From NCBI RefSeq assembly GCF_000025685.1, contig NC_013964.1, forward strand, positions 330,001 through 362,000: a stretch of DNA of 32,000 bases. Reading direction: 5' to 3'. Positions within the stretch are counted from its first letter, which is position 1. Each line of letters starts with the position of its first letter. A program made the translations under genes and the position numbers. Positions 1 to 32,000 of this stretch are shown here, piece after piece. The notes under the pieces are model-generated. The model made no database searches. It was not told the DNA's origin and saw nothing but the letters and a program-made list of their open reading frames with translations. The DNA comes from Haloferax volcanii DS2. GTDB lineage: Archaea; Halobacteriota; Halobacteria; Halobacteriales; Haloferacaceae.

Positions 1-2
1 GC

Positions 3-368
3 ATCTTCTCCTACGCGTTCAACGAGCAGAACCTCGACATCGTCAGGGAGCGGACCGCCGCCGGCGACCAGCGGTTCGAAGGCGTCTTCTCGTCGGACGC
101 CATCGACGCGCTCGCCCACGACTCCCAACTGCGCGAACAGCTCCGCGACCTCCTCGACGCCGACGCGGCCGCCGTCCGCATCACCGACGAGCCGATTCCG
201 ATGGCGGCGACCATCGCAGACTCGACGGTCCACCTGTTCCTCCGCGACGACAGCGGCATCCTCCAAGCCTCTATCGACGTGACCGAACCGGAGGTGCTCA
301 CGTGGGCCGACGAGCTGTTCGAGCGCTACTGGGAGGCGGCGGAACCGCTCGACCTCGACCGACTCTGA
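3..368 (+). CDS. C-terminal part of a transcriptional regulator, probably FilR1/DUF1724-type (5' end lies outside the window)
   Basis: Frame 3 is open from the window edge to TGA at 366-368. High GC3 and an acidic product (...STVHLFLRDDSGILQASIDVTEPEVLTWADELFERYWEAAEPL) resemble the C-terminal domain of haloarchaeal ArsR/FilR1-like regulators. The family assignment is from memory only. Confidence 0.5.
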   Translation: MFSYAFNEQNLDIVRERTAAGDQRFEGVFSSDAIDALAHDSQLREQLRDLLDADAAAVRITDEPIPMAATIADSTVHLFLRDDSGILQASIDVTEPEVLTWADELFERYWEAAEPLDLDRL

Positions 369-467
369 AAGCGGGTATCACGACCGACCGCGTCGTCGCC
401 CCGTCAACCGACTCACGAGACATATCGGCGGCCTGCGAGATGCCAGCAGATGCCCTCGTCCCACCCG

Positions 468-2265
<1,798 letters not shown>

Positions 2266-2279
2266 TAAAGAACAGACAC

Positions 2280-3530
2280 ATGCCAGTCAAACGCGTCTCG
2301 GGGGTCGGATGGACGCTCGTCGCGGCGTTACTCGTCGTCGCGGTCGCCGTCTCGCCGGTCGTCGTCGCCGCGGATGGCGTCGAAGTGCGTGCGGTCGACC
2401 ACGGCGGCCCGGGCGTCGTCCCGACCGAGAACGGCCGGCCGTACGTCGCCTCGTGGCAACCCTCGACGGTTTCGGTGACCGTCGCGGGAGACGGCAACGG
2501 CACCGAGGTCTGCTTGCAGACCGACCGCGACGACGGCTCGACGATGCTGTTGGGATGCGAACCGCTCGGAAGCGCGGGAGCGAACCCGACCGACGAACGG
2601 CGCGTCGGCTTCGAGTTCGCAACGTGGCCGGCGAACGCGACCGGCGACCGCACCGTGACAGCGGTCGTCAGACCCGGCGACGGCGGCGAGCCGGTCGCGC
2701 AGGCGAGTCGCGGTGTCACGGTACTCGCGCCGGCCGGCGACGCCGACGGCGACAACCTCGGCAACCGGGACGAACTCGACCGCGGCACGGACGTGCTCGT
2801 CACCGACACCGACACCGACACCGACGGCGTACCCGACGGCGAGGAGGTCAACCGCTACGAGACCGACCCGACGAGCACGGACACCGACGGCGACGACCTC
2901 AGCGACGGCGTCGAAATCAACGAGCAGGGGAGCAACTCGACCGAGACCGACACCGACGGCGACGGCCGAGGCGACGGTGCTGAGGTCGAAGCGGGGACTG
3001 ACCCGAACGCCGCGCCGGGGGCGGTCGTCGGGTCGCTGGAACTCGGCGGCGAGGGCTGGCTGCTCGTCCTCGCGGTCGCGGCCATCGCGGTCGCCCTGCT
3101 CGTCGTCGGCGTGCGAGTCCGCGACAGCGACGCGCGAGCGAGGCTGTCCGACGTTCGCGCCCGCGCGGCCGACCATGTCGACGGCCGAGGCGACGGAGCG
3201 TCGGCGGACGCGGTCCAGACTGGCGGAGGCGACAGTGCGGCGCGTGCGCAGTCGGCCGCCAACAGTTCCCCCGCCGACGGCTCCCCCGCCGCCGAGGAAC
3301 TCCTCGACGACGAGACGCGCGTCCTCAGGCTCCTCGACGACAACGGCGGCCAACTCCGGCAGTCGAAAGTCGTCGAGGGAACGGAGTGGTCGAAATCGAA
3401 GGTGAGTCGCGTCCTCTCGCGGATGGCCGACGAGGGAACCGTCGCGAAGATAAATCTCGGCCGAGAGAACCTCATCGCCCGCCCGGAGAGCGTTCCCGAA
3501 CACGCCCGGTCGCCGTTCGACGAGTCCTGA
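2280..3530 (+). CDS. Membrane-anchored winged-helix (MarR/HTH_45-like) protein with an extracellular domain carrying Asp-rich Ca-binding-type repeats
   Basis: The 416-aa product has these parts in order:
- An N-terminal signal/TM (GWTLVAALLVVAVAVSPVVVAA).
- A beta-rich ectodomain.
- Repeated DxDxDGxxDxxE-like units (DADGDNLGNRDE, DTDTDTDGVPDGEE, DTDGDDLSDGVE, DTDGDGRGDGAE).
- A second TM (GWLLVLAVAAIAVALLVVGV).
- A C-terminal cytoplasmic wHTH (ETRVLRLLDDNGGQLRQSKVVEGTEWSKSKVSRVLSRMADEGTVAKINLGRENL). Confidence 0.8.
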   Translation: MPVKRVSGVGWTLVAALLVVAVAVSPVVVAADGVEVRAVDHGGPGVVPTENGRPYVASWQPSTVSVTVAGDGNGTEVCLQTDRDDGSTMLLGCEPLGSAGANPTDERRVGFEFATWPANATGDRTVTAVVRPGDGGEPVAQASRGVTVLAPAGDADGDNLGNRDELDRGTDVLVTDTDTDTDGVPDGEEVNRYETDPTSTDTDGDDLSDGVEINEQGSNSTETDTDGDGRGDGAEVEAGTDPNAAPGAVVGSLELGGEGWLLVLAVAAIAVALLVVGVRVRDSDARARLSDVRARAADHVDGRGDGASADAVQTGGGDSAARAQSAANSSPADGSPAAEELLDDETRVLRLLDDNGGQLRQSKVVEGTEWSKSKVSRVLSRMADEGTVAKINLGRENLIARPESVPEHARSPFDES

Positions 3531-3592
3531 GCGGGCGACGCGGCGGCCGGGACGACCCGCCCCGAGAGTTGGAATCCCGAACCGCGGACGGA

Positions 3593-3609
3593 GTTGGAAC
3601 ATACCAACC
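3593..3609 (+). promoter_or_regulatory. Palindromic upstream motif copy 1 (GTTGGAACATACCAACC), 34 nt before the ATG of the HTH_10 gene
   Basis: Read directly from the sequence. It is followed by AAGAATATAGG, a TATA-like element. An extra half-site GTTGGAAT lies at 3568-3575. Confidence 0.5.
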
Positions 3610-3643
3610 AAGAATATAGGCCTCGGGGAACTAGGGAAGACTC

Positions 3644-4417
3644 ATGCGAGAATTCGTCTTCACCGTCGAGTACGAGCGGGGTGCCGACGAGGTGATGGAC
3701 CTGTTCATCGAGAACCCGGATTTACACTCCAAGACCATGGCGATACACGCCACGAGCGAGTCGATGTGGCGACTCGACCGCCTCACCGGGCCGACGGAGG
3801 CGCTCGAAGCGTTCGACGAGGTCATCGAGCAGGCCACCCGGTGCAACGGCGTCCTCGGGATGTGCGGCGCGCCGGTCGTCGAGTGGGAGTACGAGGTGCT
3901 GTCGGAGACGCCAAACGGGCGCATCGTCTACTCCTGCCGCGAGGAGGGCGACGGGATTCAGTCGATTCCCCACGTCGCCGCGAAGCACATCGGCGACGGC
4001 CTCCTGATGCAGGCCGAACGCCGGGGGGCACAGAACCAGTGGCGACTGCTCATCTCCGACGACGACACGGTGAGCGAGATTTACGAGGAGGTCAAAGACA
4101 GCCTCAGCGACGGCCTCTCGCTGAGCGTCCAGCGCATCAGCGAACCCGAGTGCTGGCTCGAAGAGAGCGTCTCCGCCGACGGCCTCCCGCCGGAACAGCA
4201 GGCCGCGCTCGAAGCCGCCGTCGAGTTCGGCTACTACGAGACGCCGCGCCAGCACACCGTCCAAGAAATCTCGGAGGAACTCGACATCCCGAACTCGACG
4301 CTCCAGTATCGCCTGACCCGCGCCGAGGCGTGGCTGGCCCGGCAGTTCGTCACCGGCACGCTCGGCACCGAAGTCGAAGACCGCGTCGACCCCGAACAGC
4401 TCGAAGCGAGCGCCTGA
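3644..4417 (+). CDS. HTH_10 (bacterio-opsin-activator-like) family transcriptional regulator
   Basis: 257 aa. The C-terminal segment LPPEQQAALEAAVEFGYYETPRQHTVQEISEELDIPNSTLQYRLTRAEAWLARQFV is the classic haloarchaeal HTH_10 domain. Confidence 0.85.
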   Translation: MREFVFTVEYERGADEVMDLFIENPDLHSKTMAIHATSESMWRLDRLTGPTEALEAFDEVIEQATRCNGVLGMCGAPVVEWEYEVLSETPNGRIVYSCREEGDGIQSIPHVAAKHIGDGLLMQAERRGAQNQWRLLISDDDTVSEIYEEVKDSLSDGLSLSVQRISEPECWLEESVSADGLPPEQQAALEAAVEFGYYETPRQHTVQEISEELDIPNSTLQYRLTRAEAWLARQFVTGTLGTEVEDRVDPEQLEASA

Positions 4418-4464
4418 CCGGCGACTCCCGGGCCGGACGCTCGACGAGAGACGGCCGCAGAACG

Positions 4465-4481
4465 GTTGGAACATTCCAACC
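4465..4481 (+). promoter_or_regulatory. Palindromic upstream motif copy 2 (GTTGGAACATTCCAACC), 35 nt before the GTG start of SUI1
   Basis: Read directly. It differs from copy 1 at one position, and the spacing to the start codon is almost the same. Confidence 0.5.
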
Positions 4482-4516
4482 ACACCCTGATACGCCGCGG
4501 ACGCGTACGTAGATGC

Positions 4517-4819
4517 GTGGGAAAAGACACTTTCAGCGACATCACCGGCCTGCCGGACGACCTCGGAATCGGCGACGACCTCGCGCGGGCGGACCAGCGC
4601 GCGTCGATTCGCGTCGACACCCGACGGTACGGCAAGCCCGTGACGGTGGTCGACGGTCTCGACCTCCCGGCCGACGAACTGGACGCCCTCGCGTCGACGT
4701 TGAAGCGACGGCTCGCGGTCGGCGGGACCGTGACCGACGGGCGCATCGAACTGCAGGGCGAACACGGCGAGCGCCTCGAAGCCGCGCTCCGCGACGAGGG
4801 ATTCGGCGTCGAGCGCTGA
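4517..4819 (+). CDS. Translation initiation factor aIF1 / SUI1 family protein (100 aa, GTG start proposed)
   Basis: The sequence FSDITGLPDDLGIGDDLARADQRASIRVDTRRYGKPVTVVDGLD...LKRRLAVGGTV...IELQGEH fits the SUI1 fold family. The track ATG at 4466 would add a basic non-homologous extension and would lie inside the upstream palindrome. GTG at 4517 gives the normal length. Confidence 0.85.
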   Translation: MGKDTFSDITGLPDDLGIGDDLARADQRASIRVDTRRYGKPVTVVDGLDLPADELDALASTLKRRLAVGGTVTDGRIELQGEHGERLEAALRDEGFGVER

Positions 4820-4932
4820 GCGTGTTATCGTGATTCGATAGCTCTCGCGGCCGAAAAGGGCGGATAACTGACGCGGCAACCGACGTGCGAGCGGTCGATG
4901 TCTCCCGGTCGCGTATTCCGGGAACGAACACA

Positions 4933-4949
4933 GTTGGTATATTCCAAAC
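4933..4949 (+). promoter_or_regulatory. Palindromic upstream motif copy 3 (GTTGGTATATTCCAAAC), 40 nt before the ATG of the TFB paralog
   Basis: Read directly. The 17-mer is identical to copy 4, and 27 of 29 nt are shared once the downstream GAGAyCmCATTA is included. Confidence 0.5.
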
Positions 4950-4989
4950 GAGATCCCATTACCTTGGGTCCGGAATACAGAGGTACTCA

Positions 4990-6024
4990 ATGGACACGAA
5001 ACACGTCGACTGGCGTTCGATGCGAGACGAGTCGGCACCGGCGGCGGGACCCGAAGCCCGACAGTCCGGCGACGAGCGCGACGAGGGCGAGGCCGAGACC
5101 GAATCGGCCGAGGCGGCGGTCGCGGAGCGGACCGACCTCGTCTACGACGAGCAGCACGGCGAGTGGGTCGACCCCGAGACGGGCGAAATCCTCCGCGAGG
5201 ACGAAATCGACCGCGGCCCCGAGTGGCGCGCGTTCGACGCCGCGGAGCGCGACCAGAAATCCCGCGTCGGGTCGCCGACGACGACGATGATGCACGACAA
5301 GGGGCTGTCGACTAACATCGGCTGGCAGAACAAAGACGCCTACGGCAACTCCCTGTCGACGGGACAGCGCCAGAAGATGCAGCGCCTCCGGACGTGGAAC
5401 GAGCGGTTCCGCACCCGCGACTCCAAAGAGCGGAACCTCAAGCAGGCGCTCGGTGAGGTCGAGCGGATGGGCTCGGCGCTCGGGCTTCCGGACACCGTCC
5501 GCGAGACCGCCTCGGTCATCTACCGCCGCGCGCTCGACGACGACCTGCTGCCCGGCCGCTCCATAGAGGGCGTCGCCACCGCCGCAATCTACGCCGCCGC
5601 TCGGCAGGCCGGCGTCCCGCGCTCCCTCGACGAGGTGCGGCGCGTCTCCCGCGTCGACAAGATGGAACTCACCCGGACGTACCGCTACGTCTCCCGCGAA
5701 CTGGGGCTGGACATGAAGCCGGCCGACCCGGCGCAGTACCTCCCGCGGTTCGTCTCCGAACTCGACGTGAGCGACGACGTGGAGCGCCGCGCTCGGTCGC
5801 TTCTCGACAACGCGAAGCGGCAGGGCATCCACAGCGGCAAGAGCCCGGTCGGACTCGCGGCGGCGGCCATCTACGCCGGCGCGCTCCTCGCCGACGAGGA
5901 ACTGACGCAGTCCGAGGTGAGCGACGTGACCGACATCAGCGAAGTGACCATCAGAAACCGCTACCGCGAACTCCTCGAAGCGACCCAGAAATCGGGCGAA
6001 AGGGCCGTCGGGTCGACCGCCTAA
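4990..6024 (+). CDS. tfb: Transcription initiation factor IIB (TFB) paralog with an acidic N-terminal extension and no zinc-ribbon cysteines
   Basis: The B-finger/linker (EDEIDRGPEWRAFD, GLSTNIG) and two cyclin-like repeats (ETASVIYRRALDDDLLPGRSIEGVATAAIYAAARQAGVPRSLDEV; AKRQGIHSGKSPVGLAAAAIYAGALLADEELTQSEVSDVTDISEVTIRNRYREL) are unmistakably TFB. The start is set at ATG 4990 because the upstream part of the ORF contains the promoter palindrome. Confidence 0.9.
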   Translation: MDTKHVDWRSMRDESAPAAGPEARQSGDERDEGEAETESAEAAVAERTDLVYDEQHGEWVDPETGEILREDEIDRGPEWRAFDAAERDQKSRVGSPTTTMMHDKGLSTNIGWQNKDAYGNSLSTGQRQKMQRLRTWNERFRTRDSKERNLKQALGEVERMGSALGLPDTVRETASVIYRRALDDDLLPGRSIEGVATAAIYAAARQAGVPRSLDEVRRVSRVDKMELTRTYRYVSRELGLDMKPADPAQYLPRFVSELDVSDDVERRARSLLDNAKRQGIHSGKSPVGLAAAAIYAGALLADEELTQSEVSDVTDISEVTIRNRYRELLEATQKSGERAVGSTA

Positions 6025-6165
6025 GCGGACGTTTCGAGCGCGAGAAGACGGTTCTTTCTTCGATTCGCGTCGTTTTCAGACGCCTCGTTCGGACTGTTCG
6101 GCCCGTTCGACCCATTCAGACTGTGCGGGTTCGACCGCGGGCGACGCGACGCCGTTCTCACGCCG

Positions 6166-6606
6166 TCAGCGGTTGCACGAACACGACGACGACGCGCGAG
6201 TCGAACTGCCGCGACCCGGCAGCGCGTCGCGGACGCGGTCAGCGAGTGCGCCCGCGGTTTCGCGGACTCTCCCCTCGGCGCTCGATTCGGCGCGTCGTTC
6301 CCGGTAGTCGAAGTAGAGCGCCGTCGGCAGGAGAAGCGAGGCGTACACGCCGCTGATAGCGACGGCAATCTGCATCGGATGGTCTGCGGGGATGACCGCC
6401 CAGCCGACCGCGATAATCGCCCACAGCGCGATTCCCTGCCGGATGGTCGGACACCATCGATTCGTGCGCGCCGACCGCGCCTGCACGTCGGCGGCGTCCA
6501 TGTCGGCGTCATCGCCCGATTCGGACGCCGGGCGGTCCGTTCGATGGGACTCGGCTCGCGCATCGTCGGATAGCGTAGAGGCGTGACGGAACGTTCGTTC
6601 GGACAT
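6166..6606 (-). CDS. Hypothetical membrane protein (two predicted TM helices)
   Basis: 146-aa ORF with reasonable GC3 bias. Hydrophobic stretches are GIALWAIIAVGWAVIP and MQIAVAISGVYASLLLPTALYF. It is preceded by palindrome copy 4. The C-terminal tail (SSTRASSSCSCNR) is atypical, so the 3' end is uncertain. Confidence 0.5.
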   Translation of the reverse strand: MSERTFRHASTLSDDARAESHRTDRPASESGDDADMDAADVQARSARTNRWCPTIRQGIALWAIIAVGWAVIPADHPMQIAVAISGVYASLLLPTALYFDYRERRAESSAEGRVRETAGALADRVRDALPGRGSSTRASSSCSCNR

Positions 6607-6649
6607 AGAATGGTATCGGCGGCTACGGTTCCGAGCCTAATGTGGTCTC

Positions 6650-6666
6650 GTTTGGAATATACCAAC
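6650..6666 (-). promoter_or_regulatory. Palindromic upstream motif copy 4 (minus-strand reading GTTGGTATATTCCAAAC), 43 nt before the ATG at 6606
   Basis: The plus strand reads GTTTGGAATATACCAAC. Its reverse complement is identical to copy 3 and is followed by GAGACCACATTAGG, compared with GAGATCCCATTACC in copy 3. Confidence 0.5.
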
Positions 6667-6699
6667 CACGAGGGCAGAGCCGGCGTTCGGACCCGCGGG

Positions 6700-7218
6700 T
6701 CAGACGCTCGCGCCGTCCACCGGTTCCGCGAACGCGACGGTCTGTTTCACGTCGGTGACTTCGACCTCGACGCGGTCGCCGGGTTCCGTGCCGGGGACGA
6801 TGATGACGAAGCCGCGTTCGACCTTCGCGATGCCGTCGCCTTGGTCACCGAGCGTGTCGATGATGACGGACCGAACGTCGCCCTCCGCGACGGGCGGTTG
6901 TCGCGGCTGAGAGTGCGCTTCGCGGGGTCCAGACGCGGTGTCGGCGGCGGATTCCCGAGCGGGGTCCGAATCGATGTCGCGGTCGTCAGCGGTCGTCGTC
7001 GCCGTCGTCTCCGTCGTCGTCGCCGCCGCCGATTCGACAGCGGCCTCGGTCGCCGACGCGGCGTGCGGACTCGAAAGCAGCGCGACGCGGTACAGTTCCT
7101 CCGTCGAAATCGACCCGTTTTCGACGAGTTCGGTCGGAATCGACACCACGTAACGGTCGCCGTCTCGCTCGACCGACGTCTCGAAAAGGAGCCGAAGAGA
7201 ATCTGAGATATCAGTCAC
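6700..7218 (-). CDS. TRAM domain-containing protein
   Basis: 172 aa. The C-terminal EGDVRSVIIDTLGDQGDGIAKVERGFVIIVPGTEPGDRVEVEVTDVKQTVAFAE matches the TRAM beta-barrel pattern. The middle of the protein is a low-complexity Ala/Thr/Glu linker. Confidence 0.8.
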   Translation of the reverse strand: MTDISDSLRLLFETSVERDGDRYVVSIPTELVENGSISTEELYRVALLSSPHAASATEAAVESAAATTTETTATTTADDRDIDSDPARESAADTASGPREAHSQPRQPPVAEGDVRSVIIDTLGDQGDGIAKVERGFVIIVPGTEPGDRVEVEVTDVKQTVAFAEPVDGASV

Positions 7219-7367
7219 TACCGCTACTTCGACTCAAACAAAATAAAAGGTGGTGAAAGTGACTACCGTTTCGGTCGCCGAGACACGATAGAATCCCCGG
7301 AAATCCGATTCGACCCGACCGGAATCATTCCCGAAGACACATGTCAACCCAATGCTAACTATCGGGC

Positions 7368-7565
7368 ATGGCACGCGACACACTCGTTTCGTGGCAGACG
7401 TTCGCGCTGTTCGTCCTGTTTCCGCCGGCGGCGCTCGTCGCCCTCGTGTTCTTTCCCCTGACGCTGCTCGTCTTCGGGTGGCTGTACTACCGCGGCAAGT
7501 ACGAGTCGATACAGGAGTCCGACGACGAGCAGACGGCCGTGGAGCCGAGCGACGCCGCTCGGTGA
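7368..7565 (+). CDS. Small hypothetical membrane protein (65 aa, two hydrophobic segments)
   Basis: MARDTLVSWQTFALFVLFPPAALVALVFFPLTLLVFGWLYYRGKYESIQESDDEQTAVEPSDAAR has high GC3, a hydrophobic hairpin and an acidic tail. Confidence 0.5.
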   Translation: MARDTLVSWQTFALFVLFPPAALVALVFFPLTLLVFGWLYYRGKYESIQESDDEQTAVEPSDAAR

Positions 7566-7706
7566 GTGACGCATCCGCGGGCGCGAACGTGGCCGGGCGG
7601 CCCCCCGAAGGGTCGGCCGTCCCACACACGGGCGAGCATTTCTCGTCGGGAAGACGGATGTCGACGAGACAACGGATTTTTGAGTTCGTCAACTGAGTGA
7701 TTGAGT

Positions 7707-8765
7707 ATGGTTTACGAGACTGGGAACCCGACTGTCGACGACGCGGTGTGGCGGGTGCTCGACGGCGACGAACTCGACCGGACCGACGGGATCGCGCTCA
7801 TCGCGCAGCCGGTCGAGCCCCTCGCGGCGGGTGCCGACTACGTCCGCTCCGTCCGCTCCGACGGGACCGTCGACGCCTGTTCCATCGTCAACGCGAAGGC
7901 CGGCGACTGCGCCGAGGACTGCGGCTTCTGCGCGCAGTCGGCGCACTTCGACACCGGCATCGAGACGCACGGCTTTCTCGGGGCGGAAGCGGTGTTAGAC
8001 GCCGCGCGGCGCGCCGAACGCGACGGCGCACAGCGGTTCGGCATCGTCGTCGCCGAGAAGGGCGTCTCGAAGGAGCGCCGACCCGACGAGTGGGCGGACG
8101 TGCTGGAGGCGATTCGACTCGTCCGCGACGAGACGAGCGTCGAAATCGACGCCTCGCTCGGCCTGCTCACCGAGGAGGAGGCGCGAATCCTCGCCGACGA
8201 GGGCGTGAACCACTACAACCACAACATCGAGACCTCGCCGCGGTACTTCGACGAGGTGGTCGGAACCCACGACTTCGAGGACCGACTCGTGACGCTCCGG
8301 CGGGCGAAAGACGCCGGGATGGACCTCTGTGCCGGTGTCATCCTCGGGATGGGCGAGACGCCGGCGGACCGGGTCGACGCCGCTCTCGAACTCCAGAAAA
8401 TCGGCGTCGAGTCGCTCCCGGTGAACGTGCTCAACCCCGTCCCCGGCACGCCGCTCGGCGACGCCGACCACGCCGACATCACGACGACGGAACTCGTCAA
8501 GACCGTCGCAGTCTACCGACTGCTCCACCCCGACGCGCGCGTCCGTTTGACCGGCGGGCGGGAAGTGAATCTCGCGCCCGACGAGCAACACCTGCCGTTC
8601 GAGGCCGGCGCGGACGGCGTCCTCACCGGCGACTACCTGACGACCGACGGCCAGTCGCCGGCGGCCGACATCGAGGTCGTCGAGCGGGCGGGCCTCGAAC
8701 CGAACCGCGCGGTCAACGACTTCGACGTGGACGCCGTCAAGCGCCGAGAAGCGAGAGACGGCTGA
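7707..8765 (+). CDS. bioB: Biotin synthase (radical SAM)
   Basis: It carries the CxxxCxxC radical-SAM motif in NAKAGDCAEDCGFCAQS, plus YNHNIETS and GVILGMGET, which is the typical BioB layout. ATG at 7707 is preferred over the TTG at 7701 used by the track. Confidence 0.9.
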   Translation: MVYETGNPTVDDAVWRVLDGDELDRTDGIALIAQPVEPLAAGADYVRSVRSDGTVDACSIVNAKAGDCAEDCGFCAQSAHFDTGIETHGFLGAEAVLDAARRAERDGAQRFGIVVAEKGVSKERRPDEWADVLEAIRLVRDETSVEIDASLGLLTEEEARILADEGVNHYNHNIETSPRYFDEVVGTHDFEDRLVTLRRAKDAGMDLCAGVILGMGETPADRVDAALELQKIGVESLPVNVLNPVPGTPLGDADHADITTTELVKTVAVYRLLHPDARVRLTGGREVNLAPDEQHLPFEAGADGVLTGDYLTTDGQSPAADIEVVERAGLEPNRAVNDFDVDAVKRREARDG

Positions 8766-8772
8766 GGGGCTG

Positions 8773-8868
8773 ACGAACCGCCGAGCCGTCGAACAGCCGA
8801 ACCGCCGAACCACCGAACCGCCGAACCACCGAACCGCCGAACCACCGAACCGCCGAACCACCGAACCG
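8773..8868. repeat. Tandem 8-bp repeat CCGAACCR: nine perfect alternating CCGAACCG/CCGAACCA units at 8797-8868, preceded by three degenerate units
   Basis: Counted directly. The units ccgaaccg and ccgaacca alternate, equal to 4.5 copies of a 16-bp unit. The degenerate units acgaaccg, ccgagccg and tcgaacag come first. The tract lies in the convergent spacer between bioB and the IMPase gene. Confidence 0.95.
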
Positions 8869-8887
8869 CCGCCCGAGACGCGCCACA

Positions 8888-9652
8888 TCACCCGAGCGCG
8901 CTGTGCCGGGACATGAGCGAGATGACCTGCCGGTGGAGCGCCTGATTGGACGCGACGACGGTGTCGCCGGTCACGTCGTCTATCGCCTCGACGTGCGTCA
9001 CCTCGCCGCCGGCCTCGCGGACGAGAAGCGGGCCGGTCCTCGTGTCCCACATATCGAGGTTCTGCTCGAAGTACACGTCGAAGCGGCCGGCGGCGACGAG
9101 CGCCAACTCCGCGGCGGCCGACCCCATCCGGCGAACGCCTCGCGTCGACTCGCAGAGCGCTTCGAGGTACGCGCCGTCGCCGTTCGCTCGGGCCAGCGAG
9201 TCGAACCCGGTCACGACGAGCGCCTCAGACAGCTCGGCGGCGTTCGAGACCGAGAGTTCCCGCCCGTTGACGAACGCGCCTTCGCCCTCGATTGCGACGT
9301 ACAACTGGTCCGCCGGGACGTAGTTGACGACGCCGACGTCGGGCCGCGTCGCACCCTCGTACATGATAGAGACAGAGAAGTGCGGCACGCCGTTGTGGAA
9401 GTTGACCGTGCCGTCGAGCGGGTCGACGACCCAGCGCGGCTTCGGGCGGAACTCCGGGGAACCCTCCTCGGAGACGACGTTGTCGTCCGGGAAGGCGGCG
9501 GCTATCACGTCGGTGATTCGCGCTTCGGCGGCTTCGTCCGCCGGGCGGTCGCGGAACCGCTCGCGCGAACTCGACTCGAACCGGGCCCGTAACTCGTCGC
9601 CGGCGACCTCGGCCGCCCGAATCGCGGTCCACAGGTAGCGGTCGTTCACCAT
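8888..9652 (-). CDS. Inositol monophosphatase family protein (archaeal IMPase/FBPase-type)
   Basis: 254 aa with the signature WVVDPLDGTVNF plus SEEG and a later WDT motif, which are the typical IMPase-family metal-binding motifs. Confidence 0.9.
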   Translation of the reverse strand: MVNDRYLWTAIRAAEVAGDELRARFESSSRERFRDRPADEAAEARITDVIAAAFPDDNVVSEEGSPEFRPKPRWVVDPLDGTVNFHNGVPHFSVSIMYEGATRPDVGVVNYVPADQLYVAIEGEGAFVNGRELSVSNAAELSEALVVTGFDSLARANGDGAYLEALCESTRGVRRMGSAAAELALVAAGRFDVYFEQNLDMWDTRTGPLLVREAGGEVTHVEAIDDVTGDTVVASNQALHRQVISLMSRHSALG

Positions 9653-9754
9653 GCACCGACGTGGCCGGGGCTCGTATATTGTGACTGCTATGTTGTCTCA
9701 ATAGTAATCTGTTCAGTACGTTGCCATCATAGTACGGTTGATAAGTAGTTGTCG

Positions 9755-10444
9755 ATGACGTATCGTATGCTCACTATCGGGCATCGAGGCTGTGCGGGCC
9801 AGTATCCAGAGAACACGATTCCCGCAATCGAGGGGTCCGCGCCCCACGTCGACCTCGTCGAGGTGGACGTGATGCGCTGTGGCTCCGGGGAGCTGGTGGC
9901 GTTTCACGACGACGACCTGTCGCGGCTGACGACGGCCGCGGGTCGACTCGACGAAACCGCCGTCGACGACCTCACGGCGCTTCGCGTCGACGGCTCGGAG
10001 GCGACGATTCCGCGGTTCGACCAGGTGGTCGAGGCGTGGCCCGCGGGCACCGGCATGAATCTCGACACCCGCGACCCGGGCCTCGTCGAAGACGCCTTAG
10101 CGGCCGTCGAGGGACTCGACGAGCGGGTCGTCTTCTCGTCGCCGTCGCGCGAAGCGGTCGATATCGCGCTGGAGACGCCGACGCCGGCCGAGGTCGGCTA
10201 CTCGTTCCGCGACGACGTGTCCGCGGAGTTGACGTGGGCGGCAGAACGAGGCTGTGAGTTCGTCCACGTCGAACACGGCCTGTGTACCTCCTCGGACCTC
10301 GTGGAGCGCGCGCACGACGCCGGCCTGCTCGTCGACGCGTGGACCGTCGACGACGAAGCGACCGCGACGACCCTCCGGTCGCTCGGCGTGGACGCCCTCA
10401 CCGTCGACCGATGGGATGTCGTCGCCCCGGAGGCGTGCTCGTGA
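9755..10444 (+). CDS. Glycerophosphodiester phosphodiesterase (GDPD/UgpQ-like), cytoplasmic
   Basis: GHRGCAGQYPENT, VEVDV and LVAFHDDDLSRLT are canonical GDPD catalytic motifs. There is no signal peptide. The start could be ATG 9755 or 9767; the track uses TTG 9749. Confidence 0.85.
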   Translation: MTYRMLTIGHRGCAGQYPENTIPAIEGSAPHVDLVEVDVMRCGSGELVAFHDDDLSRLTTAAGRLDETAVDDLTALRVDGSEATIPRFDQVVEAWPAGTGMNLDTRDPGLVEDALAAVEGLDERVVFSSPSREAVDIALETPTPAEVGYSFRDDVSAELTWAAERGCEFVHVEHGLCTSSDLVERAHDAGLLVDAWTVDDEATATTLRSLGVDALTVDRWDVVAPEACS

Positions 10445-10563
10445 ACCCGACTCGACGCCCGAGGCCGTCGACCGCCTTTTTATACCCCAATCATAGCGGT
10501 ACGAGCCACACCAGAGAACAACATATGTCTAATTATACTCCAAATAATAGGAAAATTTAAATT

Positions 10564-12057
10564 ATGTGTTCGGATATGTCCCAGTACATGCCTGAAAATG
10601 GCCCTATCGGCGAGCGAGCCGAAACGACGAACCGAGCTATCGGACGCACAACCAGTCGGCGCGGATTCCTCGCGACGGCGGGGGCCGTCGGCGTCGCGGG
10701 ACTCGCGGGCTGTTCCGGCGGCGGGGGCGACTCACCGACCGGGACCGAGGGCGGAAGCGGGAGCACCGAACAGTCGGGAACGACGGCGGGGACATCCGGC
10801 GCGCAGGACGTGACCGTCTCGTTTTGGCACATCTTCGGCGGCGAACTCGGCCAGACGCTGGGAGACATGGCCGCCGAGTTCTCACAGCAGAACGACGGAA
10901 TCACCATCGAGGCGGTCAACAACGGCGGCTACCGGCAGAACCTCAACCAGTCGTTGCAGGCGTCGCGGGCCGGCGATCCGCCGGGTATCGTCCAGATATT
11001 CGAGGTCGGGACGCGACTCGCGCTCGACAGCGGCTCGTTCACGCCGGTCGAGGAGATTCTGCCGGAAGAGGAAATCGACTTCGACGACTTCCTGCCGTCA
11101 GTCTTGAACTACTACCGCATGGACGGGACGCTGAACTCGATGCCGTTCAACTCCTCGAACACCATCATGCTCTACAACAAGACCGCGTTCGAGGAGGCGG
11201 GCCTCGACCCCGAAACCCCGCCGCGGAGCCTCGCGGAGGTCCGGCAGGCCGCACAGACCATCGTCGACCAGACCGACATGGAGAGCGGAATCAGCTGGCC
11301 GAACCACACCTGGATGCAGGTCGAACAGCAGTTCGCCAAACAGGACCAAGTGCTCGTGAACCAAGAGAACGGCCGCGACGGTCGACCCGACCAGACGTTC
11401 TTCAACTCCGAGGCGGGCCGCAGCGTCTACTCCTGGTGGAAGGGGATGGCCCAAGACGGCCTCTATCTCAACCCCGGCATCGAGGCGTGGGGCGAAGCGC
11501 GACAGGCGTTCCTCACCCAGAAGGTGCCGATGCTGTGGGACTCCACGTCGAACATCGTCTCGATGCAGTCCGGCGCGAAGGAGAACGGCTTCGAACTCGG
11601 CTCCGGCTACCTGCCGACGCCCGACGGCGCGAACACCGGCGTCGTCATCGGCGGGGGGTCGCTGTGGGTTCCCGACGCCCTCTCCGACGAGAAAAAGCAG
11701 GCCGCGGGAGAGTTCATCGCCTACGTCACCCAGACCGAGCAGCAGGCGCGCTGGCACCGCAACAGCGGCTACTTCCCGGTCCGACAGAGCTCCATCGACC
11801 AGCTCACGGACGACGGCTGGTTCGACAACAACCCCAACTTCAGCACGGCGTTCGACCAGCTACAAGACACCGAAGACACGCCCGCGACTCGCGGCGCGGT
11901 GATGGGCGTGTTCCCCAAGACCCGGTCGATTAACGAGGAGATATCGGTCAGCATCATCAACGACCAACTCGGCGTCGAGGAGGGGCTGTCGCGGATGGAC
12001 ACGCAGGTCGGCGAGGCGCTCGCCGGCTACAACGGCAACTTCGACGGGAGCGAGTAG
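10564..12057 (+). CDS. ABC transporter substrate-binding lipoprotein (sugar / sn-glycerol-3-phosphate UgpB-like family) with a Tat signal
   Basis: SRRGFLATAGAVGVAGLAGCSGG gives a twin-arginine motif plus lipobox. It is followed by a Thr/Gly/Ser linker and a family-1 SBP body. The true start may be a downstream ATG (10576 or 10588). Confidence 0.85.
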   Translation: MCSDMSQYMPENGPIGERAETTNRAIGRTTSRRGFLATAGAVGVAGLAGCSGGGGDSPTGTEGGSGSTEQSGTTAGTSGAQDVTVSFWHIFGGELGQTLGDMAAEFSQQNDGITIEAVNNGGYRQNLNQSLQASRAGDPPGIVQIFEVGTRLALDSGSFTPVEEILPEEEIDFDDFLPSVLNYYRMDGTLNSMPFNSSNTIMLYNKTAFEEAGLDPETPPRSLAEVRQAAQTIVDQTDMESGISWPNHTWMQVEQQFAKQDQVLVNQENGRDGRPDQTFFNSEAGRSVYSWWKGMAQDGLYLNPGIEAWGEARQAFLTQKVPMLWDSTSNIVSMQSGAKENGFELGSGYLPTPDGANTGVVIGGGSLWVPDALSDEKKQAAGEFIAYVTQTEQQARWHRNSGYFPVRQSSIDQLTDDGWFDNNPNFSTAFDQLQDTEDTPATRGAVMGVFPKTRSINEEISVSIINDQLGVEEGLSRMDTQVGEALAGYNGNFDGSE

Positions 12058-12079
12058 GCTCCCCCGACACGTTATTTAC

Positions 12080-12973
12080 ATGTCTACTGCCACAAAACCG
12101 TACGATTCGACGCTTCAGGCGGCGCTGTTGTTGCTCCCGACAGCTGCGGTACTCGTCGCGTTTCTGTACTACCCCGCGCTCGAAACGTTCCGCCTCAGTC
12201 TCTACGAGACGCTGTTTCTCGGACAGCGACAGACGTGGACCGGGCTCGGGAATTTCGTCACCCTGCTCACGTCGGGCACCTACCAGTACAGCTTCTTCAT
12301 CACGGTCGCGTTCGCGGCGGTCGTCGTCTTCGGGACGCTCGGCGTCTCGCTGCTGATCGGCTACCTGATATTCTCCGTCGACGTTCGGTCGTCCGTCTAT
12401 CTCGTCGCCGCGATTTGGCCGTACGCGCTCCCGCCGGCGGTCGCCGCGATTCTCCTGAACTTCATTCTCCACCCGAATCTCGGCATCTTCACCCACTACC
12501 TCGAACTCCTGACGCCGCTCACCTTGGACTGGTTCAACGACGGCCCGCAGGCGTTCGCCATCCTCGCGGTCGTCGCCGTCTGGAAACAGCTCGGCTACAA
12601 CATCATCTTCATCGTCGCCGCGCTGAACAACATCCCCGAGATACTGACGGAGAACGCGCGCATCGACGGCGTCGGCCGGTTCAGGATGCTGTACAAGGTG
12701 TACGTGCCGATGATTGCGCCGACGATGACGTTCCTCGTCGTCATGAACACGATATACGCGTTCTTCTCGACGTTCCCGCTCGTCGACCTGATGACGAGCG
12801 GCGGGCCGAGCGACGCAACGAACTTCCTGATATTCAAGCTCTACCGCGACGCCTTCCAGTTCAACAGCCTCGGGCTGGCGTCCGCGCAGTCCGTGATTCT
12901 GTTCGTCGTCGTGTCGGTTCTGATGTACATCCAGCTTCGGTTCGCGTCGGGCTACGGGCGGTACGGAGGATAA
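12080..12973 (+). CDS. ABC transporter permease (UgpA/MalF-like)
   Basis: 297 aa and multi-TM. It has the EAA-type loop region (ENARIDGVGRFRMLYKVYVPMIAPT) typical of carbohydrate-uptake (CUT1) permeases. Confidence 0.9.
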   Translation: MSTATKPYDSTLQAALLLLPTAAVLVAFLYYPALETFRLSLYETLFLGQRQTWTGLGNFVTLLTSGTYQYSFFITVAFAAVVVFGTLGVSLLIGYLIFSVDVRSSVYLVAAIWPYALPPAVAAILLNFILHPNLGIFTHYLELLTPLTLDWFNDGPQAFAILAVVAVWKQLGYNIIFIVAALNNIPEILTENARIDGVGRFRMLYKVYVPMIAPTMTFLVVMNTIYAFFSTFPLVDLMTSGGPSDATNFLIFKLYRDAFQFNSLGLASAQSVILFVVVSVLMYIQLRFASGYGRYGG

Positions 12974-12977
12974 CGAG

Positions 12978-13844
12978 ATGGCCACAGAGACAGACACCAC
13001 GACGTTCGACGCGGGAAGACTCGCGCACCGACTGCCGGACGACGCGCTGCTGCACGGCGGCATCGTCTTCGCAATCCTCCTGATGGCGTCGCCGCTGCTG
13101 CTCGCGATTATCATGAGCACGCAGTCGACGACGGAGGTGTATCAGGTGACGAACCTCGGCCTCGGGTCGAGGGGGCTGTCGAACTACTCGGACGCGCTCG
13201 TGAACTACGACTTCAGCACGTACATGCTGAACTCGTTCGTGATGAGCGTCGTCGTCGTCGTCGGGAAGGTCACGCTCTCGCTGTTCGCGGCGCTCGCGCT
13301 CGTCTACTACCGCTTCCCGTACGAGCGGGCGGTGTTCATGTTCATCCTGCTGACGCTGTTGTTGCCGGTGCCGGTTCGAATCGTCCCGCTGTTCCAGCTG
13401 ATGGCCGACCTCGGCTGGACGAACTCCCTGTTGGCGTTGACCGGACCCTACATCGCGAGCGCGACGGCCGTGTTCCTCTTTCGCCAGCAGTTCACGGGGA
13501 TTCCGGCCTCGCTCGTCGAGGTCGCGCGCCTCGACGGCGTCGGCCCGCTCACCTTCCTGTTCAGGGTGCTCGTCCCGATGTCGAGAGGGATGATTGCCGG
13601 GGTGTGCGTTATCACGTTCATCTACACGTGGAACCAGTTCCTCTGGCCGCTGGTCGTCGTGACCGACAAGAGCAGTCAGGTCGTCCAAGTGGGGATTCGG
13701 TACCTCCAGGGCTCCGCGCAGGCGGGGCTGACGCAGTGGGGGCTCATCATGGCCGGCGCGGTCCTCGCGTTGCTCCCGCCGCTCGTGGTGCTCGTCGTGC
13801 TGCACCGACCGCTCCTGCGAACGCTCACCATCCAACAGAAATAG
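12978..13844 (+). CDS. ABC transporter permease (UgpE/MalG-like)
   Basis: 288 aa and multi-TM, with the EAA loop (EVARLDGVGPLTFLFRVLVPMSRG). It starts 5 nt after the preceding permease gene. Confidence 0.9.
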   Translation: MATETDTTTFDAGRLAHRLPDDALLHGGIVFAILLMASPLLLAIIMSTQSTTEVYQVTNLGLGSRGLSNYSDALVNYDFSTYMLNSFVMSVVVVVGKVTLSLFAALALVYYRFPYERAVFMFILLTLLLPVPVRIVPLFQLMADLGWTNSLLALTGPYIASATAVFLFRQQFTGIPASLVEVARLDGVGPLTFLFRVLVPMSRGMIAGVCVITFIYTWNQFLWPLVVVTDKSSQVVQVGIRYLQGSAQAGLTQWGLIMAGAVLALLPPLVVLVVLHRPLLRTLTIQQK

Positions 13845-13854
13845 CGAACCCACC

Positions 13855-14988
13855 ATGTCAGACATCACGATTCAGAACTTACGGAAGACGTACGACGACG
13901 TGCGCGCCGTGAAGGGTATCGACCTCGAAATCGAAGACGGCGAGTTCCTCGTCGTCGTCGGCCCCTCGGGGTGCGGGAAATCGACGACGCTCCGGATGCT
14001 CGCCGGCCTCGAATCGGTGACGGACGGCTCCATCGCCATCGGCGACCGCGTCGTCAACGAGGTGCCGCCGAAGGACCGAAGCATCGCGATGGTGTTTCAG
14101 AACTACGCGCTGTACCCGCACATGACGGCGGCAGAGAACATGAAGTTCGGCATGAAATCGGCCAGCGAGTTCTCCGCCGACGAAATCGAACGGCGCGTGG
14201 AAGACGCCACCGAGACGCTCGGTATCGCACACCTCCGCGACCGGAAGCCGAAGGAACTCTCGGGCGGGGAGCGACAGCGGGTCGCCATCGGCCGGGCGCT
14301 CGTCCGCGAACCGGACGTGTTCCTGATGGACGAGCCGCTGTCCAACCTCGACGCGAAGCTCCGGGTGCAGATGCGCGCCGAACTGCTCAAACTCCACCGC
14401 GACCTCGATACGACGACCGTCTACGTCACCCACGACCAGACGGAGGCGATGACGCTCGGCGACAGGGTCGCGGTGCTCGAAGACGGGAGGCTCCAGCAGG
14501 TCGCACCGCCCCAAGAGCTGTACGACTACCCGACGAACCAGTTCGTCGCCGGCTTCGTCGGCGAGCCCGCGATGAACTTCGTTCCCGTGGCGGTCCGCCG
14601 GCAGAGGAGCGAACTCGTCGCCGAAGCGCCGGGCCTCTCGCTCACGCTCCCTGCGGGCTCCGGGCTGGACGACGTGGACGACGACGGCCTCACCCTCGGC
14701 GTCAGACCCGAAGACGTGTCTCTCGTCTCGAACACCGCCGGGGCGTCGGAGTCGTTCACCGCCGAGGTGACGGTCACCGAACCGCTCGGCGAACTCCTGC
14801 TTCTGCACTGTCGCCTCGGCGACGAGGAGATTCGGGTCAAAGTCGAGCCGCGAAGCCGAATCACGGCCGGAGACACCGTCGAACTCGCCGTCGATACGGA
14901 CCGCCTGCACCTGTTCGATGCGGACGGCGACGCCGTCTACCACTCGTCGGTTCCCGAGCGGGCGACCGAGAGCGTCGTAGCCGACTGA
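13855..14988 (+). CDS. ABC transporter ATP-binding protein (UgpC/MalK-like)
   Basis: It has Walker A (GPSGCGKST), the ABC signature (LSGGERQRVAIGRAL), Walker B (VFLMDEPLSNLD) and a C-terminal TOBE-like regulatory domain. Confidence 0.95.
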   Translation: MSDITIQNLRKTYDDVRAVKGIDLEIEDGEFLVVVGPSGCGKSTTLRMLAGLESVTDGSIAIGDRVVNEVPPKDRSIAMVFQNYALYPHMTAAENMKFGMKSASEFSADEIERRVEDATETLGIAHLRDRKPKELSGGERQRVAIGRALVREPDVFLMDEPLSNLDAKLRVQMRAELLKLHRDLDTTTVYVTHDQTEAMTLGDRVAVLEDGRLQQVAPPQELYDYPTNQFVAGFVGEPAMNFVPVAVRRQRSELVAEAPGLSLTLPAGSGLDDVDDDGLTLGVRPEDVSLVSNTAGASESFTAEVTVTEPLGELLLLHCRLGDEEIRVKVEPRSRITAGDTVELAVDTDRLHLFDADGDAVYHSSVPERATESVVAD

Positions 14989-15035
14989 CGAGGCAGGCGG
15001 CGAGGCGAGCGGCGAAGCGAACGCAGGGCGCGTCG

Positions 15036-15437
15036 CTACCGCCCGTCGAACGCCTCGGGCGACAGGTCGAGTCCCGCGCGCTCCTCGTCGGTGAGGTCTT
15101 CGAGGACGCTCGTGCCGGACCCCGGTTTCGAGTCCCACGACCAGTCCTCGTGAAGGCGGAGGCGGCCGTCTTCCAGTCGCTCGATGCGGTCCGTCGAGTG
15201 GCCGGTCGCAGTCGTCCCGTCGTCGGTGACGTGAGAGTACCGGAAGTCGAGCGTGTCGCCGCGGTGGCGGCCGACGAGGTGGCCCAGCCTGACGGTTCCG
15301 CCGCGGTACGCCGCGTGAATCAGGTCGCCGGACTGGTCGAACCAGAAGTGGGTGTCGCCGCCGACGTCGCCGCTCTCGGCGTTGGCGACCGATTTGAAGA
15401 CGCGCCCGTCGAGGGACGGCGCGTGAGATTCGGACAT
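15036..15437 (-). CDS. Hypothetical protein (133 aa)
   Basis: An internal ATG gives MSESHAPSLDGRVFKSV..., with good GC3 bias and an acidic composition. The upstream part of the 168-aa ORF is Arg-rich and looks non-coding. I do not recognise a confident family. Confidence 0.6.
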   Translation of the reverse strand: MSESHAPSLDGRVFKSVANAESGDVGGDTHFWFDQSGDLIHAAYRGGTVRLGHLVGRHRGDTLDFRYSHVTDDGTTATGHSTDRIERLEDGRLRLHEDWSWDSKPGSGTSVLEDLTDEERAGLDLSPEAFDGR

Positions 15438-15548
15438 AGTCCGTGTGCGAGGCGGACCGTTATGAGTGGTCCGCCGAGAACTGCGAGCGGCCGACTTCCC
15501 CCGGTCGACCGCCCGTCGCGGCCCCTGCACCACCACTACCACCAGCGG

Positions 15549-15734
15549 TCAGTAGCTACTCCGATCTCCCGAACCGGAGTCAGAGCCGTTTTTGACCGCG
15601 TCAGTCGCCTTTTCGATGCCTTTCTTGGCTTTCTCCTCGCTCACCTTCGTCCGCTTGCCGACCTGTTTGGCGACTTCGTCTTCGTGGCCCTCTACCAGTC
15701 CGAGCAGCCGTCGAAGCTTGCTCATCACGCCCAT
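15549..15734 (-). CDS. Small Lys-rich hypothetical protein (61 aa; CsbD/MT0933-antitoxin-like repeat character)
   Basis: MGVMSKLRRLLGLVEGHEDEVAKQVGKRTKVSEEKAKKGIEKATDAVKNGSDSGSGDRSSY. The composition is unusual for this genome. An AT-rich promoter-like island (TCTATAAATCCAATATATAATAAAATA, about 15858-15885) lies upstream. Confidence 0.45.
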   Translation of the reverse strand: MGVMSKLRRLLGLVEGHEDEVAKQVGKRTKVSEEKAKKGIEKATDAVKNGSDSGSGDRSSY

Positions 15735-16326
15735 GGCGTCGGCAGTAGCGACCCCTCGGAGGAAAAGGTGGTGGCCCCGAACCGCGGAATCGACACCCGA
15801 GAGAGACGGCGGCCGGCTTCGGGTAGACGGTGAATCAACAGTCGAAAGAACGGCATATCTATAAATCCAATATATAATAAAATACTGAGAGGTGTGCGAG
15901 CAGTCAATCGTCTTTCTCTACGGTAGGAGAGGAGTGAACGGGTCGGTCGATACGGCCCGTTCGAAGGAACCAACAGACGAAAAAAGGAACTAGACGCAGT
16001 CTTCAGGCCCGCGAGGGTCGAGCTTTCGATACGTGCCGTTCGGAGCGACTCTCGCGTCGTCAGCACGAACGACGGCCTCGCGTGATGTTCGAGTCGGTAG
16101 CGGCAGTACGGTCGCTTTCGTCGGGTACAGTGATTGAGCGTCGGTTGTACTCTGGTAGCAAGGTCTCGAAACCGGCGAGTATCCGACGGCGGGTTCCGAG
16201 ACGAGTGGGTCCATCGTCCAGTCCCGAGATTGAATGAAATATGGTATTTTTTCGATACTCCCGAATTTCTGTTAGTTCGTTCTGGCGTTCCTGTCGGGGC
16301 GACGAGCCATGGTCCCGATCGGCGTC

Positions 16327-16677
16327 TCAGCTTCCCCGGTAGGTCGTGTAGCTCCCCGGCGACAGCAACAGGGGAACGTGATAGTGCTCGTTGGCGTCGT
16401 CGACGACGAACCGGACCGGAACCGTCTCCAAGAACGACGATTCCGTGGGGCCGTCGCGGTAGTACGGGCCGACTTCGAACAGGAGTTGGTAGGTTCCGGT
16501 CTCCATCGCGTCGCCCGACAAAAGCGGTTCGTCGACCCGTCCGTCGTCGTTGGTCGTGCCGCGGCCGACCGTCTCCGCCTCGCCGGACGAATCCAGTTTT
16601 TGAAGCGTCACGTCGACGCCGGCCGCCGGTCCCTCGCTGCTGGTGTCGAGGACGTGCGTGGTTACTCCTTCGCTCAT
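16327..16677 (-). CDS. uraH: 5-hydroxyisourate hydrolase (transthyretin-like)
   Basis: 116 aa. It begins ...THVLDTS..G.PAAGV and ends with the diagnostic C-terminal tetrapeptide YRGS. An HYHVPLLLSP motif is present. Confidence 0.9.
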   Translation of the reverse strand: MSEGVTTHVLDTSSEGPAAGVDVTLQKLDSSGEAETVGRGTTNDDGRVDEPLLSGDAMETGTYQLLFEVGPYYRDGPTESSFLETVPVRFVVDDANEHYHVPLLLSPGSYTTYRGS

Positions 16678-16678
16678 C

Positions 16679-17665
16679 TTACTGCTCGTCGAGGTCGCCG
16701 CGGTCCATCGAGAACTGCTGGAAGCCGGTCGGCGCGGGCGGCTCCCGCAGGACGCTGGCGTCGCCGTCGAGGTCGTCGCGGACGCTGAGCCAGGTGCGGT
16801 TGTTCGCCTCGAACCGAACGGACGCGAGCTGCGGATAGCGTTCGAGGACGCGCAGGCCGATTTGGTAGATGAGGTCCTGAATCGAGTTCGAGTCGACCTC
16901 GTCGAAGACGACGTGGGCGATGTCGCGGACCTGCTCGGACGGCACGTACCGTTCGGGGTCCTCGCCGAGCGCGTCTTCGGGGTCGTCGTAGCTCCAGAAG
17001 ATATCGAGCGAGATGTAGAGCGTTCGGTCCTCGCGCTCCGGGAGCGTCGTGTACTCGTCTTGGACGTAGCCGGTGAACGAACTCCCCTCGACCTTGACCA
17101 GTTCGAGGCCGGTGACGCCGCTCGTCTGGTCGGTGATGACGGGTGTGCCGTCGTCTCGCGTCAGCGAGATGGAGCCGTAGCCGGACTCGTTGTCGGAGAC
17201 GCGGAAGACGAGGTCGCTCGCCTCGTACCCGTCGCCGTCGTCCTCTGGGACGGGCAGTTCGTCGAATCGAATCTCGTCGGCCGACACCTCGACGGCGCTC
17301 ATCTGCGAGTAGGTGTCCAAGAACCCCGACCCGACGAACTCCAAGAAGCCTTCGAGGGTGGCCCCGTCGTACTCGCCGGCGTGGTGGAGGATGAAGTTCT
17401 TCATCGAGTCCGTCGCCACGACCTTCGTGTTGTCGCCCTCGCTGAACGACGGCAGGAACTCCTCGCCTTCGACCTGCACGCGAACGTCGAGGCCGAACAG
17501 CACGTTGTCCCGCCCGTCGAACGACGACTCCGGAATCGTGCGAACGCCCTCCAGCGGGGTCGCGTACGTCCGGTAGACGGCGACGTTCTCCTTCCCGTAG
17601 TTCATCGTCCGCTGTTCGCCGCTGTCCGGGGCGTCACCGTCCACCGGTGACTGTTGCGCTGTCAT
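16679..17665 (-). CDS. uox: Urate oxidase (cofactor-independent uricase)
   Basis: It has YGKENVAVYRT near the N-terminus and NTKVVATDSMKNFI (uricase signature region), consistent with a tandem T-fold. The stop is 1 nt before the uraH start. The start may instead be the internal ATG (MNYGKENV) at 17605. Confidence 0.85.
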   Translation of the reverse strand: MTAQQSPVDGDAPDSGEQRTMNYGKENVAVYRTYATPLEGVRTIPESSFDGRDNVLFGLDVRVQVEGEEFLPSFSEGDNTKVVATDSMKNFILHHAGEYDGATLEGFLEFVGSGFLDTYSQMSAVEVSADEIRFDELPVPEDDGDGYEASDLVFRVSDNESGYGSISLTRDDGTPVITDQTSGVTGLELVKVEGSSFTGYVQDEYTTLPEREDRTLYISLDIFWSYDDPEDALGEDPERYVPSEQVRDIAHVVFDEVDSNSIQDLIYQIGLRVLERYPQLASVRFEANNRTWLSVRDDLDGDASVLREPPAPTGFQQFSMDRGDLDEQ

Positions 17666-17762
17666 AATTCGTCTATGAAAGGTGCATCGTTAAACAAAAA
17701 TCTTTGCGTTCGCGTGACATACGCGACTCGTTTCGGCTTTGATTCAGACAGACAGTCGGTTC

Positions 17763-18269
17763 CTATTCTGACGAGAACCGCTCCGCCAACCGGAGTTCCG
17801 CAATCGTGTGGACCTCGTCCAGCGCGGTCCGAAACTCCGTCGACTCCGAGTGGTCGACCCGGCGTTCCATCGCCGCGGCAATCGCGTCGGGGTTCTCGTC
17901 TTTCACCGCCATGACGAACGGGAAGCCGAACCGCTCGCGGTACGTCTCGTTCAGTCGTTGGAACGTCTCGTACTGGCTCCGCGAGAGCGAGTCCAGCTCG
18001 GCCGACGCCTGTTCCGCCTCCGAGGCGTCGGTCATCTCGGTCCGCTCTCCGAGGTCGGGGTGCGCCCGGAGCAACTGGAGTTGCTTCTCGCGCGACGCGT
18101 CCTCGACGGCGCGCTTCATGGCCGACCGGAGTTCGTCCACGGACGAAAACGGTCGCGACGACCGCGCCCGCTCGGCGACCCACGGCGAGTGTTCGTATAT
18201 CTCCCCGAACGCGTCCACGAACGAGTCGTCGTCGAGGCGGTTCACCTGCTGGAGCGTGAGTTCGTGCAT
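17763..18269 (-). CDS. uraD: 2-oxo-4-hydroxy-4-carboxy-5-ureidoimidazoline (OHCU) decarboxylase
   Basis: The 168-aa C-terminal part of the long track ORF, starting at MHELTLQQVN. It contains FGEIYEHSPWVAE, LLRAHPDLG and FGFPFVMAV, which are typical of the OHCU decarboxylase family. The N-terminal approximately 395 aa of track ORF 17763..19457 is an Arg/Gly-rich artefact antisense-frame to the amidohydrolase. Confidence 0.85.
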   Translation of the reverse strand: MHELTLQQVNRLDDDSFVDAFGEIYEHSPWVAERARSSRPFSSVDELRSAMKRAVEDASREKQLQLLRAHPDLGERTEMTDASEAEQASAELDSLSRSQYETFQRLNETYRERFGFPFVMAVKDENPDAIAAAMERRVDHSESTEFRTALDEVHTIAELRLAERFSSE

Positions 18270-18352
18270 CGTTGTTTGGCGTGCGTGACCTCGACACTTC
18301 AACCTACTCGTGAACCTCCCTCCTTCCGCGTCGAATCGGCGGGGGGCCCGAC

Positions 18353-19735
18353 TCACGCGCTCCAATCGGGGCGCTCGCGCTCCACGAACCGGCCGTGGCC
18401 GGGGTCGCCGACGACCTCGCCGTCGGCCGCGACGACCTCGCCGCGGACGAGCGTCTTCGTCACCCGGCCCGTGACTTCCCGGCCCTCGTAAATCGAGTAG
18501 TCCGCCTTCGAGGCGTTCGCGTCGGCGGAAATCGTGTACGTCTCGTCGGGGTCGAACAGGACGATATCGGCGTCGGTTCCGGGTTCGAGCGTGCCCTTGT
18601 TCGGGAGGCCGAACGTCTCGGCCGGGTTCGAACACATCACGCGGACGAGGAACGGGTACGAGAGCCCGCGCTCGTTGACCGCCTCGTCGTGGAACACCGG
18701 GAGGCTGACCTGCACGCCGTTCGCGCCGAACGGGCCCTCCCACCACGGCCGGTCGACCTTGTCGGCGCGCTTCGAGGCGACGTGGTCCGTCGAGACGACG
18801 CTCAGCACGCCGCGGCGGAGGTATTCGAACATCGCCTCCACGTCGTCTTCCTTGCGGATGGGCGGCGCGATTTTCGGCAGGTTCCCCAGTTCCGCGTAGA
18901 CGGAGTCGTCGAGCGTCGTGTAGTGCGTGCAGGTCTCCGCCCTGACCCGCGACCCGTCCTCGCGGTGGCGGGCGAGCGCGTCGGCGGCCGCCCGGCACGT
19001 CGTGTGGATGCCGTAGTATTTCGCCCCGGCCTCGGTCGCGAGCGTGACCGCGTCGGACGCGGCCATCGCCTCGGCGTAGTCGGGGCGAGACTGCGGGTAC
19101 GTCTCGGGGGCGTCCTCGCCAGCGGCCCGGAGTTCGGCGGTGAGCGCCCGGCAGACCGAGTCGTCTTCGCTGTGGACCACGCCGACCGCGTCGTGTTCGG
19201 CGAGGCGGTCGAACACCCGCTTGAGAAAGCCGTTCGAGACGCCGAACTCGTAGGCGGTGTACATCTTGAACGAGGTCACGCCGTCGTCGACGAGCACCGG
19301 AATCTCCTCGAAGACCGCGTCGTCCTCCCTGAGAATCCCGCCGTGTAATCCGAAGTCGACGAGCGACTGTTCCTGTTGGTCGCGTTTGCGTTCGAGGCCC
19401 TCCGAAAGGGTCGCCGGCTCGTCCCACGGACTGTCCGCGCCCTCGTAGGCCTGCCACGCGAAGTCGATGAACGTGGTGACCCCGCCGAGCGCCGCCGCGC
19501 TGGACACGGTTCGGTAGGTGTCGATGGAGACGTGGTCGTCGACGTGGATGTGCGGGTCGACGACGCCGGGCATGACGACCTGTCCAGTCGCGTCGATTCG
19601 GTTCCGTCCAGCGGGGAGGGCGTCCTCGTCGCCGACGCCGACGATGCGACCCTCGTCGACCGCGACCGCGGCGTCGAGCGTCCGCGAGTCGGTGACGACG
19701 GTCCCGCCGGCGAGTATCGTGTCAACAGTCATCAC
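18353..19735 (-). CDS. Cyclic amidohydrolase of the hydantoinase/dihydropyrimidinase type; putative allantoinase by context
   Basis: 460 aa. It has the metal-binding HxH (VVDPHIHV) and a carbamylated-Lys region (VTSFKMYTAY), giving an overall D-hydantoinase/DHPase-like pattern. It is located between the purine permease and uraD. Confidence 0.85.
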   Translation of the reverse strand: MMTVDTILAGGTVVTDSRTLDAAVAVDEGRIVGVGDEDALPAGRNRIDATGQVVMPGVVDPHIHVDDHVSIDTYRTVSSAAALGGVTTFIDFAWQAYEGADSPWDEPATLSEGLERKRDQQEQSLVDFGLHGGILREDDAVFEEIPVLVDDGVTSFKMYTAYEFGVSNGFLKRVFDRLAEHDAVGVVHSEDDSVCRALTAELRAAGEDAPETYPQSRPDYAEAMAASDAVTLATEAGAKYYGIHTTCRAAADALARHREDGSRVRAETCTHYTTLDDSVYAELGNLPKIAPPIRKEDDVEAMFEYLRRGVLSVVSTDHVASKRADKVDRPWWEGPFGANGVQVSLPVFHDEAVNERGLSYPFLVRVMCSNPAETFGLPNKGTLEPGTDADIVLFDPDETYTISADANASKADYSIYEGREVTGRVTKTLVRGEVVAADGEVVGDPGHGRFVERERPDWSA

Positions 19736-19818
19736 GACACACTCCTCGGTGGAGCGAATTATACGTACCGGTAGACCGCGGGTCGAACTGGGGCGAGAAA
19801 GCAGCAGACGGGGCGAAC

Positions 19819-21243
19819 TCAGTCGTCGACCGGCGCGGAGGGCGACGACTCAGAACTCGACAGTTCGGTCAGGTCTTCCGGGTCGAGGCCGTCGGTGTGC
19901 TCGGTCGGGCCGAGGCCGACGCCGCCGCCGGGGAGCACGACGTTGAGCGCGAGCGCGGTGAAACCGCCGGTGACGAGCGCGGAGCCGAACAACGTCTGCA
20001 CCTCGGCAGGGAAGTTCTGGAGCACCTCGGGGCGGAACGCCACGCCGAGGCCGAACGCCATCGACAGCGCGAGAATCGTCGAGTTCCGGTGGTCGAGCGT
20101 GACGTTCTGCGTGATGATGCGCGCCCCCGAGGAGAAGATCATCGCGAAGAGGATGAGCGCGCCGCCGCCGAGGACGGCGTCGGGCATCACGGAGACGACC
20201 GCGCCGACCTTCGGGACGAAGCCGAGCACGACGAGGACGACCCCGCCGATGCCGACGACGTATCGGCTCGCGACGCCGGTGAAGCTCACGAGGCCGACGT
20301 TCTGCGAGAAAGACGTGTTGGGAAGCGCGTTGAACAGCGCGGCGAACGCGCTCATCACGGCGTCGGCGACGAGGCCGCCGCGGAACTCCTTGCGGGTCGG
20401 GTTCCGGCCGGTCGCCGACACCGTGCCGGAGATGTCGCCGATGGTTTCGAGGCCGGTGATGACGTAGAGGAACGCGACCGTGAGCACGGCACTGGGCGGG
20501 AATTCGAGGCCGAATCTGAGCGGCGTCGGCACGGTTATCCACCCCGCGGTCGCGACGGCGGTGAAGTCGACCATCCCGAGCGCGATGGCGGCGACGTAGC
20601 CGACGACGATGCCGACGAAGACGCTGATGACGCGGAGGAAGCCGTCGAAGAACTGGTTGAGAACGACCGTGACGACCAAGACGAGCCCCGCGAGGCCGAG
20701 GTTCGCAAACGAGCCGTAGCCGGCGGCCGAGGGGCCGGCGGACGCGCCCGCGGCGTAGTTCATCCCCGTCGGGATGAGCGTCAGCCCGATGAGCATCACG
20801 ACGATGCCCGTGACGAGCGGTGGGAAGTACTTCTGGAAGCGGTCGAGCGTGACGCCCATCACCAACTCGACGGGCGCGGCGAGAAGTGACGTGCCGAAAA
20901 CCGCGGCGATGCCGAACTGTTGGCCGATACCGATGAGCGGGCCGAGGAACGCGAAGCTCGTTCCCATGACGATTGGGAGTCGCGCGCCGACGGGACCGAT
21001 TGGGAAGGCCTGCACGAGCGTCGCCGCGCCGGCGACGATGAGCGCCATCTGCACGAGAAACGTCGTCTGGCCCGACACCGAACCGACGGCGCCCGCGAGG
21101 ATGAGCGGCGGCGCGACGTTGCCGAGGAACATCGCGAGGACGTGTTGGATTCCCAGCGGGACCGCCTCGCCCAGCGGCGGTCTGTCTTCGATATCGTACA
21201 GTACGACCGAGTCGCTCTCCGCATCGGCGGATGTGCTAGTCAT
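19819..21243 (-). CDS. NCS2 family nucleobase:cation symporter (xanthine/uric acid permease-like)
   Basis: It is polytopic and contains PLGIQHVLAMFLGNVAPPLIL, the NCS2 signature region. ATG at 21243 is preferred over the GTG at 21258 used by the track. Confidence 0.9.
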   Translation of the reverse strand: MTSTSADAESDSVVLYDIEDRPPLGEAVPLGIQHVLAMFLGNVAPPLILAGAVGSVSGQTTFLVQMALIVAGAATLVQAFPIGPVGARLPIVMGTSFAFLGPLIGIGQQFGIAAVFGTSLLAAPVELVMGVTLDRFQKYFPPLVTGIVVMLIGLTLIPTGMNYAAGASAGPSAAGYGSFANLGLAGLVLVVTVVLNQFFDGFLRVISVFVGIVVGYVAAIALGMVDFTAVATAGWITVPTPLRFGLEFPPSAVLTVAFLYVITGLETIGDISGTVSATGRNPTRKEFRGGLVADAVMSAFAALFNALPNTSFSQNVGLVSFTGVASRYVVGIGGVVLVVLGFVPKVGAVVSVMPDAVLGGGALILFAMIFSSGARIITQNVTLDHRNSTILALSMAFGLGVAFRPEVLQNFPAEVQTLFGSALVTGGFTALALNVVLPGGGVGLGPTEHTDGLDPEDLTELSSSESSPSAPVDD

Positions 21244-21478
21244 CAGCTCACACGACACGAGACTGGCTTTTGAAACTACCCCTTATTCACCTAATATATC
21301 TATGAATGGTGTTTTCCTTCGAGTAAGAATACACGTACAGACAGCGCTCGCTCGTCGAGCGAGACAGTCGTAGAAATCATCGAGGGAACGTATTCAATCG
21401 CGCGGCTCATCGAGGGCGCGCGCTACCGGTGCGACCGCCTGTGGCGTCCCCGCCTACGGACGGGCCGATACCGACGGT

Positions 21479-21600
21479 CGGGAGCGCGTTGAACGTCCGC
21501 TCGTCGACGAGGCCGCGCGTCGTCTCGGTGAGGGGCACGCGAGTACGAGGTAGTCGCTCCGCGCGGCGGCCGAAAGCACGTCGTGAAGGACCGCGATGTC
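21479..21600 (-). pseudogene. Remnant of a D-isomer-specific 2-hydroxyacid dehydrogenase gene (internal fragment, frameshifted, lacking the N-terminal two thirds)
   Basis: The minus strand reads DIAVLHDVLSAAARSDYLVLACP. After a 1-nt slip in a C-run at about 21532 it reads LTETTRGLVDERTFNALP. Together these match the conserved sD.v.l..PlT.eTrgl....f..l. block of the D-2-HADH NAD-binding domain. Weaker traces (VARALDEP, SLDDF) continue to about 21330. The fragment begins immediately after the DUF3830 stop codon. Confidence 0.5.
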
Positions 21601-21602
21601 GG

Positions 21603-22019
21603 TCACTCCGATACCTCTCGGATGACGACGTCTTGGACGCCCTCGCGGAGCGTCAGTTCCTCGATTGCCTTCAGCTCCTCCGCCGTCGCGTCGATGGTCG
21701 CGAAGTGGTTCCCGGCGAGTTCACCGGCGGGGCTCTTGAAGCACGTCGGGCCGCAGGGGACGAGAATCTCCTGTTCGTTCCGGTAGCCGGGGTAGAGAAG
21801 CAGGTCGCCCCGCGACGGGTAGACGGTGTGGTTTTCCCGCGGAATCTCGGGGAGGTCGATTTCGTCGATGTTTATCCACGTCGCGATGCCGCTCCAGCGG
21901 ACGTGCATGAGCTCCGACTCCAACGGGAGGAACTCTCGAACCGCCTCGACGGAGGCGGGCGCGCGGTCTTCGTGCAGTTCTGCGGTGAACGTCCGGTCTC
22001 CGATTTCTAGCTGTAACAT
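21603..22019 (-). CDS. DUF3830 / cyclophilin-like-fold family protein of unknown function (138 aa)
   Basis: MLQLEIGDRTFTAELHEDRAPASVEAVREFLPLESELMHVRWSG...GDLLLYPG...GNHFATIDATAEELKAIEE. This pattern recalls DUF3830 (PF12903) members, recognised from memory. The rest of track ORF 21603..22778 is a high-GC artefact. Confidence 0.65.
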   Translation of the reverse strand: MLQLEIGDRTFTAELHEDRAPASVEAVREFLPLESELMHVRWSGIATWINIDEIDLPEIPRENHTVYPSRGDLLLYPGYRNEQEILVPCGPTCFKSPAGELAGNHFATIDATAEELKAIEELTLREGVQDVVIREVSE

Positions 22020-22045
22020 GGGTGTAGTGGCTCGTGTGATGGTGG

Positions 22046-23365
22046 TTAGTTTCGTTCGGTGTCGTCCGTCTCGGTGTCGTCCGTCGTCGCCAGTCTGGCG
22101 AGCGTCCCCGCGAGCACTTCGGTCGCGGCGGTGCAGTCGGCCCAGTCGGCCCGCTCTCTCGGTGAGTGCGAGTGGCCGTTCTCGGAGGCGACGAACACGA
22201 GCGCGGCGTCGGTCACGTCGGCGACCTGCATCGTGTCGTGGCCCGCGCCCGAGTGGAGCGACAGCGTCTCGATGTCGCACGCGCGGGACGCCTCGGTCGC
22301 GACCCGCCGACAGCGCTCCGACAGCGGCGTCGGCGGAACGTCGTAGGTGCAGTCGAACGAAGTCGTCACGCCGCGGTGGGTCTCGACCGCGTCGAGCGCC
22401 CGTTCGACCGCGTCCAACTGGAGGCGTATCTCCTCGCGGTCGACCGACCGGAGGTCGAGGCGGAGCGAGGCCGCACCGGGGACGACGTTGACGACGTTCG
22501 GTTCGACGTCGAGTTCGCCGACGGTGCCGACGGCGGTGCCGCTGCCGGTCGTCGCGATGTCCGCGGCGCGCCGCTCGACCTCCAAGACGAGTTCGCTCGC
22601 GGCCGCGAGCGCATCGTGGCGCGCCGTCATCTCGGTCGTCCCCGAGTGGTCGGCCTGCCCCTCGATAGACACGTGACACCGCGCGGTTCCGGTGATGTCG
22701 GTGACGATACCGAGAGGGACGCCGGCGTCTCCGAGGCGCGTGTTCTGTTCGATGTGGAGTTCGACCCACGCGTCCCACGCGCTCGCGTCGAGGCGGCCCG
22801 AGCCGCGGTAGCCGACGCGGTCGAGGGCGTCTTCGAGCGTCACGTCGCCGTCCGTCAGCGCGAGCGTCTCGTCGACGCCGCGTTTCCCGGCGGCGACCGT
22901 CGACCCGAGGACGCCGTCAGCGAAGCGCGTCCCCTCCTCGCCGGTGAAGCAGACGACTTCGAGCGGGCGAGCGGGCGTCAGGTCGCTCTCGCGGATACTT
23001 CGGACGGCCTCCACGGCGGCGTAGACCCCGAGCGGTCCGTCGAAGATGCCGCCGTTCGGAACCGAATCGAGGTGGCTCCCGGCGGCGACCGGGGCCGCAT
23101 CCGGGTCGACGCCGTCCGGGGTCCACCGACCGGCGATGTTGCCGACGGCGTCGATACGGACGTCGAGACCGACCGCTTCGAGGCGGCTCACGAGGTAATC
23201 GCGGGCCCGCCCGTTCGCCGCGTCGGCGGGGAGCGCGGTCCGACCGCGCCCGTGTTCGGTGTCTACCGAGCCGAATACCGCCGTTCGCTCGATGTCCTCG
23301 CGGAAAGAGTCGCCGTCGATGTCGAACGAAACGCGACCCGCACTGCCGCGAGTCGGGGCCGTCAC
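22046..23365 (-). CDS. allC: M20-family Zn hydrolase of the allantoate amidohydrolase / N-carbamoyl-L-amino-acid hydrolase (AllC/AmaB) group
   Basis: 439 aa. It contains IDAVGNIAGRW, AGSHLDSVPNGGIFDGPLGV, FTGEEGTRF and a C-terminal SGAGHD, which are typical of AllC/AmaB. The start is GTG at 23365, and an in-frame TGA lies 3 codons upstream. Confidence 0.85.
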   Translation of the reverse strand: MTAPTRGSAGRVSFDIDGDSFREDIERTAVFGSVDTEHGRGRTALPADAANGRARDYLVSRLEAVGLDVRIDAVGNIAGRWTPDGVDPDAAPVAAGSHLDSVPNGGIFDGPLGVYAAVEAVRSIRESDLTPARPLEVVCFTGEEGTRFADGVLGSTVAAGKRGVDETLALTDGDVTLEDALDRVGYRGSGRLDASAWDAWVELHIEQNTRLGDAGVPLGIVTDITGTARCHVSIEGQADHSGTTEMTARHDALAAASELVLEVERRAADIATTGSGTAVGTVGELDVEPNVVNVVPGAASLRLDLRSVDREEIRLQLDAVERALDAVETHRGVTTSFDCTYDVPPTPLSERCRRVATEASRACDIETLSLHSGAGHDTMQVADVTDAALVFVASENGHSHSPRERADWADCTAATEVLAGTLARLATTDDTETDDTERN

Positions 23366-23655
23366 GGTCCCCCGTCACGACGACCGCTGCGCCGTCGATT
23401 CCGCCGCCGGGTGGCACCGTGTCGCGGCGAGGCAGGAACGTCCGCGACCGAACCGCCGCCCGTCCCCGTCGTCCGGAGCCGGCGGTCGGCGGCTGTCGGC
23501 TTCGGTCTGAAAGGTATCATTGCGTACTTACCCCGAGAGTAACACCACTTGTTGATAAACATTTCGTGAGATGGCGATTTGGTGGCCAGAATACTCGATG
23601 TTTTTCAAATTTAGTGAATACATACACAGTTCCAACCGGAGGGCCGGATTAGAAT

Positions 23656-23673
23656 GTTCGACTATTTCAAACG
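23656..23673 (+). repeat. Copy 1 of a perfect 18-bp direct repeat GTTCGACTATTTCAAACG
   Basis: Read directly. The second, identical copy is 373 bp downstream. Both lie in the 880-bp divergent spacer between allC and the xanthine dehydrogenase operon. Confidence 0.9.
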
Positions 23674-23905
23674 CCGACGAGACAAGTGCGTCCGACAACC
23701 GCCCACACGACCAGCTCGAACCCGATTACTCATCCCGTCCGAGCGAGACATCGAGCGCGCTCGACGAAAGTGGGGTGATACCGCTCCGTTAGCCACCGCC
23801 GAGCGACGGTGGTTACCTCGGCTCGTCCAAGATGCTCGAACGCGCGACGGGGGACAGCGACACCACGGCGTGCGCTCCCGTCCTTGGGTGAACTCCTCGC
23901 GATGG

Positions 23906-23927
23906 ATTACAAATTTACGGTTGTAAT
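23906..23927. repeat. Inverted repeat ATTACAA-N8-TTGTAAT in the divergent spacer
   Basis: Read directly: gATTACAAatttacggTTGTAATttc. It lies in the most AT-rich part of the spacer. Confidence 0.7.
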
Positions 23928-24028
23928 TTCCTATTCCAGACGCACGACCCCCGTGATGACAAACGGTATCGTGTCTCTCGCGAGCCGCGAGCGGTCGCCA
24001 CAGCGCGCTCGAACCTCCCGCGGAACGC

Positions 24029-24046
24029 GTTCGACTATTTCAAACG
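24029..24046 (+). repeat. Copy 2 of the perfect 18-bp direct repeat GTTCGACTATTTCAAACG
   Basis: Read directly. In this copy TTCGAC is followed 16 nt later by GTCGAA, forming a short hairpin or dyad. Confidence 0.9.
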
Positions 24047-24210
24047 GGAGCGTCGAATCGGGAATCAGGCGGGGTCGGTGCGAGGCGGGGTGAGGCTGGG
24101 GAGACGACGAACGAAACGACCACACCGGCGACATCGAGACCGCTCCCGAAGACCGCGCTCGTGAACCGGACAATCGAGGGAATGCTGGCACAATTATGCC
24201 CCCTACCAGA

Positions 24211-24220
24211 ATATTTAATT
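24211..24220 (+). promoter_or_regulatory. Putative TATA-like box (ATATTTAATT) for the xanthine dehydrogenase operon
   Basis: This AT-rich element is centred about 32 nt upstream of the ATG at 24247. That position fits a leaderless or very short-leader haloarchaeal transcript. Confidence 0.35.
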
Positions 24221-24246
24221 GCGTATAGGAGCGGATATATTCAAGA

Positions 24247-24765
24247 ATGATTCAAGATAGCACGTCAACTACCGTAGTCCGAGCGAGCGTGAACGGTGAA
24301 GACGAACAGTTCGCCGTCTCGTCCGGCGAGACGCTCATGGAGACGCTCCGCGGGGCGGGGTACTACGGCGTCAAAAACGGCTGTGACGAGGGCGTTTGCG
24401 GGGCATGCAACGTCATCCTCGGCGACGAGGGAGTCACCCGGTCGTGTCTCGTGCCGGCGGCGAGTTGCGACGGAGCGGAGGTGATGACCGTCGAGGGACT
24501 GGCCGACGACGACGGCGGCCTCCACCCCCTTCAGTCGGCGTTCCTCGAACACGGGGCCGCCCAATGTAGCTACTGCATCCCCGGCGTACTGCTCGCCTCG
24601 TACGACCTCCTCCAGCGGAACGACGAGCCGACCGAGAGCGAGGTCGCAGACGGGCTGAGCGGCAACATCTGTCGCTGTACGGGCTACGTCCAGCAAATAG
24701 AGGCGGTGCAAGCGGCGGCCGACCGCCTCTCCGGGTCGGACGCGTCGTCCGAGGGCTCCGGGTAA
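24247..24765 (+). CDS. Xanthine dehydrogenase family (2Fe-2S)-binding small subunit
   Basis: It has both [2Fe-2S] cysteine clusters: GCDEGVCGACNV...C (plant-type) and QCSYCIPG...CRCTGY. Confidence 0.95.
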   Translation: MIQDSTSTTVVRASVNGEDEQFAVSSGETLMETLRGAGYYGVKNGCDEGVCGACNVILGDEGVTRSCLVPAASCDGAEVMTVEGLADDDGGLHPLQSAFLEHGAAQCSYCIPGVLLASYDLLQRNDEPTESEVADGLSGNICRCTGYVQQIEAVQAAADRLSGSDASSEGSG

Positions 24766-24766
24766 G

Positions 24767-27130
24767 ATGCCTCGGTCCGACACCGGCGACCCCGAGACGG
24801 CGGCGAAGTCGACCAGCGAGGCGCGCGGAGACGACGCCCCCGTCGGCGAGAGCGTCGAGAAAGTCGACGGCTGGGGGCTCGTCACCGGCAAGGCACGCTA
24901 CACCGACGACGTGCCGACCGACGACGCCCTCGCCGCGAAGGTGCTTCGGAGCCCGCACGCGCACGCTCGCGTTCGGTCTATCGACACCGAGGCCGCGGAA
25001 ACGATAGCCGGCGTGAAGGCGGTGCTCACCCACGAGGACGTTCCCGAGGACCGCTTCACGCGAACCGGTTTTCCCTACCCGGCCCCGGCCCCGTTCGACG
25101 AGCGCGTCCTGAACGAGACGGTCCGGTTCGTCGGCGAGCCGGTGGCCGCCGTCGCCGCGCGAACCGCCGAGGCCGCCGCGGCCGCGGTCGACGCCATCGA
25201 GGTCGACTACGAGCCGTACGACCACGTCCTCGACGCGCACGAGGCGATGGGGGCGGACGCGCCGACGCTCCACCCTGAGCCGTACGAGAACCCTCAAGAG
25301 AACGCGGCTCCCGAGCGGAACGTCGTCTGCGAGACCCGCCACGAGGAGGGAAACGTCGAACGCGGGTTCGAGGCGGCCGACGAGGTCGTCGAGGGGGAGT
25401 ACGAGACGCAGGCCGTCCACCACCTCCCGATGGAGACGAACACGACCATCGCGTGGGTGGACGACCGAAGGCGGCTCGTCCTGCGGACGACGACGCAGGT
25501 CTCGCACATCTGCCGCGACAAAATCGCCCGCGTGTTCGGCCTGAACCGCACCGACGTTCGAGTCGTCAAGCCCCGCGTCGGCGGCGGCTTCGGCGTCAGA
25601 CAGGACACGCTCCCGAACCAGTTCATCGGCGCGGCACTCGCGCTCGAAACCGGCGAGAAGGTCCGGCTGAAAAACGACCGAAAGGAGGACCTCCACGGGG
25701 CGCAGACGCGCCACGCCCAGACCGTCCGCGTCAAGACCGGCGTCCGGGAGGACGGGACGCTCACGGCGATGCACGTCGACGTGACCTCGAACACGGGCGC
25801 GTACGGCTGTCACGCCTCCGCGGTGCTGATGAACGCCGCCCACGAACCGCTGTCTGTCTACCCCTGCGAGAACCGGCTGTTCACCGGGCGCGCGGTCTAC
25901 ACCAACGTCACGCCCGGCGGGGCGATGCGCGGGTACGGGGCGGTACAGGGGACGTTCGGCATCGAGAGCCACCTCGACGAGGTCGCCGCGGCCATCGGGA
26001 TGGACCCGGTCGAGTTGCGGCGGCGAAACGCGGTCGAGGAGGGCGACGAGAGCTTCGAACCGGAGTACAGCGAGAGCAAGCGAACCCTCGAATCCGTCGG
26101 CGTCAAGGAGTGTCTCGAACGCGCCTGCGAGACGCTCGGCTGGGCGGACGGCCCCGAGGAACCGGCCGACGACCGCTACCAGCGCGGGTACGGGGTCGCG
26201 CTGGCGATGGCGAAATCCGGCGTCCCGAGCAGCGAGTTTTCCCGGTGTAACATCACGCTGGAAGATGACGGGACGCTCACCGTCCGGGTCGGCGTCGGAG
26301 ACACCGGACAGGGCTCTGAGACGGTGATGGGCCAGATTGCGGCGAGCGTGTTCGGACTCGGCATCGAGTCGGTCCACGTGAAGGCCGACGACACCGACGC
26401 GACCCCGTGGGACAACGGGGCGTACGCGAGCAGTACGACCTACATCAGCGGGAACGCGACCGAGAAGGCCGCTCGCGACCTCGCGGCGAAGGTTCGCGAC
26501 CTCGCGGCCGAGTGGCGCGGAGTCGCCCCGGACGACGTGGAACTGGCCGACGGCGAGGTCCGGTTCCCCGACGGAGAGTCGATGGCCCTCGAACGGTTCG
26601 CGTCGGAGGCGTTTCAGGGGATTCACGGGCCGAAGCGGCGACTCACGGGAACCGGGAAGCACCACACTGCGCTCTCGCCCAAGCCGTTCGCGGCGCAGCT
26701 CGCGGCGGTCGAAGTGGACACCGAGACCGGCGAGTTCGAAGTGCGCCGACTCGTGAACGCCGTCGACTGCGGACGGGCGATTAATCCCGCGGGCGCTCGC
26801 GGCCAAGTCATCGGCGGCGCGGTCATGGGACTCGGACAGACGGTCTCCGAGGACCTCCCGCTGGACGACCGGGGCGCGCCGGAGTTCCGCGGGCTCCGCG
26901 ACTACGAGGTGATGCACGCGCCGGAACTCCCCGACATCGACACGGAGTTGGTCGAAACCGACGAGCCGACGGGGCCGTTCGGCGCGAAGAGCGTCGGCGA
27001 GGTCTCGATACTCGGCCCGCCCGCCGCGATTGCGAACGCGATACACGACGCCGTCGGCGTCCGGGCGACCGAACTCCCGATTACGCCCGAGACGGTGTGG
27101 ACCGCGCTCCAGGAGGACCGGGACCGATGA
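24767..27130 (+). CDS. Xanthine dehydrogenase family molybdopterin-binding large subunit
   Basis: 787 aa. It shows the aldehyde oxidase/XDH a/b hammerhead and Moco-binding domain pattern (GGGFG in VGGGFGVRQD, GAMRGYG, GQGSETVMGQIAA, and a C-terminal FGAKSVGE). It starts 1 nt after the small-subunit stop. Confidence 0.95.
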   Translation: MPRSDTGDPETAAKSTSEARGDDAPVGESVEKVDGWGLVTGKARYTDDVPTDDALAAKVLRSPHAHARVRSIDTEAAETIAGVKAVLTHEDVPEDRFTRTGFPYPAPAPFDERVLNETVRFVGEPVAAVAARTAEAAAAAVDAIEVDYEPYDHVLDAHEAMGADAPTLHPEPYENPQENAAPERNVVCETRHEEGNVERGFEAADEVVEGEYETQAVHHLPMETNTTIAWVDDRRRLVLRTTTQVSHICRDKIARVFGLNRTDVRVVKPRVGGGFGVRQDTLPNQFIGAALALETGEKVRLKNDRKEDLHGAQTRHAQTVRVKTGVREDGTLTAMHVDVTSNTGAYGCHASAVLMNAAHEPLSVYPCENRLFTGRAVYTNVTPGGAMRGYGAVQGTFGIESHLDEVAAAIGMDPVELRRRNAVEEGDESFEPEYSESKRTLESVGVKECLERACETLGWADGPEEPADDRYQRGYGVALAMAKSGVPSSEFSRCNITLEDDGTLTVRVGVGDTGQGSETVMGQIAASVFGLGIESVHVKADDTDATPWDNGAYASSTTYISGNATEKAARDLAAKVRDLAAEWRGVAPDDVELADGEVRFPDGESMALERFASEAFQGIHGPKRRLTGTGKHHTALSPKPFAAQLAAVEVDTETGEFEVRRLVNAVDCGRAINPAGARGQVIGGAVMGLGQTVSEDLPLDDRGAPEFRGLRDYEVMHAPELPDIDTELVETDEPTGPFGAKSVGEVSILGPPAAIANAIHDAVGVRATELPITPETVWTALQEDRDR

Positions 27131-27996
27131 CGGCGTTCGAGTCGGTCGAGTACGTCGAACCCGAGACCGTGTCGGAGGCGGTCGAGCGACTCGCAGACGC
27201 CGACGAGGCGCGCGTCATCGCCGGCGGATACAGCCTCGTACCCCTGCTGAAAGACGGCATCGAGACTCCCGACCGGCTGATAGACGTGAGCGGCCTCAAC
27301 GAGCTGCGCGGGATCACGGAGCGGGGCGACGGCGTCGCTATCGGCGCGCTCGTGACCCACGACGAGATTGCAACCGACGCGACCGTCGCGGAGCGCGCGC
27401 GGGCGCTGGCCGACGCGACCGATTCGGTCGGCGACTTTCAGGCGAGAAACCGCGGGACGATCGCGGGCAACCTCGTGTTTGCCGACCCGAAATACGACGC
27501 GCCGGCGGCGTTTCTCGCACTCGGCGGGAGAGTCGTCACTCTCGGGCCGGCCGGCCGGCGGGCGATAGCGGCGGACGACTGGTTCCGCGGCCCCGGAACG
27601 ACCGCGCTCGACGGGAACGAGCTCGTCACCAGAGTCGAGGTGCCGAGCGTCGAACGGAGCGGCTACGTCCGAACCTCGGAGTACTCGGGGTACGCCGTCG
27701 TCGGTGTCGCGGCCGCGTTCGAGACCGACGACGGGGTCGTGCGCTCGGCCCGAGTCGCGGTGAACGGGGCCAAGCCGTATCCGGTTCGGCTCCCGAACGT
27801 CGAACGCGCGCTCGTCGACGAGGCCGTCGGCAGGGTCGTCGACGGCGACGGTGCGACCGAGGCCGCGACCGCCGCACTCGACGACGTCGAGACGGCGTCG
27901 CTACTGGCGAACGACGCGGCGACCGAGGAGTACCGGCGACAGCTCGTCCGGACGTACTGCCGACAGGCAATCGAGCAGGCCGCTTCGGAGCCGTGA
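27127..27996 (+). CDS. Xanthine dehydrogenase family FAD-binding (medium) subunit
   Basis: MTAFESVEYVEPETVSEAVERLADADEARVIAGGYSLVPLLKDG and RNRGTIAGNL are FAD_binding_5/CO-DH flavoprotein motifs. An ATGA start/stop overlap links it to the large subunit at 27127-27130. Confidence 0.9.
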   Translation: MTAFESVEYVEPETVSEAVERLADADEARVIAGGYSLVPLLKDGIETPDRLIDVSGLNELRGITERGDGVAIGALVTHDEIATDATVAERARALADATDSVGDFQARNRGTIAGNLVFADPKYDAPAAFLALGGRVVTLGPAGRRAIAADDWFRGPGTTALDGNELVTRVEVPSVERSGYVRTSEYSGYAVVGVAAAFETDDGVVRSARVAVNGAKPYPVRLPNVERALVDEAVGRVVDGDGATEAATAALDDVETASLLANDAATEEYRRQLVRTYCRQAIEQAASEP

Positions 27997-28111
27997 ACCG
28001 CCGGCCGAGCGGGGCTGTGGGCGTGTTCGTCCGACCGCCCCGTGCGGCGGGGCCACCGAACCGACCGATAAATCAATACTGCTGACGGGAGTACGGGAAG
28101 GCGACTGAACG

Positions 28112-29250
28112 ATGCGAACGACAGACGACCCGTGGAGCGCGACCGCAGACAGCGTTCGGCAGTCGATGCGCGAGCAGCGAGGCTCGGGGTCGGAGGCGGT
28201 CGTCGCGACCGTCGTGAACGTCGAGGAGTCGGGCTACCGCCGACCGGGGGCGCGTATGGTCGTCGTGCCCGACGGCGAGCGACTCGGCGCGGTCACCGCC
28301 GGCTGTATAACCGAGTCGGTGACAGAGACCGCGCGGCGGGTGAGCGCGAGCGGGACGCCGCGACTGGAGACGTTCGACCTCCGGGGAGGCGACGCCGACG
28401 CGTGGGGGCTCGGACTCGGCTGCAACGGCGTCATCGACGTGCTCGTCGAGCCGGTCGACGCGAGTTTCGACCCCGCGTTGAGCGAACTCCGCGAGAAACG
28501 CGCGGCGACGGTGCTCACCGCCGTCGAGACCGACGACCCGGCAATCGGCGTCGGCGACCGGACGGTGATAACGCGGGGACGGGGCGAACGGCTCTCGAAG
28601 GGCCGTCCCGGCCTTCCCGAGGCGGTCGTCGCCAAGGCAGAATCGCGGCTCGACGGGGCGGCGTCAGGCGCGGCGGCGACGCTCGACGTGCGGACGAGCG
28701 ACGGCGACGTGCGGGTGTTCGCAAACGACCTCGCACCGACGCCGGAGCTGCTCGTCTTCGGCGGCCACGGAGACGTCAACCCCGTCGCGTCGCTCGGCGC
28801 GCAGGCCGGCTTCCGCGTCCGCGTCGCGGCCGCGAGAGGGGCGCACGCCGACGAGAGTCGGTTCCCGGCGGCCAGCGAAGTGACCGCGGTACACCCCGCC
28901 GAACTCGCGGCCCTCGTCGACGCGCCCGACCACACCTACGTCGTGCTCATGTCGCACAACTTCGTCGACGACCGACTCGCGCTGGAGTCGATACTCGGGA
29001 CCGAGGTTCCGTACGTCGGCGTGATGGGCCCGCGGGGGCGTTCGACCAGCTCCGCGAGCGATGGACCGAGAGCTTGACGCGACCGACCGCGAGCGAATCG
29101 CGCCCCGTGCGGGCTCGACATCGGCGGCGACGGGCGTCGACCGTCGGGCTGAGCGTCGTCAGCGAACTGCTCGCGGTTCACAACGGCCGCAGCGGGGCAC
29201 GGCTGACCGACCGCGCGGGCCCGATTCACGGGCGGCCCGAGCTCGGATGA
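28112..29250 (+). pseudogene. xdhC: XdhC/CoxI-family Moco insertion/maturation accessory gene; the 3' approximately 210 nt can only be read through several frame changes
   Basis: The 28112 frame gives good XdhC N-terminal and Rossmann domains up to YVGVMGPRG and then stops at 29077. The conserved C-terminal blocks are split across frames:
- FDQLRER in the 28132 frame.
- LDATDRERI in the 29061 frame.
- RAPCGLDIGGDG back in the 28112 frame.
- STVGLSVVSELLAVHNGRSGARL...ELG* in the 28132 frame, ending in an ATGA overlap with mocA at 29247-29250. Confidence 0.65.
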
Positions 29251-29831
29251 CCCGGGTGGGCATCCTGCTCGCCGCGGGGGCGGGAACCCGGTTCGAACCC
29301 GGGAACAAGCTCTGTCAGCCGCTCGACGGCGAGCCAATCGTCCGCCGGGCGGCCCGGCGGCTGATCGAGTCGCCGGTCGATGAAACCGTGGTCGTCCTCG
29401 GACACGACGCCGAACGGGTCCGGCGGGCGTTAGAACCGCTCGAAACTCGGCTGACGGTCGTCCGTAACGAGCGGTACGACGCTGGACAGAGCGCGTCGGT
29501 TCGGCGCGGGGCGGAGGAGGTGCTGTCGCGCGGCGGGTCGGTCGGCGTGTTCGCGCTCGGCGACATGCCCGCCGTCGGGAGCGCGACCTACGACGAACTC
29601 CTCGCGGCGATTGACCGCGACGACCGACACGTCGTCGTCCCGGTGTACGACGGGCAACGCGGAAACCCCGTCGCGTTCGACGCGGCAGCGCTCGACCGGT
29701 TCGGGAGGCTCACGGGAGACGCGGGTGCGCGCGCCCTGTTCGAAGCGATGCCAGTCGCTCGAGTCGCCGTGGACGACCCCGGAATCCACGCGGATATCGA
29801 CACGGTGGCCGACCTCGAAGCGCACCGCTGA
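29247..29831 (+). CDS. mocA: MobA-like NTP transferase (molybdenum cofactor cytidylyltransferase MocA-like)
   Basis: MTRVGILLAAGAGTRFEPGNKL (the LAAGxGxRF nucleotide-binding motif), GDMP and GNPVAF fit the MocA/NTP_transf_3 pattern. The part of track ORF 29061..29831 upstream of the ATG at 29247 belongs to the xdhC region. Confidence 0.8.
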   Translation: MTRVGILLAAGAGTRFEPGNKLCQPLDGEPIVRRAARRLIESPVDETVVVLGHDAERVRRALEPLETRLTVVRNERYDAGQSASVRRGAEEVLSRGGSVGVFALGDMPAVGSATYDELLAAIDRDDRHVVVPVYDGQRGNPVAFDAAALDRFGRLTGDAGARALFEAMPVARVAVDDPGIHADIDTVADLEAHR

Positions 29832-30153
29832 CGCCGGTCGTCGAGGCGTCTCCCGACCGCCGCGAGTTCGGCATCGTGGAGGGCTGACCGGGCACGCGGG
29901 ACCGCCGGAGCGACGCGGGAGCCACACCACCGCCCTCGGGATGCAGTAGACAATTATATTCATTATATCCGTGGGGTGTGAGGGAGGAGATACTAACAAC
30001 ATTACGACGGTACTACTGTAACGAGTCGCGGGCGCGGCTCGGCGTGACCGAACGACGGGCGACACGAGTGAAGGCGGCGTGAGCGGTGAAAAGAGGGGTG
30101 ACGGCGCGAGTCAGGGCACGGCCAGTGCCACGGTCGTGGCGTCGAACGCCGGG

Positions 30154-31146
30154 TCAGTCCATCTCGCGGTTGTACGACTGCAACAGCGCGGAGGGGACCG
30201 CGAGTCGGACGCTCTCGGTCCGGATGACCGCGTACGAGAGGACGGCAATCGTCGTCAGGTAGGGGTACGTAGACATAATCTGCGGGTTCATGAGCGTGTT
30301 GACGAGCGGGTTGAGGACGCCGGCAAGGGGGGCGTTCGGGTCGAGGGCCAGCGAGAGCGACTGCGACCGGAGTTGAAGCGCGTCGAGCAGGCCGAAGAGG
30401 TACGCGCCGACGAGCATCCTGCTGGGCCGCCACTGGGCGAAGACGACGAGTGCGACCGCAATCCAGCCGCGGCCCACGGTCATGCCGGGAACCCACAGTT
30501 GGGAGAACGCCAGCGAGAGGTGCGCGCCGGCGGCCCCGGCGAAGCCGCCGCCGATGATGACCGCGAGATAGCGAAATTTGAACACCGGCACACCCATCGT
30601 GTCGGCCATCTCGGGGTCTTCGCCGACAGCGATGATTTCGAGACCGAGGTTCGACCGATACAGGAAAAACCAGACGACCGGCACCGCGAGGAGCGCGAGG
30701 TAGTCGGTTGCGGTACTGCGGAAGAACGCCTCACCGACGAGTGGAAGGTGGACGAGGTAGCGGCCGACTATCGGGAAAGTCATCTGGGGGAAGCCGGTGA
30801 TGGACTCTTGGACCCACCCGGACCCGAAGAACGTCGTCAGGCCGGTCCCCAACAGCGTCAGCATGACGCCGCTTATGACCTGGTTCGACTTCAGGGAGAT
30901 ACAGAGGAACGCGTGGACGGCCGCGAGCGCCATCCCGCAGGCGATGCCGACACCGAAGCCGAGCCAGTAGTTCCCCGTAACGGCGGTGACGACGAACCCG
31001 CCGAGCGCGCCGACGAGCATCATCCCCTCGACGCCGAGGTTGAGGACGCCCGCGCGCTCGCTGATGAGCTCTCCGAGCCCGGCCAACAACAGCACCGTCG
31101 CGGCCTGCACCGTCGCGTTCAGGAGGCCGGCGGCGAAGCTCACCAC
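30154..31146 (-). CDS. ABC transporter permease, BMP/simple-sugar (nucleoside-type, NupQ/YufQ-like) family
   Basis: 330 aa and polytopic. The N-terminal AATVLLLAGLGELISERAGVLNLGVEGMMLVGA is the hallmark of BPD_transp_2 permeases associated with BMP-family binding proteins. Confidence 0.9.
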   Translation of the reverse strand: MVSFAAGLLNATVQAATVLLLAGLGELISERAGVLNLGVEGMMLVGALGGFVVTAVTGNYWLGFGVGIACGMALAAVHAFLCISLKSNQVISGVMLTLLGTGLTTFFGSGWVQESITGFPQMTFPIVGRYLVHLPLVGEAFFRSTATDYLALLAVPVVWFFLYRSNLGLEIIAVGEDPEMADTMGVPVFKFRYLAVIIGGGFAGAAGAHLSLAFSQLWVPGMTVGRGWIAVALVVFAQWRPSRMLVGAYLFGLLDALQLRSQSLSLALDPNAPLAGVLNPLVNTLMNPQIMSTYPYLTTIAVLSYAVIRTESVRLAVPSALLQSYNREMD

Positions 31147-32000
31147 CGCGCATCACCGCCTGTGGCGTCGGCCGGCGCGTCGTTCCCCCGCCGGTCGAAC
31201 GCGATGCCGACTCGGTAGCGCTTGAAGAACTCCGAGGTGATGAGAAAGAGGATGACGAGCGCCTGAATGATTTCGACCAACGCCGCGGGGACGCCGAAGG
31301 CGACCTCGACGCTCGACCCGCCGACGAACAGGACGGCGAAAAACAGCCCGGCGAGCGTGACCTTGACCGCGCTGTTGCGGCCCAGGAGGGCGATGGGAAT
31401 CGCGGTGAACCCGTAGCCGGGGGCGAAGGCGGCGCGGAACCGCCCCTGCGAGCCGGCGATTTCAGCGATGCCGCCGAGCGCCGCGAACGCGCCGCCGAGG
31501 AGGAAGACGAACAGGTACACCGTGTGCCGGCTCATCCCCGCCTGCCGGGCGGCCTCGTCGTTCGAGCCGACGAACGTGACCTCGAAGCCGAGGCGCGTCT
31601 TGGTCATGACGACGTACGTGGCGACGACCGCTGCGACGGCGACCAACAGGCCGGCGTGAACGTCCGCGAAGAGCGGTATCGACTCGCCGCCGGGCACGAG
31701 TCCGGCGAGCGGCGGGAGGGTCGCGGCGTCCGAAAAGCGAGCCGACTGCGGGAAGTTCCCGGTGCCGCCCTGCATGGGACCGCGGAGCAGGTAGCTCTGG
31801 AGTTCCTGTGCGACGAACGTCAACAGAAGCGAGGTGATAATCTCGTTGACGTCCCACTTCGCGCGGAGCCACGCGGGGATGCCCGCCCAGAACGCGCCGG
31901 CGACGCAGGCGGCGAGAAACATCAGCGGGAGCAACGCCACGGCGGGAAGCGAGACGTTTACGGCGACCCACGTGCCGGCGAGCGCGCCGAGGAGGAGCTG
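31140..32000 (-). CDS. ABC transporter permease, BMP/simple-sugar (NupP/YufP-like) family; the 5' end is outside the window
   Basis: The reading frame stays open to the window edge: ...QLLLGALAGTWVAVNVSLPAVALLPLMFLAAC.... It is polytopic with an FAALGGIAEIAG-type segment. Its stop overlaps the start of the downstream permease by 7 nt. Confidence 0.85.
   Translation of the reverse strand, partial: QLLLGALAGTWVAVNVSLPAVALLPLMFLAACVAGAFWAGIPAWLRAKWDVNEIITSLLLTFVAQELQSYLLRGPMQGGTGNFPQSARFSDAATLPPLAGLVPGGESIPLFADVHAGLLVAVAAVVATYVVMTKTRLGFEVTFVGSNDEAARQAGMSRHTVYLFVFLLGGAFAALGGIAEIAGSQGRFRAAFAPGYGFTAIPIALLGRNSAVKVTLAGLFFAVLFVGGSSVEVAFGVPAALVEIIQALVILFLITSEFFKRYRVGIAFDRRGNDAPADATGGDARW

What the first reader, a model, noticed from the sequence alone, without database searches (positions are those of the whole stretch)
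3564..6670. A 17-bp palindrome (GTTGGWAYATWCCAAMC) occurs four times, each 34-43 nt upstream of a start codon, linking an HTH_10 regulator, aIF1/SUI1, a TFB paralog and a membrane protein
Seen directly in the sequence:
- Copy 1: GTTGGAACATACCAACC at 3593-3609, before the ATG at 3644.
- Copy 2: GTTGGAACATTCCAACC at 4465-4481, before the GTG at 4517.
- Copy 3: GTTGGTATATTCCAAAC at 4933-4949, before the ATG at 4990.
- Copy 4: the identical 17-mer on the minus strand at 6650-6666, before the ATG at 6606.

All copies are oriented with their gene at nearly constant spacing. Copies 3 and 4 are identical over 21 nt and share 27 of 29 nt (GTTGGTATATTCCAAACGAGAyCmCATTA). Copies 1 and 2 form a second subtype. 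An extra half-site GTTGGAAT lies at 3568-3575.

I found no full copy elsewhere in the 32 kb by eye. Only a TTCCAACC half-site occurs, near 23630.

Four copies in 3.1 kb, all promoter-proximal, suggest either a shared operator or a specialised promoter architecture. The central TATATT/ACATWC could itself be the TATA element, with the arms acting as BRE-like contacts. The set of genes involved is unusual: a transcription initiation factor paralog, a translation initiation factor and a regulator. This would fit a small alternative-initiation regulon, possibly autoregulated by the adjacent HTH_10 protein or read by the TFB paralog.
Basis: partly seen in the sequence, partly recalled or inferred. 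Interest (0 to 1): 0.72.

Follow-up and report, generated by a model that had tools for sequence, protein, structure and literature searches.

The report
Shared operator of a haloarchaeal regulon
Four copies of a 16-bp palindrome sit directly upstream of the core promoters of four neighbouring Haloferax genes and are most likely the docking site of the adjacent, so far uncharacterised HTH_10 regulator, which would thereby control its own gene, a spare transcription factor B, a spare translation factor aIF1 and a small membrane protein.

Summary
In detail: four copies in 3.1 kb, about 1.5e-4 expected by my own composition arithmetic. The window matches Haloferax volcanii pHV3. The genes are HVO_B0283 (PF24281 + HTH_10 regulator), B0284 (non-essential aIF1 paralog), B0285 (TFB paralog without zinc-ribbon cysteines) and B0286 (small membrane protein).

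All four sites recur at the same distances (centre 43-52 nt before the start codon) in all nine other Haloferax genomes aligned. Three recur in Halogranum. In H. mediterranei the aIF1 paralog lies on another replicon and keeps its site.

Each palindrome is followed by a separate conserved TATA-like element, preceded in three of four promoters by BRE-like CGAG or CCAAG. So it sits just upstream of the core promoter and is not the TATA box.

Across 78 loci encoding homologs of the regulator, site density is about 125-fold higher within 300 bp of the regulator gene than beyond 3 kb. A closely related 540-kb replicon has five exact sites, all beside its two PF24281 regulators.

Best reading: a dimeric regulator's operator or upstream activating site for a small, probably autoregulated regulon. 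Binding, start sites, signal and sign are untested. It is a new member of a known kind, of moderate interest.

The parts
3568..3575 (+). Isolated half-site GTTGGAAT, 25 nt upstream of copy 1; doubtful part
   Evidence: Present in the sequence. In the orthologous upstream regions a TTGG recurs at this position in only two of the close Haloferax relatives.
3593..3609 (+). Palindrome copy 1, in the promoter of the regulator gene (candidate autoregulatory site). Its centre lies 43 nt before the ATG.
   Evidence: A TTGG-type dyad lies at -43 to -45 upstream of 24 of 41 'T-class' regulator homologs, from Haloferax, Halogranum, Halorientalis, Halohasta, Halobacterium jilantaiense and Halostagnicola. 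The same type also precedes the Natrinema homologs (residue N) and Halarchaeum.
3613..3619 (+). TATA-like box AATATAG, centred about 28 nt before the ATG at 3644. Fits a leaderless transcript (inferred).
   Evidence: Orthologs carry cTATAg, TTATAG or CTATAC at the same offset. 72% of H. volcanii coding transcripts are leaderless (PMC4983044).
3644..4417 (+). Regulator gene, 257 aa (HVO_B0283 in DS2): PF24281 HVO_2928_N domain plus C-terminal HTH_10
   Evidence: Pfam E 6.5e-67 and 4.5e-13. The AlphaFold2 model (mean pLDDT 82) shows two beta-alpha-beta-beta-alpha-beta units plus a three-helix HTH. Locus tag.
4465..4481 (+). Palindrome copy 2, in the promoter of the aIF1/SUI1 paralog. Its centre lies 44 nt before the GTG.
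   Evidence: Conserved at d=44 in Haloferax species, in Halogranum, and before the unlinked yciH/SUI1 gene on H. mediterranei pHM500.
4487..4493 (+). Weak TATA-like element CTGATAC, centred 27 nt before the GTG at 4517
   Evidence: cTGATAc, cTCATac or similar recur at the same offset in orthologs.
4517..4819 (+). aIF1/SUI1 paralog, 100 aa (HVO_B0284)
   Evidence: PF01253 and NCBIfam PRK00939. Its deletion has little or no phenotype, whereas HVO_1946 is the essential aIF1 (PMC3828320). Expression rises 5.8-fold in a tfeB deletion strain.
4933..4949 (+). Palindrome copy 3, in the promoter of the TFB paralog. Its centre lies about 49 nt before the ATG.
   Evidence: Conserved at d=49-50 in Haloferax species, including where the TFB gene lies 5 kb from the SUI1 gene. 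Also present in Halogranum and H. mediterranei.
4948..4963 (+). BRE-like ACGAG followed by weak TATA-like CCCATTACC, centred about 31 nt before the ATG at 4990
   Evidence: aCGAGnnnCCCATTAcc is conserved in TFB and membrane-protein promoters. aCGAg plus a weak TATA also follows the dyad in target promoters of other clades. The haloarchaeal BRE consensus is CGAAA (PMC4983044).
4990..6024 (+). TFB paralog, 344 aa (HVO_B0285, TfbB/D/F clade), with no cysteine in the zinc-ribbon region
   Evidence: TFIIB repeats score E 1.8e-45, but Zn_Ribbon_TF is below its cut-off. There are 0 Cys in the first 110 residues in seven Haloferax/Halogranum orthologs. Clade assignment from PMC5861453. Expression rises 2.8-fold in the tfeB deletion strain.
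6166..6606 (-). Small protein, 146 aa (HVO_B0286), with a long hydrophobic stretch consistent with two transmembrane segments and a C-terminal CSCNR motif
   Evidence: No Pfam or NCBIfam family. Orthologs keep the hydrophobic core and a Cys-rich C-terminus. The transmembrane reading is from the sequence; no topology prediction was run.
6636..6649 (-). GAGACCACATTAGG: the CGAG tail of the BRE-like ACGAG (which begins in the last two bases of copy 4) followed by weak TATA-like CATTAGG, centred about 34 nt before the ATG at 6606
6650..6666 (-). Palindrome copy 4, in the promoter of the membrane-protein gene. Its centre lies 52 nt before the ATG.
   Evidence: Conserved at d=52 in seven Haloferax genomes, and present with 1 mismatch in H. 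mediterranei.

Best explanation
The palindrome is the DNA-binding site (operator or upstream activating site) of a dimer of the PF24281 + HTH_10 regulator encoded at 3644-4417 (HVO_B0283).

Each half-site, GTTGGWAY, would be read by one C-terminal helix-turn-helix. The N-terminal tandem ferredoxin-like domain would mediate dimerisation and/or sense an unknown signal.

The dyad ends one base before a BRE-like CGAG (in two of the four promoters) and 4-9 bases before a TATA-like element. If transcription starts at or a few bases before the start codon, the dyad covers roughly -51 to -36, directly upstream of and touching the TFB/TBP footprint.

The three target promoters (aIF1 paralog, TFB paralog, membrane protein) have poor TATA elements. 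At these, the bound regulator most likely helps recruit TBP/TFB, that is, it activates. The regulator's own promoter has a good TATA box, and there the site would give autoregulation.

The regulon is small and mostly local, but it acts in trans.

Shown here: the sequence, its conservation, its position relative to genes, and its association with the regulator family.

Inferred: protein binding, transcription start sites, dimerisation, the sign of regulation and the signal.
For: 1. Non-random and non-mobile.
- Four copies against 0 in 100 shuffles.
- Similarity between copies stops after 20-29 nt, with no terminal repeats or target duplications.
- No Rfam match and no consistent RNA hairpin.

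2. Phylogenetic footprint.
- In the nine other Haloferax genomes aligned, sites precede the regulator, SUI1, TFB and membrane-protein genes. Centre-to-start distances, where the crude ORF finder located the start, are 43-45, 44, 49-50 and 52 nt. H. mucosum has no SUI1 site.
- Three of the four sites recur in Halogranum, in a rearranged locus.
- In H. mediterranei the SUI1 gene is on pHM500, the regulator is on pHM300, and the site is retained at d=44.

3. The site tracks the regulator family, not the targets.
- In other genera the dyad precedes the regulator homolog and, or instead, the adjacent gene. That gene is a Tat-signal amidohydrolase, an MBL hydrolase, or a normal zinc-ribbon TFB.
- Around 78 homolog loci the site density is 139 per 100 kb within 300 bp of the regulator gene, 5.8 at 300-3000 bp, 1.1 beyond that, and 0 inside the gene.
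- There are 66 exact sites in 1.52 Mb against 0.15 expected. Of these, 61% have a start codon 38-57 nt away, against 10% for random positions.

4. Whole-replicon scan.
- The 540-kb H. alexandrinus plasmid (its match to window 3400-6900 is 99.2% identical) has 5 exact sites.
- They are the four above, plus one 44 nt before a heavy-metal P-type ATPase gene immediately downstream of the replicon's only other PF24281 regulator among those scanned.
- Eight other HTH_10 proteins scanned on that replicon (DmsR_N type, BAT type, or no recognised N-terminal domain) are not PF24281. No exact site lies near any of them or near a second TFB gene.

5. Co-variation.
- Regulators with STLQYR[LIV]-T-RAE go with GTTGGnAyAtnCCAAC.
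- Of the 17 with -Q- (Haloarcula type), 15 go with TT[TC]GGC-N4-GCC[GA]AA at -49 to -51.
- The Halorubrum -S- type goes with GTCGGyATATGCCAAC.

6. Position.
- A separate conserved TATA-like element follows every dyad. BRE-like CGAG follows it directly in the TFB and membrane-protein promoters and in most target promoters of other clades.
- This fits the haloarchaeal CGAAA/TTWT promoter model and the 72% share of leaderless transcripts.

7. Expression.
- In published RNA-seq, B0284 (27 to 159) and B0285 (9.7 to 27) rise together in a tfeB deletion strain.

8. Family precedent.
- The characterised HTH_10 regulators Bat, NarO and DmsR are described as activators (PMC11218638).
Against: - No binding, transcription-start or mutant data exist for this regulator or motif. 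The held copy of the H. volcanii TSS table is cut before pHV3.
- In the tfeB deletion data the regulator's own mRNA does not change (29.8 to 28.7). B0286 falls non-significantly (27.9 to 13.0). So the four genes do not behave as one unit, and the induction may have nothing to do with this regulator.
- The recognition helix is almost invariant across paralogs. A 37%-identical paralog sits next to a perfect TTGGAATATTCCAA site. So which paralog binds which site is unresolved.
- Co-variation of regulator clade and site could partly reflect shared ancestry.
- The 'N-class' paralogs mostly lack a TTGG dyad in their own promoters.
- The main chromosome, pHV1 and pHV4 could not be scanned, so the size of the regulon is a lower bound.
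- Activation rather than repression rests only on position and on the weakness of the TATA elements.
Confidence: 0.7

Rival explanations
1. Same protein and same site, but the regulator is a repressor. By binding a dyad that abuts or overlaps the BRE, it blocks TFB/TBP recruitment at all four promoters until a signal releases it.
For: - The promoter-proximal arm ends within 0-3 bp of the expected BRE position.
- All four genes are weakly expressed in the wild type (values about 10-30). Two are de-repressed or induced in the tfeB deletion strain while regulator mRNA stays constant. This pattern is compatible with release of a repressor.
- Negative autoregulation is common among regulators (general knowledge).
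Against: - In characterised archaeal systems, sites upstream of BRE/TATA usually activate, while repressor sites overlap the TATA box or the TSS (general knowledge, from memory).
- The target promoters have poor TATA elements (CCCATTA, CTGATAC). Such promoters would be weak even without a repressor.
- The characterised HTH_10 relatives are described as activators.
Confidence: 0.22
2. The dyad is bound mainly by a different PF24281 paralog, such as HVO_2928 or a plasmid-borne copy, or by several paralogs interchangeably. HVO_B0283 would be only one of several readers, or not the reader at all.
For: - The recognition helix STLQYRLxRAE is nearly invariant in the family.
- A 37%-identical paralog lies next to a perfect TTGGAATATTCCAA site.
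- Haloferax genomes carry further paralogs at 47-53% identity.
Against: - A TTGG-type dyad is conserved upstream of B0283 orthologs across several genera.
- The SUI1, TFB and membrane-protein sites co-occur with a B0283 ortholog in every genome examined.
Confidence: 0.15
3. The palindrome is itself a specialised core promoter: a central TATA box with symmetric BRE-like arms. It would be read by TBP together with the TFB paralog HVO_B0285.
For: - The centre of copies 3 and 4 (TATATT) resembles a TATA box.
- TFB paralogs are reported to prefer different BRE variants (PMC5861453).
Against: - A separate conserved TATA-like element follows each dyad at the distance expected for leaderless or near-leaderless transcripts.
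- Clade variants have G+C-rich centres (CACACG, CATGCG) yet keep a downstream TATAAG.
- The dyad occurs in loci with no TFB gene beside the regulator and its target.
- A second TFB gene on the same replicon has no dyad.
- A 16-bp dyad suggests a dimeric reader, whereas a BRE is short and asymmetric (general knowledge).
Confidence: 0.05
4. The copies are remnants of a small mobile repeat (MITE-like), or they act at the RNA level as hairpins or terminators.
For: - Copies 3 and 4 form 29-nt inverted repeats flanking the convergent TFB and membrane-protein gene pair.
- Copy 2 lies 48 nt after the regulator's stop codon and folds at -11 kcal/mol, z = -3.4.
Against: - No extended similarity, terminal repeats or target duplications.
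- Only 5 exact copies on a 540-kb replicon, all promoter-proximal and all next to PF24281 regulators.
- Positions are conserved in orthologous promoters while the flanks diverge.
- Three of the four RNA hairpins are weak (-2.8 to -9.3 kcal/mol, z from +0.1 to -1.6), and no T-run follows.
- No Rfam hit.
Confidence: 0.02

Closest known systems
Bat, NarO and DmsR: haloarchaeal HTH_10 ('bacterio-opsin activator'-type) regulators
   Same: - A C-terminal HTH_10 DNA-binding domain joined to an N-terminal sensor domain.
- They are described as activators of a few specific promoters (PMC11218638).
- From memory: Bat acts through an upstream activating sequence just 5' of the bop TATA box, and NarO has conserved N-terminal cysteines.
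   Different: - The N-terminal domain here is PF24281 (HVO_2928_N), not PAS/GAF/BAT or DmsR_N.
- The targets are initiation-factor paralogs rather than respiratory or phototrophy genes.
- The binding motif is not one I could find described anywhere.
- The NarO paper was not available to me.
Archaeal activators that bind directly upstream of BRE/TATA: Ptr2, TrmBL1 and SurR in activating mode, and the GvpE upstream activating sequence in haloarchaea (from memory, not tested here)
   Same: - A dyad or repeat site immediately 5' of the BRE.
- A weak core promoter that depends on recruitment of TBP/TFB.
   Different: - The protein families are unrelated (Lrp, TrmB, ArsR-like, bZIP-like).
- Activation at this locus is inferred from geometry only.
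Stress-induced alternative TFBs: H. volcanii tfb2 (heat shock; PMC2396416), Halobacterium tfbB/tfbG, Sulfolobus TFB3 (UV; PMC6101591)
   Same: - A TFB paralog whose own transcription is conditionally controlled.
- HVO_B0285 belongs to the TfbB/D/F clade and is induced in a tfeB deletion strain.
   Different: - HVO_B0285 is not tfb2. The published tfb2 primers encode ..SDTITT../..GTLLA*, whereas this protein runs MDTKHV.. to ..GSTA*.
- For none of those TFBs did the papers I read name a dedicated cis-element plus cognate regulator.
- HVO_B0285 also lacks the four zinc-ribbon cysteines. TFB3 is, from memory, truncated rather than Cys-less.
Bacterial class II activator sites (centred near -41.5) and autoregulated 'one-component' regulators with adjacent targets
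   Same: - A 16-bp dyad for a dimeric HTH protein, touching the basal-machinery footprint.
- The regulator gene lies next to its targets and carries its own site.
   Different: - The basal machinery here is archaeal TBP/TFB/RNAP.
- The comparison is an analogy of architecture, not homology.

Membership tests
PF24281 (HVO_2928_N) + PF04967 (HTH_10) regulators: the protein at 3644-4417 | Both Pfam domains score above their gathering thresholds, in N-to-C order | tested here: met
   224.7 bits (cut-off 27) and 49.2 bits (cut-off 23.1). There are 209 homologs, and all those that carry an organism name are Halobacteria.
Transcription-factor operator or upstream activating site | Dyad symmetry, and occurrence far above chance | tested here: met
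   A 7+2+7 dyad. Four copies against 0 in 100 shuffles. 66 sites against 0.15 expected in 1.52 Mb.
Transcription-factor operator or upstream activating site | Conserved in sequence and position in orthologous promoters while the flanks diverge | tested here: met
   nine other Haloferax genomes and Halogranum, plus the unlinked SUI1 gene of H. mediterranei.
Transcription-factor operator or upstream activating site | Genomic association with a candidate cognate regulator | tested here: met
   Site density is about 125-fold higher within 300 bp of the regulator genes than beyond 3 kb. All 5 exact sites on a 540-kb replicon lie next to its two PF24281 genes.
Transcription-factor operator or upstream activating site | Sequence-specific binding by the protein, and a regulatory effect in vivo | not testable with these tools
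   Needs EMSA or footprinting, ChIP-seq, and deletion or reporter assays. Only indirect RNA-seq is available.
Transcription-factor operator or upstream activating site | A defined position relative to the transcription start (upstream of BRE/TATA) | tested here: inconclusive
   A conserved TATA-like element lies downstream of each dyad, preceded by BRE-like CGAG in two of the four window promoters. No TSS data could be obtained, because the held table is cut before pHV3.
Core promoter element (TATA box with BRE) | An A+T-rich TATA element (TTWT) about 27 nt upstream of the TSS, with an asymmetric BRE (CGAAA) on its 5' side | tested here: not met
   Clade variants of the dyad have G+C-rich centres. 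The arms (GTTGG) do not resemble CGAAA. A separate TATA-like element follows each copy. Direct TSS evidence is lacking.
MITE or mobile repeat | Terminal inverted repeats around an internal sequence, target-site duplications, and dispersed copies | tested here: not met
   Similarity is limited to 20-29 nt. There are 5 exact copies per 540 kb, all promoter-proximal.
TFB/TFIIB: the protein at 4990-6024 | Two cyclin-like core repeats | tested here: met
   PF00382, 2 stretches, E 1.8e-45. NCBIfam PRK00423 scores 381.9 bits, just under its 384 cut-off.
TFB/TFIIB: the protein at 4990-6024 | An N-terminal zinc ribbon with four metal-binding cysteines (CxxC...CxxC) | tested here: not met
   Zn_Ribbon_TF scores 19.7 bits against a cut-off of 29. 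There are no cysteines in the region (DLVYDEQHGEWVDPETGE). This is conserved in seven orthologs, whereas the Haloarcula and Salinigranum TFBs next to the dyad keep CPxCG...CxxCG.
aIF1/SUI1: the protein at 4517-4819 | A SUI1 domain | tested here: met
   PF01253 at 60 bits (cut-off 25.5). NCBIfam PRK00939 at 100.7 bits (cut-off 98).
aIF1/SUI1: the protein at 4517-4819 | Acts as the cell's translation initiation factor 1 | not testable with these tools
   The literature reports that HVO_B0284 is dispensable and only 49% identical to the essential HVO_1946. The authors doubt that it has an initiation role (PMC3828320).

The most novel reading that the evidence does not exclude
HVO_B0283 is a signal-sensing switch that turns on a matched pair of alternative initiation factors. 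One is a zinc-ribbon-cysteine-less TFB for transcription. The other is a second aIF1 for translation. A small Cys-tailed membrane protein comes on with them. Under one specific, still unknown condition, the cell would thus re-programme promoter choice and start-codon or leaderless-mRNA selection together. More broadly, PF24281 regulators would form a family of one-component sensors that share one operator grammar (TYGG-N6-CCRA immediately 5' of the BRE) and have been rewired repeatedly onto different single targets: TFBs, amidohydrolases and a metal ATPase.
Probability: 0.2. Interest if true: 0.75.

Novelty: new member of a known kind. Interest (0 to 1): 0.55.

Why it matters
Haloarchaea carry many TFB and TBP paralogs. 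How each paralog is itself switched on has remained an open question, and in the papers I read the reported cases are described mainly as expression changes.

Here a TFB paralog in the genetically tractable model H. volcanii comes with a candidate dedicated regulator, a precise 16-bp site and three co-sited genes. That makes the question directly testable with standard tools: deletion of HVO_B0283, dyad mutations, ChIP-seq.

The finding also gives a first functional handle on two things:
- Pfam family PF24281, for which I found no literature at all.
- The dispensable aIF1 paralog HVO_B0284, whose role has been unclear since 2013.

The family-wide operator grammar could be used to predict targets of these regulators across the Halobacteria.

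Tried and rejected
1. Identity with the heat-shock tfb2 of Thompson et al. Rejected: the tfb2 primers in PMC2396416 encode different N- and C-termini. The NCBI product name 'IIB 2' is only a label.

2. Experimental TSS for the four genes. The held copy of Babski 2016 Table S2 is cut before pHV3. The Laass 2019 supplements do not list these genes.

3. Literature on the regulator or the motif. Nothing was found for HVO_B0283, PF24281 or HVO_2928_N. HVO_2928 appears only as the locus of an antisense RNA. The NarO paper (PMC4800875) is not held.

4. RNA element. There are no Rfam hits at E <= 1. The hairpins are inconsistent. There is no terminator-like site at the copies.

5. MITE or repeat. Rejected.

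7. A genome-wide motif scan of all genomes. Not attempted. Instead, a complete closely related 540-kb replicon was assembled from 12 fetches and scanned.

8. Unlikely: no gene annotated with this domain lies next to the regulator in Halogranum, H. mediterranei or Halobacterium jilantaiense, where the sites persist.

Full report
OBSERVATION

The IUPAC pattern finds only these four places in the 32-kb window, even with two mismatches, and none in 100 dinucleotide-preserving shuffles. My own arithmetic from the base composition puts the expectation for the 14-nt core at about 1.5e-4 per window.

The repeat is better described as a 16-bp dyad, GTTGGWA-YA-TWCCAAC, with core TTGGNAYRTNCCAA. The gaps from the 17-mers to the start codons are 34, 35, 40 and 43 nt. 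Those start codons are the ones annotated in a public record whose match to window 3400-6900 is 99.2% identical. Copies 3 and 4 share 27 of 29 nt. The extra half-site at 3568-3575 exists, but a TTGG recurs at that position in only two of the close Haloferax relatives. The TTCCAACC at 23630 is at chance level.

WHERE WE ARE

- The proteins are identical or nearly identical to Haloferax volcanii-group proteins. The TFB is UniProt D4GPT2_HALVD.
- A supplementary table of PMC5861453 lists HVO_B0283 at NC_013964 (pHV3) 333644, B0284 at 334517, B0285 at 334985-336020 and B0286 at 336169-336500. These are the window coordinates plus 330,000, within a few bases.
- The regulator (3644-4417, HVO_B0283) has PF24281 HVO_2928_N plus PF04967 HTH_10.
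- HVO_B0284 is a second aIF1/SUI1. Its deletion had little or no phenotype, while HVO_1946 is the essential aIF1 (PMC3828320).
- HVO_B0285 is a TfbB/D/F-clade TFB (PMC5861453).
- HVO_B0286 is a 146-aa protein with no family assignment. It has a long hydrophobic stretch consistent with two transmembrane segments and a C-terminal CSCNR motif.
- This TFB is not the heat-shock tfb2 of the older literature. The published tfb2 primers encode different termini.

CONSERVATION

I fetched 80 genomic loci encoding homologs of the regulator, plus loci from H. mediterranei and a Halobacterium.

- In the nine other Haloferax genomes aligned, sites precede the regulator, SUI1, TFB and membrane-protein genes (H. 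mucosum has no SUI1 site). Where my crude ORF finder located the start, the centre-to-start distances are 43-45, 44, 49-50 and 52 nt. This holds even where 5 kb separate the SUI1 and TFB genes.
- Halogranum amylolyticum has a rearranged locus but keeps sites before the regulator, SUI1 and TFB genes.
- In H. mediterranei the regulator, TFB and membrane-protein genes lie on pHM300, and the SUI1 gene lies on pHM500. The SUI1 gene still carries TTGGTATATCCCAA 44 nt before its start. The element therefore travels with each target gene and works in trans.

GEOMETRY

Aligning 47 oriented sites shows a second conserved element downstream of each dyad.

- Regulator promoters: cTATAg, centred about 28 nt before the ATG.
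- SUI1 promoters: cTGATAc or cTCATac, about -27.
- TFB and membrane-protein promoters: aCGAGnnnCCCATTA(cc/gg), about -31 and -34.
- Target promoters in other clades show the same order: dyad, then usually aCGAg, then a weak TATA-like element.

The published haloarchaeal consensus is BRE CGAAA and TATA TTWT, and 72% of H. volcanii coding transcripts are leaderless (PMC4983044). The simplest reading is that the dyad lies immediately 5' of BRE/TATA, at roughly -51 to -36. The regulator and SUI1 mRNAs would be leaderless, and the other two would have leaders of about 4-8 nt. No TSS data could be obtained, because the held table is truncated before pHV3. These positions are therefore inferred.

WHO READS IT

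The dyad follows the regulator family, not the targets.

- In Halorubrum, Halarchaeum, Natronococcus, Natronorubrum, Halostagnicola, Natrinema and Halorussus, the dyad precedes the gene adjacent to the regulator, a Tat-signal amidohydrolase of about 495 aa. In most of these genera it also precedes the regulator homolog itself.
- In a Natrinema plasmid the adjacent gene is an MBL hydrolase.
- In Haloarcula it is a normal zinc-ribbon TFB.
- Around 78 homolog loci the site density is 139 per 100 kb within 300 bp of the regulator gene, 5.8 at 300-3000 bp, 1.1 beyond, and 0 inside the gene.
- There are 66 exact sites in 1.52 Mb, where composition predicts 0.15. Of these, 61% have a start codon 38-57 nt from the centre, against 10% for random positions.

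I also assembled the complete 540-kb H. alexandrinus plasmid and scanned it.

- It has five exact sites: the four known ones and one new one.
- The new site lies 44 nt before a heavy-metal P-type ATPase gene. That gene sits directly downstream of the only other PF24281 regulator found on the replicon, a 37%-identical paralog.
- Eight other HTH_10 proteins scanned there have DmsR_N, BAT or no recognised N-terminal domain, not PF24281. No exact site lies near any of them, or near a second TFB gene at 307.6 kb.

The dyad also co-varies with the regulator clade.

- A T at the one variable position of the recognition helix (STLQYR[LIV]xRAE) goes with GTTGGnAyAtnCCAAC at -43 to -45.
- Of 17 regulators with Q (Haloarcula type), 15 go with TT[TC]GGC-N4-GCC[GA]AA at -49 to -51.
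- S (Halorubrum) goes with GTCGGyATATGCCAAC.
- The G+C-rich centres of the Q-type dyads, each followed by a TATAAG box, argue strongly against the idea that the dyad centre is the TATA element.

THE PROTEIN

- An AlphaFold2 model (mean pLDDT 82) shows two consecutive beta-alpha-beta-beta-alpha-beta units followed by a three-helix HTH.
- The Foldseek PDB search gave no convincing relative. The best match was Ta1207 at TM-score 0.37. Other fold libraries were unavailable.
- Tandem ferredoxin-like (ACT/RAM-type) modules commonly bind small ligands and mediate oligomerisation (general knowledge). That fits a one-component sensor, but it is a resemblance, not a test.

EXPRESSION

In the RNA-seq table of PMC5861453, comparing a tfeB deletion strain with its parent:

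- B0284 rises from 27 to 159 (log2 2.33).
- B0285 rises from 9.7 to 27 (log2 1.23).
- B0283 is unchanged (29.8 to 28.7).
- B0286 falls non-significantly (27.9 to 13.0).

Two of the four dyad-bearing genes are therefore co-induced. The set does not behave uniformly, and the link to this regulator is unproven.

MECHANISM PROPOSED

A dimer of HVO_B0283 binds the dyad through its two HTH_10 domains.

- At the three targets, whose TATA elements are poor, a site touching the BRE from upstream most likely promotes TBP/TFB recruitment. That would be activation, as described for the HTH_10 relatives Bat, NarO and DmsR.
- At its own well-formed promoter, the site would provide autoregulation.
- A repressor reading remains a serious rival. 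The proximal arm reaches the BRE, and all four genes are weakly expressed in the wild type.
- It is also unresolved which of the several paralogs with near-identical recognition helices occupies the sites.

REJECTED READINGS

- A mobile repeat. Similarity stops after 20-29 nt and there are only five promoter-proximal copies per 540 kb.
- An RNA element. There is no Rfam hit, the hairpins are inconsistent and there is no T-run.
- A site read by the TFB paralog. The dyad occurs in loci with no TFB beside the regulator and its target, and another TFB gene lacks it.

NOVELTY AND VERDICT

Full-text searches found no paper mentioning HVO_B0283, PF24281 or HVO_2928_N, and the motif searches I ran turned up nothing relevant. 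In kind this is ordinary: a regulator, its dyad operator and a small regulon. It is therefore a new member of a known kind.

Its interest lies in the cargo. A TFB paralog that has lost all four zinc-ribbon cysteines is paired with a dispensable aIF1 paralog, in a model organism where the predictions can be tested quickly. The family-wide operator grammar also adds value.

Confidence that the dyad is the binding site of PF24281-type regulators is about 0.7. Confidence that it activates the targets is about 0.55. Binding, transcription start sites, the signal, and the regulon outside the scanned replicon remain untested.

Noticed in passing
window 5128-5200 (residues about 47-70 of the TFB at 4990-6024): The TFB paralog HVO_B0285 has no cysteine where the zinc ribbon should be: DLVYDEQHGEWVDPETGE replaces CPxCG...CxxCG. 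The B-reader motif DRGPEWRAF is kept. The loss is shared by seven Haloferax and Halogranum orthologs, whereas the dyad-associated TFBs of Haloarcula and Salinigranum keep four cysteines.
   Followed up: partly
L098 32147-32160 (H. alexandrinus pBNX82-1, 331546-331559): A fifth perfect site, TTGGAATATTCCAA, lies 44 nt before a heavy-metal (HMA-domain) P-type ATPase gene. That gene sits directly after a second PF24281+HTH_10 regulator, 37% identical to the window's. This hints that some family members are metal-responsive, and that paralogs may cross-talk.
   Followed up: partly
L046, L048, L051, L056, L058, L060, L061, L074, L075, L086 (about 40-55 nt before the gene that follows the regulator homolog): In seven other genera the regulator homolog is paired with a Tat-signal amidohydrolase of about 495 aa. 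Its promoter carries the dyad (often TTGGAACATACCGA) followed by aCGA and a weak TATA-like element.
   Followed up: partly
L049, L052, L053, L055 (about -45 to -65 before the regulator paralog): The more distant 'N-class' paralogs on Haloferax chromosomes and a Natrinema plasmid (47-48% identity) lack the TTGG dyad in their own promoters. They show a different inverted repeat instead, for example CCAGAAGAGCGGTTCTGG in L055, read by eye from the upstream sequence. Where a TTGG-type site occurs in N-class loci, it lies after the regulator gene, before the neighbouring gene (L029, L030, L053).
   Followed up: no
window 4517: The aIF1 paralog starts with GTG, and its predicted TATA position implies a leaderless GUG mRNA. 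In H. volcanii that class is associated with weak expression (PMC4983044).
   Followed up: no
window 6166-6606 (minus strand) and orthologs in L014, L016, L091: The small membrane protein keeps a Cys-rich C-terminus (CSCNR, CLCNC or LCWYDC). Its N-terminal acidic region varies greatly in length; H. denitrificans has a long DADIDI repeat expansion. The H. mediterranei record annotates a start about 75 nt too far downstream.
   Followed up: partly
window 2280-3530: The upstream gene encodes a protein with an apparent signal or anchor sequence, TSP3-type Asp-rich repeats and a C-terminal DUF7343 winged-helix domain. The ORF is 416 aa here, against 529 aa called in closely related strains. DS2 lists it as HVO_B0281 from 331999 with a '+' flag, so it may be disrupted or have a different start.
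   Followed up: no
window 3644, 4517, 4990, 6166: Gene coordinates equal those listed for H. volcanii DS2 pHV3 (NC_013964) minus 330,000, within a few bases. The window is therefore probably pHV3 330,001-362,000 or a near-identical strain. The listed start of HVO_B0285 (334985) is 5 nt before the ATG, close to the TSS predicted from the TATA-like element. I could not explain this offset.
   Followed up: no
window 6700-7218 (minus strand): The neighbouring gene encodes a TRAM-domain protein with a long Ala/Thr/acidic N-terminal region. It has no dyad in its promoter, and its expression does not change in the tfeB deletion data.
   Followed up: no

What the first reader, a model, noticed from the sequence alone, without database searches (positions are those of the whole stretch)
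16327..32000. Compact purine-to-allantoate (and beyond) catabolic supercluster in a haloarchaeal genome
Within about 15 kb the sequence encodes:
- A three-subunit xanthine dehydrogenase with its maturation genes (xdhC, mocA).
- A cofactor-independent uricase, HIU hydrolase and OHCU decarboxylase, which together form the complete stereospecific urate to (S)-allantoin route.
- A cyclic amidohydrolase and an AllC-type amidohydrolase.
- An NCS2 nucleobase permease.
- BMP-type (nucleoside) ABC permeases.

The genes are tightly coupled:
- A 1-nt spacer lies between uox and uraH.
- ATGA overlaps occur at XDH-L/XDH-M and at xdhC/mocA.
- The catabolic genes are arranged as two divergent units around one long control region.

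Aerobic purine degradation as a nitrogen or carbon source is, to my knowledge, little studied experimentally in Halobacteria. This locus is a ready-made candidate regulon. The steps after allantoate (ureidoglycine aminohydrolase, ureidoglycolate hydrolase or lyase) have no recognisable gene here.
Basis: partly seen in the sequence, partly recalled or inferred. Interest (0 to 1): 0.6.

Follow-up and report, generated by a model that had tools for sequence, protein, structure and literature searches.

The report
Haloferax volcanii purine-breakdown gene island
The genes are real and form a 22.9-kb accessory island on plasmid pHV3 of Haloferax volcanii that most likely breaks purines down via urate and allantoin, but this locus was already proposed as a purine-degradation cluster in 2021 and has not been tested experimentally.

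Summary
Observation confirmed. The genome's five contig lengths are exactly those of the Haloferax volcanii DS2 replicons. The window is pHV3 330,001-362,000, and the genes are HVO_B0299-B0310 and their neighbours.

It missed a DUF3830 gene (21603-22019).

The purine-catabolism reading is well supported but already published as a "highly speculative" prediction (Pfeiffer & Dyall-Smith 2021, PMC8305020).

New here:
- **Island boundaries.** Compared with a close Haloferax relative, the cluster is a 22,884-bp insertion (window 15,777 to 6.7 kb beyond the window end). Beyond the window it also holds the ABC ATPase, adenine deaminase, a Bmp binding protein and an IclR regulator.
- **Distribution.** Of 395 Halobacteria genomes, 36 have uricase, and all 36 have DUF3830, 34 on the same contig. 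All 12 loci inspected carry HIUase, uricase, OHCU decarboxylase, a cyclic amidohydrolase, an M20 amidase and DUF3830.
- **Missing lower pathway.** No ureidoglycine aminohydrolase or ureidoglycolate lyase was found in any of the 36.
- **xdhC.** The apparent xdhC decay is four bases missing from this reference sequence. Other H. volcanii assemblies encode an intact 380-aa XdhC.
- **Enzyme types.** The "allantoinase" and "AllC" are hydantoinase- and carbamoylase-like by sequence.

The DUF3830-ureide link was found earlier in this scan on other DNA.

The parts
15777..16326 (.). Left border of the island and a gene-free interval
   Evidence: Synteny with the close relative G317 (94% DNA identity) ends at window 15776. 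No border repeats were found.
16327..16677 (-). 5-hydroxyisourate hydrolase (uraH/pucM, published as HVO_B0299)
   Evidence: PF00576 E 2e-36. TIGR02962 131.7 bits against a cut-off of 87.45. The C-terminus is YRGS.
16679..17665 (-). Cofactor-independent urate oxidase (HVO_B0300)
   Evidence: PF01014 matches in two stretches. TIGR03383 237.4 bits against a cut-off of 168.4. A 1-nt spacer separates it from uraH.
17763..18269 (-). OHCU decarboxylase (uraD, HVO_B0301)
   Evidence: PF09349 E 2e-49. TIGR03164 191.8 bits against a cut-off of 96.25. The start codon was read.
18353..19735 (-). Cyclic amidohydrolase, the candidate allantoinase, of hydantoinase type (HVO_B0302)
   Evidence: NCBIfam D-hydantoinase 318 bits and AllB 298 bits, both below their cut-offs. 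Best solved structures are D-hydantoinases at 231 bits, against 192 for allantoinase. The gene is present in all 12 uricase loci inspected. The genome has no PuuE homologue.
19819..21258 (-). NCS2 xanthine/urate-type permease (HVO_B0303)
   Evidence: PF00860 E 2e-88. pbuX TIGR03173 434.6 bits against a cut-off of 414.
21330..21605 (-). Remnant of a D-2-hydroxyacid dehydrogenase (approximate limits)
   Evidence: Frame translations read ...SDYLVLACP and PLTETTRGLVDERTFNALP. There are weak tblastx matches to chromosomal genes. Not pursued further.
21603..22019 (-). DUF3830 protein with a cyclophilin-like fold; candidate for a missing ureide-pathway step
   Evidence: PF12903 E 3e-39. The structure model has pLDDT 97 and is nearest to 3KOP. 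A DUF3830 gene is present in 36 of 36 uricase-bearing Halobacteria genomes, 34 on the same contig as uricase.
22046..23365 (-). M20 hydantoinase/carbamoylase-family amidase; candidate allantoate and/or ureidoglycolate amidohydrolase (HVO_B0306)
   Evidence: TIGR01879 345 bits against a cut-off of 204. NF006771 370 bits against 399. AllC equivalog 217 bits against 598. Against solved structures: L-carbamoylase 253 bits, ureidoglycolate hydrolase 207, AllC 167.
23366..24246 (.). 881-bp divergent intergenic region
   Evidence: Candidate ORFs have no Pfam match. The region is unique in the genome. It contains an internal 18-bp direct repeat.
24247..24765 (+). Mo-hydroxylase 2Fe-2S subunit (HVO_B0308)
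   Evidence: Fer2_2 and Fer2 domains.
24767..27130 (+). Mo-hydroxylase molybdopterin subunit, the probable xanthine dehydrogenase (HVO_B0309)
   Evidence: Ald_Xan_dh_C, MoCoBD_1 and MoCoBD_2 domains. Best NCBIfam match is XdhA_XDHase at 641 bits, against a cut-off of 780. It is 33% identical to E. coli XdhA over 762 aa.
27127..27996 (+). Mo-hydroxylase FAD subunit (HVO_B0310)
   Evidence: FAD_binding_5 and CO_deh_flav_C domains. ATGA overlap with the large subunit.
28112..29250 (+). xdhC maturation factor; this reference sequence lacks four bases near the 3' end
   Evidence: XdhC_CoxI and XdhC_C domains. The frame rotates 2>1>0>2>1. An intact 380-aa H. volcanii XdhC is recorded on 105 contigs. 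1143 - 1139 = 4 nt.
29247..29831 (+). MocA-like molybdenum cofactor cytidylyltransferase
   Evidence: NTP_transf_3 domain. Best NCBIfam match is TIGR03310 MocA/YgfJ at 124 bits, against a cut-off of 186.
30154..31146 (-). BMP-type ABC permease
   Evidence: PF02653 E 4e-42.
31140..32000 (-). Second BMP-type ABC permease, cut by the window end
   Evidence: PF02653. The island continues beyond the window on pHV3. It holds a two-domain ABC ATPase and an adenine deaminase (TIGR01178 492.6 bits against a cut-off of 472.5). It also holds a Bmp binding protein and an IclR regulator. It ends at pHV3 368,660.

Best explanation
This is a 22.9-kb accessory island on Haloferax volcanii pHV3 (345,777-368,660). 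Its most likely function is aerobic use of purines as a nitrogen, and possibly carbon, source.

**Proposed pathway**
1. Purine bases or nucleosides enter through the NCS2 permease and the BMP-type ABC transporter.
2. Adenine deaminase makes hypoxanthine.
3. A three-subunit molybdenum hydroxylase of the E. coli XdhABC type oxidises hypoxanthine and xanthine to urate. XdhC matures it, and MocA supplies a cytidine-dinucleotide cofactor.
4. Uricase, HIU hydrolase and OHCU decarboxylase give (S)-allantoin.
5. A hydantoinase-type cyclic amidohydrolase opens allantoin to allantoate.
6. The single M20 carbamoylase-type amidase removes ureido groups as CO2 and NH3.
7. DUF3830 takes part in the steps between allantoin and glyoxylate, in a way not yet known.
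8. The IclR protein at the far end of the island probably regulates it.

**Status of each step**
- Shown by curated-model membership: steps 2 and 4, and the xanthine-permease class.
- Inferred from best family match plus conserved synteny: XDH, the allantoinase and the M20 role.
- Inferred from context only: DUF3830, the IclR regulator and the ABC transporter's substrate.
For: **Identity of the locus**
- The contig lengths are those of the DS2 replicons.
- The published annotation covers HVO_B0299-B0310.

**Family assignments**
-.

**Island limits**
- Two flanking genes lie 24.5 kb apart here and 2.3 kb apart in relative G317, at 96-98% protein identity.
- The DNA alignment breaks at window 15776 and resumes at pHV3 368,661.
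- The inserted segment is therefore exactly the stretch from uraH to the IclR gene.

**Conserved context in Halobacteria**
- 36 of 395 genomes have uricase, and all 36 have DUF3830. It lies within 7 kb of uricase in 28 and within 30 kb in 34.
- All 12 uricase loci inspected hold HIUase, uricase, OHCU decarboxylase, the cyclic amidohydrolase, M20 and DUF3830. NCS2 is present in 9 of them, and an IclR gene is frequent.

**Mo-enzyme**
- The best NCBIfam match is XdhA.
- It shares the GGGFG-x-(R/K)-QD and GAMRGYGA motifs with E. coli XdhA.
- All five 77-80% orthologues lie next to uricase.

**Parallel module in bacteria**
- In Alphaproteobacteria, DUF3830 sits directly upstream of a PuuE-type allantoinase in 31 of 80 loci.
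- OHCU decarboxylase, HIUase, XDH or M20 lie within 10 kb in about 20-25 of the 80 loci.
- The same partners therefore surround two unrelated allantoinases. This supports an allantoinase role for the haloarchaeal amidohydrolase, which has no PuuE alternative in the genome.

**Integrity and expression**
- xdhC is intact in independent H. volcanii assemblies.
- An RNA-seq study listed the HVO_B0303 region as IPTG-responsive, so at least part of the locus is transcribed.
Against: - Pfeiffer & Dyall-Smith cite Stuer-Lauridsen & Nygaard 1998: no xanthine oxidase activity was detected in Hfx. volcanii and xanthine was not metabolised. I could not read the original paper.
- The cyclic amidohydrolase, the M20 amidase, XdhA, XdhC and MocA all score below their NCBIfam equivalog cut-offs.
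- The nearest solved relatives point to other functions. They are D-hydantoinase, L-N-carbamoylase and 4-hydroxybenzoyl-CoA reductase.
- From my memory of the bovine enzyme, the residue aligned with catalytic-pocket Glu802 is Gln. E. coli XdhA, itself only partly characterised, also has Gln there.
- No known enzyme for ureidoglycine or ureidoglycolate is encoded anywhere in the genome, so the end of the pathway is conjecture.
- No shared operator motif was found across the island's intergenic regions.
Confidence: 0.8

Rival explanations
1. Only the urate-to-allantoin trio is purine-related. The cyclic amidohydrolase, M20 amidase and DUF3830 would then form a general hydantoin / N-carbamoyl-amino-acid or dihydropyrimidine utilisation module that merely lies nearby. 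KEGG annotates it this way.
For: - Sequence places both enzymes nearer to D-hydantoinase/dihydropyrimidinase and L-carbamoylase than to AllB/AllC.
- The trio also occurs without uricase in some Halobacteria (L023, L024, L027).
- DUF3830 occurs in unrelated contexts in other Haloferax, next to asparaginase, a short-chain dehydrogenase and an ABC transporter.
Against: - The trio accompanies uricase in all 12 loci inspected, and DUF3830 is present in 36 of 36 uricase genomes.
- No other allantoinase exists in the genome: there is no PuuE homologue, and the best AllB-like hit is a paralogue on pHV4.
- In bacteria the equivalent position holds a PuuE-type (polysaccharide-deacetylase family) gene, taken here to be an allantoinase.
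- Allantoin is itself a 5-substituted hydantoin, and allantoate an N-carbamoyl amino acid.
- Trios without uricase fit use of external allantoin.
Confidence: 0.1
2. The Mo-enzyme is not a xanthine dehydrogenase. It would instead be another hydroxylase of the family, acting on aldehydes, CO or an N-heterocycle or aromatic compound.
For: - The best solved relative is 4-hydroxybenzoyl-CoA reductase at 365 bits. CO dehydrogenases score 236-280 bits and bovine and Rhodobacter XDH only 153-185.
- The small and FAD subunits score best against glyceraldehyde dehydrogenase models.
- The XdhA equivalog cut-off is not reached.
- A 40-46% identical tier of paralogues is common in Halobacteria that lack uricase.
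- No xanthine oxidase activity has been reported in this species.
Against: - The large subunit's top family is XdhA: 641 bits, against 551 for 4-HBCR and 370 or less for CODH.
- The sequence GAMRGYGAVQ stands where CO dehydrogenases carry their active-site loop (from my memory of the CODH motif).
- All five close orthologues are linked to uricase.
- Adenine deaminase and a pbuX-class permease lie in the same inserted island.
- XdhC and MocA accompany it, as MocA does for E. coli XdhABC (established knowledge).
Confidence: 0.12
3. The island is a decaying, non-functional acquisition in H. volcanii.
For: - xdhC is frameshifted in this sequence.
- A dehydrogenase remnant sits inside the operon.
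- The guanine-deaminase-like amidohydrolase seen in 8 related loci is missing here.
- The cluster is absent from 20 other Haloferax species genomes.
- Xanthine was reported as not metabolised.
Against: - An intact XdhC is recorded from H. volcanii on 105 contigs. One accession carries the UniProt code for strain DS2.
- Four same-direction 1-nt losses within about 100 nt of an otherwise clean gene look like base-calling errors.
- All other island ORFs are full length and match family profiles end to end.
Confidence: 0.08

Closest known systems
Published annotation of this very locus: HVO_B0299-HVO_B0310, 'proposed purine degradation pathway' (Pfeiffer & Dyall-Smith 2021, Genes 12:963, section 3.9g and Supplement S9.g)
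   Same: - Same genome and same genes: pucM, pucL1, pucL2, pucH1, uraA4, amaB4, coxSLM.
- Same conclusion that the region probably encodes purine catabolism.
- Same caveat that hydantoinase and carbamoylase homologues are equidistant.
   Different: - The paper assigns the M20 enzyme to ureidoglycolate hydrolase and leaves allantoate-to-ureidoglycolate as a gap.
- HVO_B0305 and HVO_B0311 do not occur in its supplement. The passages read do not discuss DUF3830, xdhC, mocA, the ABC transporter, adenine deaminase, the IclR gene, the island boundaries or the distribution across Halobacteria.
Bacillus subtilis puc regulon and the E. coli xdhABC plus all regulon (canonical bacterial purine/ureide catabolism)
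   Same: - XDH of the E. coli XdhABC type, at 33% identity.
- The uricase / HIU hydrolase / OHCU decarboxylase route.
- An amidohydrolase-superfamily allantoinase and an M20 amidase.
- An NCS2 permease and a dedicated regulator.
   Different: - No AllE-type ureidoglycine aminohydrolase, AllA lyase, AllD or allantoicase.
- The allantoinase and M20 enzymes are hydantoinase- and carbamoylase-like.
- A DUF3830 gene is present.
- Uricase and OHCU decarboxylase are separate genes, whereas B. subtilis fuses them in PucL.
- The regulator is IclR-type rather than PucR or AllR/AllS. AllR is itself an IclR-family protein; the island's IclR gives 69 bits against a cut-off of 406 on the AllR model.
Alphaproteobacterial DUF3830-puuE purine clusters (Bradyrhizobium and relatives)
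   Same: DUF3830 is linked to an allantoinase, an M20 amidase, OHCU decarboxylase, HIUase, XDH and BMP-type ABC permeases.
   Different: - The allantoinase is the unrelated PuuE (polysaccharide deacetylase) type.
- Eight of the 25 bacterial genomes checked also have the canonical ureidoglycine aminohydrolase, and 10 have AllA.

Membership tests
Cofactor-independent urate oxidase (TIGR03383 / PF01014) | Full-length match above the curated equivalog cut-off, with two tandem T-fold uricase domains | tested here: met
   237.4 bits against a cut-off of 168.4. Pfam matches in two stretches.
5-hydroxyisourate hydrolase (TIGR02962) | Equivalog cut-off reached, and the C-terminal YRGS tetrapeptide that separates HIUases from transthyretins (from established knowledge) | tested here: met
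   131.7 bits against a cut-off of 87.45. The protein ends ...TTYRGS.
OHCU decarboxylase (TIGR03164 / PF09349) | Match above the curated cut-off | tested here: met
   191.8 bits against a cut-off of 96.25. PF09349 E 2e-49.
Allantoinase AllB (TIGR03178) | Match above the equivalog cut-off and a better score than for sister cyclic amidohydrolases | tested here: not met
   298 bits against a cut-off of 358. D-hydantoinase scores higher at 318 bits, also below its cut-off. Solved D-hydantoinases score 231 bits and allantoinase 192. The allantoinase role is inferred from context only.
Allantoate amidohydrolase AllC (TIGR03176; NF006771 subfamily) | Match above the curated cut-off | tested here: not met
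   TIGR03176 217 bits against a cut-off of 598. NF006771 370.5 bits against 399. Only the broad hydantoinase/carbamoylase family TIGR01879 is passed (345 bits against 204). Solved ureidoglycolate hydrolase (207 bits) scores above AllC (167 bits).
Xanthine dehydrogenase, E. coli XdhABC type (NF043082-84) | Three subunits with Mo, FAD and 2Fe-2S domain sets | tested here: met
   All Pfam domains are present and the genes are tightly coupled.
Xanthine dehydrogenase, E. coli XdhABC type (NF043082-84) | Large subunit above the equivalog cut-off | tested here: not met
   641 bits against a cut-off of 780, although this is the best-scoring family.
Xanthine dehydrogenase, E. coli XdhABC type (NF043082-84) | Substrate-pocket residues of characterised XDHs (bovine Glu802/Arg880/Glu1261, recalled from memory) | tested here: inconclusive
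   GGGFGVRQ has Gln where bovine XDH has Glu802. E. coli XdhA has the same Gln. The catalytic Glu in ...KSVGE... is present. I had no solved XdhA-type structure or alignment to bovine XDH to place Arg880.
Xanthine dehydrogenase, E. coli XdhABC type (NF043082-84) | Xanthine or hypoxanthine oxidising activity | not testable with these tools
   Reported as not detected in Hfx. volcanii, cited second-hand.
Xanthine permease PbuX subfamily of NCS2 (TIGR03173) | Match above the curated subfamily cut-off | tested here: met
   434.6 bits against a cut-off of 414.15.
Adenine deaminase (TIGR01178) | Match above the equivalog cut-off | tested here: met
   492.6 bits against a cut-off of 472.5, for the gene at pHV3 364,080-365,807, just beyond the window.
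Canonical ureide lower pathway (UGlyAH cupin TIGR03214; ureidoglycolate lyase PF04115; allantoicase PF03561) | Presence of at least one of these genes in the genome | tested here: not met
   - In the H. volcanii genome the best cupin hit is 20 bits against a cut-off of 200, and there is no lyase and no allantoicase.
- In the 35 other uricase-bearing Halobacteria genomes, no cupin reaches the cut-off and no lyase is found.
- The allantoicase model does detect a true gene in a Rhizobium genome.
DUF3830 (PF12903) | Match above the Pfam gathering score and a cyclophilin-like fold as in PDB 3KOP | tested here: met
   134.7 bits against a cut-off of 26. The model has pLDDT 97, and Foldseek places 3KOP top with TM 0.85.

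The most novel reading that the evidence does not exclude
Haloarchaea, and many Alphaproteobacteria, may run a ureide pathway with no known enzyme for ureidoglycine or ureidoglycolate. Under this reading DUF3830 is a missing catalyst. It is a roughly 138-aa cyclophilin-fold protein with near-invariant H-x-RWSG, EN-x-T-x-YP and LAGNHF motifs, and it lies in one operon with the allantoinase and the M20 amidase.

- **Most likely role:** a non-cupin (S)-ureidoglycine aminohydrolase.
- **Alternatives:** an allantoin racemase, or a ureidoglycolate-cleaving enzyme.
- **Point against a simple one-for-one replacement:** DUF3830 co-occurs with canonical UGlyAH and AllA in 8-10 of 25 bacterial genomes.
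- **Why this locus matters for the test:** H. volcanii is genetically tractable and has a single DUF3830 gene inside a clean island, so it would be a good organism for the experiment.

The probability below refers to a catalytic role between allantoin and glyoxylate.
Probability: 0.45. Interest if true: 0.7.

Novelty: already known. Interest (0 to 1): 0.4.

Why it matters
**Why purine catabolism in archaea matters**
- It has not been shown experimentally.
- This island sits in the main haloarchaeal genetic model organism.
- It has sharp boundaries, a candidate IclR regulator and an intact gene set.
- Growth, induction and deletion experiments are therefore straightforward.

**What those experiments could settle**
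- Whether E. coli-type XdhABC homologues are true xanthine dehydrogenases.
- Whether hydantoinase- and carbamoylase-like enzymes serve as allantoinase and allantoate amidohydrolase.
- What DUF3830 does in the many genomes that lack every known route from allantoate to glyoxylate.

**Practical point**
- The reference sequence of the 3' end of xdhC should not be read as a pseudogene.

Tried and rejected
**Led nowhere**
- I looked for a hidden gene in the 881-bp divergent spacer. There is no Pfam match, no homologue in related loci and no copy elsewhere in the genome.
- I looked for an operator shared by the island's nine intergenic regions, using exact 9-mers and 12-mers. Only the internal 18-bp direct repeat of the long spacer turned up.
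- I looked for att-like repeats at the island borders and found none.
- I looked for published work on DUF3830/PF12903 or on a cyclophilin-like ureide enzyme and found none in the library.

**Considered and rejected**
- The xdhC pseudogene idea was rejected.
- I tested whether DUF3830 strictly replaces the cupin UGlyAH. That is rejected as a strict rule, because the two co-exist in 8 of 25 bacterial genomes.

**Tool problems**
As a result I could not fetch DNA of the intact xdhC allele or precomputed neighbourhoods.
- The first all-against-all ORF clustering of the bacterial loci timed out. A reduced version was partly confounded by antisense ORFs.
- The 39-sequence DUF3830 alignment was too diverse for the search for related loci, so I used a 12-sequence subset.
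- Stuer-Lauridsen & Nygaard 1998 is not held.

Full report
**Identity of the sequence**

The genome that holds the window has contigs of 2,847,757, 85,092, 6,359, 437,906 and 635,786 bp. These are the sizes of the Haloferax volcanii DS2 chromosome, pHV1, pHV2, pHV3 and pHV4 as I know them. The control row also names H. volcanii. The window is pHV3 330,001-362,000. The left 15 kb carries unrelated genes: an HTH_10 regulator, TFB, inositol monophosphatase, a GDPD and a sugar-type ABC transporter.

**Observation**

These genes pass curated NCBIfam cut-offs:
- Uricase: 237 bits against a cut-off of 168.
- HIU hydrolase: 132 bits against 87, with a YRGS C-terminus.
- OHCU decarboxylase: 192 bits against 96.
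- The pbuX-class NCS2 permease: 435 bits against 414.

- TAA-g-ATG between uox and uraH.
- ATGA at XDH-L/XDH-M.
- ATGA at xdhC/mocA.
- The 881-bp divergent spacer.

Two corrections are needed:
- A 138-aa DUF3830 gene lies 26 nt downstream of the M20 gene (21603-22019). This finding did not list it.
- The minus-strand array has gaps of 344, 83, 83 and 97 nt, so it need not be a single transcript.

**The locus is already in the literature**

Pfeiffer & Dyall-Smith (2021, PMC8305020) list HVO_B0299 (pucM), B0300 (pucL1), B0301 (pucL2), B0302 (pucH1), B0303 (uraA4), B0306 (amaB4) and B0308-B0310 (coxSLM). They treat these as a possible complete purine degradation pathway and call it "highly speculative".

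Points they make:
- B0302 and B0306 are about as close to D-hydantoinase and L-carbamoylase as to allantoinase and ureide amidohydrolases.
- KEGG files both genes under pyrimidine degradation.
- According to Stuer-Lauridsen & Nygaard 1998, xanthine oxidase activity was not detected in Hfx. volcanii and xanthine was not metabolised.

I could not obtain the 1998 paper. No other paper in the library combines haloarchaea with urate or allantoin catabolism.

**Extent of the cluster**

Beyond the window end lie, in order:
1. The rest of the second BMP permease.
2. A two-domain ABC ATPase.
3. Divergently, an adenine deaminase (TIGR01178 492.6 bits against a cut-off of 472.5).
4. A Bmp-family binding protein.
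5. An IclR regulator.

This IclR is the best match in the genome (70% identity) to the IclR gene next to the closest related cluster in another haloarchaeon.

In a close Haloferax relative (G317), the flanking ABC ATPase and GFO/IDH/MocA genes are 98% and 96% identical to those here. They lie 2.3 kb apart there, against 24.5 kb here. DNA synteny stops at window 15776 and resumes at pHV3 368,661.

The purine genes are therefore a 22,884-bp insertion running exactly from uraH to the IclR gene. Its GC content (66.3%) is like the rest of pHV3, and it has no border repeats. Among 21 Haloferax species genomes, only this one has uricase.

Counts in 395 Halobacteria species genomes:

| Feature | Genomes |
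|---|---|
| Uricase | 36 |
| DUF3830 | 69 |
| Uricase genomes that also have DUF3830 | 36 of 36 |
| DUF3830 and uricase on the same contig, within 30 kb | 34 |
| DUF3830 and uricase within 7 kb | 28 |

Twelve uricase loci were mapped with tblastn.
- All twelve contain HIUase, uricase, OHCU decarboxylase, the cyclic amidohydrolase, the M20 amidase and DUF3830.
- The NCS2 permease is in nine.
- An IclR gene and a guanine-deaminase-like amidohydrolase of about 470 aa recur. The latter is absent from the H. volcanii island.

Loci with DUF3830 but no uricase often keep the amidohydrolase-M20-DUF3830 trio (L023, L024, L027). This fits use of external allantoin. Others have a different context.

**Is the Mo-enzyme an XDH?**

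Evidence for:
- The large subunit scores best on the XdhA models (641 and 617 bits). This is ahead of 4-hydroxybenzoyl-CoA reductase (551), glyceraldehyde dehydrogenase (414), PucD (394) and CO dehydrogenases (370 or less).
- It is 33% identical to E. coli XdhA over 762 residues. It shares GGGFG-x-(R/K)-QD and GAMRGYGA with XdhA.
- The five other Halobacteria with 77-80% orthologues all have uricase 6-11 kb away.
- A more distant tier (40-46% identity) lies 5-22 kb from uricase in about 17 further genomes.
- Adenine deaminase, the pbuX-type permease, XdhC and MocA lie in the same inserted block.

Evidence against or neutral:
- It does not reach the equivalog cut-off.
- No XdhA-type structure is solved. 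The nearest structure is 4-HBCR at 365 bits, and bovine and Rhodobacter XDH give only 185 and 153 bits.
- The 40-46% tier is also common in genomes without uricase.

I rate XDH as probable, not shown.

**Are the amidohydrolases ureide enzymes?**

By sequence alone they fail the AllB and AllC membership tests.

| Enzyme | Model or structure | Score (bits) | Source |
|---|---|---|---|
| Cyclic amidohydrolase | D-hydantoinase model | 318 | |
| Cyclic amidohydrolase | AllB model | 298 | |
| Cyclic amidohydrolase | Solved D-hydantoinases | 231 | |
| Cyclic amidohydrolase | Solved allantoinase | 192 | |
| M20 amidase | Solved L-carbamoylase | 253 | |
| M20 amidase | Solved ureidoglycolate hydrolase | 207 | |
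| M20 amidase | Solved AllC | 167 | |

The case for a ureide role is contextual.
- The pair accompanies uricase in all loci inspected.
- The genome has no PuuE homologue.
- In Alphaproteobacteria, DUF3830 sits directly upstream of a PuuE-type allantoinase in 31 of 80 loci. That gene is often followed by an M20 amidase or by OHCU decarboxylase and HIUase, with XDH and BMP permeases nearby.

Two unrelated allantoinase types thus share the same partners. This pattern looks like non-orthologous displacement within one pathway.

**The lower pathway**

In H. volcanii:
- No ureidoglycolate lyase and no allantoicase.
- The best ureidoglycine-aminohydrolase cupin hit is 20 bits against a cut-off of 200.
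- Urease is present.

In the 35 other uricase-bearing Halobacteria genomes:
- No cupin above the cut-off and no lyase.

In 25 DUF3830-bearing bacterial genomes:
- 14 have none of the three enzymes.
- 8 have the cupin.
- 10 have the lyase.

DUF3830 is therefore not a strict substitute.

About DUF3830 itself:
- It is a small family: 649 clusters at 50% identity among 1.84 billion representatives.
- It is 70-88% identical across haloarchaeal genera.
- It has near-invariant H-x-RWSG, EN-x-T-x-YP and LAGNHF motifs.
- It models confidently as a cyclophilin-like barrel (pLDDT 97).
- Its nearest structures are 3KOP (function unknown) and then the Pictet-Spenglerases McbB and KslB, enzymes of amine-carbonyl chemistry.
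- No paper in the library mentions the family.
- Earlier reports of this scan reached the same DUF3830-ureide association on other genomes. That link is therefore not new to the scan.

**xdhC**

In this sequence the homology to XdhC orthologues rotates through frames 2>1>0>2>1 within about 100 nt. It includes an in-frame TGA at 29075.

The protein collection holds a 380-aa H. volcanii XdhC that is 100% identical to the undisturbed part. It is seen on 105 contigs, and one accession carries the UniProt species code for strain DS2. The 321-aa truncated form is recorded only from the 437,906-bp contig.

An intact gene would be 1143 nt, and the window has 1139 nt. Four missing bases in the reference sequence is the simplest reading. 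The maturation factor should be treated as intact.

**Verdict**

The finding is real and correctly interpreted, and it is already published as a prediction for this very locus.

- The boundaries and full content of the island.
- The conserved six-gene haloarchaeal core.
- The absence of known lower-pathway enzymes across all uricase-bearing Halobacteria sampled.
- The resolution of the xdhC artefact.
- An independent confirmation that DUF3830 belongs with allantoin catabolism.

Function remains untested.

Noticed in passing
window 29030-29250: The 3' end of xdhC needs four 1-nt frame corrections in this reference sequence. An intact 380-aa H. volcanii XdhC is recorded on 105 other contigs, so this is most likely a reference sequencing error and not a pseudogene.
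   Followed up: yes
window 21330-21605 (minus strand): A short remnant of a D-isomer 2-hydroxyacid dehydrogenase lies between the DUF3830 and NCS2 genes. Its peptides read ...SDYLVLACP and PLTETTRGLVDERTFNALP in two frames. It may be the relic of a glyoxylate or hydroxypyruvate reductase gene.
   Followed up: partly
window 23656-23673 and 24029-24046: A perfect 18-bp direct repeat occurs twice, 373 bp apart, inside the 881-bp divergent spacer. The spacer has no detectable gene and no copy elsewhere in the genome.
   Followed up: partly
G000:C1:1993652-1996319 (chromosome): A chromosomal paralogue of the M20 amidase lies directly beside an IclR gene. That IclR is the second-best genome match to the cluster-type IclR. 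This may be a second, separate carbamoyl-compound module.
   Followed up: no
L020 7702-9918 and L021 (other Haloferax species): In two Haloferax species without uricase, DUF3830 follows an asparaginase and a short-chain dehydrogenase. It lies near ABC ATPases and a distant (36-37% identical) M20 amidase. DUF3830 is therefore not confined to urate clusters.
   Followed up: partly
window 19819-21258 (HVO_B0303): An RNA-seq screen for sugar-responsive promoters lists the HVO_B0303 region among three regions that respond to IPTG (PMC10448506). The response is unexplained, but it shows the permease gene can be induced.
   Followed up: no
L008, L009, L011, L012, L014, L016, L017, L018: Eight related haloarchaeal purine loci carry a roughly 470-aa amidohydrolase of the guanine / 8-oxoguanine / deoxyadenosine deaminase group. 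The H. volcanii island lacks it and has adenine deaminase instead.
   Followed up: partly

What the first reader, a model, noticed from the sequence alone, without database searches (positions are those of the whole stretch)
21603..22019. An uncharacterised DUF3830/cyclophilin-like gene sits immediately downstream of allC, where the ureidoglycine/ureidoglycolate steps are missing
The 138-aa ORF follows the AllC-type amidohydrolase after a 26-nt spacer on the same strand. This suggests co-transcription.

The cluster otherwise covers xanthine to allantoate to ureidoglycine. It lacks the cupin-type (S)-ureidoglycine aminohydrolase and any ureidoglycolate-processing enzyme.

A conserved small protein of unknown function in exactly this position is a guilt-by-association candidate for one of three roles:
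- A non-orthologous replacement for one of those steps.
- A factor handling the labile ureidoglycine intermediate.
- An accessory subunit of the amidohydrolase.

The family assignment is from recalled sequence patterns (AP..v..f...LP, H..wSG, GNhFATi) and is not a computed hit.
Basis: inference. Interest (0 to 1): 0.65.

Follow-up and report, generated by a model that had tools for sequence, protein, structure and literature searches.

The report
Candidate enzyme for missing ureide step
A small, uncharacterised DUF3830 gene is embedded in uric-acid/allantoin breakdown clusters from salt-loving archaea to several soil bacterial phyla, just where the usual enzymes between allantoate and glyoxylate are absent, making it a testable candidate for a published pathway gap in Haloferax volcanii.

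Summary
A 138-aa ORF (21603-22019, minus strand) lies 26 nt after an M20 amidase gene and is a near full-length DUF3830 member (PF12903, E=2.9e-39). The window matches a Haloferax alexandrinus megaplasmid, and the protein is identical to one in H. volcanii DS2.

The guilt-by-association idea holds. Of 81 related loci (haloarchaea, Gaiellales/Thermoleophilia, Gemmatimonadales, Chloroflexota, Actinomyces), 65 carry urate/ureide genes within 10 kb. The closest and commonest partner is the M20 amidase. None has a homologue of E. coli AllE, AllA or AllD.

DUF3830 also follows pseudo-ATCase carbamoyltransferases that replace the M20. A subgroup-1 relative of these was shown to make ureidoglycine from allantoate.

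H. volcanii curators list "allantoate to ureidoglycolate" as an unassigned gap and never mention this gene.

Two corrections. "AllC" is only a family-level label: the M20 scores higher to L-carbamoylase and UAH than to E. coli AAH. And the family is not purely ureide-linked: some paralogues sit with general hydantoinases or SDRs, and one distant pair lies near an annotated allE.

Best reading: an enzyme cleaving a C-N bond at the glyoxylate-derived carbon, most likely acting like ureidoglycine aminohydrolase. The exact reaction is unproven.

The parts
21603..22019 (-). DUF3830 (PF12903) gene, 138 aa, cyclophilin-like fold. Identical to H. volcanii ADE01618.1 / WP_004041235.1. Candidate enzyme for the allantoate-to-ureidoglycolate segment.
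   Evidence: E=2.9e-39; pLDDT 83, pTM 0.81; 3KOP TM 0.78-0.81
22020..22045 (-). 26-nt spacer between the M20 stop and the DUF3830 start. No terminator-like hairpin, so co-transcription is inferred.
   Evidence: In orthologous loci the two genes overlap or abut.
22046..23365 (-). M20 hydantoinase/carbamoylase-family amidase (= HVO_B0306 amaB4). Its substrate is unresolved: allantoate, ureidoglycolate or both.
21259..21602 (-). 344-nt intergenic gap after DUF3830, with an AT-rich stretch just upstream of the permease start. Suggests M20-DUF3830 is a separate two-gene unit.
   Evidence: inference
19819..21258 (-). NCS2 xanthine/urate-type permease (HVO_B0303 uraA4)
   Evidence: (TIGR03173, 434.6 bits vs cut-off 414)
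18353..19735 (-). Cyclic amidohydrolase, putative allantoinase (HVO_B0302). Scores about equally to D-hydantoinase and AllB models, both below cut-off.
17763..18269 (-). OHCU decarboxylase (uraD)
   Evidence: (TIGR03164, 191.8 bits vs cut-off 96)
16679..17665 (-). Factor-independent urate hydroxylase (uricase, pucL)
16327..16677 (-). 5-hydroxyisourate hydrolase (uraH)
23366..24246 (.). 881-nt divergent intergenic region between the M20-DUF3830 unit and the XDH-like operon. No Rfam family, no convincing ORF.
24247..27996 (+). Three-subunit molybdenum hydroxylase (2Fe-2S, Mo-binding, FAD subunits), putative xanthine dehydrogenase (HVO_B0308-B0310)
28112..29831 (+). XdhC/CoxI-family maturation factor and MobA-like nucleotidyltransferase (Mo-cofactor handling)

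Best explanation
The gene encodes a small, soluble, cyclophilin-fold protein that is a working part of the lower ureide pathway (allantoin to glyoxylate). It is made together with the M20 decarbamoylase.

I propose that it is an enzyme acting on the labile product of allantoate decarbamoylation, (S)-ureidoglycine. It would remove the amino group at the glyoxylate-derived aminal carbon (elimination of NH3, then addition of water) to give ureidoglycolate. That would make it a non-homologous functional replacement for the Mn-dependent cupin AllE/UGlyAH. The product is then either decarbamoylated by the same M20 enzyme or split to glyoxylate plus urea.

Shown:
- family membership and fold;
- conserved linkage to ureide genes across phyla;
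- absence of AllE/AllA/AllD homologues from all neighbourhoods examined;
- a published genome-wide gap in H. volcanii;
- a polar residue set that is invariant in every genomic context.

Inferred:
- that the protein is catalytic;
- the substrate and the reaction;
- co-transcription with the M20 gene;
- roles for R41 (carboxylate binding) and E62/H105 (acid-base or metal).

My confidence that the gene works in the allantoate-to-glyoxylate segment is about 0.85. My confidence in the ureidoglycine-aminohydrolase-like reaction specifically is about 0.45, which is the value given below.
For: (a) Neighbourhoods. 65/81 loci carry urate/ureide genes within 10 kb. An M20 gene lies within 300 nt in 26 loci and within 3 kb in 44. 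AllB lies within 300 nt in 19, and PuuD within 300 nt in 29. At least four different gene orders occur across Halobacteria, Gemmatimonadales, Limnocylindria/Chloroflexota, Gaiellales/Thermoleophilia and Actinomycetales.

(b) Missing canonical enzymes. E. coli AllB and AllC detect about 33 and about 52 full-length homologues in these loci. AllE, AllA and AllD detect none.

(c) True AAH operons. In 11 operons of the form DUF3830-AllB-M20, the M20 is closest to E. coli AllC. Nine are clear (278-294 bits, 37-41% identity) and two are marginal. These operons should make ureidoglycine, and DUF3830 is their only unassigned gene.

(d) Carbamoyltransferase contexts. In Actinomyces the M20 is replaced by a pseudo-ATCase carbamoyltransferase plus carbamate kinase; the Austwickia-like locus has the carbamoyltransferase, the kinase and also an M20. 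In both, DUF3830 stays adjacent and gcl, glxR and hyi lie in the same cluster. A related pseudo-ATCase was shown experimentally to convert allantoate to ureidoglycine (PMC4016543). The metabolite common to the M20 and carbamoyltransferase contexts is therefore ureidoglycine.

(e) Colinear haloarchaeal operons. Halorubrum lacusprofundi and Halarchaeum have amidohydrolase, M20, DUF3830, D-2-hydroxyacid dehydrogenase in that order. In Halorubrum all three junctions overlap by 4-7 nt. A convergent FAH-family gene follows. Natrinema is similar.

(f) Published gap. [quoted passage not shown]

(g) Conserved residues. R41, W42, S43, W48, E62, N63, T65, Y76, E84, S96, N104 and H105 are conserved in every context. 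This looks like an active or ligand-binding site rather than a protein-protein interface.

(h) Structural neighbours. The nearest characterised ones are the cyclophilin-like domains of the Pictet-Spenglerases McbB and KslB, which bind small molecules.
Against: - There is no biochemical or genetic evidence, and no paper in the library mentions DUF3830 or PF12903.
- This window's M20 is not clearly an allantoate amidohydrolase. If it is a ureidoglycolate hydrolase, as the curators assume, the missing activity could equally be allantoicase-like.
- A distant tandem DUF3830 pair in Paracoccus (33% identity) lies 1.5 kb from an annotated cupin allE plus an M20 gene. Rhizobium johnstonii has both a DUF3830 and a cupin allantoicase/UGlyAH on different replicons. 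There is therefore no strict complementarity at family level.
- Proteobacterial and some haloarchaeal paralogues sit with a genuine dihydropyrimidinase/hydantoinase, ATP-dependent hydantoinases or SDRs, where no ureidoglycine is expected. Yet they keep the same conserved residues.
- If DUF3830 does only the UGlyAH step, a ureidoglycolate-cleaving step is still unassigned in most clusters.
- The carbamoyltransferases next to DUF3830 carry the subgroup-2 motif (HTLP), not the motif of the validated subgroup 1 (HPLA).
- Xanthine was reported not to be metabolised by H. volcanii.
- The neighbourhood sample is phylogenetically clumped: about 47 loci are Gaiellales-like MAGs.
Confidence: 0.45

Rival explanations
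1. Allantoicase-like enzyme. DUF3830 would split allantoate directly into ureidoglycolate plus urea, which is the same aminal C-N cleavage with urea as the leaving group. The M20 neighbour would be the ureidoglycolate amidohydrolase, as the H. volcanii curators annotate it.
For: The published gap is worded as 'allantoate to ureido-glycolate', with HVO_B0306 assigned EC 3.5.1.116. Haloarchaeal M20s score higher to Arabidopsis UAH (200-228 bits) than to E. coli AAH (165-186 bits). One protein would close the whole gap. DUF3830 directly follows or precedes the ring-opening amidohydrolase in many loci.
Against: In 11 operons the M20 is closest to genuine AAH, which would make an allantoicase redundant. 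In the carbamoyltransferase contexts, the enzyme family shown to cleave allantoate is already present. No urease or urea-handling genes were seen in the clusters.
Confidence: 0.15
2. Ureidoglycolate-cleaving enzyme, as a lyase releasing urea or a hydrolase. Alternatively, a single enzyme that takes ureidoglycine all the way to glyoxylate + NH3 + urea. The UGlyAH step proper would then be spontaneous or done elsewhere.
For: AllA, AllD and a second M20 are all absent from the neighbourhoods. In Paracoccus a DUF3830 pair sits beside allE + M20, where only the ureidoglycolate step lacks a gene. Glyoxylate-consuming genes lie in the same cluster as DUF3830 in Actinomyces (downstream) and in the Austwickia-like locus (upstream), and a D-2-hydroxyacid dehydrogenase follows it in haloarchaea. 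Ureidoglycolate can also decay without an enzyme (PMC3527362), so the chemistry is easy.
Against: This leaves the more labile and stereochemically sensitive ureidoglycine step unassigned. The Paracoccus proteins are divergent (33% identity, with R41A, N63K and S96C changes), and their M20 neighbour is 53% identical to an L-carbamoylase. Halorubrum and Halarchaeum carry an adjacent FAH-family gene that could itself be the lyase. The idea that FAH-family proteins can be ureidoglycolate lyases is from my memory and is unverified.
Confidence: 0.12
3. A non-catalytic partner. It would be an accessory or regulatory subunit, an intermediate-channelling scaffold or a ligand-binding protein for the ring-opening amidohydrolase or the decarbamoylase.
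For: The protein is small (138 aa), no cofactor motif is recognisable, and neither the solved family member 3KOP nor its relatives TM1367 and AF2241 has a known activity. Translational coupling with M20 or amidohydrolase genes suggests matched stoichiometry. E. coli AllB is known to be activated by another pathway protein (title of PMC10163214).
Against: No single protein partner is constant. M20 is absent in Actinomyces and Paraburkholderia, AllB is absent near about 45 Gaiellales-type genes, and in some loci the neighbour is an SDR. The invariant residues are polar and catalytic-looking (R, S, E, N, T, Y, E, S, N, H) and identical across contexts with different partners.
Confidence: 0.12
4. 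A general enzyme of hydantoin / N-carbamoyl-compound catabolism, such as a novel decarbamoylase or an enzyme for alpha-heteroatom-substituted glycines. Its presence in purine clusters would be one application of a broader role.
For: Paraburkholderia has racemase, true dihydropyrimidinase (763 bits), racemase and DUF3830 with no carbamoylase. Rhizobium has RidA, two amidohydrolases, a racemase and DUF3830. Azospirillum has a DHOase-family gene ending 1 nt before DUF3830. Haladaptatus has hydantoinase A/B, a racemase and an M20. The conserved residues are identical in all of these. From my own knowledge, not tested here: other cyclophilin-like families (urea carboxylase CT domain, PxpB/C, DUF1989 carboxyguanidine deiminase) act on urea-like or cyclic-amide substrates.
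Against: In about 80% of the sampled loci the context is specifically urate/allantoin. M20 decarbamoylases are already present in most of them. This explanation overlaps with the main one rather than excluding it.
Confidence: 0.1
5. An unrelated passenger gene with no role in ureide catabolism.
For: 14/81 loci have no purine gene nearby, and some contexts are unrelated (Thalassospira, L050, L063).
Against: Linkage persists through at least four rearranged architectures in two domains of life, often with overlapping stop and start codons.
Confidence: 0.03

Closest known systems
(S)-ureidoglycine aminohydrolase, UGlyAH / AllE (YlbA), EC 3.5.3.26
   Same: In E. coli, allE lies directly next to allC. 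DUF3830 takes the equivalent position next to the M20 or carbamoyltransferase that cleaves allantoate. Both would handle the product of allantoate decarbamoylation, and in the loci studied where one is present the other is absent.
   Different: There is no sequence or fold relationship. AllE is a roughly 260-aa Mn-dependent bicupin (from my own knowledge: Serventi 2010, Shin 2012). DUF3830 is a 138-aa cyclophilin-like barrel. The activity of DUF3830 is untested. A distant DUF3830 pair coexists with allE in Paracoccus.
3KOP, Arthrobacter sp. FB24 'protein with a cyclophilin-like fold' (the only solved DUF3830 structure)
   Same: Same Pfam family and fold: Foldseek E=2.6e-7 with TM 0.78-0.81, and profile E=1e-10. 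It shares the E-N and G-N-x-F motifs.
   Different: Only 22-24% identical. It lacks the H-x-R-W-S-G motif, is longer (188 aa) and has no assigned function.
McbB / KslB bacterial Pictet-Spenglerases (cyclophilin-like domain)
   Same: These are the closest functionally characterised structural neighbours (TM 0.69-0.78). They are small-molecule enzymes. From my own knowledge, they work through iminium chemistry between an amine and an aldehyde or 2-oxo acid using a catalytic Glu. That resembles the acyl-imine intermediate expected for ureidoglycine deamination.
   Different: About 15-19% identity, with sequence similarity not significant (E=1.8). They are roughly 300-aa proteins in natural-product pathways. 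Residue-level correspondence was not established.
Allantoicase (Alc) and AllA-type ureidoglycolate lyase
   Same: They catalyse the chemically analogous C-N cleavages (urea release) at the same carbon, in the same pathway segment that is unassigned here.
   Different: They belong to unrelated families. Pfam finds only PF12903 in this protein, and AllA homologues are absent from all the loci.
Rubrobacter xylanophilus purine operon Rxyl_2840-2850 (Barba et al. 2013, PMC4016543)
   Same: It has the same set as the Austwickia-like DUF3830 locus (allantoinase, pseudo-ATCase, carbamate kinase, asparaginase), and the first three also occur in the Actinomyces locus. An 'uncharacterized/Unknown' gene, Rxyl_2846, sits between the allantoinase and the carbamoyltransferase. 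The authors found no AAH, UGlyAH, allantoicase or ureidoglycolate enzyme in that genome.
   Different: I could not verify that Rxyl_2846 is a DUF3830. The carbamoyltransferases next to DUF3830 in my loci belong to motif subgroup 2, not the validated subgroup 1.

Membership tests
DUF3830 (Pfam PF12903) | Match to the family HMM above the gathering score, over most of the profile | tested here: met
   E=2.9e-39, 134.7 bits vs cut-off 26; profile positions 3-139 of 143
DUF3830 (Pfam PF12903) | Cyclophilin-like beta-barrel fold, as in the solved member 3KOP | tested here: met
   AF2 model with pLDDT 83 and pTM 0.81. Foldseek best hits are the 3KOP chains, E=2.6e-7, TM 0.78-0.81.
DUF3830 (Pfam PF12903) | Family-conserved motifs (AP...LP, RWSG, EN, GNHF) | tested here: met
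   Invariant or near-invariant columns in 38 diverse members and in 92 sequences grouped by context
(S)-ureidoglycine aminohydrolase, cupin AllE/UGlyAH | Homology to AllE/YlbA (bicupin) | tested here: not met
   Pfam and NCBIfam give no cupin or AllE hit for this protein. E. coli AllE finds nothing in the window or in 83 loci. The fold is cyclophilin-like.
(S)-ureidoglycine aminohydrolase, cupin AllE/UGlyAH | Mn2+-dependent conversion of (S)-ureidoglycine to (S)-ureidoglycolate + NH3 | not testable with these tools
   Needs an enzyme assay. This concerns 'works like', not membership.
(S)-ureidoglycine aminohydrolase, cupin AllE/UGlyAH | Gene linkage to the enzyme that produces ureidoglycine | tested here: met
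   M20 within 300 nt in 26/81 loci and within 3 kb in 44/81. In 11 loci the M20 is closest to E. coli AAH. Next to a pseudo-ATCase carbamoyltransferase in L055, L075, L085 and L086.
Cyclophilin-type peptidyl-prolyl isomerase (PF00160) | Match to the Pro_isomerase family / PPIase active site | tested here: not met
   No PF00160 hit at E<=0.01. True cyclophilins appear only at Foldseek E>=5e-3, TM about 0.55-0.6 and 11-16% identity.
   TIGR03176 217 vs 598; NF006771 370 vs 399. Only the hydantoinase/carbamoylase subfamily model TIGR01879 passes.
   3N5F L-carbamoylase 253 bits > 4PXE UAH 207 > 1Z2L AAH 167. The same ranking holds for all haloarchaeal orthologues.
Allantoicase (Alc) / ureidoglycolate lyase (AllA) | Homology to the Alc or AllA families | tested here: not met
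   Only PF12903 is found. E. coli AllA has no hit in the window or the loci. Alc was tested only indirectly, through the Pfam scan.

The most novel reading that the evidence does not exclude
DUF3830 is a previously unrecognised enzyme family on a cyclophilin-like scaffold. It carries out the allantoate-to-ureidoglycolate-side chemistry (ureidoglycine deamination, possibly continuing to glyoxylate) without any relationship to the cupin enzymes. It would be the standard solution for this step in Halobacteria, Gaiellales/Thermoleophilia, Gemmatimonadota, Chloroflexota and many Actinomycetales (more than 7,700 proteins in one bacterial subfamily alone). It would close the published pathway gap in Haloferax volcanii and probably the one in Rubrobacter xylanophilus. 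Its paralogues would do the same aminal/hemiaminal C-N cleavage in other hydantoin-type pathways.
Probability: 0.4. Interest if true: 0.72.

Novelty: new variant of a known kind. Interest (0 to 1): 0.62.

Why it matters
Purine nitrogen recycling through the ureide pathway is textbook biochemistry, and its last enzymes (UGlyAH, UAH) were only identified in 2010.

A large share of soil Actinomycetota, Chloroflexota, Gemmatimonadota and haloarchaea have complete-looking urate/allantoin clusters with no recognisable enzyme for the steps after allantoate decarbamoylation. Automated metabolic reconstructions therefore score the pathway as broken in these organisms.

Assigning DUF3830 to this gap would do four things:
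- Close an explicitly published open issue in the model archaeon H. volcanii.
- Give a function to a DUF of thousands of proteins.
- Add a new catalytic use of the cyclophilin-like fold.
- Improve nitrogen-cycle inference from metagenomes.

It is directly testable. H. volcanii genetics is available, and coupled AllC/AllD assays already exist.

Tried and rejected
- **Literature.** 'DUF3830', 'PF12903', 'cyclophilin-like' + 'ureidoglycine' and 'cyclophilin-like' + 'allantoin' gave no relevant paper. One search was mis-specified and wasted. Shin et al. 2012 (PMC3365701) is not held. The C. ljungdahlii paper and the ocean purine paper were uninformative.
- **Gene fusions as Rosetta stones.** Long family members have only domain-less N-terminal extensions, a transposase or kinase chimera, or a tandem cyclophilin-like domain. 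These were rejected as uninformative.
- **Rxyl_2846.** I tried to show that it is a DUF3830 by searching with an Actinomyces-type query. No Rubrobacter entry appeared among the 120 hits listed out of 7,703. This remains unresolved.
- **First locus scan.** The first attempt, with a 38-sequence alignment, failed for lack of a conserved stretch. A 15-sequence subset worked.
- **Obligate M20 subunit.** Rejected because of contexts that lack an M20.
- **Allantoin racemase analogue.** Rejected because Asp/Glu-type racemases coexist with DUF3830 in several clusters.
- **Allantoinase analogue.** Rejected because AllB is adjacent in 19 loci, although it is absent from Gaiellales clusters.
- **Non-coding elements.** There is no Rfam element and no terminator between the genes.
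- **AllE/AllA in haloarchaeal plasmids.** tblastn against the plasmid collection showed no haloarchaeal record among the listed rows. The listing is incomplete and chromosomes are not covered.
Full report
**1. Observation**

The ORF lies at 21603-22019 on the minus strand. It starts with ATG, ends with TGA and encodes 138 aa. It begins 26 nt after the stop of a 439-aa gene on the same strand (22046-23365). No terminator-like structure lies in between.

That assignment is now computed: PF12903 DUF3830, E=2.9e-39, 134.7 bits against a cut-off of 26, nearly end to end. NCBIfam has no model for it. The three recalled motifs are all present.

| Strand | Genes |
|---|---|
| minus | HIUase, uricase, OHCU decarboxylase, a cyclic amidohydrolase, an NCS2 permease |
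| plus | a three-subunit molybdenum hydroxylase, XdhC, a MobA-like gene |

The rest of the window holds TFB, HTH_10 regulators, ABC transporters and similar genes. It has no cupin, AllA, AllD or FAH gene.

The window is haloarchaeal. It is 100% identical over the query to *Haloferax alexandrinus* plasmid pBNX82-1. The DUF3830 and M20 proteins are identical to *H. volcanii* DS2 proteins ADE01618.1 and ADE01306.1.

**2. The protein itself**

Orthologues in haloarchaeal genera are 70-88% identical, so this is a real gene under selection. An exhaustive profile search finds 835 clusters (at 50% identity) with E<=1e-3. One bacterial subfamily alone has 7,703 members at E<=1e-5. Every named member is 'DUF3830 family protein' or 'hypothetical'.

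An AlphaFold2 model (pLDDT 83, pTM 0.81) is a cyclophilin-like barrel. Its Foldseek matches, in order:
- 3KOP, the uncharacterised Arthrobacter DUF3830 (TM about 0.8);
- the cyclophilin-like domains of the Pictet-Spenglerases McbB and KslB (TM 0.69-0.78);
- the uncharacterised TM1367 and AF2241;
- true PPIases, only distantly.

Across 38 diverse members the invariant columns are P21, P32, G44, E62, G71 and G127. W42, S43 and N104 are nearly invariant.

**3. Neighbourhoods**

A scan of one genome per species gave at least 593 confirmed loci, and the best 80 were kept. Adding three metagenomic haloarchaeal places (the two near-duplicates were dropped) gives 81 non-redundant loci.
- 65 have at least one urate/ureide gene within 10 kb.
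- 50 have an M20 or AllB-type gene within 3 kb.
- Restricting to loci with at least 5 kb on both sides gives 43/53 and 36/53.

Each of these is normally a single-copy gene in a genome of several Mb. Chance co-location within 10 kb should therefore be around 1% or less (inference).

De novo clustering of all neighbouring ORFs shows these conserved partners:

| Partner | Loci |
|---|---|
| M20 amidase (median distance 127 nt) | 51 |
| OHCU decarboxylase | 41 |
| 8-oxoguanine deaminase (610 bits vs cut-off 532) | 41 |
| HIUase | 39 |
| PuuD membrane cytochrome-c urate oxidase (PF06181, E=3.7e-123; immediately upstream of DUF3830) | 35 |
| AllB-type amidohydrolase | 28 |
| XDH subunits | 21-24 |
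| adenine deaminase | 22 |
| BMP/ABC nucleoside uptake genes | also conserved |

Several gene orders recur:

| Type | Lineage | Arrangement |
|---|---|---|
| a | Gemmatimonadales, Limnocylindria | HIUase divergent from DUF3830 → AllB → M20 |
| b | Gaiellales | ade → 8-oxoG deaminase → HIUase → OHCUdc → PuuD → DUF3830, with M20 convergent |
| c | haloarchaea | M20 and DUF3830 in either order, with amidohydrolase, permease, IclR and often a D-2-hydroxyacid dehydrogenase |
| d | Actinomyces; Austwickia-like (which also has an M20) | racemase, carbamate kinase, allantoin permease, AllB, pseudo-ATCase carbamoyltransferase, DUF3830, then Hyi/GlxR/Gcl |

**4. What is missing**

Reference proteins came from the annotated E. 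coli K-12 *all* region. In the window plus 83 loci:
- AllB finds about 33 full-length homologues.
- AllC finds about 52.
- AllE, AllA and AllD find none.

The same AllE and AllA queries detect homologues at 26-30% identity in Rhizobium, Deinococcus and Clostridium plasmids, so sensitivity is adequate.

Now take the intersection of unassigned steps across the four architectures. Allantoinase is missing only in type b. An M20 is missing only from the Actinomyces version of type d. What remains everywhere is the stretch between allantoate decarbamoylation and glyoxylate, and the only unassigned conserved gene is DUF3830.

**5. Independent lines**

(i) In 11 type-a operons the M20 is closest to E. 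coli AllC, a true allantoate amidohydrolase. Nine are clear (278-294 bits, 37-41% identity) and two are marginal. These operons should produce ureidoglycine, and they have no AllE.

(ii) In type d the M20 is replaced (Actinomyces) or accompanied (Austwickia-like) by a pseudo-ATCase. Barba et al. showed experimentally that the R. xylanophilus pseudo-ATCase phosphorolyses allantoate to ureidoglycine plus carbamoyl phosphate. They also reported that this genome lacks allantoicase, AAH, UGlyAH and ureidoglycolate enzymes. Their operon table has an 'Unknown' gene, Rxyl_2846, between the allantoinase and the carbamoyltransferase (PMC4016543). I could not verify that Rxyl_2846 is a DUF3830. The carbamoyltransferases next to DUF3830 carry the subgroup-2 motif HTLP rather than the validated subgroup-1 HPLA.

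(iii) In *Halorubrum lacusprofundi* four genes overlap stop to start by 4-7 nt: amidohydrolase, M20, DUF3830, D-2-hydroxyacid dehydrogenase. Halarchaeum has the same four genes in the same order. A convergent FAH-family gene follows in both. The order matches ring opening, decarbamoylation, the DUF3830 step and a 2-hydroxy/2-oxo-acid enzyme.

(iv) Pfeiffer and Dyall-Smith (2021) list HVO_B0299-B0310 as a probable but speculative purine degradation region. They assign HVO_B0306 (our M20) as ureidoglycolate hydrolase. They then write: 'only two pathway gaps remain ... [quoted passage not shown]' The small gene beside HVO_B0306 is never mentioned (PMC8305020). They also note that xanthine was not metabolised by H. 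volcanii.

**6. Corrections and complications**

'AllC' is a family-level label for this window's M20.
- It misses the AAH equivalog cut-offs.
- It ranks L-carbamoylase 3N5F (253 bits) above Arabidopsis UAH (207) and E. coli AAH (167).
- All haloarchaeal and Gaiellales M20s behave the same way.
- UniProt calls the identical H. volcanii protein 'ureidoglycolate amidohydrolase'.

The haloarchaeal gap may therefore be allantoate to ureidoglycolate. That could be closed by an allantoicase-like enzyme, or by a UGlyAH-like enzyme working with an M20 that accepts both ureido substrates.

The family is not purely ureide-linked.
- *Rhizobium johnstonii* pRL10: RidA, two amidohydrolases, a racemase and DUF3830.
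- Azospirillum: a DHOase-family gene ends 1 nt before DUF3830.
- Paraburkholderia: racemase, a true dihydropyrimidinase (763 bits), racemase and DUF3830, with no carbamoylase.
- Haladaptatus, L042 and L069: an SDR immediately upstream.
- *Paracoccus pantotrophus*: two tandem, divergent DUF3830 genes 1.5 kb from an annotated allE and an M20 that is 53% identical to L-carbamoylase.
- *Rhizobium johnstonii* also has a cupin allantoicase/UGlyAH on another replicon.

Complementarity with AllE therefore holds for the purine-cluster orthologues, not for the whole family.

Even so, the polar residue set is the same in every context: R41, W42, S43, W48, E62, N63, T65, Y76, E84, S96, N104, H105. This argues for one chemistry on one class of substrate. 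It argues against an interface for one particular protein partner.

**7. Mechanism proposed**

The three candidate reactions share one chemistry: cleavage of a C-N bond at the glyoxylate-derived carbon that carries two heteroatoms.
- ureidoglycine to ureidoglycolate + NH3
- allantoate to ureidoglycolate + urea
- ureidoglycolate to glyoxylate + urea

I rank the ureidoglycine reaction first (about 0.45). Ureidoglycine is the one metabolite common to the M20(AAH) and carbamoyltransferase contexts. Gene order in the compact haloarchaeal operons also fits.

| Reading | Probability |
|---|---|
| ureidoglycine aminohydrolase-like | about 0.45 |
| allantoicase-like | about 0.15 |
| ureidoglycolate-cleaving | about 0.12 |
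| non-catalytic partner | about 0.12 |
| broader hydantoin-pathway role | about 0.10 |
| passenger gene | about 0.03 |

That the gene functions somewhere in the allantoate-to-glyoxylate segment I put at about 0.85.

The roles of R41 (carboxylate binding) and E62/H105 (acid-base or metal ligands) are inference only. I could not inspect the model coordinates.

**8. Novelty**

No paper in the searchable library mentions DUF3830 or PF12903, and databases give no function. The pathway and the reactions are known. What would be new is a non-homologous enzyme family filling them in many lineages. I therefore class it as a new variant of a known kind, of moderate-to-high interest. It makes a published open annotation issue directly testable in a genetically tractable archaeon.

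Noticed in passing
window 22046-23365 (-): The same M20 protein carries three incompatible names. NCBI calls it 'Zn-dependent hydrolase', UniProt and the H. volcanii curators call it 'ureidoglycolate amidohydrolase', and KEGG (per PMC8305020) calls it beta-ureidopropionase. By sequence it is closest to L-carbamoylase (3N5F).
   Followed up: yes
window 23366-24246: An unusually long (881 nt) divergent intergenic region lies between the M20-DUF3830 unit and the XDH-like operon. It has no Rfam hit and no convincing ORF. Other haloarchaea have an IclR regulator next to the cluster, but none is present here.
   Followed up: partly
window 15036-15542 (-): A 168-aa ORF with good coding statistics lies just beyond uraH and has no Pfam or NCBIfam hit. 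RefSeq annotates a shorter 'hypothetical protein' there, plus a 61-aa one. A possible further cluster member of unknown role.
   Followed up: partly
window 21859-21876 and 21730-21756 (residues 79-81, 89, 93, 95 of the DUF3830 protein): Haloarchaeal DUF3830 proteins have a lineage-specific signature: Y79-R80-N81, C89, C93 and K95 (motif PCGPTCFK). All bacterial groups have G-x-S, Y, x, A at these positions. This may be a haloarchaeal metal or specificity site.
   Followed up: partly
L014-L082 (Gaiellales-type loci), e.g. L022 6.7-11.5 kb: The Gaiellales purine operon uses the membrane cytochrome-c urate oxidase PuuD instead of uricase. It includes an equivalog-level 8-oxoguanine deaminase and an adenine deaminase, but no allantoinase (neither AllB nor a conserved PuuE-sized gene) within 8 kb.
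   Followed up: partly
L055 8940-9935; L085 7874-8875: The carbamoyltransferases next to DUF3830 carry the STRT/HPTQ/HTLP signature, plus a G-C-S that may correspond to the paper's fourth motif (not aligned). This is the signature of Barba et al.'s uncharacterised pseudo-ATCase subgroup 2. Their context (AllB, carbamate kinase, gcl/glxR) suggests they too are allantoate/ureidoglycine carbamoyltransferases.
   Followed up: partly
L085 12458-12955 and 13361-14233: Two conserved-looking ORFs (165 and 290 aa) lie directly after the M20 gene in the Austwickia-like allantoin cluster. Neither has a Pfam or NCBIfam hit. They are further unassigned candidates in the same pathway.
   Followed up: no
L097 8220-9408; L042 9186-10408; L069 9149-10405: A second recurrent context for DUF3830: a short-chain dehydrogenase immediately upstream, with a luciferase-like monooxygenase nearby in Haladaptatus and L042. 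It is unrelated to urate genes, and the function of this subfamily is unknown.
   Followed up: partly
L094 7995-8914 and 9979-12045: Paracoccus pantotrophus has two tandem, divergent DUF3830 genes convergent on an operon with an annotated allE, an M20 that is 53% identical to L-carbamoylase, and a peptide ABC transporter. This may be a pathway for a different ureido or carbamoyl compound.
   Followed up: partly
L055 10372-11310 onwards: In Actinomyces massiliensis the DUF3830 stop overlaps the start of a split transketolase-like gene (N-terminal TPP domain) inside the allantoin/glyoxylate cluster. Its role there is unclear.
   Followed up: no
PMC6801745 (H. volcanii pHV4 genes HVO_A0293-A0306): A paralogous set in H. 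volcanii appears with high values in that paper's nitrogen-source (L-alanine vs ammonium) expression table: amaB2 amidase, pucH2/dpyS amidohydrolase, a luciferase-family protein and an ABC transporter. I did not check whether a DUF3830 paralogue belongs to that set.
   Followed up: no
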